Position numbers and translations under genes: made by a program
NCBI GenBank assembly: GCA_012026655.1
Contig: JAAILG010000030.1
Location: 1-64,000 of the forward strand
DNA length: 64,000 nucleotides
Reading direction: 5' to 3'
DNA from: Hydrolagus affinis
Taxonomy: Eukaryota
The notes under the pieces: generated by a model
What the model was told of the DNA's origin: nothing
Seen by the model: the letters and a program-made list of their open reading frames with translations, nothing else
The model's database searches: none
In this document: piece by piece, positions 1 to 64,000 of the stretch
How positions within the stretch are numbered: position 1 is the first letter of the stretch
Layout of the letters: each line of letters starts with the position of its first letter

Positions 1-20
1 CTCCTCCCTCCCCCCCCCCC

Positions 21-42
21 CACACACACACACACACACACA
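21..42. repeat. (CA)n microsatellite after a poly-C run
   Basis: Seen directly. Confidence 0.95.
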
Positions 43-79
43 CCGGGGTGGTGGTGGATGGTGGGGGTGAGGGTGGTTG

Positions 80-167
80 ATGGATGGGATGGAGGAGCAG
101 TGGTCGAGATCTTGCCTAGGCCTCCGGGCCAGAGATGTCTCGCCCACTGCACAGACCAGCAGCAGAG
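80..167 (+). CDS. Coiled-coil protein gene, putative first coding exon (MDGMEEQWSRSCLGLRARDVSPTAQTSSR/G)
   Basis: In-frame ATGs at 80 and 89 follow an in-frame TGA at 68-70. Strong donor GAG|gtgagt after 167. The phase 1 end matches the phase 1 start of the exon at 2361. Confidence 0.65.
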
Positions 168-423
168 GTGAGTGAGCCCTGGGCCCAGAGTGAGACCTTA
201 TTACACAGTAACTAGATCACTTCACGACCATCGATGATGATGACGATGATGATGATGATACGAATAAATAACAGTACTAATCCTCCTCGCCTTTGCATTT
301 TTGAGGGATTTATTGTCAGGCAGAGTCAGGAAACTTGCCCAAGCTTTCGCCCTGATGACGATGATGATCATGGGAGAGAGTGAGTGAGTGAGTGGGAGGG
401 GTGGAGAGAGCGTTGGAATGCCG

Positions 424-800
424 GATAATAATAATAATAATAATAAAAAAAATGACAACTCTTGCGTCGTTTGGAGAGAGCACCTTCTCCCGTCTTCAAG
501 ACAGTCTCAAAGCGCTTCCTCGACTAAACTGTGAAGTACTGTAAAGTTCTGACAGACAGAGAGAGAGAGGGTCGTGGACCCGAAGCGCCTTGGGACGTCC
601 TCCCGACGTGAAAGGCGCTCTATAAATGTAATTTGTTGTTGTTGTTGTTGTTGATTGACTTTCCTTACTCTGTAGATGCTGCCTGACCTGCTGAATAGTT
701 CCCAGTGACTTCTGTTTTTGTTTCAGACTTCCAGCATCTTCAGTATTTTGCGTTTCGTTCACTGTAAAGTGAATTGACTGTATATTATGTGAGTGAAACT
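424..800 (-). mobile_element. 3' part of a Deu-type SINE with (TTA)n tail, interrupted by a composite insertion at about 548-760
   Basis: (AAT)n run, tctcaaagcgcttc and actgtaaagtgaattgactgtatatt match the reverse complement of the SINE 3' end seen at 40040-40145 and 62640-62744. Confidence 0.7.
583..653 (+). mobile_element. L2 LINE 3' tail fragment (stem-loop plus (TTG)n)
   Basis: agcgccttgggacgtcctcccgacgtgaaaggcgctctataaatgtaatttgttgttg is the same tail that ends the L2 ORF2 fragments at 4195-4856 and 5210-5676. Confidence 0.85.
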
Positions 801-2360
801 GTACGCTTAAGGTTGGGTGTGTTTGGATGAATCCATCACTTTGGGTGAGGCGTGGAAAGCCAGGTCCAGTTCAGCTAGTCATTAAAAGATCTCAAGGCTT
901 GAAAAGAGAGGGGAGGCTTCAACAACCACCCCACCCACCCCCCTGTCCCCCGATAAAATAAGCCATCTAAACAGCTGTTTTATGGGAAATTTGCTGCTGT
1001 TTTTGCCAACAAATACAGTCAGCGATATAGTTCGATGATAAACTTTGCAGAAACTCCTGTGACGCCCCGTGACAGAGTGATGTCTCACTCAGATGCAAAG
1101 AGTATTATTATTATTGTTAGAAATTGGCAAGTTTCTTTTGTTTTGAAAGGATGTTTCTTTTTTTTAAAAACAAACAAACAACTGCCTCTCTTCCGCAATC
1201 CCATTGGACACGTTTGTCAGAAATGTGTTGCCGTTTTTCTGTTTCCACTGTTGGACTGCGAAGTTGAGTGTTCAAAATTGTTAGCACTTTACTGTTTCTT
1301 GAAATTCAATGTTTTTCGAGCAGCACATTGTCACATTTGTGAAAATATCTCACCTGTAATTTACCAGGTTATGTGTAGGTTCAACAGTACAATTCCTTTA
1401 AGTTACTGGTTACTTTGCTCTAAATGTGCAACATTGTAATAGTGGGAGTGGTAAACAACAACAACAAAATTACACCTGTACACAGCACTTTAAACCCATC
1501 AATCTATTTCAGAGAATAATAAATGTATGAATAATAAATGAGAAATATATTTATTGCTACTAGTATAATGATGATAACAGGTAATAAATAATTAAGGTTG
1601 AAATTTTAATTGGTTCTCTAGTCATTTGAAAAGTAGTGGAATGTATGAATGTGTGCCCACTATATTTCCATCAAGTTTCTTGATCTTGAGTTTGCCGTTT
1701 GGGTAAGGTAGTGTCAACTAGAGGCAAATTCATAAGGGCAAGGAAAAATGATGATGGAATTAGGTTTTTTTTTCATGGATTTTCCAAATGACCCTGATCA
1801 TTGGCTCTGTGCAGCATGGAACTGAGTCATGTTGACTTAGAAGGTTCCAGGGTTCAATCTGCAAAATCAGTATAATTGTCTTCTGAGCTGCGATAACCAG
1901 CATACCGGATCCTTACCCTGCTTTTCTTTCCATATCCCTCCTCTAAATAATGTGAAATTTGCAGATCTATGAAGCAGCTAAATTTGTACAGCTGTAATTC
2001 TTCACGCGCTGCATAGAATGTGTACATTTGCTGCATAGATTGAATCAACTCCGGGAGAACCCATTGAGCCACACGTTGGTAACTATAGGAGATAGGAGAT
2101 AGAAAGAGAAATGATAATTTGTTACCCACAGCGAGAAGGCCTGGTTGCATCTTAATTCAAATTAAGTAGCTGACACCATTGAGACGAATTTGCTTGGCAA
2201 GAAACCTGGATGCTTTTTCTTATATGGAGTAGCATGCTTTCAAATTGCATCTAAGTACAGTATTCCAGCTTCATCAAAATTAAAATGCGTTTTACTCAAA
2301 TCCTTTTAGTATGTAGGAACAAGTACTAATTTATTTATAACTTTCATTCATATTTTTCAG

Positions 2361-2515
2361 GAAGTCTTGGTGGAGGGGCTGGAATAAGGAGTCATGAAGA
2401 TGTAATTGTCCCTCGGCGTGATGTACAGAAACTACTTGGTGAGTTCCGAGCACTACATCAAGAACGACTGCAGCGATTAGAAGCTACAGATGATGGAACA
2501 GAAGAAACTCTTAAG
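2361..2515 (+). CDS. Coiled-coil protein gene, exon 2 (GSLGGGAGIRSHEDVIVPRRDVQKLLGEFRALHQERLQRLEATDDGTEETLK)
   Basis: Acceptor tatttttcag|, donor AAG|gtttgt, 155 nt, phase 1 to 0, open frame with an amphipathic helical pattern. Confidence 0.88.
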
Positions 2516-3059
2516 GTTTGTTTCATTTACTAGATGTATTGAATTAGAAAACATTTATCCAGAAAATATATTTTTTAGTGTTGTTTATTAATTGCTTAAT
2601 TGTGGTATTAACCAAAATATAAAAATCTCATATTGGGTAAATGGGTTCTATTAGAATAATGATATTTACTGTAATACACTTTTTGAAATGGCTAAAGTAG
2701 GATTAGTTTTACTCTTCCCATCTATTTTCTTGTACCAATCCCTCTTTACATAATAAACTTTGCTCAGCCATTGAAAGAGTATTTAACATGATCTCTTATT
2801 GGGAGGAGAATGGGAAGGTCATTCAGGTGAAGTTTTGTACCAATCGCCTAGAGAAGGCATGTTTGTGTGGGGAATATATATTTTTCTGTTTCAAATACAC
2901 AATAATTTGAATCTTGAATTCAATATAGCATGTCAGGAGGACATCTCAAAGTGCTTCACAGGATTCACTGTAAGGTTTGGTCACTGTATTTTGCAAGCAA
3001 AATCTGTCAACATGTCACATAAACAGCTATGAAGTAGATGTCCAATTTTTATTTGGGGG

Positions 3060-3270
3060 ATTATTGGCCATGACACTCTCCTTTATTTGGATAGTCATGG
3101 GAACTTTAAAATCCATGTGAGAAAGCAGGAGAAAGGCACCACAGCACAGCACATTCCCAGGGCTGTATTGGAGTATCATTTGAGACTACAAGAATTCAAA
3201 GTCTCAATGTGGGGGCTTGAATCCTTAACCTTCTGACATAAAGGTGAGAAAGCTATCAACTGGGACTTTG
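3060..3270 (-). mobile_element. Old SacSINE1-like SINE, degraded
   Basis: atagtcatgggaactttaaaatcca...ggggcttgaatccttaaccttctgac...gctatcaactg resembles the copies at 39720-40230 and 54965-55130. Confidence 0.6.
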
Positions 3271-4194
3271 ATATTTCTATCAAGAAATCCCAGGTCAGAT
3301 AATGCAGATTGTAGGTGTGTACTCTAGGTGTGTACTCTACCCAAATAATGTTCTTTAGTTCCAATGTATAAAGATCAAAATACCTACAGAATTTATGAGA
3401 ATTTATATGACAGACATGCTCTCTGAGTGAGAGTGTAAATTGTGTGTTTCGCCATACACGCACACATTTGACTTTTATAGCCAGCACATTGAGGAGACTT
3501 AACCAATGAGCTTGAGCCCCAGAGGTGAAAGGACAGTATTAAAAATCACTGTGCCATTCAGTATCCAGTGTTTAAACTACTTAATTGCCCTTTCCTTCAC
3601 TTGTCGAGTGTATAAAGCTGACTGCATAACTTATCCTCTTTCCACTTGTGTATATATTACATCAGCTTGAACACCTAAATTTAATAATTCTGTAAATTAT
3701 ATAAAAAGCAATTAAAGTTAGAGGTCCTGCAGCAAAGGTAAATTAATGTTGATTTACTTTTTTTTAAAACACAAATTCACATTAGAAATATAGTTTCAGG
3801 TATTGGAAAATCAAGTTTATTACATTGATAGGTTAGTGAAAACTATTGAACATTATTGTACGGTAATAAAAGTGACATTTTAATCAATACTGTCAAATGC
3901 ATTAGTGTTTTAACATGGAAAAGCTTTTTGGTTCTGTTTAAGAAGGTTCATCGTTAGTTCTCTGCTGCGTGCTGCTAAGAGTAAGCTGAGCATCAGAATT
4001 CAATTATTGCTGCTGTACGCTATATAGACATTCTACATCACAGCTTGCCAAAATTTCTATCACTCTCAAAACGACTGGAGGAAATAGTCTTGCAAAGCTT
4101 GGCTACAATTTAACTGCAATCAGCGCAAAGCAAACTTTTTAAAACATTGCTTTATTTATTAAATAGGTTTATGTATCAGTTTTATCGAAGGCTT

Positions 4195-4856
4195 GTGATA
4201 GGCCTCCTCAATATTGCCCGACTCCGCCACTACCTCATCCGTCAGGCCGCTGAAACCCTCATTCATGCCTTCATCATGTCCAGGCTCAACTATGCCAACG
4301 CCCTGCTTGTCGGCCTTCCCAATTCCTCCCTCGATAGGCTGCGGATAATCCAGAACTTTGCGGCTCATGTCTTCTACCGCAACAAGCTTTGTGACCTTAT
4401 CTCTCGCATCCTTGCTCAACTACATTGGCTCCCCATCACCTATAGAATTCAATTCAAGATCCTGGTCCTCACATTCAAAGCCCTCCATGGCCTTGCCCCA
4501 CTCTACCTTTGAGACCTCCTAACCCCTTACCAACCTGCTCGTGCCCTCCGCTCAGTCTGCTCCAAGGCCCCATTCGCCTCACCATTGGCAGACAAGCCTT
4601 CAGCCATACTGCCCATAATCTGTGGAAGTCCAACTCGCAGTCCCTCTGTCTCACCTCCTCCCTAGCCTCCTTCCAAATACCGCCTCAAAGCCATCCTCTT
4701 TGACGGTCCCATTGGTCACCCCGAATCCCCCCCTTTCCCTCCACCCTCCCCGTCCCCGACCTCAGCTTGGGTCTAAAACAATGACTTTCCAGTGCCTTGG
4801 GATGCCCTCCTGACGTGAAATGCGTTATACAAGTGCAATCTTGTTGTTGTTGTTGT
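4195..4856 (+). mobile_element. 5'-truncated L2-clade LINE (ORF2 C-terminus, 3' UTR, (TTG)n tail)
   Basis: Translation AAETLIHAFIMSRLNYANALLVGLP...LHWLPITYRIQFKILVLTFKALHGLAPLYL is the typical L2 post-RT region. It ends in a stem-loop and ttgttgttg. Confidence 0.92.
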
Positions 4857-5209
4857 ACTTGCCCTCATTTTCTCGCCTCCATCCCTTAACCTCATCCCTT
4901 CCCTCATTCTTCTGTTTGACCGTGCCTTCAGTAATTTTCCCACCCTCACTCTTCTCGAATCCAATCCACAACTTGACTGCAGTGATTTGGGACATTCTCC
5001 TGATGTAAAAGACACTATATCAATACCATTAAAAAAATAATAATAATTTAAGTTGGTTGAAAAGCAAATAACTAGAACATTAGAACAGTGGAAGTTTTGT
5101 GAAATTTATGTCATTTAAAGCAGGAGTTAAAATTATACAAGACAAAGAAGTAAGTAAATAAATTTTGGCAAAGAAGTAAGAAGTAAGCAGATTAATTTGA
5201 TAAGATCAT

Positions 5210-5676
5210 CCAAAACTCTGCAGCTCGTGCACCAGACTCCGCGACCCCATCACTCCCACCCTCGCCTGGCGCCATCTGCCAGAAGATGGAATTCAAGATC
5301 ATCGTTTTCGCTTTCAAGGCCATCCATGGCCTTGCTCCCTCCCATCTCTCCGACCTGCTGACTCCCTACCTACCTGCCCGCTCCTTCCATTCACCGGTCT
5401 CCTGTCTGCTCCATGTCTCCTGCCCGACCCGCCCTACCTTTGGTGGCCTGGCTTTCAGCCTCACTGCCCCCAAACTCAGGAACTCGATCCCACAGTCACT
5501 CCGCCTCACTTCCTCCCTTGCTTTCTTCTCGAGACCCTCCTTTACGATCATACCCTCAGTTGCCCTCCTATGTCTCTGCCTCCCCTAGCTCGGGTCCCGA
5601 TCCCCGACTGTTCAGCACGTTGGGATGTTTGCCCAACGTGAAAGCGCTCTATAAATGTAATTTTGTTTTATGTTGT
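5210..5676 (+). mobile_element. 5'-truncated L2 LINE
   Basis: EFKIIVFAFKAIHGLAPSHLSDLL...AFSLTAPKLRNSIP followed by the same 3' tail. Confidence 0.9.
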
Positions 5677-7231
5677 GCAATTGAATGTTACCTACTCGGT
5701 TGTTAGTATTACAGACTTGAACTTCCTTTAACAAATTAATTTTAAGGCTATTTCCAAGTCTCAATTATGAAGCAAAACTCAGCAGTGATACACTTGTACA
5801 TTGTACACCTGCTTCTCTAGGTACTGTGTGTTATCATTTGGCCTCAGAACAAAATGTTGAATTTTTATTTTCTACATACTGTACAGACACACAGGTGAGT
5901 CCACACACATAACCTCTTTATTGCAGACTTTATAAAAACTAACATCTACCCATATCGTCAGTTTTTTTTGGAAACATTCCAATTTAACCTTAATAGAACA
6001 TCTTGGATTCTTGTTAAGCAGGCCAGTTTTTATTGTGGAGCTGGACATGGTGGGGTGGGTGAGGTCATCAAGATTTTGCTGTGAGGGAAGTATTTTGATT
6101 GATCTACATGTGCACCGAATTATCAGGGACCATACTTTGTCATTTTGATTTCCTTCTTACACAACACTGATTTCTGAATCTCAGTTCTAACTGCAAGCTG
6201 GTATATGTGGTTTGAACATGTTCTTCAAAGGCAAGCAAATGGACTTGTAGATTGCATTGTGTAGGTAAATTTAAACTTGTGTTCATTATGATACATGTAT
6301 TTACCATCATACCCAGATTAAGACTCTGAAGCAATGGTGAACAACCAATACAATCTGAAGAGAGAAAATCTGAAAATGTTAGTTGAACTACAATATAAAC
6401 TTTAGCTACTGTACTGTAATAGGAAAGCCAATTTGCCCATCAGTATTAGAATGGTAGCTCAGTATTGTTCTTGATTATCAGATGAGATATCAGCATTAGG
6501 ATCGCTTGTATTTAGGCAGTAGTCAAAGAGAGAGATTGGTCTTCTGAAATATCTTGAATGATGATTCCTTTTATCATCCAATTTAAATATTATTTTAACT
6601 CTTATACTCTTATAATTTCATTTTAGGTGCTGTTTAGGCAGGTATTTCACTAACTGGTTGACTTATCTGAAATGGTAACCAGTTGTAACAGCATTTTCAA
6701 AACCAAATGATTTTGGTTACAAGTGCAATATATGTTTTATTGTTAAAATCTAGTTCCTTTAAGTGGAAATAGACAAAAGTGATTGATTTTTGTTTGTTGA
6801 GCCAGTAGAACTGCCATGCTCATTTTTGTATTCTAAAAATAAAATGTCAAACTGGAAAAGGAAAATTAGTTATATACTCCATTAAAGGCATAACTGATTC
6901 TAAAAATGATTTAAAGTAGTGTAGGTTTCCCTATCAATATTTACATTTAAAGTTTTCAGCCTGTGTTACAGTGACAGCTGATCAATACTATCTACTGCTT
7001 TATGAATTTGTACTGAAGCAATAACCATGTATTTAGGAAGTGAATAAAGATTTTACACTGACATGTTTCACACCGTAGAGAAATGTTAAAATCCCAGAGT
7101 GAACCTCTTTGAACTAATGTCTGAAAATATTAACCCACTGGTGATGGCTTGTTGAGGATAGCACTAGTCAGTCAGTGGTTTAATTCATCTGTTTTTCGGG
7201 AAGAACAGTGTGACTGCTGAGCATGACTGTA

Positions 7232-7345
7232 TTAATAATAATAATCCTTGTATTTGATATAGCGATTTTTATGTCTTTTAGATGTCTAAAAGTGCTTCAC
7301 AGAATTTACCGTAAAGTGAATTGACTGTATATTTGTGGGAGAAAT
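7232..7345 (-). mobile_element. Deu-type SINE 3' fragment
   Basis: taataataataatccttgtatttgatatagcg...gtgcttcacagaatttaccgtaaagtgaattgactgtatatttgtggg. Confidence 0.85.
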
Positions 7346-9337
7346 AAATAGGAAATAGGAAGGTCTCATTTTTCAAAGCCATATCTTTGGGAAATTTTTC
7401 AGTTTAACAGAAAAGTCCTCCAATAGAGTGAATTGGACTATTCTTGAAGACAGTTTCTTTTATGTGCAGAGTTAACAGGATCATGGATTTTTGGTCCATG
7501 AATTTTTTGAAAAGAAATGAAGGATTGTTTTACATTTATATCAAGGACTTTAGAACCAATATATTATTTGAGAGCCTTGAATATTTTTGAAGAGATTTGT
7601 TCAAATCTGGTTTGCTTTGGGATTGCACTTCCACAGGTGAAATGTAATATTGAGAGCAATATTTATTCACCTATTCATAAAGTGTTTGCTGTCACTAACT
7701 CTTCATGCGAATTCATGCATGTTTCTAGTCTCTGTATGTTACAGTACTATGTGGTGAACTTTGACCACAAATCTATTGAGCTGTTCCAACAATTTTAGTG
7801 TGGAAGTGCTGTTCTCCTCAGGGATTGATTGCCAAAGATGAGTTTGTCCAGGTAGTCTTTAAGTTACTGTAAATGGTGAAGCTTTAATACATAATGCAAT
7901 GACTCATATTTGGATTAGAGCAAATAAGAAAGGGTATGGTTTAAATCCAGAAGGGTTCAGTTGATTAGTTTTAAAATTATGTAACATCGCATAGCATCTA
8001 TATACTGTTTTCTCGTGCTACAGCGCAGTAAGAGATTCATCTTACTTACTTTAGAAGTAGAATTTTGTGTTCTGATTAAATGTAGACGATTAAATCCATC
8101 TACAAGGTGTCTGTGATGGCAACAATGCAGCATTTTTCAATGGGTAGGGATGCAGTTATGAAAAAATTAATATTTCTGTCAGTTTAGCAGTGAACCAATG
8201 TTGTTATTGAATGACCGAACTATTTGCAGGGTGTTGACTTGGATTTCTTTTTAGCCAACAGTACTGCTAAGATACGTGCCAAATATTTGTGCCATTAGTT
8301 AGATCATTTTTCCTGTTAACAGTTATTGTTGTTGACTAGGGAAGAAAATATTAGGGTCACGATTTCCTTTTTAAAAAATCTATTGTACTGTGGATAAATG
8401 CCAGGATTATTAAATTCTCATGGATTTTAATGTTTTCATGATACGGAAGCCTTGTGAAGGAAGGGATCAGTAATATGTTCAGTGGTTAATCTATTTAATT
8501 TTATGATTAGACATCTAACATGTTCAACACCATGAGTATTCTGACTACTTATAAATAGATGAAATATTTAATAAATACCTAACATCTGTTTTGAGAATTA
8601 CTGAATCTTATATAGGGTTCATTCACAGCAGCAGATAATTTTATCAAAGGGTTAAAATGAAGAAGAAGACAATGATTATTTTAACAGATAAATGGGTTCG
8701 CTTCATTCTTTTCCATGGAGATGAATGAAAGATACTTGGTCGAGCTGTTTAAGTGCTTTAACATGGTGTTCCTATTAGTTCTGATACCTGATCTGATCTT
8801 AATGCTACGGTATATGAAAGATGGATAGATAATCCTGGCTGCCTACAGAGATTGATGGCTGGATTGATTGATCGTCTAATCATTTGAGGAAATGGGCCTG
8901 AAAATGAATGCAACTCTGCCCTTGGCTTTCAGGGAAAATTGCAAAGTTACAGGGTAATGTGCTAAGACAGGATTTCATTTGTACCTAATATGTGGTTATA
9001 TGATCCCACACAATAGCTAAATGATTAAAAAAAAGGAATCAATATACAGTATATTGCTTATTTAATTTTCAAATTTATACCTTTTTTGGAGTAAGATCTG
9101 ATGGCAAAGAAATATCTAATTTTATATATGAAACGTGGAACTGTTGAGGGTAGAAAATAGGAAGAGGCATAGGTCAACAATTTGTCCTGTTCATATAATT
9201 TGCTTTATTTCTGAAGTAGAATCAAGTAATGAAACAGTCTGATGTTACACCAAAATTTACTTTGGTTTTTTTTAATCTACAAAAAATTAATTTGCAGTCA
9301 GATTTCTCTTGCAGCTTTAGTGTTAAAGATTGCTGAT

Positions 9338-10035
9338 ACAACAACAACAACAAGTCCAGGACACCCAGGGGCAGGGGTAGAAAGGTGATCAAAGGCACGG
9401 TCGAAGAGAAAGGTCTTTAGCTGAGACCTGAAACTGGGAAGAGAGGGGGCGAGGCGAAGGGAGTGAGGAAGGGAGTTCCAGAGCCTTGGGGTGTAGTGAC
9501 TGAAGGCACGGCTGCCGATGGCGGACCGGAAGATTCGGGGACAAGGAGGAGACCAGACCCGGTAGAGTGAAGGTGTCGGGTGCTGGTTTGAGGAAAGAGA
9601 AGGTCGGAGAGGTAGGGGGGTGCAGAGGAGTGGAGGGATTTGAAAACAAGGGTGAGGATCTTGAAGTCGATCCTCTCTGGGAGAAGAGCCAGTGAAGACT
9701 GGCAAAGACTGGGGTAATGGGGGAGCGAAGTTTGGTGCAGGTGAGAATGTGGGTGGCAGAGTGTTGAATGAGTTGGATTTTATGGATTGTAGTGGAGGGG
9801 AGACCAGCAAGGAGGGCATTGGGATAGTCCAGCTGAGAGGTGACAGAGGCGTGGACCAGGGTTTCAGCAGCTCTTGGGGCGAGATATGGCCAGAGATAAG
9901 GAGGCAGAGGAAGCCCTGGCCACAGATAGAGGACATTGTTTGTGACTTTCATAAGCGCAGTCTCTGTACAGAGTGGAAACCGGACTGGAGAGGTTCAAAA
10001 GGAGAGTGCGAGGAGAGTTGAGCATGGAGTTGGTG
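9338..10035 (-). mobile_element. 5'-truncated, frameshifted L2 LINE
   Basis: Track ORFs 9389..9952 (AAETLVHASVTSQLDYPNALLAGLP...LHWL) and 9298..9936 (AFSHYTPRLWNSLPHSLR...FRSQLKTFLF); (CAA)n tail at the left end. Confidence 0.92.
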
Positions 10036-10344
10036 ACTGTGTTACAACTGTATCAAGAATCTACAACTTCCAGAAAAGCAATGTGGTCCAGTAAAGTAGG
10101 TGATACAGTGATACAATATGTCTTTATGCTGAAAAATGCTTCTGCTTGGCATGGTAGGGGAAAGAGGTAGATAATCTATTTCCCCATTTTAGGAAGGGCA
10201 AACCACAGAAAAAAAGGTACAATTATAGAGGGAAGAGAAAAATTAATTGGTATTTTACATGGATTCTTTTAATGTTCATATGGATTGTTTTCAATGATCA
10301 GTTTAGATGAAAAAGAATGTTTTCCCCTGGCTCGATGTCAGCCA

Positions 10345-10404
10345 CTGTGGAGCGTTCTGGGACACTGCCCTGCGTGAAGAGCGCTATATAACTGCATGTT
10401 GTTG
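10345..10404 (+). mobile_element. L2 3' tail fragment
   Basis: gagcgttctgggacactgccctgcgtgaagagcgctatataactgcatgttgttgttg. Confidence 0.75.
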
Positions 10405-12033
10405 TTGTTGTTGTAGATAGACAAGTTACAGGAAGAGTTGCTTGAGTGTCCAAGCACTTCTGTTTCACTAGATGCGATTCCTTGGAAGAATGGGGAAGGG
10501 GCAGGCGCACCATTAAAAAGGTAGGATTTAAAGTGGGATTGAAAGACACAAAGAGAGGGGGCAAGACAGAATCATGGAGGAAGTTCCAGAGGTTATGGAA
10601 CTGAAGTCACCAATGGTGTTGTGGGAAGAGCGCAGTTGTAGAGTAAGCCTGACTTAGCTCAGTGGAGGGAATGAACAGAGGAGTAGGATAAGAAGATCAC
10701 AGATATAAAGAAGTGTCAGCGAGTGGAATGATTTGTAGGTGAGGGTAACGGCCTTGAATCGATCTGCTGTAGTGCAATGAAGTGTTTTTCTTTTCACTAA
10801 CCTATTGCAATATTGCAATGTTATGTAAAAAATGACTTTCAGTATATGGCAGTGTTATTAAACAGATGAATGTTATTGGCATATTTAGATTGTGCTCATT
10901 AAACAAGTTCACAAAGTTACAAACACAAAGTTTCATGAATGACTGCACGATTAATGTTTCTTAGCATTTTTAAGTTAAACGTCTGGGGTGCCATTTGATC
11001 TTTATAATTGCCAACAGCTGTGTGTGTATGTACTAGTAAGTTATATTTATGTAGTATACTTGTATTAAAAAGTTAAACATGTTCATGAATGTTATTTCAG
11101 GCCATTTATGTGTAAATGATGCATACATTGGAAACATTAATTTATATAGATTGGCTTCTTGATAAGCACAGACACTTCTGGTGTGTTGCTTTTGCACTTA
11201 CTAGAAATGGCAAGTAATTCCAAATGATGGAATTACAGATTATGTCCCTTAAGTCAATTATAATTATTTAAAAATTAAATCAGTTTTGTAACATGGTTCG
11301 TACATTTATAGGTTTTCCACAATAGTTTGCATGACTTCCCTTAAATACTTGGATGTGGATTTACTTTAGAATATGGGCATTATAAATGATTGTTTCACTC
11401 AGACTGTACATTTAACTATGAGAGAAGGATTTCTATTAATTAACATTTACAGGCTTAAAAACATTCCTTTACCTATAGGAAATGCTAAATACAAAAATAG
11501 TCAAATGGAACTTATCCTGAGCTTCCAGTACTTCACTACTGAACAAAAACTTGCTTTTCCCATCTGGTATTCATTTTATATTTCAAATACTCACTTGTGT
11601 GAGGTATATTAACCTAATAATGAGTACACAGTATTTTATTATTATTTTTTTTTAAATAATGTATTGTCACTTACAATAGCAGAGTAGTTTTTGTGCATGT
11701 ACAAAGTACAAATACTGTACTTTGCTCTATGTTAGTGTGTGTTCTCAGTCCTAGTACCCATTAGATTTACTAAAAAATCTTTACCCAAATCTTCAAATTC
11801 ACAATCCTCCATACAGCACTTATACAATCTCATCCAGCCCTGCAATCTCCAATTCTGGTTTACTCTTTCCATGTCACCATTCATGCCCATGTCTTCAGCT
11901 ATGTCTTTATTTATGATGGTACTTTTATCTTATTATTTGAAGACCAACACAAATGTAGTATTCTCAAGAAAGAAAATGATCACTAAATCTGTATTTCCCC
12001 CCCCCCCCCCATCCCCCAAACTGCTTTGTTTAG

Positions 12034-12162
12034 TTGAAGGTGCAGATCATGCAGACTTATATCAATGACCTGTGTGAACAAAATGATGTTCTGCTTCAGA
12101 CAATGGAGGAGCTTGAAAGGGAAGCCAACAGAAAAGTAACTGCTCTACAGACAGAGCTACAG
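12034..12162 (+). CDS. Coiled-coil protein gene, exon 3 (LKVQIMQTYINDLCEQNDVLLQTMEELEREANRKVTALQTELQ)
   Basis: Acceptor ctttgtttag|, donor CAG|gtaagc, 129 nt, phase 0-0, heptad-spaced L/I/M with E/Q/K. Overlaps track ORF 12034..12222. Confidence 0.92.
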
Positions 12163-12294
12163 GTAAGCGAAACATTGAAACCTGTGTACAGTACTTTGAA
12201 AATATTAAATTTATCATTATGATTCTTGAAGTTTGTAAACATTTTACTGTGTACAAATAATAATAATAATGATGATGCGCACGCATTTCTAAAT

Positions 12295-12372
12295 GAATCA
12301 TAGTAGCATAGAATTATACAGTACGGAAGGAGCCTATTCAGCCCATCATGTCTGTGCCAACTCTTTGAAAAA
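12295..12372 (-). mobile_element. CR1-type LINE 3' end fragment
   Basis: catagaattatacagtacggaaggagcctattcagcccatc...ctctttgaaaa matches the start of the copy at 34996. Confidence 0.75.
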
Positions 12373-15294
12373 TGCTTCAAATATTCTGCCATTTACAGTC
12401 CTTAAGGAAGTTTTGAAAAGAAAATATAATTATGTAATTCCTTCTTATTGTGTATTATATAATTTAAAAAAAGTCAATTTAACATTTTCCGATTGCAAGC
12501 TTTGTGGGACTAGATCACATGGAATAGACATCTTACCAGTGAAGTCTGAAAACTATGTACAATCTTCATCAACAGTATCCCCGCCAAACCCTACCAATAC
12601 TTTGTAAAACTCATCTGTTAAAAGTACGTTTGAGAACGTCTAGAACACATGTCAATTTATTATTCAAGTATTATTCTTACTTTTCCTTTAAACTTGTGCT
12701 AAAACAGCTTTTCAAAATGGTTAACGTACATTTAGCTAATTTTTGCTTGAAGTTTACTTGAGAAATGTATAGTTTGCTTTTGATCCATTTGAGGCTTGTT
12801 CAGCTTTGCACTTGATCTCTAGTTCCATCCACATTACCAATTTGTCTTGGTATTTTCAGCAATGATATAAGAATGCAATTGAAGGCTCAAGGAATATGTA
12901 CAGATAAAGATTGAATACAATGGGCATTTTGCTTGTTGGCGCTACGGCAATGTCAGTAGGTTTAATTGTTGATAGCTGTTGTTGAGTCTTGCTCAACTAT
13001 TATATGATCAGGAAGTTTTACAGTACTATCTCTTAGGTGAGTGACCAAGTACAGTAGAATTAATCTGAGGGCAGTTTCTTAATGTGAAGATTGCTCTTTT
13101 TTTCTGCCGTGTTTTTAAATGTTTGCAATTTGAGTCAGTAATGCTTTTTCTCACTGAAAACCAGTTTATTTTGATTTGGTGCTCTACATAATTTGGAACG
13201 GAAGAATTTTCATTTTATTTTTGTTTGAACATTTTCCAAAGCACTCATATTTTTGAATGTAAGGTGCTGAAAATTACTTACAGTATCAAATGATCTGGAT
13301 AAATTGCAAAAACGTATTTGATTCTCTGAGATGTATTTCATTAGTCTTACTAGCTTCCCATTGATTGGATATTTTCTGTGAATTATGCCTAAATCCTTTC
13401 GACCTTTGCAATTGACATCTCCATTGTGTGCCTATATTTTGTGTTCAATATGCTTAGCTTTGCGTTTATCTACATTTAAATCCATCTGCCTTTCCTCAGC
13501 TTATTCACTTCAATGGTCCAAATCATTCAATGCTACCAATCTCCCTTGTACTTGTCACCAGCGCTTGGTGTCGTTAGTAGTTTTTATGATATGACAAGTA
13601 TGCAGAGAGCTTGTAAGAGCCCAAGGCACACTCCTACAAAACACTGAAGTGTTCATTATAATTAACCATAATTAGGACAATTTTCAAATTCATATAATGC
13701 GGTTGCTTGATGGCATGTTTTAAGAACTTGTATGTGGAGCCACTTCTGATCCTCCACACTTATTCTAGGAAGGTGGGCTTTTGGCTCAGATTTAATGCTT
13801 TTTCTTTTTGCCAATTTGTTACCTTGCTTTCATTACTCTGCCTGCTAATATGGTTATTAGCAATGTTCTGCCATACTTTATTGAAATAGGAAACTTGAGA
13901 GTACCTTGTTTAAATAGCCCAAGGTTGCCTGTATCATTATAAAACATACTAAATGTTCATTATGACAATTAAACATTTAAATTGACATAATATTTGAATT
14001 GTGGCAGTTGAGCTCATCCTTGAAATTGGGAGCTTTAGTACCTGCTTTCAGCTAACTATTGCTATTTTTTAGTGTAATTTATCAGCAATATTAATGTTAA
14101 ATAAAATCTTAAGCAGTTGGCTTGTCAGAAATCATTGATCTAATATTAGATATTATTGTACTGTGATGATCCTCTTGGTTCAATGTGCATAATGAAGTGA
14201 TGAAGGTAAAAGTGATCCTCCAGGAAAACGATCACCTTCCACAATTCTAGTGTTACATCCGAATCTAATGATGGTCATCATGATGTGCTTTTTAAATAGG
14301 AAAATTAATTGATCCAGCACCATATATCAATCTACATATTTTTGAATGAACAAGCAATTTATTTGTTAATAAGCAAGTCTTATTTGGACATGAGGAACTC
14401 AGATTATGGACAACAACAACAACAAAATTCTATTGATAGAGCGCCTTTCAGGTCGGGAGGAAGTCTCATCTCCTGCCCCCCTTTCTAATGCTACAGGATC
14501 ATTCAATTGGTGTAGAACATCTTTGATAGAAGATAGAAGCAATATGCTGAGGATCAAATGTACAAATTCTTGCATTTGAATTTGCATATGTGGTATGACA
14601 CTGGGCTGTATTTATAGGTTACTCAGATGTGCACAATAGACCATTAAGAATAACCGCATTATACTGCAATGTAGAACAAGATTCATTTCCTTGGTTGCAT
14701 TACGAATGAATTTCATTATGAATTACAACTGTTTTGGGTTTCTATCTGTAGTTTTGGTTCATATGTCGTGTGTTGGCATTATTGTCTTTATGTTTATCTT
14801 CTTACCCATCTGTTATGCCTATTCCATATTTCGCTTCGTTATTTTTCATTGCTAACCATTTCATTTTATTTATTCTTTTGCTGGGAAATGGTGTTTTCAG
14901 TTTATATTCAGCTGCTGATTATCATAGTAAGGCTTGCAGTGATTATGTTACATTTGTTACTGTTCCATTTGTCATTAGTGGCTGTTGGTAGGAAGAAAAA
15001 AGTAACGGAAAATGGTTAAAACTGCCCCATGAACCACAGTGTATATTATTTTTTTAATGGAATTGATCATAAGGAAGTAATCTCATCCGAGGGTTCGCCT
15101 GATAGTTGTAAATTGCTTGACATCTATGAAGTTTTCTGAATGCTTGAATGAGATCAGTCTTGATTACTCCAGGGGAACATTTTTTCAAAAAAATATGAAG
15201 CCAACTCTTCTGATCCTTTTGGCAATTTCTTTATTAGTGTCTCTTTAGCCAATCATCCTATACTTTGAAATAAAAAGAATGAATTGAAAAGCAA

Positions 15295-15404
15295 TATTTC
15301 GCCCACAAAATATGGTCAATTCACTTTACGGTATATTCTTTGAAGCACTTTGAGATTTCAAAGACATGATAAGGCATTATATCAAATACAAGGATTATTA
15401 TTAT
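15295..15404 (+). mobile_element. Deu-type SINE 3' fragment
   Basis: tttcgcccacaaaatatggtcaattcactttacggtatattc...tatcaaatacaaggattattattat. Confidence 0.85.
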
Positions 15405-15826
15405 CTTTCTTTCTTACATATCACTACCCTTTGTTTTCCTAAACTTAGTCCTACCTTGTTCTTTGTTGCTATTGAATTCAACCCTTTTTTTAAAAAAAAA
15501 AGTTCCTCCCGTTCATTTTAGTTTTTTAATTGAAGTTCTCGGGTTTGCAATGTCTAGTTGAAAATACCATCAATTTAACTCTAAATTAAAAAAAATCAAA
15601 TTGCAGAATACAAGTTGGAATGTAAATAACAAATATTGCAAGCTAAATAAATAACTGCTTGTGTCCTTTGTTTCTTGGTCATTGTTCTTCTATAACCCAA
15701 ATCACATCGGCAATGCATCTCCATAATTTGGAAGTTATTCAGCTTCCAGCTAAGTTTTGTCAACTGTGCATCCAGTGCTATTGTTTCAAATGGAGCTTTT
15801 TATATCACCCAGAGAGAAATAGGTGC

Positions 15827-16170
15827 TAATGGATAGGGAGCCAGTGGAGCCTGGCGAGGGTGGAGTTGATAGCATCATGGAGACTGGTGCGGGAGAGGAC
15901 ATGAGCTGCAGAGTTCTGGATGATAAGCAGCTTGTGGAGGGAAGAGTTGGGAAGGCTGACAAGCAGGGAGTTGGCATGGTTGAGCCTAGATGTGACAGAT
16001 GTGTGGAGGAGGGTTTTGGTAGCCTGAGGGGAGAGATAGTGGCGGAGCAAGGAGATGTTGTGGAGCTGGGGGAAGGCAAAGCGGGTCATGGCAGGGATGT
16101 GGGGTGGAAAGGAGAGTTGAGGGTCAAAAAAGATGTCAAGGTTACGGATTGGCTCAGTCAGGTGGAAATG
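15827..16170 (-). mobile_element. L2 LINE ORF2 fragment
   Basis: Track ORF 15826..16089: LRHYLSPQATKTLLHTSVTSRLNHANSLLVSLP...LARLHWLPI. Confidence 0.9.
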
Positions 16171-17934
16171 TGCATCGCTGTGTACAACTCAAATAAGTGT
16201 ATTTATCATTATGCGAGCAAATAAACACATTCATAGCACAGAAAGGATTAAGTGACCAATGAAATAGATTTTGTGATTTTTACAAAAGTAGATTAAATAT
16301 CTGGTAACCAAGGATCGTTAGTTTCTTTTAGAAAAAAAGTAAGATTACTTCCAAATGTCTGTCATAGCATTGTTCCATTTTAGTGAAAGCTAGATATAAT
16401 CCCTATCTGCCAAAAGGAATCAAACCTCAATAGCTACATAGTGCTAGTAGTGTCAAAGGTCGGTTACGTGCTGTAAAAAGGTCCCAATCACAGTGACCTG
16501 CTCTTTGTTCACCCATTTTGGATTGAAAATATTCTCAATGTTGTTCAGAAATAGACCATGATATTGTTAGATCTTGACATTTCTAGAAGCTTTAACAGTT
16601 TATGACATCTTGGTCTCAAGGAGAATCTGCCCTCTTGTGGCATATCTTGTTAGCTGCTGAACTGCAAATCAGACAAATGCTGAAGACATAAAGCTATGCT
16701 AAATGGCATTCTTGCAACAGCTATGTAGGAGTCCCTGAGTAAACTGCTGAGCTCCACTAATTGTTTTCAAGAATGAACCAAGGGTTGTCATCCATGTGGG
16801 TGATATTCCCATCCTCCCCAGAAATATTAAGTGTCCATTTGTTGACCTTTGCTTGTGTTGTTCCCGGAAACGTTTAGAAAATGAATCAGTGTTAATTCAA
16901 CTTGAGCTTGGACTCAGGTTCTAGTGCACACACAGTGGCTTTCTTCTTCCCATTGAACTAAATCCATTAGAGTAACGTTTATCATTGATTCTCATTCCAT
17001 GGAAGAGGAACCAATGTTGACACCACATCAGCTTGTAGTCAGTCACCTCTTAAATCTTTCCATGATTGATTTTCAAATAATTCTTGCCTAGGACATCAAA
17101 TCCACACAAAATGCTTCATGTTTCTATAAAGTGGGCTGTGTATTTGTAGGCAAATGTAGCACCCAGTTTGTCTGGAGGATTGTTTGTCAGATACCTTTCT
17201 CTTAAAAGTGAATAATAATGATTATTATTATAATAACCAAATCAGTTTCTCCCTGCAAAGACTTTAAATGTGTGACGGCTCACAAAATGTGGCACACTTA
17301 AGATGCACGATGATCAGAAATTGCAAAAGTTACAAAAGTATTTCTGAAATCAATATTCAATTGAGCTGTGTAACCACACTACAGACTTTACAGTAAAAGG
17401 TAATCCTGCACAGAAGTCTATGTTGGAATTATGTAACTGAATTTTAGAGAGATCTGAATTATCCTCACCATAGAGGACAAGAAAGTTTAAAGCTAGCCCT
17501 CTGGATTTGCTGCTGTTGCTTGAAGGGAATCTGGTTACCGTTGATTTCTTTTGAACATCAAGAAATTGAAAAAAATCAACTATGTTTTGTCAATGTATAT
17601 ACATCATACGTTTAAGTCTCGAATCCCATCTCAGATATATCTATCTGTATTTTTCTTTGCAGGTAATTAATGTTAACTTCAGCAAATGACAAAATCTGTT
17701 AGGAAAAAGGATTGTCACAGAATATATATAAATATATATATGTTAGCCCTGGAACTGCTTTAATTTTGTCTGGGGGTAAAACAATTTCCTGTGGGGAAAA
17801 AAATCTTCTATTGATTAATTTTCTGCAAATTATGTAAAATCCTTCCAGAAATAATGAATTTCAATGCTGAAATGAGACGGTTTTTAAAATACACAGTGAA
17901 TAATCATATCTATTCAATATTCTTTATGTGACAG

Positions 17935-18018
17935 GAGCACGTTGCTAAGGTAACTGAGTACAAGGAGGAGAACAGTACCCTACTTGCAACAAAAGAAAAT
18001 CTGGCCAAAGAAATTGCT
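17935..18018 (+). CDS. Coiled-coil protein gene, exon 4 (EHVAKVTEYKEENSTLLATKENLAKEIA)
   Basis: Acceptor tctttatgtgacag|, donor GCT|gtaagt, 84 nt, phase 0-0, E/K-rich heptads. Confidence 0.85.
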
Positions 18019-19089
18019 GTAAGTTTTTCTTTGTGATGACTGTGGTTATGTCTGCACCTTTTAATCACTCAATAATGGATATAATTTTCTGATTTCTGTG
18101 GAGTTTTTTTTCTTTCCAGTGAGCACCCTCAAAGGCCATCTCCAAGGCTGCTGAAAAATAAGCCCAGTGGGCTCAGCAAATAATGGATGTAAAATCTTTA
18201 GCATTTTTATATAATTACTCTACTTTGTATTATTACCTCGCCTTGATGCTGTTCAGTGCTGCACAATCAGGCAAAGTGTCAGACGACAGTCAGTGATAAT
18301 TGGTAGCATTGATCAACGATTATTAGCTGAGTATGCCCGTTTCTGTCCATATCGCAAAACATTATTCACAAAGGAACAAATTACATTAAAGTGAATGAAA
18401 TAATGAATCCTGCAGGGGAATTTCTTAAGTTATATCTTATATTATTTTTTTCACACTACCTAGCACAGTAAAATAAATATTTCACAATCCAGTAATAAAT
18501 GGAAGGTCAGAAACAAGATTTGTTTCCTCATATGCTGAAAAAATATTCAGTGATTTGGCATAAATTTAGAGCTAACTTAATTAATATTGCACAATATACC
18601 ACATGAAAAATAACTGTTTATGTATAACTCAGAAAAGTGGTATGGTTCAATTTATTAAACCTGGAAATTATTATACAGAAGATTTGAGACCTTTATTATT
18701 CTGTCCCTGGGTGACTTTGTTTTTAAAACACTTTGTCATTTAGAAAGTTAGCTGTAATAAAAATGCTTTGACGGAGTTCTTGGACTTGTTATTCACCAGC
18801 ACAGGTTCTACACATTTGCAGTTTTGAAGAAAAGATTATGCAGTGTATTTACCCCAGTAGTTTTTCTTTGCTTATAATTTACTTCTTTGGACATTAAAGT
18901 AAAGTATAGATTACCTGCTCTTTCAACAAAGTCTTGCATCTTGAAAAGAATTAAACTCGATGTGTTCAGATGCTGTTAGGTTAACAAAAAATGTGATTTG
19001 TAAAATTGTGAATTATCCTATTATCCTATTTTATTGCTTGTTGGATATCAAACAACCAGCTAGTGATTTACCAAAATGGTTGGCCACCA

Positions 19090-19420
19090 CTGGTTTGGAT
19101 TGACACTTTAGTGCAATGTTGGGGCTGTACTGTCAAAGGTGCTGATGAGATGTTAAAATCATATCTGCACCCTCCAGTGGAATTAAATATCCTGTGGAAC
19201 TATTTTCAAAAGAAAGGGAAGTTTCTCCTGGTATCCTGACAAATTGATCGTTCACTTCATATGGCTGTTTGTGGAACAATGTTGTGCACCAGTGGCTTCA
19301 ATGCCACTGGGGCCTACATTTTACTACAGTTACTACATTTTACAGAAAAATCTGAAAGATTTTGATATATTTTGATGTTGCTATATCAAGATGCTATATC
19401 AAATGTAAAGATCATTATAG
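19090..19420 (+). mobile_element. Old SacSINE1-like/Deu SINE, degraded
   Basis: gatgagatgttaaa...ctcctggtatcctgacaaat...gctgtttgtggaacaatgttgtgcac (Deu core-like)...gctatatcaaatgtaaagatcatta. Confidence 0.6.
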
Positions 19421-22400
19421 CTACTAACTTTCATTATTCATCATGTTGAAATTTTTTCAGACATGGAAGGTCCTCTATAAGTGTAAATTGTTGGTCCACT
19501 GACTACAATATCATCTGTTTAGCTGTTCATGATATGCTCTCTCTTGACAGTTATCCATATATTCCAGTGTGTGTAATCAAGGTGGCTTAGCAGCAGGTTA
19601 ATGAAAACTGGATTCAACCAAGGACCTAATTTGTGCTATGTGCATAATGAGTCCACACGCACAATGCATACTTAAACAGATTAATAGTCCATATTCTTTC
19701 CTAAGAAATCATTAATTTAGCTGGGTTAAGGTGGTATTGTGCATTAGAGCACCGGAGTATTCAATCACCTGTCAGATTTATTTGTGCAGTGTAGGAAGGT
19801 CACACATCTACTGACCCAGGGGGAGGAAAGGGGAGAAATTATATGGGGCATCCTTATAGGGCTGTCTGGCTGTACATCTTCTGACAAGTTGATCCAAGTA
19901 GAAAAATTGTGAGTGGCATCTGCCTTTAAGAAGAACTCTCAAAGAAATGGATAACCATTAAAAAAAACTAGTTATAATGTGCAAAAATATGCAACTTAAT
20001 AAAGACCTGTCTTCTATTATGGAAATTATTTATTCTTTCTTTAATTCAAACAAAGTTCCTGACTGAACATGCAGTTAGTTTGATGGTGCTTGAGTCAAAG
20101 AGAGAGGAGAGTCTATATAAAAAGAAAGGTACAGTTGATAAAATGCAAATTGTTGAAATCTGTATTAAAAACGGGCGGTAATGGACAGAGTACGATTGAT
20201 CTTGAATGCATGCCCATAATTTTCTGCATATTTTGTGTTTTAATGTGACTGGCATTGTGTTGCTTGCATCATGTATCATGTATACTTGAGGTACCAGTTG
20301 ATACCAGCATTCATTTTAGAATGGTATAGGTGAACGACATCTGTTATGTTGTTAGATCTACACTGCATCACTACAATTAGACATTTTTATGTCTTAAATT
20401 TGTGAAAAACCTGAATTATAACCAATGATCACTTTGCCATGCATCCAACCTGGCATCAGGATAAAGCAATGAGTAAACCACTTCCAAAATCTTTGTGAAT
20501 GGAAAGTCTGAATTTCATATCACCCAAGACATTATACAAATTCTTTGCTGCCTCACATAATCTGAAACAGAACACTAGATCTATTGTGTGAGAATTATTC
20601 ATAATTGTGCAGACAGTGTCAAAAATCTGCTCACTTGTTTGTATTTTATGGAGTTGAGCAAACAACGGCTCATTGGTTAGGACATTATCTACATTGCTGT
20701 GGCAAAAGGAAGCCTTTTGCAAAATGAATATCAATAGCAATTATTTTGCATCAGCACCCTTTTTCAGGCAGCCAAATTTGCATTGGGTTGGATTGTGAAA
20801 AAAGAACATAGATTTTTTTATATTATTGTTTGATTTCCTTCCTCCTTTCCTGCTCCAGGGGCAATTCACTCTAGGTTTTTGTGGATAATATTTTCACTTC
20901 CTTTTCATTTTATTGAACAAAAATGTTTTCTTGATCTAAAATGTTCTCCAACTCAATGTCCAAAGGTTTTGCAAATCAGTTTGTAAATTAGAAAATGTCT
21001 GATTTCTGATGTTTAGATGAATCTAAGCTTACTGTGGAAAAACAAACAAGGCCAACTTTGGGAAAAAAAACTATTCCTTTTACAATTACTGTATTGCTGG
21101 AGTCCCTCTTGCTTTAACCAACATAGCTGTTTTGGATATTTGATCAACTTGTAGGTTTCAGTCGATAATATTTACATGATGTTTCTCTGCAAATGTGTAA
21201 TACTCACTGTCGAAGAGCTGAGATATGTGGAGCACAAGAAATAATGTTGACTGAAATAATTATTTTGTTGTATTTTCACCTACGCACTGCCAACTTCAAA
21301 GGTTACTTTAGTCATTTACAAAACGAATGGGATTTTTTCCATTCAATACTTCAAATTCTGTTTAAAAATTAGAAGTACTGAAATGGTTAAATTAATTGCT
21401 ACCAAATAACAGCCCTACAATGGTGACAATTAATATTTCCATTATTGGTCCCTAGCTGTAAGACTAATGGAATGCCATTAACAAAATTGTCATTAACTTG
21501 TGGTCATTATTTGGCCATTACAGTGGTATCATTGCAGCACTGTGAAATATTGCCATTAGTCAATATTCAATCTCTTTTGATGTGATATTTATATGAAACA
21601 TTATAGAGTAATAAATAATGTATTGAGAATTTCACGTTTGATGTATTAATGATTTTTTTTTACAAAATGGCAATAGAAACAAATCAGTAAGAATATTTTT
21701 AAATAAACTACAGTACATTGTTATTTGTGTGGGACATCAAAGTACAACTGGAGTTTATTTGGTGTGCAACATCCAGGACTTGAATATCAGAGACACTTTT
21801 TCTGGAGGTAAAGAATACTTTATATCAGTCTATACTATAACTGAGGAATAGATCAGCAGTAAAATTTTATTGATTTTTTTAAAAAAAGTATTGGAAATTA
21901 GATGCAGAATAAATTTAATTTAAAAGAAAATGGAAATTGTTCTAATAGCTCAGTTGCAAATACTACTGGTAGGCTCACATGATGATTAACTAGACCACCC
22001 CATTCTCGTTTTATAATTTTGAAACCCCCAAAAGCCTATATTTGTAGTTAAATGAATAAGGTTAATATTTTTTATTTATAGTTTTTCATAAAGGACTATT
22101 GTCCAGCTGCGGGTTGACCCCTTTAATAATAAATGATGGATGTCAGAATTACAGAGAGCTGAGAAAATCCAATTTTGTCTCAGCTGTATTAAATAGAAAC
22201 TGAAATATCTGATTTAATGCATGGTATGAATGGTTGCTATTATGTCCTATTAACAAATCAACCTCCTCTTTCTATAATGTGAATCCTTATCGCACCAGGA
22301 GCAGCGTGCACGCTTTTCTGTATTGATTTATTGCTGCTTGCTATATGACAGTGGAAAGTAATGAGTTGACTATGTTTTTGATAGGATTGTGTAGTAAGTT

Positions 22401-24789
22401 CAGCAAGTTTTATCTCTGTCACTTGATTAGATTTTGCCAGGGTTACTTAGTTTGCAGAAAATGCTAACTCAGCTGTTACAATTGAATTGTTATGAAATGG
22501 ATAATAGCATTTGGAACATTTTTTGCTGTGTAGACTTCATGCTGTTTTCAAGGATGGGAATACTCTACAAACTGTGGCTGAAATTGTGTTCTCACTTTAA
22601 GGTGTACTTTATCAAAATGCAATGCAACAACTACTTACATTTATATAACGCCCTTCACACAAGGGTAGCATTTTAGAGCACCTAATCAACCTGTACCTTT
22701 GATGGTTGTATTATTTGTAAAAGTAAACTGTGAAACTTTTTTGCAGTTCACTTCTATTTCCATCAGGAGCCATAGATAAACTTGTACCGATGAAGGGCAG
22801 GTTTATATAGTTTTCAAATCTAAGAACCATAACTAATTCTTGTTACATTGGCATGCATTCGGAAATGTTAGACTGAGGGATTGCTGCATTTGTATTCACA
22901 CCATATAAAAGGCTTTAGTTTGCTAATCAGTTTAATAACTAACGTTATTGCTAGTTTTAGACAGACTTGTTCTGAAGCACACTGTACAATTGTTTCTCCC
23001 TAGAGATTCTTCTCCTTCAATTACCAATCTCTTCTACACACTGATGAGTTTGAATCCATCTTTCAGTTATGGGGGAGTGAACGTGAATCTTTTTCTTATT
23101 TGAAATTAGTATCTTCAGAACAGTTACCTTTAAAATAATTGTGCAAGAATCTATTTCATTCCTTGAAGTGAACAAACATTATACATATACACACATATTG
23201 TGCAATGTTTAGTCAAGGAATAAATTAGAATATGAAACTTCACATTTTTGAAGGAAAGTTGGATGGAGATGATGTGTGTCTTCTCTGTGTTACAAGACCG
23301 TGTGAGATTGTTAATTAATCTTAAAAACAATTTAAAATGGATTTTACATATTCATTTTCTTGTGAATTTGGACTCCCCCAGAATACTTAACAAAAAAAAT
23401 CACAATATTTTTCCACTTGATGCTTAATGGACAGTATCAAGATTTCCCAGACCAGTTATTGAATAGGTAAGATGTAACATAGGGCTCCCCCTGCAGTGTC
23501 TCAACAATGTGCCTCACCAACAACTCAGAGAAGCACCCCCATTGATCAGGATCATATTATCACTTTTACAACACCAGAAGACTAACTGTCTCTTTCAGGT
23601 TTGTTCATCGTATCAAATTTGTTTATTGATATTGTATATCTTGATGTAAGTGTGAACTGCTACAAATTGATGTGGAACCAAAGGAACTCCCTAGTTTCGG
23701 AATGCTAAGGTTGACCATTCCCATGCAGTTAAATCCTGTTCAATGCATAATTTGACTAAAATGTGCTCGATCGGGATTTCTAGATACAACTAATTTGCAA
23801 ATCCTTGGGGCGCTTCAATTCTTTGTTCAACTATTCTAAACAAAACCTTACAGTTAATATTTTATACCTAAACCTTTTAAATCTGCGATATGAGAAGTTA
23901 CTTTTTAACGTTGGATCAGCATTTTATGTTCTCATGCTTTGTAATCAGAGGTTTGTTAAGTTGGAATGAAGGGAACTAGTGTGTTTTTTTATGGAATCAA
24001 GAAATTTGTTGAATAAAATAGAAGCTTTGTGAATTATAAAGATTTATTAAAAGAAACTGAAGTGCCTCTGACCCTCTCTCGTCATGCACCTTAGGGAGCT
24101 GCAGCTGCTCATTCCTGTTCTTGTGTTGCATTGTGTTTCCATGGCAGCGTTCAGTGCAAGGCGGCAATAGGTTGGTTCACTGTTGACTCTTGTCATTGTA
24201 CTGTACCTGACACTGAGCAACTTCGAGGCTAGCATAATCAATGGAACTGACGGAATTCTACCATTGCAATAGAAACATTTCTAGATATACTAACAAAAAA
24301 TGAGAACTATTAGATTTTTAAAAATATAAATGAACTTTTTTTTTAGAAGATATTCTTTGTTTTTTTATTTAATATTGTTCTCTATCACGGGGGAATCTGT
24401 GGGTGGAGTTTTCTTTTGGGTCTGTGCCACTATTTTATTAGGAAATGGCAAATTTGCACTTAATACCTTTCCCTGTTCTTGCACCATATCCCTTGATATT
24501 CAAGTCTACCAAATGCCTACCTCTTTCTTAATATTTCATTTGGCTGGATACCTACAAACGTTTGAAGTGGTGAATACCACATTGTCACAAAATATTTTCT
24601 GATTACACTTTTGACTAGTTTAGCTCTGATTTTAAGATTACATTCTATTATTTTACATTCCTGTACCAGAGGGAAATGTTTCTATCTATGCTGTGCCCCC
24701 AACCCCACCTACAATAAAGATTTTTTTTTGTTGTTCACCAAGCAAAAGTCTTGAAAGATAAGAGCTTTCAAAAAGATCACTCAATTCAC

Positions 24790-24928
24790 AACTGTTTGCG
24801 GGACAATCGGCTGCCATAATTCGCCCACAAAATACAGTGAATTCACTTTACAATATATTCTGTGAAGCACTTTCAGATGTCTCAAAGACACGATAAGGTG
24901 CTGTATCAAATGCAAGAATTATTATTAA
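24790..24928 (+). mobile_element. Deu-type SINE 3' fragment
   Basis: actgtttgcgggacaatcggctgcc...cgcccacaaaatacagtgaattcacttta...tcaaatgcaagaattattatt. Confidence 0.85.
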
Positions 24929-25057
24929 TTAATTTGGTTCTGTTTCTTCACTTTTAGGAAAATTAAATGACTAACATTCTACAATTGTGAAAACTGCTTT
25001 GTGGGTTATATTATCAGTGTATTTTAAATATATACTTTTAATTATCTTTTTTCTAAG

Positions 25058-25180
25058 GATTTCAGAATCAGGTTTCAGTTTTCTGAGAGTGAACTTCTAA
25101 GACTGGAAGAAGAGAACAGGAACTTAAAGGTGGCCGCTGGCAACGTTAGATCAATCATCCAGCAAAGCAGACCAGCACAG
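25058..25180 (+). CDS. Coiled-coil protein gene, exon 5 (DFRIRFQFSESELLRLEEENRNLKVAAGNVRSIIQQSRPAQ)
   Basis: Polypyrimidine tract ending ttctaag|, donor CAG|gtttgc, 123 nt, phase 0-0. The AAG acceptor is less common and other AGs lie nearby, so the exact start is less certain. Confidence 0.8.
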
Positions 25181-27237
25181 GTTTGCTGTTTAAATTACTG
25201 TTTTATATACCATTCGTCTTTTATGTATCCATTGTTTCCCACGAAACAAAGCTAATTTGCCATTGGCAATCGTTTGTATGAATTTGGGATTCAGATCCTA
25301 AACAGTAGACATGGGTATTCCACAGGTTCAACAGTGGTGTGTGAACCACAAGCACACAGAACATTCAGAATACTGACGAATGTTATACTTTTCTAATGTT
25401 GGGTTTGGCCAAGTTCTCCAGGTAGTCAGTGAATAATGGAAGGCAAGGCAGTGAGTAAAGAGAAAAATAGCAAAATGCTGACCAGAACTCTTAAGCTCTA
25501 TGAGTCTATTGTATAAATACAAAACAAAGCTATACATGAATAAATTACAACAATTGTGGAGTTTGTAAGAGTTCGTTCCATCTAGATTGAGTCACTGGGG
25601 AGTGCTATGTAATTCAGTATATTACACCATGTGAAGTCTTATTTATCACTTTTATGCTGGCTAGTAAAATCTCAATCATACTGATGCATAACTCCATGCC
25701 TGCGGCGTCATAAAAGCATACATTTTGGTAAGACTTATGCACCAGAGTTTGAGTTTCTTATATATTTACTGATGAGTGTCCATTTGTCAGAACTTTACAA
25801 CAACAACAAAATTAGATTTTTATAGCACTTTTCATGCCAGAAGGAGGCAGTTTACTGTTTTGATTCCAAATGTGAGCAAATTTGTAGCATTTAGGATATC
25901 TCCTGCCAGTTTATGATCTGGGAATCTTGTTGCCAGGAACTTTGTTTGAGGGAAAGTTGTTACTGGCGGGGGGGGAGGGGGAGTGCCCTTGTTGATGTTA
26001 ACTAGAATTTTATATCTTAACAAATATTTATTTTATGAGTCTTTGTTTTGCATGGAATTGGTTAAGACCCATGAGTACAACCAATTACTTGTGGATTGTT
26101 CTTTATGGCATTAAAACTTCACAAATTGAATGTTCTGAAATCAAATACAGTGCGGATTGCTATATTCTAGATGAATGTGGTCATCAATTTAGTTAATATG
26201 TTACAGAATTGTCCCATTATAAGTGTAGAACAAAACGTGTATTCACACACGCACACAGCACGTGTCTATTTATTTAGAAATTAACTAATTGTTAAAATAG
26301 TTATTCTACAAGTATTTTTGTTTCAACAAACATTCCCTCCCCTCCCCACTCTTGCCTAATAATGAAGAAAAACTCAAAAGTTACTCGCGGGCATTTTTCA
26401 AGAAATTGTATTAATTTCTGTTTACTAAACTTTGGCAGTTAATTATTCATTTGGCACTTTTGTTTGACAGGTTCTGAACTTTATTATGCTTTTATGTAAA
26501 TAACAATAAATAACATTTTGTATAACACCTTGAAAAACTATTTCTACCAAACTGGAACAAGTATTTTACGGGATGAAACTTTACTTTTCAAAATGTCGTG
26601 CTCCAAGAAGTATGGAAAATGGAAAATTGCATGGAAAATCAATGGAAAATTTTCTAAGAATTCAATATAAAATCTAGATGCTTGAATGCCACAAGTGTCT
26701 TAAAAAAGATCTTCTGTAATCCTAGTGATATTCCATTGCCAGCTCCTGTACAGTATGGGGCAAAATACAGTAAATGCATTGAGATTGCATAATTTGGTAT
26801 TGTTGGGATCTGCCAATAATAACTTGAAATTGCCTTTTCGCAATTCTCTGAATTCCTAAACATAATATTTTTATTCCTTTCTAAATCAGGTGTGATAAGG
26901 GTTGACCATCAGCAGTATGTTATTTTAATATTGATGAAAATATTTACTATCGGATCATTCTGAAATTAAAGAAATCCAAATTTTTTCCCACAGACACCTG
27001 TATTATGTCTCTATTGTTGGCCCTCATATTTCCAAATCTACACACAGCTTCTTCCTGACATCATCTATATGCTTTCCTGTGTATGTTGAGGAGGATAAAG
27101 ACTTCTATCTTTTTGCTATGTCGCTTGTTTTCAGGGCTCTTGTTATTCTGACTGACTGACTGACTGACTGCCTCTCGTTCTTATTCCATCAACTTCCCAG
27201 GCTTCTTTCTTTGCGTTACTCAGGTTAAGGTGGACAG

Positions 27238-27352
27238 TGTCAGCTCAGTGGTTAGAGCACTCGCCTTGCAAGCGTGAGTGTGTTTTGAATCCAGGCAGGT
27301 CAGGGCAAAACCTTGAGCAAATTTCCTTACTCCACACAGCTAATAATAATCT
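27238..27352 (+). mobile_element. tRNA-derived head of the Deu-type SINE (3' part missing)
   Basis: agctcagtggttagagcactcgccttgcaagcg...tttccttactccacacagctaataataat matches the 5' part of the copies at 39853 and 62448. Confidence 0.8.
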
Positions 27353-28149
27353 TTTTTAAAAAAAACTATAACTTGCACTGAGCTACGATTCAAGCCAACT
27401 ATCTGGTCCGTCACCAAGGCAGCTTTTTCACCTCCAGAACATTATCTGCTTAAGCTATTACCTCACCTTCACTGCTGTTAAAAACCTTTATCTGTGCCAT
27501 CAAAATGTTTAGCAGACTCAACTGATCCAAAACATTAGGCGTTGCACACCTATTACTCACCTATTACTCCAGTTCTCTCCAGGCTCCATTGACTCCTAGT
27601 ACGTCAGAAGTTTGAGTTTAAGCTAGGCAACCTGGTGATCTTCAAATTGTTCCACAGTTCTTGCAACATGCTACACAAGCAATATTCTCCAACATTTCAT
27701 GAGGCCTTGTTTTTCACTCTGGTCTATTGCTCATTCACTACTCCCTCAGCTCCATCATCACTGACTGAGTCTTCAGCCACCACGCTCCTGTCATGTGGAA
27801 CTTTCTCACAAAACCACTTTTCCTTGTTATAAATCTGACAGCCTCGTAAATGTATACAAAAATCAATCTCTTTGACTATACATTTTATCAATATCATTTT
27901 TTTTAATGTCCCTGCTTGTTGCATACTATTTGTGAAGCTTTTCTGTTTTGTGGAAGACACTGTACAAATGCAAATTGTTTATACTCATTTGTTATTGAAT
28001 ATTTTGATTGATATAGACTTTTATATATATTTTGTATCTACTGATGAAAAATAACACTTTGACAACTTTTTTAATCCAAAAGTTCATAAGATGTTGAGAA
28101 TAGTGTTCTTCTGGACACTTGTTTTAGTTTTTTTTATATGTATAAATCT

Positions 28150-28375
28150 CCATCCCACAGTCCGTTCGCCTCACTTCCTCCCTTGCCTCCTTCAATGCCG
28201 GTCTCAACACCCTCCTTTTTGATCGTGCCTTCTGCTTCTCCTTCCTCCCCTAACTCTCCCCCTGCCCCCTACCCTTCCCCTCCCCCTTGCTCAGGTCCCA
28301 ATTTGACTATACAGCGCCTTTGGACGTCCTCCTGACGTTAAAGGCTCTCCATAAATGTAATTTTGTTATTGTTGT
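28150..28375 (+). mobile_element. L2 LINE 3' end fragment
   Basis: C-rich 3' UTR followed by cagcgcctttggacgtcctcctgacgttaaaggctctccataaatgtaattttgttattgttg. Confidence 0.85.
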
Positions 28376-28899
28376 ACTTAGCCTGTGGTATATAGATTGG
28401 TTGTAACTGTTATTAATAGACTGCATATAAAACACGTTTTTTAAAGCTGCCCTTTCTTTAGACAATATTTTGCATCCCTCAAACATTACCTTAATTAATA
28501 TTATTTCAAATATTCACTCATTATATCAGGAGGAATGCTTAGGGCATTAATCTTGCTTAAAAACTTGCTTCACAAAGAGTACAACCTATTCTATTTATTC
28601 CATCTTAAATACAATAACACTCAGAATTATTAATGGCTAATGTTAGACTTCTGCATAAAAATATAAATAGAAGCTGTTTCCCACAGTACAAAATGTCATA
28701 GAATATCAAATACATTGAGGCTGCTACTGTTGAAAAACCATTCATTAAATATGCAGGTCTTTTGTGTGTTAATAAGAAGCGTTCCAAATATTATTCAAAG
28801 CTAGAGAATATAGATGTCATTAAGGTTTCAAGTGTTAACTTTTCATTTGCACAGAATTTGACAGTCCACAAAGACGCAAAGTCAGTGCATGCATATAAA

Positions 28900-31800
28900 T
28901 AAGTACCTTCTTACCAACAGCAGTGAATGTGGTGCCCTGAATACCAACGGTGTTAAAGTCATCAGTGACTGAGAGATCATATCCGTTGGGTAAATTAGTG
29001 AAAGCCGTTGGAGATTTTTTTTCCCTGTAATTCAGTTATGTATGTAAAGTAGATCAAATATGCAGTAATGGAAAAAGGTTATCCGCATTGATAATCCATT
29101 CAAAGACAGTTGAATTGGTACTATTCAGGACTATAATAGATGACTGCATGCACGTTTATGTCATTATGCTTATAATTCCAAACGTTCCAGGATTCCAACA
29201 CCGTTTGACTCGAGCTACATTTACGAAGGCATTCCTCCAGAAGAAAAAGCAGAGATTTCTGGCAATGAAATGTAAAATATTGTATCCAAGTGGTGCCCGC
29301 TATTCGATTGCATATCATTATACCCATGCAAAGAACAACAGCGACATCTGCATGTTCACTGCACAAAATGTCGCAGTCAGCACTGTCTGTGGCTTTTTTC
29401 GCCAGCTAATTGTACAGTAGAGTCACGGCGTATCTCATTTGAATATTAATATTGGAAACAAAAGGGAGAGTGAGGGAAGGAACAAAGTGGCCTAATTTCC
29501 AAATGAATTCATGCGTTGTACATCAGCAACAGATTTCCATGCTTAATTGTCTTTTCAGTTTTCCCAGGAAGTAATTTTGATTATCTGCCAGAACTAGGCA
29601 ATGTTGGGGGAATGAATTAAACCATTGAGAAGACAAACAAAGGCTTGCGATTACTATGTTATTCATGTATGAAAGTGACAAAGACCCCACTGTATCTGTT
29701 GTGTACGCATAAAAGGCTTTCAGACTGAAATAATTGATTAATCACATTAATGGTTGCATCGTGGCTATCAAAATCAGATGCACACTAATTTTTTGCAGAA
29801 ATAGTTGATACCCAAGCTCGCGTACTTTTTATGCAAACAAACATTACAAGGTAATGATCCACGATTTCACTTGATCTTCATTTCCGACACCCTTTTTTTT
29901 AAAAAAAATAAAGTTTCCATTTCTATAGAGTTTAAGGAATTATTAGCAGTGAATCCCCATAGAGCAATTTTTTTCCGTAGCAGTGGAATTTACAGAATTT
30001 TCACTTAAATTCTGGAGGATCATTCTGCAATTTTAAATATGCCGTTGTGATAAAATTAGCTGTATCCACAATGATTTTCTTGAGATGTAACCAAGTCAGG
30101 GGATTAAAAGAAAAAAAAGCAGACAGTCCATTGAGCAGGCCAGCTTCTCTGATATGGATCATATGAGGCTCGCATTGTATTCATCCCACTCTGAATACTC
30201 CATGCTTAACCAGCTTAATGATATGCAAATGAAATATGCATAAAACCATTCTACTGTAAGATGATTAAACACTGGGGACGTTAACTGCCACCACATGACT
30301 GTTTGACTGTAATAATTTTAGAACATTCACTTTGATTGCGGCGTATGGAATCTAGCAGCTGGTAGAGCCCGTGACCCATTTAGCGTTATCCCTCTGCAGA
30401 GCTGTTTCCCCTGAACATCGGTTTTCACAGGCGTCGCTGCCATTGTACTCCAGTCGAACGCTCGAAGATTCTTCTAACAACACAATCGCCTTGTTAATAA
30501 AAAAAACCTCCACCGTCTACATTCGCAAGCATATATTCCAAAAGGAGAACTCACATTAAAAGACAGTAAATCCAGCTCATTAGAAAATTGCCCAGAAGAT
30601 GCCAGGTTAAAATCCGTTACCAGCAGGTTGGCTCTGCAGTGTGCACAGCTTGTATCATATGTGTGATGGCACTTGAGGAAGTTGCAGAAGTACATCCATT
30701 ACGCACTGCTGTTTTGTATTGTTTTGTAAAATCCACACGTAATTATTTTTAAAATTCCTTTTGTACTTTTTGTTCCTTTTGTTTTCAGCTCGCGTCTGCC
30801 ACGGTGCGAGCGATGCCAACTGAACACCTTTCGGGATCCACGGCAACACTTCCACCGTAAGTAAAAGCCACCCTTCCGTTCCGGAGGGGAACATTTCATT
30901 TTCCCATAAAATGTACCACAGGATTTATCCAAGTAGCACCTTCAAACCTTCTCACTTCAAGTTTGTACACGTCTCTGTGGCATCCCTCCTCCTTCATTCC
31001 CATAGTGGATCTTGTAAAAGGCTACAGATCGGCCCATTCATCTCCCTGGTGATAGCACTGAATGCAGATAAATCTCAGGCTGCCTGCCTGCTGCAAGAGT
31101 ATGATTCTTATTTTCCTTGTGTACCTGGGTCAATTGATGGTTAAAAAACACGCTCCAGATTAAACAGTAAATCTTCAGTATCCTGTCAGTGACTATGTGA
31201 GCACCAAAATTGCTTTTATTTCCTTTTTTAAAACACGAAAGGCATAATTATGCACATTTGCTTGCAGCTTCTCTGGCAACTGGCAGTACCACGCAGACAT
31301 AATATGCCTGCTTCACTGCCATTCCCCATGGCATCAGGCAGAAAGGGTTACTCCGAAGTAGCTCCTTTGTTTTTTGTTGGTATTGTTTTTGTAAACGAAC
31401 TTGAATAGAAAACAAATCAACATCGAACAAAACACTGGTTCGTGCTTTGACAGTTGGCAGTATTGCCCCTGGCATCATGTCGTCGCTGCTATTTTTTTCA
31501 TCTCCTGGCATCTTTCGGAACGGCAGTCGATGCCATGGCGGCTTTTGTCTTCGAGGGGAAAAAGTATCCGCAGTCGCTTCTGCACGGCCAAGCAAAAGAT
31601 GATTAAACACAGACAGTGCACGCATCCTTGTTTTCAACTTGAAACATGTCCTCTGAGGAAGGATTTACAGTGGAGCGCATGGTAATCCTGCCAGTTGCGC
31701 CTTCAGATATGACTTCGTGTTTGCTGTAGGGGTCTGGATAATCTCCCTTGGCTCAACAGTTCTGACAGACGCACATACGGGCCCTAACATACCCGCTGTT

Positions 31801-32800
31801 ATCAAGAGAGCTGTGGCGCTGCCAGTGAATGGATGGCACTGTGCCAGCTCTTGCCATTTGCGGCGGCTTTCTATAGACTTGACACTAATTAACATAAGGG
31901 TTAATTGATTTTAAAAGCTGAAGAATTACAGTTAACATTCCCAAAGGGTAAACACACCAATAGCTTGGCATTACTGCCGTGCTGGCGCAGGAAAGCCCGC
32001 AGCAGCAGCAACAGCATTGGCTGCTTATTGGACTATAGCTGATGGGAGACGACGTTTTACAGTCTCATCTGCTACAATATGTTGCAATGATATTTTGTTA
32101 TAAATAATCAAAGCCCATTTAAATAAAAGCTGGAGTGAAGTTGTAGAGAAATTTTTGTCATAACACCCTCGGGCTTTATTGTAATCAGTAAATTAGTCCC
32201 TTCTGTCATATTTGATTAAGTAATTATCAGCATACCGCTTTACCTAACATTTGAAAAGATAAGGCGAAAGGGAGAGGCTTTAAATTTTTTAAATACTATA
32301 CTGTAACCTCCTTGGTTTGTAAGACAAGGTCAGAGCTGACTAATTGGCTCAGGTGCTTAATTTAAATAAAGTACCTCATTAAAGCAAAGTTGTTTCCTGC
32401 AATTAAGATCGAAGGGAAAAAAAACCTAAGAGCTGGAAAAATAGATACCTACTTTGCTTAGCTAATTTCTGATGGCTACTGAAGGAATTTCCTTTAAAAA
32501 TTGCAGACGCGCTCTACGATATAAAATCCTTTTTTCAGTTAAAGAACTTGCTTTGGCTTACGAAAGCTCGCTGAATAGGAGGCACAGAAAGGAGCTGAAG
32601 CTATGACAGGAATCCATTATGCAAATGCATTCATTTGCATTTTCCCTACGACTAGAATATGTAAATGAACTGCATAATTTAGATCTGCCTGCATCTGTCT
32701 AAAAATATTACAAAATGAGGATTGCAATTCTGAAAATGAAAATGTGGCATGTTTATAAAGCAGATTTTTATTAAGACAATGAACATTTCAAATATGTTTC
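28900..32800. promoter_or_regulatory. Candidate cluster of conserved non-coding elements (enhancers) around exon 6
   Basis: About 4 kb with no recognisable SINE or LINE, more CpG than the flanks, many TAAT/TGAT/TGACA motifs and perfect octamers at 30223, 32619 and 32633. Conservation itself cannot be seen from one sequence. Confidence 0.55.
30789..30856 (+). CDS. Coiled-coil protein gene, exon 6, S/T/P/A-rich linker (LASATVRAMPTEHLSGSTATLP/P)
   Basis: Long pyrimidine tract ttttgttcctttttgttttcag|, donor ACC|gtaagt, 68 nt, phase 0 to 2. This is the phase change needed to join exon 5 (ends phase 0) to exon 7 (starts phase 2). Confidence 0.75.
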
Positions 32801-34357
32801 AAAAACTAATATTAGATCAGTATTCTGTTCCACCTAATCTAAATTTGTTTTAAACTTTGATTAACTTCTTCATTCTATCATTTACACACTGGAATATCGC
32901 TGGCATATTTTATCGATATTGTTCCATTGTTTTGAAATGTGTGCACATGAATGTTGTGCATGCCACAGAATCTAGGCACAAGAATACATGATCTGAGTTT
33001 CATATAAATTACCTGTGTTTTAACACCATTTGTATGATAAAATCTAGGAGAAATATAATCCACAGTAAACAGAAATGTTATGGGCAAAATAAATGTGAAA
33101 AACAGATCTTGGAACTTTGCTGTTTTTTGTACAAATATGTACAAAATCCTTTGCCTAATGAAACACATTAAAATTGACAAAAGTCCTATAAACGATATAA
33201 TCGCCTAAGTCATACACCCACCCGAGTCCCATTCCATTTCCTATTAAATCCACTCCCATTTATATGCACTAGTCGTATTAACCATTGCGTAACTTGTAAT
33301 GCATTATAGTACTTACCCAGGTACCAGGTCAAAACTTAGCTTCCTATGCCTGCCTCAACTAGAACGCAGCACATGCACGCCCTCCATCCCTCCCTGGGGA
33401 ATAACATTGACGTCGTCGATTGCACAGTTACTGGCGTTGAAGTTGCACGCAAGATGCTCCACTTGAAACAATCACGTGTAGTCCTGGTCCATCACCGTAT
33501 GCGTACTTACCCACTGCAATGCCGAAAGATCGCATGCACAGTACACAGCAGTGAACAAGCTTTTGGCCAGTCAGCACGATAGCAGGCAATGTGATTCCCC
33601 CAACTAAATCCTAATGCCTTATATTCTATTGAAATAGTTCTATTTTGAACCTGTTGGTTGTGCCATTTATTGTACAGTCCATGTATTCGGCATGTGAGGT
33701 ACAGGCCTATGCAGTACTTATAGAAAGAATGGGCTATCACAGCATTAATATGCATGGGTTAAACTTGCCTTAACCAGCCAGTACAGTAAAGGTGCAATAC
33801 GAATGTAATTTTGTTGTTGTGTATGTATTAGTCATATAAAATCCGACTTATATGTAGCTTACATAAGTCATATATGATACGACTTATACATGTTTGCCAT
33901 AACTAATACTTTCCATAAGTCATATTAAATGTTACGGTCGCAACTGATGCAATTTAAGTGAGTTTAACTGTAAAACTGGCTGAAAGTTAAAACTGACCGT
34001 AAGGAAAATCCATTTCCTTGTTTAAGTTCAATAATAACATTTTAAAAAGCATCAAAAACTACACTTGAAAGTATAGATTTTAATGTTACTATGTGTGGAG
34101 AGATACCCTACCTTTTTGTAAGGGCTAACTAGAAGCATCATCATTAAAGCTTTTGAATTTTCTTTCTGCTACTAATGTGTTTTCCTGGTAATGTTCTTAG
34201 ATATACCATGATGACAGGGTAATCAATGAATGGAACAGGTTGCCAGTCAGCCTGGAGAGAAAAAATAGTTTTAAAGTGTAATTGTACAAACTGTGGCATG
34301 CACATTTTTGTTTCTCACACTCTTATTCTTCATATAATGTTTGCACTTTTTATCCAG

Positions 34358-34493
34358 CAGCACTACCTCCTGTGAGATTTTGATGGAATATGGAGAGATC
34401 AAGTCTGAGTTGGTGTTAAAAGAGCAGATGATCCAGAGATTACACAAGGACCTTACGGATGCTACTTTGGTCCAAAAACAGTCAAAAGATGAG
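34358..34493 (+). CDS. Coiled-coil protein gene, exon 7 (STTSCEILMEYGEIKSELVLKEQMIQRLHKDLTDATLVQKQSKDE)
   Basis: Tandem acceptor ttttatccag|cag| (start 34358 or 34361), donor GAG|gttggt, phase 2 to 0. Overlaps track ORF 34341..34607. Confidence 0.87.
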
Positions 34494-34695
34494 GTTGGTA
34501 GGAGTGCAGTGATGGTAATATGGAGCAATTGGTGTCACAGTATTCGTCATGAAGTAAATGAGTTTTGCTTTCTTTTGTCACATACACAAGGATTCCAAAA
34601 TCCTTAATTTGGAACCTTATACCATTTATCTCAGGATTTCAGATTCCAGTTATCTTATGTAAATTGTGTAACATATACAACTGCGGTGCTATTAT

Positions 34696-34712
34696 AAAGA
34701 AGGAAAGAAGGA

Positions 34713-34764
<52 letters not shown>

Positions 34765-34766
34765 AA
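34696..34766. repeat. (AAAG)n microsatellite
   Basis: Seen directly. Confidence 0.97.
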
Positions 34767-34995
34767 TTTGTTATCAATAGCATGTCCATCATCTTGGCAA
34801 AAATATGGCATATTCTTACTGTATGAACTTTAGTTTATCAATCAATTACCTTGGGTGTTTCTATGTAGATCCAATCGAACAATCTAATCAAAAATCCATA
34901 GATAGGTCAAACACTAAAAGTGCTTTAGTAAGTAAAATACTGAAAAATGCATTTGGGATTGTAATTGACACTTTTTTTGTGATAGTCTTTTGATA

Positions 34996-35360
34996 CATAG
35001 AATCATAGAATTTTACAGCACAAAAGGAGGCCATTCGGCCCATCGAGTCTGCGCCGGCTCTTTGAAAAGAGCTGTTCAAAGTCAGTCCCACTCCCCGGCT
35101 CTCTCCCTATATCCATGCAAACCCAGTCTTCCCCAAATAACCACCCACCTCTCTTTTAAAAGTTGTTATCGAATCAGCCCCCACCACCTTTTCAGGCAAT
35201 GCATTCCAGATTTGAACAACTCATTGCGTGAAAACATTTCTCCTCACCTCCCCTCTGCTTCTTTGAGAAAATCTCAAGTCACTGACACACCCACCAGTGA
35301 AAACAGTTTTTCCCTGTTTACCCTATCAAACCCCTCATGATTTTGAAAACATTTCAAATC
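34996..35360 (-). mobile_element. CR1-clade LINE 3' fragment
   Basis: catagaatcatagaattttacagcacaaaaggaggccattcggcccatcgagtc is the reverse complement of a CR1-type 3' end with an (ATTCTATG)-like terminal repeat, followed by a degraded ORF2 end. Confidence 0.85.
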
Positions 35361-35489
35361 TATGAGAAACTCAAAAAAGTTGCTAAATTTAGCATGTGAG
35401 GTTTATGCAGATTGAAAAACAACAAGGACCTTTTTTTTCCATCTAGCTTCCTACAGTGTGATCAGTATGTATGACACAATTCAAAAAGA

Positions 35490-35655
35490 TTTGGTTTAAC
35501 GTCTCTTCCAAAGAATTGCACATCAATTAATGCAGCACACCCAAGCACTGCATTTGGGTGACATTCTAGATTATGAGTTTGAAGTGCAAGTGTAGGTCTT
35601 AAAGCCACAACCTTCTGATTCAGAGTTGAGAGGGCCGCCAATTGAGGTAGGCTGA
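35490..35655 (-). mobile_element. Old SacSINE1-like SINE 5' part
   Basis: ggtttaacgtctcttccaaag...tgcagcacacccaagcactgca...ccacaaccttctgattcagag. Confidence 0.7.
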
Positions 35656-36189
35656 CAAACTTGATATGAATGGGGCAATGATTGCTGAACAATTGATCTC
35701 AAGACTAACATCTACATGTTCACTTAATAGCAAAACAATAGTCCAAAATCTAGATATAATTTAAGGGTATTTAATTATGCGCAAATGCAAGTTTATTTTA
35801 TTTATTAGTTATAATGGTTCGATATTAATGCAGCATCTTGTAAATGAGAAATTAAAGAAATATTACATTGATGAAAATTATTGCATATAATTTGTTTCTT
35901 GAAATAAATGTATGCTATATTGATACGTAAAATCTTACCTACTTACAAATCAACTATTCCTGGAATCATTTAAATGAAAGCATAAAGTTTCGTTAATCAT
36001 TACTTTCAAGACGTGTAATACAGAGACATTTGTATTGATCAGTTCTTTAATGGTGTTTTAGGAAGGAATTAGAAACATAAATATGGCACGTATCCAATTA
36101 ATTAGTCATTTTTTAAAAAAAACATTGTTCCTATTTTAAATCTCTTCCTGAATCCACAGCACATGCACAGATGAATATATATTTGAAAA

Positions 36190-36326
36190 ATAGAGGGATC
36201 AGGGGATATGGGAATAGGGCAGGTAATTAAAGTTAGGTGAGAAGATCAGCCATGATCTTATTGAATGGCGGAGCAGGCTCGAAGGGCCGAATGGCCTACT
36301 CCTGCTCCTAATTCTTATGTTCTTAT
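36190..36326 (+). mobile_element. CR1-clade LINE 3' end (second subfamily)
   Basis: gatcagccatgatcttattgaatggcggagcaggctcgaagggccgaatggcctactcctgctcctaattcttatgttcttat. Confidence 0.85.
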
Positions 36327-38261
36327 ATATATCAGCCCACACTTGGGCAATCAGTGGAAAACAGTTGTGTCCTATTCAGAAGCATTCAAAAAACTTTACT
36401 CCACTGGATGAAACAGTTTTGTTGAATCTACTGTCCGATTATTCAGATGGACATTAAAGATCCCATAGCACTATTCGGAAAATGTAATCTTTCTGTACAG
36501 TTTTTGCATTTGGCAGTAAATCCAGCAAGACCCTTTTGAGACGCCATCCCAAGTGAAAAGAGCTAAATCTGATGCAGTATTTTTTATTGACCTGATTTTA
36601 TGAACTATAAAAGGTAGAATAATAATAATTCATGCAATTGCACAAATCAAAATTGTGTTCCACATGTCTCACAAACAACCATAATGAGAATGAGCAATTT
36701 TCTCCCGTCTCTTTGTCAATCGAACCGTGACATCTTTTAATATCCCCCTGAAGAGGTCAATGGAGCCTCAGTTTAAATCATATTTGAAAGTTGGCAGCTT
36801 CGATAGTAGTGTCAGAACAAACATGGAGTGTTGGTACAAACCGTGAGCTCAAAGTCCCGATGTGACTCTTGAACCAACAAGGTTTGAGTGTTCTATCGGA
36901 ACTAAATTTAAATGTAACTTTCAGTTATTGAACTATTTTGTGCAAATATGTTTTAACTTTGTTTTCACCAAGATTGGAATTTTACCATGATTAACTAGCA
37001 ACCTATTTTTCTATTTCTCAACGACTTCAGAAGGTATTTTCAGTACAGATATATTTTATAAAATTTCTCACATTGGTGTGAATATTCAGTTTGATAAAGT
37101 GATTTGTTTCATTTTTAATCTACAGGAAAGGCAGATACATTTAATGTAAATAATGTTAATATACAATATTTTCCATATTTTATATTATCTTTTGTTTTCC
37201 ACAGACTTGATCTAGGAAAAAACTTGTTTCACATGTAAATAGTATAACATAGAATAATTTATAATGAGAAAAATGGGATATTTCTGAAAACTTTTGGAAC
37301 ATGATGTTTGATGGCTTCAAAGTACAATTTGGAGATACCAAGGAAAGAAATGATATTGTCTGTTTAAATAAAGATTTCTGTCAATCGAGTAAGATTTGGA
37401 GTATACTGTACTTTGGAATTCAATAGGGATGATTGTCCATGGTATATTAGAGAAGACCAAAGATGCCAAATCAGAATGGTCTTGAGGAGATAAATTCAGA
37501 TAAGTCATTTTAAAAGATGGAGAAGTAAATGAGAATGGAACTTGACTGAATGGCATAAAACAGCTGTATGTCATCTTGACTTGCAATATGGTGTTAGGAT
37601 CTGTACATTCATTTTTTTATCATTGTATCTTCAATATTGCTTTCCTCTTTATTGTAGTCTAGGGATTTGTTGCACAAGGGGTAATGCCTTTATTGTACCA
37701 AGTATCCTGATCATGCTGTAAAAATTATTCATTACATAATGTTCAGATTTGGTAAATCGAAATTGAAATGCTGAGAAACTTTGAGTGCAGGAATAGCAAT
37801 GTAAATAAATAACTTTGAAAATGAAATGTTAAGATCAATGCACTTATTTAATCTTGGTCGATTACAAAATAAATATTCACGCAAAATTGGCATCTAAAAT
37901 GCAGCAATTGACTTGCCTGTCAACTAATAATCTTTCAAATGAATATCTAACTTCTGGTTTTGTATACCAAATATACCTGTACATTACAAAACAATTAAAT
38001 ATTTAGTGAAATCCAATTTTAGTTAGTGTTGTGGCAATCTGTGTAATATGCTATATTTGTTAAATGTCCAGAAGTGATTGCAGTATCAAATTGAATAGAA
38101 CATAAGCCTAAACTGAGAGTACATTTCCTGCAATATTACTGGTAGTGTTTGTCTTTATAAGGTTTACACAAGCTATATTTTGATGCATCATTGGTTTAGA
38201 AAATTGTCATAGTTAATAACAGTTAGCTATGGGTGGATACAAAATATTCCATCTTGAATCT

Positions 38262-38322
38262 TCAGCGCCTTGGGACGTCCTCACGACATGAAAGGCACTC
38301 TATAATGTAATTTTGTTGTTGT
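38262..38322 (+). mobile_element. L2 3' tail fragment
   Basis: cagcgccttgggacgtcctcacgacatgaaaggcactctataatgtaatttttgttgttg. Confidence 0.85.
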
Positions 38323-39719
38323 ACAGTATTAGTCATGTGGATAGAATACAGGTTTAAGATTTTTGTATCAATATTACTAAAATGTTTAGCTTATTTTAAC
38401 ATTATTGCACAGCACTTATAGGATCTTTTGTGGTCCTATTTCCTCCCCTCCGCTAATTCAGGCTTCGTATCCACCAACTAACAGTGGGTTGAGCTTTCAG
38501 ACACCTTGTTTGTGCTTTCTGGAACTATTTTCCCAAATCCCACCACCTTACTCTCTCTCTTCTGTTTTCGAAGATCTTCTAAAAACATCTCTTTGATAAT
38601 GCCTTCTTTCTACCGCTTTGTCGTCACTCCACTTGGCTTGTTGGTCTGTGTATAAAACACTGACTTTACACAGACGCAGGGTGTGAAAGGTACTATATAA
38701 GTGCAAGTTGTTGCTGTTGATTGAAATAAATGTTAGTATTGGTAGTTGCCCAATTGATCAGAAGTTAACAAATGTTATATCAAATATTTGTATTGAAAAT
38801 AAACTCCTTCGATAATTAGTTCTGAGCAGCAATTTATTTTCATAATTTCATCTGTGCAGTTTTATGTGATTTTCTTTCCTTACTCAGACCACTGAGGTGT
38901 TACTACGCAGAGATCACATGGAAATTTTGCAAAAGAAAAAAAATCTTATTAGCCCCTTAGCGTACCCAGGCCAATATCAGCCATTTTTCCTGAAGCTCAC
39001 CATTTTCCTTTAAGCCACGCGAGCTATAGTATACTCACCTTATAAAAAGGATCTGGTTGCACAGATGCCAGTATAATCTCAGCATTCTCTATACGTGTAA
39101 TACATTGCAGCACATTCTATGTAGAGTTGATGTTGTGATTATAATGACACTTGTAAAATAGATAAAAGTAGGCCTGATGTATCTTTATCAACTATACATT
39201 TGACATGAATTGTACTTTCCTTTGCGACCTACAGTATTAGAATGTTGAATTTTCGTGGCAATTCAAAATGTACATATTGTGGCCTGCATATGTTTAATGC
39301 TGAATAATGTAAATAACTAACCAAATACTGTATACATAACCACAGAATATATTTTTGGATTGATTTTGCATTTGCGCCTGCTTTCTAAACACTGATACAC
39401 AACATCAATTTTAACTGCATTTTTTCTGGCTTTTATTATTGAGAATCAAGGTGCAATGTCATGACCCACAATGCGGCATACCATCAAGATTGAAAAGATC
39501 CGTAGAAAAACAGATGTATCAAGAAGTACTGTAGTTAGGTGATGGATTTTAAAAGGCTGCAGATTATGTGGAGGAAACAGAATTGAAGAAGCTCTTGAAA
39601 TGGTGGGAAACAATGAATTAGAGTAGCAAGCATTGCGATGATTTAGAATTTCAAACTGTGAGCGCAACTATTCCATCTAGAGGTTTGTCAACTAAGTCAG
39701 TAGGTGAAACCACTTCCTC

Positions 39720-40230
39720 CTTTTGAATAGTGTCATGGGATCTTTAACATCTACTCGACTGGTAGATGGGTACCTTGCTTTAATATGTCTTCTGAAAAAC
39801 AGCACCTTTGACAATGCAACATTCACACATTACTATTACTACAGTAGCGTAGCTCGTGTAGCTCAGTAGTTAGAGCACTTGTCTTACAAGCGCGGGCAGA
39901 TTAGGGCGGAAAAAAGTTTCCTTACACCACACGCCTAATAATAATACGTCCAAAAAAAACACGATATAAAAATTGGTCATTTTCAATCCACGACTGTGTG
40001 TGGGACACTGCTGTGCGCAATTGGCTGCCGCGTTTCGCCCACAAATATACAGTCAATTCACTTCACAGTATATTCTGTGAAGTGCTTTGAGACGTCGATA
40101 AGATTTGAAAAGCGCTATATCAAATGCAGGGATTATTATTATTATGTCAGGCTGCACTACAATTTGAGTTCAAGTCTGGAACCCACAGCTTTCTGATCCA
40201 GAGGCAAGTGCACTACCAACTGAGCCAAAC
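39720..40230 (-). mobile_element. Old SacSINE1-like SINE split by a younger SINE
   Basis: Left half atagtgtcatgggatctttaacatc...gcacctttgacaatgcaacattc (39720-39845); right half gtcaggct...gaacccacagctttctgatccagaggcaagtgcactaccaactgagcc (40146-40230). Confidence 0.7.
39853..40145 (+). mobile_element. Near full-length tRNA-derived Deu-domain SINE with (TTA)n tail
   Basis: A-box-like tagctcagtagttagagc, Deu core tgtgggacactgctgtgcgcaattggctgccgcgtttc, L2-like 3' end with gattattattatt. Confidence 0.9.
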
Positions 40231-43200
40231 CGATAGGAATCAGAAAGAACACATATTGAGATGCATCATTCATTCTATTGATATGCTGCTTTCAAGGCCT
40301 TTCCCCAAACTACACATACACAGGATGACTAGAAAAATGGCCTATGGGGACAAAAAATGGTGTGCACACAAAAATAAGCCGTTAATTTTGCTGACATTGT
40401 GAAATGAACGAGTGAATTGTTCATTTGATGAAACACACATACTTAACACCTGAAACCGTTTGCAATGTTTTTAATGGAAGAAAAATGTTTACCTTTTAAA
40501 ATCTGATTGTTTATCGGACAAACTGGATTGAGAAAGTTTAAAGGAGCATACACATAGCCCAGGTGTATTTGAGTGTCAGGTGCCTTAAGGAGTGGAGCTT
40601 AGCAGTATGAATAAGCACATTGTCAGTTTAACAATTTTTATTCCATATAATTTGATAATTTGTATTAATTTTCTAATATAAAAAGTGTTAATGCTATTAA
40701 CAACCCAACTTTTCATGTTTATTGTCTAATATGAAAGATGATATTAACTGTTTCCCTTTCCTTTTGGACTCAAATATAGGTATTTATCCTTTGTCCCTAA
40801 CTTAGGTCAATAGTATATATTGTTGTGGATCAAATATGCTTAGCTTTCCTTGCAACAAATGTTAGATGTAAGGGATTTTGGAGTGAATAGATTTTTATGT
40901 CCGATTCACACCTTTGCCTTATGCATTAGAAAATAATATACTTGGAACACCAGATAATGGAGCTCTATAAGTAATGCAGAGCTCTCACATGTGGTTGATG
41001 CTGTATATCATCCACACTCAGCCATGATCTAGGCTTGTAATATATTTTACACCCATACTGTGAACCACACATTAATCCTTTTTTAGTGTATCTCCTTGCC
41101 TCACTAAATAATTCTAAGGAATTGCACTGAAGTAAATGTATTTGTGCCCTGCAAGCTAAAATATGAATTCAGTCCTCAAAGGGTCAACATTGGAAACTGC
41201 ACATATATGCATTTTGCACAGGAGGGTAGAATAGATATGATGCTAATAAGATCATGGGATGTGTATGAGGATGGCTCATGGGATTAGGCAGCAGATTTCT
41301 GTAAATTTTTTAAAAGAAAGTCTTCTGTAAAATTATGATTGGCTGCTTTTGAGAAATATTGCTACTTAAAACGTGATTTTTAAATGTGACAGCTCACCAC
41401 TTCTGAATAACATCTGTAAAAGTTTACAGGGAACAAGATTTTTTTTAAAATCAACAGTATAGAAAGAATAAAGAACGATGTGAAGGGAGAAAAAAAGAGA
41501 AATAAATAAACATTGTGAATTTTGTGTTTATTTAAGTCAGCTTTCCTATCTTGCAGAATAATATACATTTCCTTTATGTACATATGTATGTATTTAAAAA
41601 GAACAATGCTATATTCATGGGTGTACACAAGCCATTTTTAATTCTTTCACTTCATCGCATTTTCAGTTGACCTTTAGTGAAGTATTGCAGATTTACAGGC
41701 AGTTATTTTCCTTTTGATCACTTAGTTGCTTCAGCAATTTGGGAGTTTTATAATCAGGGGGAAAAATATCGCCACCTTGAAGTCACCAATTCTAAAACTA
41801 GATTAATCGCTGAAATGATAAGAGTGCAGGATTTAGCTGGACTGGAATGCATAAAACCTTTGAAGATCTGGGTTTCATATGTTTCTGCAAAAGTGCAAGG
41901 TATCAGTCTGTTAAACCTGCTGATTGTTTTCATCTGTACGACATTCAGAAATATGATTGTACAAGGATGATTTATTGTTATAGTAACATATGTACTTTAA
42001 CAAACCTCTGTGAATCTACCCATCATGAGAAACATATGGGGTATGAAAATCGGTATTCAAAATAAATTGGTGTGACAATAAGTATCTCTTATAATGTAGA
42101 CTGTTGTGAAAAAATACTACAATTATATTTCATATATTTACGTGAGTAGTTTGACATATCTATATTATGTTAGATATAGATATTGATGTATTGTGCAGAA
42201 AATTTCTAACATAGTGTTTGCTGGTGTTAAGTGAACAGTAGCTGAGAGAACAATAAGATGCATAGGTAGCAGTGGAAGGATGTGCTCATCTTTACAGCAC
42301 TCTGGCTTCAGTGATATTGTCAGGGTTTGTCTAGAACAGTGCTTCATTTTACATTCACAAGGGACTGATACAAGCTTAAATTATTCCCATTGCCTCTATT
42401 GCAGGCAAAAAAAAGAATCTCTGCATGTTTACACCGCTTCCTCTTGTCCAACTAGCTCCACCCCTTGTGCTCTTAAAAAACCATCTTCCATTGATTTCAA
42501 TGGAAACACTGAGCCGCCAGCCCCATTGCTGTATCTTGTCCTCCACTTAATTACTGGAAGTGAGTTTGGCAGCCTTAGTACTGGTCTGCCATCTACATAC
42601 TTTTAATAGCTGCAGAGCAATGCAACTCAGTGACCCGTGGTGAAGTGAGTGCCTACAGATGAGTTCCATGGTGAATCGGCTTGTGATTTGTGAAAGCATA
42701 GTTGAGTTGGGGAGGGGGGTTGGGGGGAAGGAGGAGGAATATTTTTATTGAAGGCGAACCAAGCTGATTTCCATCAAACTAAAATGGATAAATTCTCCGC
42801 ATTATGATACACGAGCGCCCTCCTTCCAGATGCTGGTATCACACAGAGAGAAAATAAATGCAGTTCTATGCTCAAGGATGCGAAAAATCGACAAAGTAAA
42901 ATTTGAAAATCTTTTTCTGCAAAAATGTAAAGATTTGTCTTTTGCATTAAAAAAAATGCTTTCAACGTGGAATTTCTCCTCTGAAAACATTTTCTTGACA
43001 TTGTGGAATTTTTCTTGCTTTAGTCCTTAAGTGAAGAATGGCAAACATATTAATTGATTACGCACAAAAGTACAGTCCGCCACAGATAGCAATTCAAAGA
43101 TGGTGAAATGAGTAGACGACGATATTCTTTCACAGCCTGATGTCTCTGAATCCATTTCATGGAGAGTGAATACATGCATATATGTACATTTACTAGATAT

Positions 43201-46200
43201 TTAGAACAGCATGTGGGCTTTTCCTTGTTTGCTTGAAAGCATTGTCCATTTGAAGTTCTTACTCCCCGCCGCCTCCCCCCCTCAAAAAAAAACCCTCCCC
43301 TCACCCCCAAATTATTTATACTTGCATTTATGAGTGCAGAGAAGTAAAATATAGATTTTTTAAAAAACCTTTTATGCATATACTAATAATAACTTGCATT
43401 TATATAGTTCCTATCAAATAGGCTAACATCTTGAAGGATAATGCAGTAGTCAGATCTTTTCTGAGATAATTTGTAATATAATGCTACTGTTTTATAATGT
43501 GTAAGGAACTCGAATGCTGTGTCAAACTTGTTGATCGGAATTTATTTGAAAAATTACTTGGTGAATCCTTGTGAAGTGTAATATTTTTAATTTTTATGAG
43601 AAAACTGATTGAATAACTTGGGTGAGAAGTTGCAAGTAAGTCAATCTGCTTTATTAGTGGAAGTAAAACATTGTATTAACCAGTATACTGTTTATCACAC
43701 TCACTGTACTATGTGTGGTTTCAAAAATCCACTCCTGAAAATTGGAAAGCATGTCACTTTTATTGGTAGAAAATGTGAAAGTTCTCCAGTAGTTGTGCTT
43801 TTTTTTATTTTGCTATCAAGTACAGTAAATGCATTGTTGATGTAATAAACTTGTGGGCAAATGTACTGATCTTGTAAACTACATTAAGTTTTTGCAATCC
43901 TGGATACTCCACTGAGGAGAAAATCTAACTTAAGAGTGAACCCTGGTAGCTTAAATGCACATGTGAAACCAGATGAAGAATAATCCAAATCTAGGACCTT
44001 GATTCCAGTTTTCCTCTTCCCCCATTAGTTTGGGAGTCATGCATGATTTAGGCAGGGTGGGTGGAAACAAAACTAGAAGTTGAATTGTGAAATGTCAGAG
44101 TATTCTAAAACAGCATCCAGTATGTGCTTTTTTTTTGCATATATGTGTTCTCCTAAGTTTTCTATTATTCTATACAAAAAACTTCCTGATAAGAACTACT
44201 TTACAAAAGGGCCCCCTTAGTTTGAAGTGAGTGAAAACTGTGATTGTTTTGTTCACAAAACTCATGGGGCAGCTTCTTTGCAATGTTCATTCTAGAGGAT
44301 TCTGCAGTGTTAAGAATATGTAGCACTGCAGAATCTCAGAAAGAAACTCACTGGCTGTGTGCATAATCAACATATCAATCATATGATTTTCACTTAGGAA
44401 CAAAGAAATTCGAACATCCAATTAATTAAGCCTTGTCACTTTCTACCCTTACTGTTTGTGTTTTCCTTTCATTCTGAATCTAATGTATCATTAGTGGCCA
44501 AGCAATCTTCTTTTTTGCGCTTCATTTTTTTTCCTTGAGGATTTCCTAACACTTTCTTTTCAATCATTTTATGGCCAGTGGCCAGTGGCATGCCAGTGGC
44601 ATGCTCCTTGGAAGTAGTTGAGATCAGATGAGCATCTTTCCAAATTCCCACCCTGTGAAGTGCTTAATCAATATTTGGCTCCTTAAGACAGCAACAGAGT
44701 TTTGATCACGAACTCAGTGGATAGGGAAAACTTGTATTAATCTGATGTACAGGTCTATCGAAGACCTGCAGATTTTTCTATTTGGGTAGATTTTAAGTTT
44801 TTATTCACCCCATGAAAAATTAATGGGTATCAATACTGTACTGCAACTTTATTTTGAATACACTGGCTAAGCCTTAGCTGCCACTAAGCCAATTCTTCAC
44901 TAAATACAAATGTTTATTTGAAACAAACAGGACTCCCTAAAAATCATTTATTGATTGTTGAATCAGTTGAATTGTTACTGTACTCTAACTTAGACTGTTA
45001 AAATATAATTCAGTTAATTGCAGTGGATGTGTGTTGATGCTATGTCAACATTGTACAGTACTATGATAAAACCATGCTTTCTCGCTCTTTCTATATTATG
45101 CTTTAAATTATAATACAACAACAACTTGCACTTATATATTGCAGTTCACACGGGGCAGCATCTTGGAGCGCTTCCACTCTAACAAGTGAGAAAGCTCGTT
45201 TCATAATTGCATTCTGAAGTTCTGATAAACCAGCTGTTTGCTATTTGATGTTTAGCAAAATCTATTTTCCTGGTGCTATGTACATAACTAATTCCGCATC
45301 GATTGAAATGGATGTACTGTACACATTCCCTTTTGAGTGTCATCTGATGAAGAACTCAGCATTTTCAGACTTGAATCTGGCACCTGTCTAGACAGGGATG
45401 CAATAATAATTCATAATTCAATTATTGAAACACATCTGAATGTTATAGTTATTTAAAAAACTGAAAATTAATGTGTGCATGTATCCTCTTTAAAGGTTCA
45501 CTGTTTGGAACCATTTTGTCTCATATAAACATATATGCAAAAATGAAATGGATAATAGCTAGATGAGTTCATCTACAAGCTCGTAGGATGATTATCTGGA
45601 AAAACCTGGTGACATTATGGATAATAGTAATGTTGCAATTATGATAATTACTGAATAAGGGGCTGTTCTTGAGATATATAAACCATTTTAAATGAATGGC
45701 CATACCAGCTTGAAAATGTATTTTGGTCACTTGCATTTTGCTAAGTACTGTATACATGGAGCACTCGGGATTCCAGTAATTCAGGTCTCAAATTAAAATT
45801 ATAATTATTCCAAATACTCTGGGAATTAAGAAAAAGTTTATGAAACCACAAATTATTCTGGAAAAACTAGAAACATTGTTTCTGTTACTTAAGACGTTGC
45901 ATTTTTGAGATTTTATAGATTTTGTTTCAGTAGCATGTTAGATACATTTCCAAATCTTGTGGATCAATGTGAAAGCTGGAAGCAAAATCTTTTTTGAAGG
46001 GAAGGAAAGTCTAATCTGTAAAATACAATTAGTTGTACAAGCTCGATGGGCTGAATGGCCTTCTAGTCCTGCTTTCCTACGTAAAGATACAATCATTTTA
46101 ATCTGCGCATGTTTGATAGTAAATTGTATTGAATTAGTAAGCTTCATACACAAACATTTTACATCAATAAGTAATACTAATATTGTGCTGGGTAAAGGTG

Positions 46201-46607
46201 TTGTGCAAGAACAGTTTCAGCCATGGCATCAATTGGGAGAAGTTTTAGCATTAGCTTGGTCCTCCTGAAAAAGGAATAGAAGGAGAATCAACTGGAGATC
46301 TAGTCACTGTCCAAACCACTCCACACTGCCCATCTTTTAGACACAAGTATTACCGATGAGTGGAGGGTAGCATATGTTTGATGGCATAGTTCATGGCCCT
46401 CGAGAAAAGGGCCACAGAGAAAACAATAAATATACAACAGAATTATGCTGCATTATAAATGTTAGTTAAAATAATAAATTCCATCACTATAAATATAATA
46501 TAGGATGGTTTTGTACTTTTATACATATAGTTAGAAAAGTTGATCAAAATTTAAAAGTGAAAACTAACCGGTTCAGCTGTCCTGAATTTAAATAACAGAC
46601 ATCATGA

Positions 46608-46633
46608 ATATATATATATATATATATATATAT
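46608..46633. repeat. (TA)n microsatellite
   Basis: Seen directly. Confidence 0.95.
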
Positions 46634-47339
46634 ACAGTATATATAACTATTGGGGTGGATGTAGAATGCCACTGATAGATTTTAGAAGGTTAAGTAGGAA
46701 GAGGAACAAGCTTTTACTGGTATCCCGAATCTCCCAGTGCTCAGTCTGCTTTGTGCAGCTCAAAGTTAATTTTTTAAATATCTTTGAAGAGCTTTTAAAA
46801 TTGTAGTTCAATTCCTAAGGGTACTGCAGTCCTTCTAGCTAATATTTCAAAACCAGATTGCAATTTCTATCAGATGTACAATTTAAATCATCAATAGAAT
46901 TTAAAGCTGTTATTTTCTTTTATTAAATATCTGACTTATTTTCAATTCACACATAATAGTAGTAATGTGCTCAAAATAAGTCGAACAATAATGTTTTTGT
47001 GTAGACAGGTATAGAAGGATTAAATTGTGAATCATATTAAATGATTGCGATTTTGTCAATATTCTTGGTTTAACCTGGAGGTATAGTGGTGAAAGAAGAG
47101 GATCCCTGTCAATTTTACTCCTTCTTAGGAACATGACTATATGCTACTTGAAACCTGATTTACCCATGTTGTGACTTTCATGTATTTCAAGCTGGAGTTC
47201 TCACATCAAGTCTTTTTTGTACTTTCCAATATATTCTGTGATCATGAATTACATAAAGCTGAGACAAAGCTTTGAGGATGAATAGTTTGTAATGTTTGTT
47301 TCTTATTTTTTCAAGCAATAGAGCGACATTTGCATCTCA

Positions 47340-47735
47340 ATAGAGGTTAAAAGTACCCTCAATATATTAGACCTACTTTGAGTCTTTGAGATCATGGACT
47401 AGATTAATTCTCCAGTGCAGTATTGGGAGAGTGCTGCATTGTTGGAAGTGCCATCCTTCGAATGAGATCTTAAACGAAGGGCTCAAAGGTGTGTTCAAGA
47501 GGACATTAAAAAATCCATTGACATTCTTTCAAATGATAAGTGAGGTACTCCTGGTATCCTGATCGACAAATCCTCCAGTTCAGAATGTTGTTCAGCTCCT
47601 AATTGTTGGTGGGTCATTGCTGTGTTATTTGTAGACAAATGCAGCAACCATTACAATCACTACATTTTACAGAAAGATGAAGTACTTTTGAGAAATGTTG
47701 ACACTATAATCAAATGGAAGGATTATTGCATTATT
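47340..47735 (+). mobile_element. Old SacSINE1-like/Deu SINE, degraded
   Basis: ccagtgcagtattgggagagtgctgcattgttggaagtgccatccttcgaatgagatcttaaacgaaggg...ctcctggtatcctg...atcaaatggaaggattatt. Confidence 0.7.
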
Positions 47736-47905
47736 GTCAGACTCCGAGTTGTATCCTGAGAGAAAGCTATCTTCAGCTCAGTGTTGTAGTTTGTACAAAA
47801 GTGTGTTAAAAGCAGGAACATTATGAGTAGGGTAATATTTGATGAAGATTTCTAACTTTTTAAAAACTTTTTTCAATAGTGATTTCAATTTTGTCTGTGT
47901 TATAG

Positions 47906-48052
47906 GTAGTTGGCAAAGATAAGAAAATACAGAAATTGCAAGACATCATAACTGAGCTTCACAATGACGTGGCTCTGAAGGAGTCGGAGAATCTAAACCA
48001 ACTGCAGGATATCCACCTTCTGGAGAACAATATTAAAGCCTTGAATGAAGAG
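47906..48052 (+). CDS. Coiled-coil protein gene, exon 8 (VVGKDKKIQKLQDIITELHNDVALKESENLNQLQDIHLLENNIKALNEE)
   Basis: Acceptor tctgtgttatag|, donor GAG|gtattg, 147 nt, phase 0-0, clear heptads. Overlaps track ORF 47936..48142. Confidence 0.92.
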
Positions 48053-48884
48053 GTATTGGTTCTTTTAGTACTATTTAGTACTATAACGAGTTTCAAAAAA
48101 AATTTAATCTCACTAATTTCTGACCAGTTCCACATCAAATAATGTTTGGATGATCTAATTAGGGTGTAAAATATGTCAGTTCATTATATTTAAAAATTTT
48201 CCTTCCAGTATTTTGTTATAAGGCCTCATAATTTTGCAAAACTTTTTCTGGAGTTGTTTTGGGGTTACATTCTAATTGTTTTTAATCTTTTGGTGTTTGG
48301 CATAAAGAACTGATTATCATTTATATATTTTGAACTGCCTGAAACTTCAATGCCCCTGGGCCAGAGGAGAAACATCAGCCAATGTCCTTGCACTTGATAG
48401 CACTCCAGCAACCCCTACAGGACAGCCCCAACAGTTTATGTATGAATGAATGTAAGGAGCAGAGGGAATTTTGGCGTGGCTGTGATGTCAAAGTTTAATT
48501 GACTGCAGGTTTCATTGTTCTGGCTCATGCTTGAAGAATCAACAAAGACAGGATAATGGAGGGCCGATGATGTTTGGGGAGCTTCACCCCACCATAATTC
48601 ATTTCCTTCAGAAGATGTGGAAAGAAAACATAGAGCAAAATCCACTAATGGAGTATAAGTGGACCTTGCTCACATCGTATCTTCTTATTTCGGTGTCGGT
48701 ACATGTTGTCAAGTTTGGTCTCTCTCTCCCATGGTTAGTTGCAATGGGCGATTAACAGAGTTGAACGTATCTGACTGGACCTCCAGATACTGACCACAAA
48801 CAAAAATATTGATATACTCTAAATTGAGTGAGGTTTGGGATGGCAAAGATTGGTAACAAAATGACTAATTGGTGACAATATGAC

Positions 48885-48992
48885 CCCCCACCAACCCCCA
48901 TTCGTATCCCGACCTGACTGTTCAGCGCTTTGGGACGTCCTCCCAACGTGAAAGGCGCTAAATAAGTGCAATTTTGTTGTTGTTGTTGTTGT
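48885..48992 (+). mobile_element. L2 3' tail fragment
   Basis: tgactgttcagcgctttgggacgtcctcccaacgtgaaaggcgctaaataagtgcaattttgttgttgttg. Confidence 0.88.
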
Positions 48993-51299
48993 AAGTGGAG
49001 GTTAAAAAACAACACTGAGGTGACCTCAGCCTGAAGTACCTTCTTGTGAATTCTTGTCTTGAGCAGTCAGGAAGGAACGAGAATTGCATGACGAACCAAA
49101 CACCAAGTTTCCATATCGGTTTGATTAAACTTTGCCAACGTTCGGCACGTGATATTACTTACATTCTGTATATACTGTAGTATTATCACTGGCAAATTTA
49201 CGTTTTTATTTAGCTTTCGTAAAATTAACAAACAGCCTGACCCGTTTTGGTCATTGCTGAGCTTCTCATTTGTGAATTCATGTTTAATCTGGACATATGG
49301 GGATGATGGAAGAAATTGTGGTTTATCCTGATGTTTAGATAAACCATGTCAGTTTACAAAGTAATATAAATTACAGTATCACTATTCAGAAACTGCAGTG
49401 TTAAAATCATTTTATTGTGTGTGTGTATATATAAAACATAAATTCTAAAAATTTTCAATACTTTGGAAGGCGTGCTCAAAGTCCTACCTTAATGGTTCAT
49501 TGGGTAAATGTACCACATGAATTTATTTATTGAATATAAATGCAAGAAACCACATAATCAGATTTAGGAAGTCTATAACATGTCAGAAGCATCCAAATTA
49601 AGACTTTGATTTCTTAACCACACAATCAGTCTTTTAGAATGCTTTAAGCAATGTCTGCCATGCTTATCATTTCACCTTGATAGAATAGGCATGGGGTGGT
49701 GTAAGAAGTGCAACGTGTCGAACTGTTTTTTTTAGAAGCTATCAGAAATGAAATAGCTCAAATACATTTTAATTTATAGCACGACCCACTTATAATACAC
49801 CTTCCTATTTTGCAAGCTTGCTTATGATGATTTGTGCATTGGATCTCTGAATGCAGTTGCTGCCTTTCCTATACGCTGGGCTTACAGGAAATTGAGGCAG
49901 CCATTCTTATTGCATTCAGCGCAATTGAGCGTCTTAAAGGATGTAATGTTAGTGGAAGCCATTTTTTATCCCCCGTGTTAATGTCGTGTTGGATTTATGG
50001 ACTCGAAATAGAGTGTTATAATAGGGTTCTCCAATATTCTTGGCTTCTAACCTCCTACCTAGTACTGTAATATGTTAAGATTTTTAATAATAAATAGTTT
50101 AGACCAGCTGATATATTATATCATCACAAATTTTACATAATGTAGGGTGGGTAAAACATGTTTGGTTTACATATTCTGCTTACTTCAGTGTGCATGGGAA
50201 ACGTTTTATGTTATGAAATTGTGAAGGAGTCCTGAAAACAGTCTCGTTGGTCTGTTAACCACAAGACTGTAATCTTTCAATTGTCACAATTGAGTCAGGA
50301 TGTGTCCAGAGAGGCTATTTGGCCAATCATGGAAGGGTTGGCAATATACACTGTCCTGTTTAATATTCCAAGATGATTGCGTTAGTTTATTTCCTCTGTC
50401 CTGACTCTCAAACCTCAGTGACCCCACTCATGTGATGTATAGGTTTCCCCATGTATGCAGTTTTTTTGACCTCATTATAAATTAATAGATTTGCAACATA
50501 GCAGGCAAATTTGAGCAAGCTGTAATAATGTGAGGGTAGGACTATAAAACAATTGTTTCTTATAGTATATTAAAATGTTAGCTAGAACTTGAGTTGTATT
50601 TATATTAAATAAATGCAATGGATTAAAGAATTTTAAATGGGTGTATTCCTACATATATTTCTTCAAATTAAACAAATAATGTCAGTGAGATACAGAATTC
50701 ATGTTCAATATTCTGCAATAGTGGCTTAAAACATTGATGATGTTGCTTTATAATTTATCCCTGGTAGAAAATGATAGCAGCGTCATATGCTATTCAGTTA
50801 GCAAAGGAGGAATTACCAATTTGTTATAAAATTGGGGAAAAAAGCAGATTACACAGCTGACCTTTTTTGTTGCATGAACGTAAGAAAGAAGGAAATGCAT
50901 TTTATTTAAACAAGCGAAGGTTACAGAGCATGTGATGGTGAATTTAGAACATTGTTATTGTGATTTCTCTTTTTTAATCCATTGTACTCGGAGAAATAAG
51001 TTGACCAATGTTATTCCGACACAAAAAATATTATAGTAAGTTTATAATCCTATAACTTGCTAAATATTCAGAATCTAGAACATAAAAATACACTTCAATG
51101 CAGAGAATATCTGATTGTTTGCATGCTATGCGTTAAATTTATGTAGAGTGAAGAGCGTTTAATTCAAATTATCTTGTCTTTTGGAAGAAATATTTTCAGT
51201 CAGGTTCATGCATTTATAGATATATCTGATGTTTATTCATTTGTTCCCACAGAACAAAAACATTAAAAATAATATTTTATTGATTTTAATGCAATATTT

Positions 51300-53300
51300 T
51301 CTGCATACCTATTTTATTTTGCATTGTATTGTTGAGCAAAGTGCATTATTGCCTTATTACAATATTGAGTGAAATGTTTTATTACATCCTTGTATAAGAA
51401 AAACATGGAATGCGACAAAATGCAAGAGATTATGACATCCTTTAAAAGGCTAATTTGTTTCACCTTGCATATTAAAATGCTATCTAATGCCCAAATCTGT
51501 ATACGTGTACTGTACTGTGTTTGCGGATTACAATAGCATGTAGTAAATAGATTCATATGTTTTATACCGGTGAGTTTTGCAATATAAATGGCATTAATCT
51601 TATTCTGCTGCATTTTATTTAAAAATTAAATGTGCAGATGTAAATAAAAAGTATCATATCTGCAGTGACGTGTAGAATCAATTAAAATGAATCCTTTCTA
51701 AACAACATTGCCAATTGAAATGCAGAAGTTGCAGGTTTTTGCATAAAAAAGGAATCAGCTGCTTCAGCAGAGGTTGTGAGTTGAGAAGGGTGGCACAGTC
51801 ACACAACATTAGCTTCTCGTACAGCTGAGCGCAAGTCATTACTCTTCAGTGACAGTATCAAGAGACCATTTGAATTTGCCATGGCTACGTTCCTTTAAGA
51901 GAACACTTTCCTGCTCCCAGAAATTGCCTCGTACTTCAGCCTTCGGTACTTGACACATGCGACATGTCCCAATGTGTCACTTTGAACAACCTGCCCTGGG
52001 TGGGAGTGTAGCTTGATGAATTTTTTTTAAGCACATTTCAGGTGGGGGGGGGGGTGGTGTATGGGAGTATGAGATTTTTATGTTGTGACCTCAATGTAGT
52101 CAGTCTCGAGTTCATTTTCATAAAGAACCACGTTATCTTCTCCCATCCACACCTTTATTTATACATTTCCCTAAGGAGTTAAAGATTCAGGGAAGAGGCT
52201 GGTGAGGAAATCACAGCATGGTGTTACCACACAATGGCAGTGACAAATTGTATTCTCATCTGGTTATTTTAACTGTCATCATCATAGCGATTTCTGTTGT
52301 ACGGAGGAGCCTGAAGTGCGAGTTGTGTTGAATTTTTCTTTATTGTAAAAAAAAATTAGAAGCATTTTAAAGATGTCCAGTATAAATTCATTAGCACCCC
52401 TCTGTGCTCCTGGCAAAAGCATAAACCTCGAAGGCAAGCTACCCTGCCGAGGTGACAGAACATTTTACAATGTATGCAGACAGGTTCTGCTGCAGATTAC
52501 TGTCTACCCTCGTAAGAATTGTGGTTATAAATATTTAGAAGCTTACTTGATTTGAGGGCCAGAGTAAGACTGGAAATGAAAAAGCAACCTTGATGATTAC
52601 TAGGAGGTAGTGTACTGCATTCATTTTAACATTGGTGCTTTTTAAGCCCAGCTATTTTCTGTTTCTGTTGTACAGCTAATAAATATCATGTTTAGAGAAG
52701 CATTATTTGTGTTCTTATGTTACCTGATCTGCATCATTTATTAAAGCAAAACTTAAGAGTTAATTGCATGCTCTCGTGGGTTCTCGCTTTGAAATTGAGA
52801 TATGGATTAACAAACAAATGCACAATCTGTGTTGAAGCTGAAATACGATACTCTTTTTAAAATTTCATATTCAAGCCTAGTAGCATAAAATGAAAAAAGA
52901 TGAATGCTATTGAAACCTTAAACACTGAGAATATTGCGTCTATATGTTTAATGTAAAAAAAAGGAGGTTTTTGGCATTCCAGAGTCTAAAAGATTGCTGT
53001 GATTTATTGAATTCCCTGAAATTTTTTTGCTTCAGGGTGGAATTGACAAGGGTTGGCTTAGCAATAGTTTAATCATGTTCAGGTCCTAACGGCTGGTATT
53101 TAATGCTAATTTCCTCTTGATGGGGCTTTCAAGCATGAGCTGTGCTGTTAATGTGTGGGTTCTCAGCTCAGCCCAGCGCCATTATTGGTATTAGAATAGA
53201 GACCCTAATTCAGACAGAAAGGCCAAAGGAGATGGAGACAGAGAATAACTAGGTGGGCCAAGAAATGAAGAGAACTGTGAGCTGCAAGAATAGTGTGCAC
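51300..53300. promoter_or_regulatory. Candidate CNE/enhancer block in intron 8
   Basis: No recognisable interspersed repeat; dense TAAT, TGACA and CAGCTG motifs and an X-box-like site at 51875. Confidence 0.4.
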
Positions 53301-54744
53301 AGTTTGATTGTTTTTACACTCTTTAACCACCAAATTGTTTTTCACATCTGCATTTATCAACACCATAGTGTAAAAATGATGTGCATTGGATGTACGATGG
53401 TTTGCCAGCAGAATATTGATTTTTATATTGATGGATAAATCTTCAAATCAGTTACAAATTAACCAGGTTGGGATTATTGTAATACATTACAAGGTATATT
53501 TCCAGATTTTCGAGAAATCCAAAACATAAGGCATATGTGGTGCACATGCCCTGGTACATACACATGTCATTTTGTTGTATATATTATCTTAAAAAGTGTA
53601 CTCTTGAATAATTTCACCACTGTGATCAAGTTGATTGTTCAAACTGCAGCTGTAAATGGATCAGTCTATCTGTACTCTTATGCTTTATATTGTCAGCTAA
53701 AACCCCTCAAAGAGTCTGCTGCTTTGTAACCATTTCTGAGACAGCCATTCTCGCTCATGATTGGAGAAAACGTTGCTGGATAAAAAGGAAATAGCCATTG
53801 AGAACATTGCAGTTTGAGCTCAGGACAAGAAAGGTATTAGGTTGTAGGGGGAAATAGGTCTATACCTTAACATTTTACTTTGTTCTATTTTGTTCTTCAC
53901 AATTGACCTAATTTCATGCTACCCTCAGTTCTCACTTTCCTCTTGTTCTTCCAATCCTTCAATTCTATCTATTTATCTTACTTACTTATCACTCCACCCC
54001 CCACTCCCCCTCTCTCTCTCTCTCTCTCATATTCCTCACCTCTGTTTTCATAATTTATTTTGTGGCAACAAAGGATCAGAATCCACCCAAACTCTATCAT
54101 TGCATGGGTGACTAATGCGTTGTTTGATCAGCAACAGCTGGGAGATCATCCGAATGACTTAAGTCACGGGTTCCCAGCAAGGGCTTCTGGTGTTTTCCAA
54201 TCACGGTTGAGATTTTTCACACATTCAGGAACGTGACTCGATTAGGAAAATTTCCAAGGGTGTGAATGTTAAAAGCGTGTAATGTTCTCAAACAGAAACC
54301 GAGCTTTTCAGAGGATAACGGGGATGAATGTGAAACTCGGGAATGTTTGATGATTGTGGAATTCTCCCATTTGAGGTGGTAAACTGATTGTGGCTAACAT
54401 TAATACTCTTCTTATTATTTAATGATGCCATTTCTAGATGCATGGGGTAATGCTGATAGCATTGGTACACCAATTTTTAAAAAAATCAAATTTTTTAAAT
54501 CTCTTGAAAAATCGTCATAAATTGTATAATGAATAAATAACAAGGAAGGAGCAGGTTGTCAATTTTTCTTCCTTGAGGTTGAATATCTCCCTTTTCATAA
54601 TAGCCGAGGTTGATTTCAGACCTGGTGAAACTTGTACAGCTGAGACAAGTGAGATCAAGTGACAGCTAACCAGGGGACTTAAACTTTTGACATTGGGAGA
54701 ATACATAGTGAGAATTCCATTGATTTTGGTAATGAATTACAACT

Positions 54745-55130
54745 TGTAATAATAAGAATCCTTGCAATACAGGACTTGATCACAGCATTGAAACAGCTCG
54801 AAATGCTTTAGAGAATTTAGCATAAAGTGTAATGGCTGTATGTATGTATATTTTTAGGGAAATACAGCAGCCAATTTGCACAAATTAATGTCCCACAAAC
54901 ATGGAATGAATGACAAATTGTAACTGGGATTTCTGACGAGGGCACTGGGAGAAACTTTTCTCTTTACAAATAGTGCCATGGGATCTTTTAACATTCACCT
55001 GAATAGTCAGACATAATCTCAGAATTGCACCAGAGTTTCAGCCTATACTATGAGCTCAAGCCCCAATCAGTGCAGGGCTTGAACCCCACAACTTTCTGAC
55101 CCAAAGAGAATGCCTCCAACTGAGCCAGGC
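54745..55130 (-). mobile_element. Old SacSINE1-like/Deu SINE, internally deleted
   Basis: taataataagaatccttgcaat...gcagccaatttgcacaaattaatgtcccacaaac (Deu core, reverse)...atagtgccatgggatcttttaacattcacctga...gggcttgaaccccacaactttctgac...caactgagcc. Confidence 0.8.
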
Positions 55131-55299
55131 TGGTTGCTGGTAGTCTGTGTGGTCATTTTGTATAAATGACTTGGATCGTGCAACTGAATCCATGAAAAGT
55201 CTCCCAATTGATTTTTTTTAAAAAAATCTGATATTCTGTAAAGATATAATTGCAATGTACAGTATACTGTATATAGATGTGTTTGATTTCAGCAGTAAA

Positions 55300-57900
55300 G
55301 CTGATGGCTAACTATATTTATGTTAACCCTTACACTTGTGATTTTCTGCAAAATACTTGAGAATCATAATTGCATTGTTTATTTGATCATTCATTTAAAA
55401 CTTAGCTTTATCTCTAGCTTATTAATGATTAAAAGAAAAGGCAATGGCATTACTCTGCTGGAACGTAGCCCAATGAAAGATATATTTTGGATGTTATTTA
55501 ACTTGTACATAAGACCTTGCTAATGCATTTAAACCCAGGCATTGCATGCTGGTGAAAGAAATAGCTTCTATCCATTTTATCCTGCCCTGGACAGTCAATC
55601 AATCAAACCTGTCATAAACCATTGATGGTGGAGCTAGTTTATTAAACTGCACCAGTCTTTTCAAACATCCCAATGCAGTTTATTTTAAAATTAAATCTAT
55701 ACACTACACTCAGTTTTTAAGGGCATGTAGATATAATGGTTGATTTCTTCACTAAAGCTGAGTCTGAATACATTTATTTTAACCCTTATGTAGGAATTGT
55801 TATTCAGTACTGTGCAACACTTTGCAGAATACTAGTCTGGATTTCATCCAGCTGCTGCAAAATAATCTTCGTCAATATTCTAACATGGAAGAAAATAATT
55901 TCGTGTAATATTGTTTTAGTGAGCGGCATTGTTGAAAGCTGAAAATCCATTATTATCCTTAAATTTAAATAAAAATTGCGCTAATATCAAGGACATTGTG
56001 ATGCCTGTTTTTGAGAGAGATTTGTGTAGTTATTTGTTGCTTTAAAATGTAGCATAAATCAGAAAGAAAATATCTTAAATACCTACTACATCATTACAAA
56101 ATAAAGATCAGCAAACCACATCCATTGTGCTCCTGATTTTCTTGTTAAATGACTGCACTTTGTTGTGATTCATAAGAGAATGTTGACAGCCTCTAAAAAT
56201 CCCTGCGATAATTTATGTCAGTCATGATGCTAATCGTAAACAACTTGCTTTCACTGGTGGTGCAAAGTTTCAGGGTAAGAACAAAAAATGATTTGGAGCA
56301 TCGATGCTACATTTTGATCGCTCAACTGCAAAACAATACATAATTTCAGCTAAACCCCTGTTGTGATGCTTTATCTCTTAAAAATTATAATTTTTACAAC
56401 AAAGTCTAGTTTTTATTAATTTTGTCTGGGGAGATTTTTGCAATCCTGTGACTTTATGTTATGAGCTTTGCTGTATGAGATTGTTTCAGTGGGAAGAATT
56501 CTGACTGCTGCTTCTGCTGCTGCTTTTAAATTTGACAGATGATGGAATCACAGATGAAATGTCTGAATCTCTAAATTGCCAACGATAGATATAACAACGC
56601 TCTCTTCTCTTCTCCTTCTTCTCCTCCCACCCGCCCCCCCCCCCCCGCCACCCCTCCACTCGACAATGCTCTGTAGTGCATGTCTGTCTTTTGCATTAAT
56701 TTAGTCATACGACCACTGCAGCACAAAAATGTCCAGTTTCCTGCTGATTCTGTTGTTCAGCATTTTCCATTTTTATGATGGTTTTGCAGTCTTGAAATTA
56801 GCTCTTAATAGAACACACTGGTCAAATTGCAGTGAGGAAAAATTATTTTCCGGCTTATTCATTTCATGGGTTTTATATGTAAGCTTAATTTTAATTATTC
56901 TTATACGTGGTTTAGGGCAAGGCAGAGACACAGACCAAAGAAGATGGCGACAGTGAAAGCTGCATTAAGCAATTAAAGATAGGCAGCGGAGAAATGAAAT
57001 GATGTGGTGATTTTTCTTGGTAATTGCCTCAGCAATCGTCTTTGATCACAGGAGAGTAAGAGAGATGTGTGCAGTGACTTGACATCAGCATTTTATATGA
57101 GGATGCGCAATGTTAGCTTTACATAACCACGGCTGACCTGAAAGTCCTAGATGCCTCTCTTTCATTTTAATTTAAAAATAACACTGCTGCTGCAGCACTT
57201 ATGAATAATTAAGCTCTGCCAAATTTAGATGCATTGAAATGGGGTATAAACATTTACCAGTGAAGGAGGTTTGAATGCCTCACTTAGCACAAATGCATGT
57301 TGTGTGTGTGAAGGTGGATTCAGCAATCAGTACAGGGCTCTAATCGTAGCTGCTGTACTATTGATTTGCTGCAGACCATAGCCTCAGGACACTACATAGA
57401 TAGTAATTAAAGGTAAATGATCTATAAGCCACCTGGGTCTTGTTCATTGCATCAGTGCTTTTGCAGGTACTGTTAGAAATAGACAATGTACAGCAGGACT
57501 TTGAAAATGGATACTGCACATACACTGTGTTTTGTGTTTGTGCTGTCTTTTGTTTTTAGCATCATTGATTTGTAAAAGTAATGCAGGTATTGTGTTCTTG
57601 GAGTTTTAACATTCATTAAATGGATCATTTGTCATTTTTATAACCATTCACGAGTTAAATTAAAATATTTTACTTCTACAATGGACAGGCTGGTGTAAAT
57701 ATTAAGATATCTCCTTAAAACCTATCAGGCCATGTTTTCAATGAAACACCCTCAATGTCTGTTTTCAGTATGTAGGTGGAAAATACTTTACCAATTCAAA
57801 AGAGACGTTTACTACAGTGGTAATGTTTGCCTTTATTAATGCTAAAAATAGGTATTAAATAATTGGATTATTTCCCTCTATTATTTTTGCTTGGGACTTT
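55300..57900. promoter_or_regulatory. Candidate CNE/enhancer block in intron 8
   Basis: No recognisable interspersed repeat; TGATTGAT-type (caatcaatcaa), TGACAG and TAATTA motifs recur. Confidence 0.4.
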
Positions 57901-58251
57901 CATCTTACCATAATATTTGCATTGTACTGCAGAAACAACTTGTTTAGTTCTATAAATGTGACTGAGTGTGAGATTGATTGTTATAGTCTGGAAGCTTCAG
58001 ACAACAATCAATTGTGCTCTGTTATACTCTTTGAAACCCAACCAGTTTGACTCTCAAAGGAATCGCAACAGCTCTTCCATTTTTAAATGAGTAGAGAAAT
58101 TACTATATTCTATTTGAATTGTAGAGATTTATATCTATTGGTCAAAGCTGGAAAGAAAATAATTATTATTTTCAGTTGATACCCGAACTCTTATTTCAAT
58201 AAATGGAAGTTAAAGAATGATCTAGTAACATTAGATTGATTCTTCTTTATT

Positions 58252-58395
58252 ATAATAATAATTCTTGCAATTGATAAAGCATCTCATCAGGTTGTTGAGA
58301 CATCTCAAAGCGCTTCACATGATATACAGTACTGTGTATTTTGTGGGCGAAAATGTGGCAGCCAGTTTGCACACAGCAATCCCACAAACAGCATG
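58252..58395 (-). mobile_element. Deu-type SINE 3' half
   Basis: ataataataattcttgcaattgata...tctcaaagcgcttcaca...tgtgggcgaaaatgtggcagccagtttgcacacagcaatcccacaaacag. Confidence 0.88.
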
Positions 58396-61300
58396 AAGTC
58401 AGAATCTAGTCCGCCCTCTTGGTCGGCCAATTCCTGAGCCAGATGAGTCTGCTGTACGCCAAGGCACTGTTGATGACAGCCCACCCAGCCTGGCTCATTG
58501 ATAATACTTGGAGGGACTAACCAGATAATGGGGGCAAGGATTCTTTAGCTCTTGTTAACTCTGCAAGCCAAAGTCTTAACACGTAGGGTGGTGCTCAACT
58601 GTACAAGCAGCAAGAATTCTTGCCAGACAGTGATTTCAATGACAATCTATGTGGTTATTGGTTAGATTCCAGCAGTACCCCCAATGCACTGTGGGGGTCC
58701 CCAAGCCTAGGCACTTGACAACATGTGCCTAATACTCTTCAGAATTAGGTAAGCAGAATGCAGCCCTCCTGGGAGATCATGCATTCTATTCCAATAAACG
58801 TGTCGGGAATTTCCATGTGTAGGTGGGATGCATGGAACTCTGGTTTGTATACGCTAAAGCATTGTGATGGGTTTCCGCATGTGTCAAGACACCTGGCTGA
58901 CCCCCCAAAAAAACCTAGATCTTCAGTTTGGTTTGCTGGTAAGTGGCATAATCGGAAGAAATAAATCCTGGACAGAAATGTTTTTAAATAATGTATATGA
59001 AGTTGTTTAAATTCAACCACAACCACAAAAGACTTTTAGAATCAAATTTATAACTATTGCATATGAGAACATCTATATATTGCTATTGAAAAATGTTGCA
59101 GTTTTGGCCATAAATGGAGAATAATGAATACCTGTGAGAGATTACAAGGCAGTAGTTTAGTTGAGGAGCCGAGTGACTTCATAAATCATCTAAATCCTGA
59201 GATTCGATTGCAGTCTTGAAATCAATCCCCATGTTCCTTTGTGCTAATTCAGTCAGACATTTATGCATCATACTGCAGTTATCATTCTTTATTAATACCT
59301 GATGAGCAACAAATGGTACATTTTAAAAGTTGAATTGTGTGATAATGTATATTTCATTCCATATTCACACAGGCCATACCACACCTAAGTTGTCCCTTTA
59401 TCTTAACAGGATTTGATTGTCTAACTGAGATGGTCAAGATGCCTCTCAGTAATTGTTTTGATACCCATATACACCAGTTTAAGACTTTTCATTCGGTTCT
59501 GTAGTGTCATTAAGCGTCGATGAAGGTTAGCACGCCTTACGTTTTGAGGCAGAATTCTCTACGATGAGAATGGTATCTACTATGATGAATTAAGGTAAAT
59601 ATATTTAAGCAAAGCAGATGTTTTACTGCATTCAGAAGATATCTTTGGTACCCAAATAAATCGGTTTTATAAGATTTCTTTATGAACAATACAGGACCAA
59701 ATCTTTTTGAACAATCTTCTGCCAAGGAAACTGGCTATTTATCCAACATCATCCAACGTCAACATCAAAGGTTCAGTTTGATGGGGAGGGATTAAAAACA
59801 ACCTTGTCTTTTCTTTTACAGCTTGATGGTGGTTTTCAAGATATTCACTTTGTTTTAGATACAATTGCTGTGTTTGATATTGGATAGTTTTATTTGTTTT
59901 ATTACTCGAATTCACTTTTAACTCAGAGGGTTGAGATTGAGCAAATCTCTTTGACCATAACTAATACAAATCCTCAATTCAAGGTATCTCCTGTAATTTT
60001 TGAACATAAGAAAATCAACGCCAAATTTGCATGGTGCAGATTGAACATTCTTGATGATTCCACAACATATTGTTCGTTATCTTCTGTGCAACTTTATGGA
60101 AAGAAGACGTAATTGTGACTCACTTAAACCATGTTAATCCCCATGAAGTTTACAAAAATGTTTCTGAACTCGCTATTTTATTTTCACAGTTTGGGAGCCC
60201 CCACAAAGCCCTTCAAGAAAGCCAAGTTCAGTCATTCCGATCCAACAATCTACTGAAGGTTGAGGTAAAATTCACAGACATTGTTGCAGAGCTAGGTTTT
60301 ACAATGGGAGGATGAGAACACTTATATGTCAATCCCAGCATTTGAGAACCAATGTACATATCAAAAAGTTTTTTTGAAGGGTGGTGGGGAGAGGGGGTGG
60401 GTGGGGTGGGTGGGTGGTGTGGGGGGAGAGGTTTACGGTTCGGTCCATTGAACAATACCCATTTTGGACAATACAGAAAGAGTTATCTATGGGAACCAGG
60501 TTAATCCCTTCAGAATTCCAGTAATGAAATAAAGCAAAAAGAAACTATCCAGTATGTGCAGCAATTTTTCTAAAACTAAACTCCACTGCACTGAGTAGAT
60601 TAGCATTTATTGATGGGAATCTCAGAAGAAGTCACTTATTTTCTTGACGTGAAACTTTATTTTCGATCAATTTCAAATGGATATTATAGTGTGCAGCATC
60701 AAATTCTGTGTCAGGTCTTGCCATTATCACCCCCACTGCAACCCTATTATGTGAAGCAAAGATTTTTTTTAGCAGAATGAAAAGCAGCATATTGGGTATG
60801 TGGCAATAGTATCAGAATTTATAAATTGCTAACCCTGAAAGCCTTAACAGCTGGGTTATATATAAAGTAAGGAAGAAAACAAAAAAAAATCAGTTGTGTA
60901 AAAACAGCTGGGATCTTGTTAAAAATATATATAACACAGTGGCTTGGTTCAAGGGCTATAAAACTACTTGATCTTTGCTCTTTACTTTATGATATCTGTT
61001 TCCCTTGAGTGAGATACAGTCTCGTAGCATTGTCTCAGTTTGTTCTCAAATATTTCTCTGAGGTGTTGACACTAGATTTCCAATCAATGCACAAAAAAAT
61101 GCAAGTGTCCTATTCTGAATATATTGGGCAAGGGAAGTATGTTTTTCCTAGTGTGAGGGGATCACAGAAAATGATATAAGAATTTGCTAATTTTTCCTCC
61201 TTAAAATGATCACTGTTGACTGGTTCTAAAATGTTGGGCAAGGGAAAACCTCCTTTAACAAATTGTTACACCTTTAAATGGAAAAATAAAAGTAACTGCC

Positions 61301-61784
61301 AATGGAAAAACGACGTAGCAAACTTTAAACCAGTCTGGTAAAGTGTCTTGTAATAATAATGACTATCGGTATTACTGCAGAGTCATTGCGATTTTAGGCT
61401 AAAAAGGTAATTTATGTCAGTTTGCTACAGATTGCCCACGATCCCTAAATAATATGCCTCCTGAGTCATTGCTTTTACAGTTTGAAAGAATCTTCTCCAC
61501 TGGCAATTGTGCATCAAGTCTTAGTACTGTAGTTTTTACTTGTTTTAAGCAGCTGCCCACCAAAAGTCTTATTGATTAGCTTTTCATACGACCTCTGGGA
61601 CTACTGCCCCAATCTAAAACCACTTCACTAAGATTATAAGGTTCACTTGTCTAACTTTTCCAGGTACAGTAGTTCCCAAAGTGTACAATTTCATCCCACA
61701 TTTCAGATGTCAGCTTGTCTTTAATTTTATGCTCTTTCAGTGCTGCTCCGCTTGAAGAGTGCAATGTAAATGTAAATTGTCATT

Positions 61785-61880
61785 ATAATAATAATAATAA
61801 TCCTTGCATTTGATATAGCGCTTTAGAAACTTAGGTCTCTCGCTTGTAAAGCGACTGCTCTAACCACTGAGCTACAGGAC
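61785..61880 (-). mobile_element. Minimal SINE: tRNA-like head joined directly to the 3' tail
   Basis: Reverse strand reads tgtagctcagtggttagagcagtcgctttacaagcgagagacctaagtttctaaagcgctatatcaaatgcaaggattattattatt. Confidence 0.8.
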
Positions 61881-62447
61881 GTATTGTTGTCTATTTGATT
61901 AAATTAACAATTTAATTAATTTGTTGATTTGTGGTGCTCATATGTACATTCTGTTCCCACTACTTTGGAAATTTTGGCATTGAAAGTTGGAAGCACCTGT
62001 TTTTCATTTGTTTGGGTTTTTGCTCTCCTGCTCCCAGATGTGTGATGGTTAGACAATGAGTGTTGACAGATAATTTAATCATGGACGGCATTACAGTTAA
62101 GCCCGATCCTGTTCTTAGCCAATGTTCACGCATACGGAATTTCCATCAGGGGACACCGCAGATCGATTGGGAAATTCTGGCTGTTTCTTTTGTGTAGCCC
62201 AGGGATGGCAGGCAGGGCTGAGGTTTTATTGCTCAGGCTGCCCTCAGCAAACTGGGAACGTGAACCTGAAACCCTTTGAATTTAGTGCTACGCAGACCAG
62301 TTGGTGTCTTTACCCAGAAGACTCATCAGAGAACTGCTTTTAGGTTTAATATGCTATTTTGTTTCATAGCAAACAATTTCACATTTGGGGCAACAAGCAA
62401 CAAACCACAGCCTTGTATATTCATAGAAGGTGCACTATGGAGTACGA

Positions 62448-62744
62448 TGGAGCTCAGTGGTTAGAGCACTCCACTCACAAACGAGAGACCTGGGTTCAAA
62501 TCCAGCCAGGGCTAACCCTTGTGCAAGTTTCCTTACTTCACACGCCTAATAATAATCCCTCACAACAATAATAAATTGGTCATTTCAATCCATGACTGTT
62601 TGTGGGACACTGCTGTGCGCAACTGGCTGCTGCATTTCACCCACAAATATACAGTCAATTCACTTTACAGTATATTCTGTGAAGCGCTTTGAGACGTCTA
62701 GAAGCCGTGAAATGCACTTCATCAAATGCAACAATTATTATTAT
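62448..62744 (+). mobile_element. Full-length tRNA-derived Deu-domain SINE
   Basis: A box agctcagtgg, B box ggttcaaatcc, Deu core tgtttgtgggacactgctgtgcgcaactggctgc, tail atcaaatgcaacaattattatta. Confidence 0.92.
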
Positions 62745-63502
62745 CAGGGTTGAATGTTATAGGCAGCTGCACGTAATATAATTGTTTTAAAAACATTCTG
62801 GAATATTAACCAAACAATATTTATCAGATATCCTTCAGTTAACTCTGGTACTTTTTAATAATCCAATACTTGACATCCCAATTTCGGTGCCCAGCCAATT
62901 CTCTTACATGCTTTAGTGGATCCTCCTGACGTGAAAAGCGTTATATAAATGTAAATTTGTACTGTATAACACGCTTATTTCTAAACATCTTAACAAGTAT
63001 ATTTTGCTGATTGAGCAGTATAAATGTAATGACCTCAGTATCCCAAATGACCATATGGATAGTTTTGCATGCCTCTGAGCTATACAACCCCTTTAGCCTA
63101 ATGCTTGCCTGTTAATTTGTGTTGTATTGTATTGCTTTAATGCTATGAGAGATTGTTGCTCAGTGAGATTGATCAACGGATCATGTTCAGTTTTTTCAGC
63201 AGAGGTTTGTGGCTTCATTCATTTCTTTTGTCAAAATGAAGAGGCCATTGACTTGCTTGTTGTAGCCTTCTGCTCGATTTTTGTGGATTCAGTCAGGTTT
63301 TGCAATACTTAACAGTGATCAATAAAGGGCAGATGGTAATGAAGAGCTACCTCTCAATGCAGAGCTGGGGAAATGGGACCTTGTTTAGCTGTATGGCTGC
63401 AGCAGTGGGTTTTCTTAGCAGATCAATAGCTTGTCTTGTCTGCCTAATTGCTCATTGGTTGACATTCATGGATTCTTTCTTAAAATGTAAACTCTTTTGC
63501 AG

Positions 63503-63586
63503 CTCGAGCGACGTGATGGTACAATACTGCATCTCCGTAAAGAGGTCCTCCAGTTGCAGGAGAAGAGGGATAGGCTAACATGTGAG
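63503..63586 (+). CDS. Coiled-coil protein gene, exon 9 (LERRDGTILHLRKEVLQLQEKRDRLTCE); gene continues beyond the window
   Basis: Acceptor ctcttttgcag|, donor GAG|gtattt, 84 nt, phase 0-0, heptad leucines, no stop codon reached. Confidence 0.88.
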
Positions 63587-64000
63587 GTATTTTAAATCTT
63601 TTCAATTTTATCTTTATTTCTTGGGGGAAAAAATGATTTACAAGAGAGAAATGTATTTGCGAGGGCTAAATGGATTAGGCTGATTTAAATCCAGAGTGTA
63701 AGGGACATCAATAGTATTGGCTTTGTTGCTCACTGCCACCATATTGGCTTCCTGAGGACTTGAGCACAGCCTCATAATATAAAGTATTTGTAATTCTGCC
63801 AATGTTTTCGTTTGCCTTTTTTAAAAATTTACTCGAGCATTGCGATAATAGAAGTAACATTTTGGTATCTAGAATTTTCAATGTAGTTGTTGGTAGTTGG
63901 ACATACAGGAGCAAAGGATTTACCAGCTGGAAGGAGAGCGAAAACAGGGAGTAACTGAACTGGAGAAAAAGCAGGGCTGTCTCCAGCAGCTGCAAAGGGA

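Follow-up and report, generated by a model that had tools for sequence, protein, structure and literature searches.

The gene that begins in this stretch of Hydrolagus affinis DNA (the window, 64,000 nt) encodes a 1,909-residue predicted coiled-coil rod of the PMFBP1 family, which is likely to act as a sperm-neck tether; the window carries the front part of the gene, and mammals would keep the C-terminal half of the protein. What was observed directly is how the gene is built, its homology to shark pmfbp1 along the full length, and a pair of conserved motifs at the ends of the product.

Structure of the gene

The initial annotation had joined nine short exons into one coding gene. All nine were present with the lengths given there, separated by GT-AG introns in phases 1,0,0,0,0,2,0,0, and their join of 1,014 nt (338 codons) was free of stops. 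When open AG..GT candidates of matched length and phase were ranked over the whole window, the annotated exon came first or second in 8/8 cases (internal or last exons). These exons are not chance readings, since every one matches Callorhinchus milii models, in order, with 15/29 (exon 1) to 28/28 residues identical. The nine-exon model was nevertheless incomplete, as exons at 60190–60264 and from 63897 had been overlooked. The complete gene has 42 exons, encodes 1,909 amino acids in a frame that is open throughout, and extends to contig base 189,161, so that exons 1–11 fall inside the window and another 125 kb of the gene lies past the window end. Coding DNA makes up 1,193 of the 64,000 nt (1.9%), in agreement with the earlier estimate of under 2%.

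All exons in the window lie on the forward strand. Exon 1 (80–167) starts with the ATG at 80, encodes a low-complexity N-terminus and ends at a GTGAGT donor; 15/29 residues are identical to C. milii model P0001, which has the same start position. Exon 2 (2361–2515) carries the first helix of a conserved N-terminal block, from about 2420 (50/52 identical to P0001 and 29/52 to shark pmfbp1 P0005), and exon 3 (12034–12162) the second, best-conserved half of the block followed by coiled coil (37/43 and 31/43, respectively). Exon 4 (17935–18018; 84 nt) encodes four heptads and is 27/28 identical to P0001. Exon 5 (25058–25180) is found in C. milii P0002 (29/41 identical) and in sharks and is missing from P0001; it is possibly alternatively spliced. 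An S/T/P-rich linker of unusually high conservation is encoded by exon 6 (30789–30856; 22/22 residues shared with P0001, and 18/22 and 19/22 with two sharks) and ends in exon 7 (34358–34493; 33/46 identical to P0001), where the long coiled coil begins. Exon 8 (47906–48052; 147 nt, seven heptads) is 44/49 identical to P0001; it is present in shark P0003 and absent from shark isoform P0005. The overlooked exon 9 (60190–60264; 75 nt, phase 0-0, AG..GT boundaries) is 20/25 identical to P0001 and 13/25 and 17/25 to two sharks. Exon 10 (63503–63586; 84 nt), the ninth of the initial annotation, is 28/28 identical to P0001 and 24/28 to sharks, and exon 11 starts at 63897 and runs past the window end at 64000 to contig base 64043 (147 nt in all; 44/49 identical to P0001). 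A further 31 exons follow, the last reaching contig base 189161.

The coiled coil of the product has a 28-residue period, and 20 of the 28 phase 0-0 exons have a length that is a multiple of 21 nt (p = 1e-11). Recent exon duplication was not supported as an origin of the 84-nt exons, whose mean pair score was 3.5 against 5.7 ± 3.4 for the control.

Stranded poly(A) reads from a related organism, taken from a single-cell library of unstated tissue, covered the terminal exon and 3' UTR (13, 55 and 86 reads in three runs of one sample). In one single-cell run on positions 1–18100 the reads fell nearly all on repeats; no exon junction was among the 15 joints listed of 2,631, and no junction reads for exons 1–4 were seen, a result that is uninformative because a poly(A) library is likely to be 3'-biased. 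In a DNA run, the 40 rows listed showed a single difference within exon 2, which is too few for dN/dS.

Family membership and the second genomic copy

The tentative guess of the initial annotation, a PMFBP1-like protein, was borne out: the gene is collinear along its entire length with a shark protein named pmfbp1 by NCBI, and its exons match that protein in the same order. Identity was 50.2% to Chiloscyllium punctatum pmfbp1 (XP_072452086.1) across residues 14–1838 and 50.8% to Hemitrygon pmfbp1. The shark and ray models (Chiloscyllium punctatum, Hemitrygon, Narcine) are direct orthologues, the sharks being identical at about 50% of positions across 1,800 aa, and are computational models only; the chimaera protein lacks two segments of about 50–57 aa each that are found in the shark protein. 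In C. milii, XP_042196319.1 has been mis-named 'early endosome antigen 1-like'; beyond exon 1 the chimaera gene is 64–100% identical to C. milii per HSP, and the models of that species are limited to the N-terminal half of the protein.

EEA1 has a C-terminal FYVE finger. Pfam found no FYVE match in C. milii P0001, full-length shark P0005 or 17 C-terminal exons, and gave generic coiled-coil matches only on the relatives and exons of the gene. Myosin rod, EEA1 and trichohyalin are labels from automatic annotation, the likeness being a long coiled coil that repeats every 28 residues; since no motor or FYVE domain was matched in Pfam, these names reflect composition only. CCDC18, also proposed initially, did not occur among the names of the database matches. 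It is virtually certain that the gene belongs to the PMFBP1 family. The gene itself is no discovery, as RefSeq already uses the name pmfbp1 in sharks.

The genome holds one further copy of each motif, which marks a paralogue. The paralogue scored 1,413 bits against the 'PMFBP1-like' shark protein P0031, compared with 454 for the window gene, whereas shark pmfbp1 scored 1,949 bits on the window gene and 609 on the paralogue. The paralogue adjoins PEX2 and a four-homeodomain ZFHX gene; the other ZFHX copy of the genome is the better match to the ZFHX3 homeodomains. Human gene order is DHX38-PMFBP1-ZFHX3 (PMC7899829), and ZFHX4 lies with PEX2 (PMC11326360). The paralogue with its neighbours is likely to be the whole-genome-duplication twin of the ZFHX3-PMFBP1 block, and we found no earlier description, in the literature searched, of a second PMFBP1 copy beside PEX2 and ZFHX4. 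The contig of the window gene carries no DHX38 or ZFHX3 exon, and inspection by eye of its end revealed no exon of DHX38; five HA2 matches for DHX38 were all on other contigs, and the ZFHX3 contig (C198) does not overlap that of the window gene. With 79 bases of contig before the ATG, direct adjacency to ZFHX3 could not be demonstrated; a position between ZFHX3 and DHX38 has indirect support in that the ZFHX4-PEX2 site is taken by the paralogue.

End motifs and the mammalian truncation

The N block (residues about 50–128) is present in 186 cluster representatives and, in the structure model of a relative, is predicted to form a helix, a short loop and a long helix. The C motif lies about 70–140 residues before the C-terminus (contig bases 169735–171962) and corresponds to residues 890–954 of the 1,027-aa rodent protein. 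The available text of PMC8363609 reports that mouse PMFBP1 residues 750–1023 bind CENTLEIN directly, and by alignment position the C motif falls within this stretch. The N block did not score as a centrosomin CM1 motif, as Pfam Cnn_1N matched 1/33 N-block proteins (E 0.0026) and no family matched more than 3/33. Run against PDB sequences, the N-block profile reached E 0.012 at best, Foldseek with the N-block model gave nothing at E ≤ 0.001, and the ESM Atlas yielded generic coiled-coil clusters that had few features in common.

With the two motifs, relatives were reached in beetles, a sawfly, shrimps, molluscs and annelids. Both motifs co-occur in crustacean, beetle and sawfly proteins, a combination for which we found no earlier description in the literature searched. 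A 2022 paper found no homologues in insects beyond Lepidoptera, whereas the family members found here occur in other insects; its silkworm BmPMFBP1 has name, coiled coil and male-sterile phenotype in common with PMFBP1, and the authors leave homology open, favouring convergence (PMC8970482). For Drosophila Salto, a candidate fly member, the available text of the Salto paper (PMC6589691) contains no mention of PMFBP1.

Mammalian PMFBP1 (STAP) is a protein of about 1,000 aa in the head-tail coupling apparatus of sperm, where it belongs to the SUN5-CENTLEIN-PMFBP1 complex. The two proteins are collinear over nearly the entire mammalian length and have the C-terminal motif, within the CENTLEIN-binding region, in common; the chimaera differs in having about 870 additional N-terminal residues (exons 1–21) with the conserved N block, and a second paralogue in the genome. 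All six long mammalian models (5 species) aligned from chimaera residue 853–911 on, to about 1836, at about 26–28% identity (five of them in a single HSP of 200–264 bits, and one, a short isoform, in two HSPs). The alignments begin within the counterpart of exon 22, and MAFFT sets the rodent start Met on chimaera residue 877. A profile of mammalian N-termini matched turtle PMFBP1 at residues 759–821 (19.0 bits) and 792–855 (18.1 bits), reversed controls reaching 2.2 bits at most; it misses the chimaera protein (0.1 bits) because the latter lacks a 57-residue segment after exon 22.

None of seven mammalian rows scored with the N-block profile. The absence of this block from human PMFBP1, put forward in the initial annotation, agrees with the mammalian models, which lack the block and approximately the first 870 residues. 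The description of the chimaera protein as 'N-terminally extended' has to be reversed: the long form, found in sharks, rays, coelacanth, turtles and some fishes, is ancestral, so that it is the mammals that are truncated. The proposed loss in mammals holds for their models but is not specific to them, since snake, gecko and carp-like fish models also lack the block, and loss may thus be repeated. These absences were read off gene models, which can be 5'-incomplete, as some turtle models also lack the N block. Mammals would have retained the C-terminal half alone, translation beginning at a new start codon within the counterpart of exon 22; such changes of length would be cheap, since most exons are symmetric whole-heptad cassettes. 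The human lncRNA LINC01572 might be the decayed 5' half of the gene.

Alternative readings and the proposed role

The window gene could be the paralogue, with amniote PMFBP1 derived from the copy beside ZFHX4 and PEX2. In the C-motif tree, the window gene and shark pmfbp1 join amniote PMFBP1 at only 88/80 and teleost pmfbp1 falls with the paralogue; turtle and lizard sequences are nearer the paralogue group in the N-block tree. An AU test on 774 columns rejected amniote PMFBP1 neither beside the window gene (p-AU 0.248) nor beside the paralogue (0.085), and the two paralogues cannot be told apart by trees alone. Human PMFBP1, however, adjoins ZFHX3 and not ZFHX4 or PEX2, the site occupied by the other chimaera copy; turtle PMFBP1 scores 352 bits on the contig of the window gene against 242 on that of the paralogue, two mammals each match the former contig only, and NCBI gives the symbol pmfbp1 to the shark orthologues of the window gene. 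We consider such a swap improbable, and the window gene is likely the true orthologue of mammalian PMFBP1. Less probable still is a division into neighbouring genes or transcription units, exons 1–22 encoding their own protein and exons 23–42 a mammal-like PMFBP1. The C. milii RefSeq model does stop just after exon 22, at the point where the mammalian protein starts, and closes with an alternative last exon that the chimaera has as well (contig bases 116436–116495, 17/20 identical), and the lack of junction reads for exons 1–4 in the one, probably 3'-biased run would fit. Against this, both motifs lie on one chain in models of bamboo shark, two rays, turtles, a lizard, bony-tongue fishes, crustaceans and insects, and in an Ensembl-type C. 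milii model exon 22 is spliced onto exon 23. A short isoform of the N half could exist alongside the full-length transcript.

A broader role for the same gene carries more weight than either of these, though we regard it as unlikely: the long ancestral protein would serve ciliated cells generally as a basal-body or centriole-anchoring scaffold, sperm specificity having been acquired by the truncated mammalian form alone. The tissue of the single-cell reads is unstated, and two paralogues permit a division of labour; relatives, however, exist in arthropods, animals in which motile somatic cilia are few. CENTLEIN is found at the centrosome of somatic cells as well, according to the available text of PMC8363609, whereas mammalian PMFBP1 is testis-specific according to that of PMC12539209, and the silkworm namesake, a possible homologue, is testis-restricted and required for sperm (PMC8970482).

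We prefer the sperm-neck tether, a role that analogy with the mammalian protein makes somewhat likelier than its absence in the chimaera. The predicted 1,909-residue rod would dimerise and, if fully extended, may be as long as about 250 nm, at about 0.15 nm per residue. Its C motif would dock on the centriole side via CENTLEIN or an equivalent, by analogy with the matching part of mouse PMFBP1, and the N block may be a second docking site at the opposite end, so that the rod would tether the sperm head to the tail at the neck.

About 70% of human acephalic-sperm cases are due to PMFBP1 and SUN5 variants. According to the available text of a 2025 review, no PMFBP1 counterparts had been identified in other species, a limit on genetic study (PMC12539209). 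Such counterparts can be tested for directly with the motif pair derived from the chimaera gene, and the pair points to the oldest part of human PMFBP1, hence the part most likely to be functional. With the chances evenly balanced, we propose that PMFBP1 is no tetrapod invention but a two-ended sperm-neck tether of ancient bilaterian origin. The ancestral rod, of about 1,400–1,900 residues with a previously undescribed N-terminal domain and a CENTLEIN-side C motif, would still exist in crustaceans, beetles and sawflies, would have been duplicated in jawed vertebrates with the ZFHX3/ZFHX4 block, and would have lost its front half in mammals while the sperm neck was rebuilt. If this is true, the missing invertebrate counterpart would be supplied for genetics, and the convergence reading of the silkworm protein would be overturned.

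A 42-exon gene and reads at its 3′ end

All nine exons proposed in the initial annotation were recovered from the window by a splice-site scan on length and phase. When joined, they gave 1,014 nt and 338 stop-free codons in one open frame with the proposed phases and GT-AG introns of 2.2–15.5 kb. Callorhinchus milii models matched every exon in order, and exon 3 as the sole query found a C. milii protein at 84% identity; these matches identify the window as DNA of a close relative, a chimaera. The nine-exon model was nevertheless incomplete, as it omitted a 75-nt exon (60190–60264) and a further exon starting at 63897. By homology and splice scanning, the gene on the whole contig (197,110 bases, with the window as its initial 64 kb) comprises 42 exons, with one GC-AG intron, ending at base 189,161 and encoding a single open frame of 1,909 residues. 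Single-cell poly(A) reads of a related organism (one sample) covered the last exon and approximately 1.9 kb of 3′ UTR on the expected strand, and coverage stopped close to two AATAAA sites (191,025 and 191,065); the informative reads lay at the 3′ end, with none on the 5′ exons. Three reads carried a loose end of 10 letters whose first six equal the end of exon 41, a match that is short and no more than suggestive.

The S/T/P linker exon (30789–30856; 22/22 to C. milii and 18–19/22 to sharks, with the surrounding coiled coil less conserved) is possibly a binding or phosphorylation motif. An alternative last exon after exon 22 (G000:C30:116436–116495, L007) agrees at 17/20 positions with the end of the RefSeq model for C. 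milii, which may reflect neutral conservation; its use would give a protein of only the half without a mammalian counterpart. In the intron just past exon 14, a stretch (G000:C30:75412–75581, L003) matches in translation, at 51–59%, the run-on tail of a model from a smoothhound shark, which suggests a conserved non-coding element. A 63-nt exon of three heptads (G000:C30:168467–168529, L012) is missing in the aligned shark isoforms, has its counterpart in an insert of turtle, lizard, fish and mollusc proteins, and is likely alternatively spliced. Intronic repeat fragments with open stretches (4114–4509, 5196–5638, 9301–9994 and 15823–16221) had very high read depth; the open stretches, which resemble 3′ ends of LINE elements, had no Pfam match.

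Identity as a PMFBP1-family gene and a probable duplication twin

A search with the conserved N-terminal block (N block; exons 2–4) at E ≤ 0.001 gave 186 cluster representatives, of which 150 were listed and 20 looked up by name. The named matches included bamboo-shark 'pmfbp1' (1,869 aa), turtle and bearded-dragon PMFBP1, elephantfish pmfbp1, coelacanth and eel, as well as two crustaceans, three beetles, a sawfly, a bug, a cockroach and a snail. Across residues 14–1838, 50% identity was seen between the chimaera model and the bamboo-shark protein, and the tentative guess of PMFBP1 was right. A profile of a second motif near the C-terminus (C motif) matched 116 proteins out of 950 candidates, most of them named PMFBP1, along with mollusc and annelid fragments. 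The window gene is a real, ordinary-looking vertebrate gene.

Each motif had exactly one other match in the chimaera genome. This second copy, on the minus strand of two contigs (G000:C27:2793–9421, L022 and L035; G000:C465:8700–97810, L025–L034), resembles shark 'PMFBP1-like' proteins (22 HSPs to P0031). On one contig the gene order is ZFHX gene, PEX2, PMFBP1-like: upstream of the twin lie PEX2, a single ORF on the plus strand (L037:1010–1915), and a ZFHX4-type gene on the minus strand (L040–L041, C27:52281–66306) that matches a ZFHX4 finger. The genome's other ZFHX copy, of ZFHX3 type (C198:79527–88950, minus strand), is nearer to ZFHX3 homeodomains. Human PEX2 lies with ZFHX4 (PMC11326360) and human PMFBP1 beside ZFHX3 (PMC7899829). 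We infer that the window gene and its twin are a whole-genome-duplication pair; with the twin at ZFHX4–PEX2, the window gene would by elimination be the PMFBP1 orthologue. The trees are a weaker basis for orthology than the gene neighborhood: the C-motif tree grouped the window gene with amniote PMFBP1 at no more than 88/80 support, and a topology test rejected neither this grouping nor that of amniote PMFBP1 with the twin. Among the named matches of a general family search, none was a mammalian protein of the twin group.

The front half of PMFBP1 in mammals and other lineages

Seven of the 116 C-motif proteins were mammalian, one a koala fragment and the other six long models that represent five species. 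None scored with the N-block profile, in line with the suggestion in the initial annotation that the human PMFBP1 N-terminus lacks this block. The rodent start Met aligned to window-protein residue 877, and a profile of mammalian N-termini matched turtle PMFBP1 in the segment homologous to exon 22. Since the six long models start aligning only at residues 853–911, at the exon 22 homologue, approximately 870 residues (exons 1–21) appear to be without a mammalian counterpart; the length that PMC8970482 gives for the mammalian protein, approximately 1,000 residues, agrees with this. Of the 116 proteins, 28 carried the N block (those of sharks, rays, turtles, two lizards and three bony-tongue fishes), and it was not found in the snake, gecko, anole, carp or catfish models among them. 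As some turtle models also lack it, this pattern may be partly due to annotation. All snake models retrieved (P0214, P0220–P0225, P0227, P0228, P0230, P0231, P0234, P0235) had 619–846 aa, below mammalian length; a further lineage-specific shortening in snakes is possible.

Arthropod relatives, a possible bilaterian family and a proposed tether

Seventeen long N-block proteins (eight named arthropods and nine unnamed proteins grouping with them in the N-block tree) were scored with a C-motif profile built without arthropods to avoid circularity. Six matched near their C-ends at 11.5–51.7 bits (mantis shrimp 51.7, prawn 34.4, sawfly 26.3, three beetles 24.3, 12.2 and 11.5), and their heptad-shuffled controls reached best scores of 0.4–8.9; the C motif was not found in the remaining 11, bug and cockroach included (scores ≤ 6.9). 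Because two separate motifs occur, one per end and in the same order, the results argue for homologues, not coiled-coil noise. The beetle and sawfly matches contrast with PMC8970482, in which a search of insects other than Lepidoptera yielded no homologues, and the arthropod matches also contrast with PMC12539209, a review stating that no counterparts of PMFBP1 have been recognised in other species.

The N block received no assignment by Pfam, PDB or Foldseek. For a 199-aa relative (55% identical in the N block, 33-sequence alignment), AlphaFold predicted a 25-residue helix joined through a loop of four residues to a helix of 84 residues, and pLDDT exceeded 90 across residues 61–160. The rod repeats every 28 residues. 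Of 28 symmetric exons, 20 span an exact multiple of seven codons, so that exons can come or go with frame and register intact. According to PMC8363609, residues 750–1023 of mouse PMFBP1 bind CENTLEIN, which links PMFBP1 to SUN5 at the nuclear envelope. Because the C motif lies inside this stretch, the rod may be a dimeric tether with its C end on the CENTLEIN side, and the N block would be the attachment for a second partner; every such role in the chimaera is extrapolated from mammals.

The gene itself is known, its shark version being already named by RefSeq. The features listed below were not found in the papers searched; PMC9482405, PMC12901780, PMC13685344 and PMC6589691 were consulted as well. 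The interest of the gene is comparative: it points to an ancestral form of double length, a truncation point that could be placed, a so far undescribed domain at the N-terminus, relatives among invertebrates and a twin that arose by duplication.
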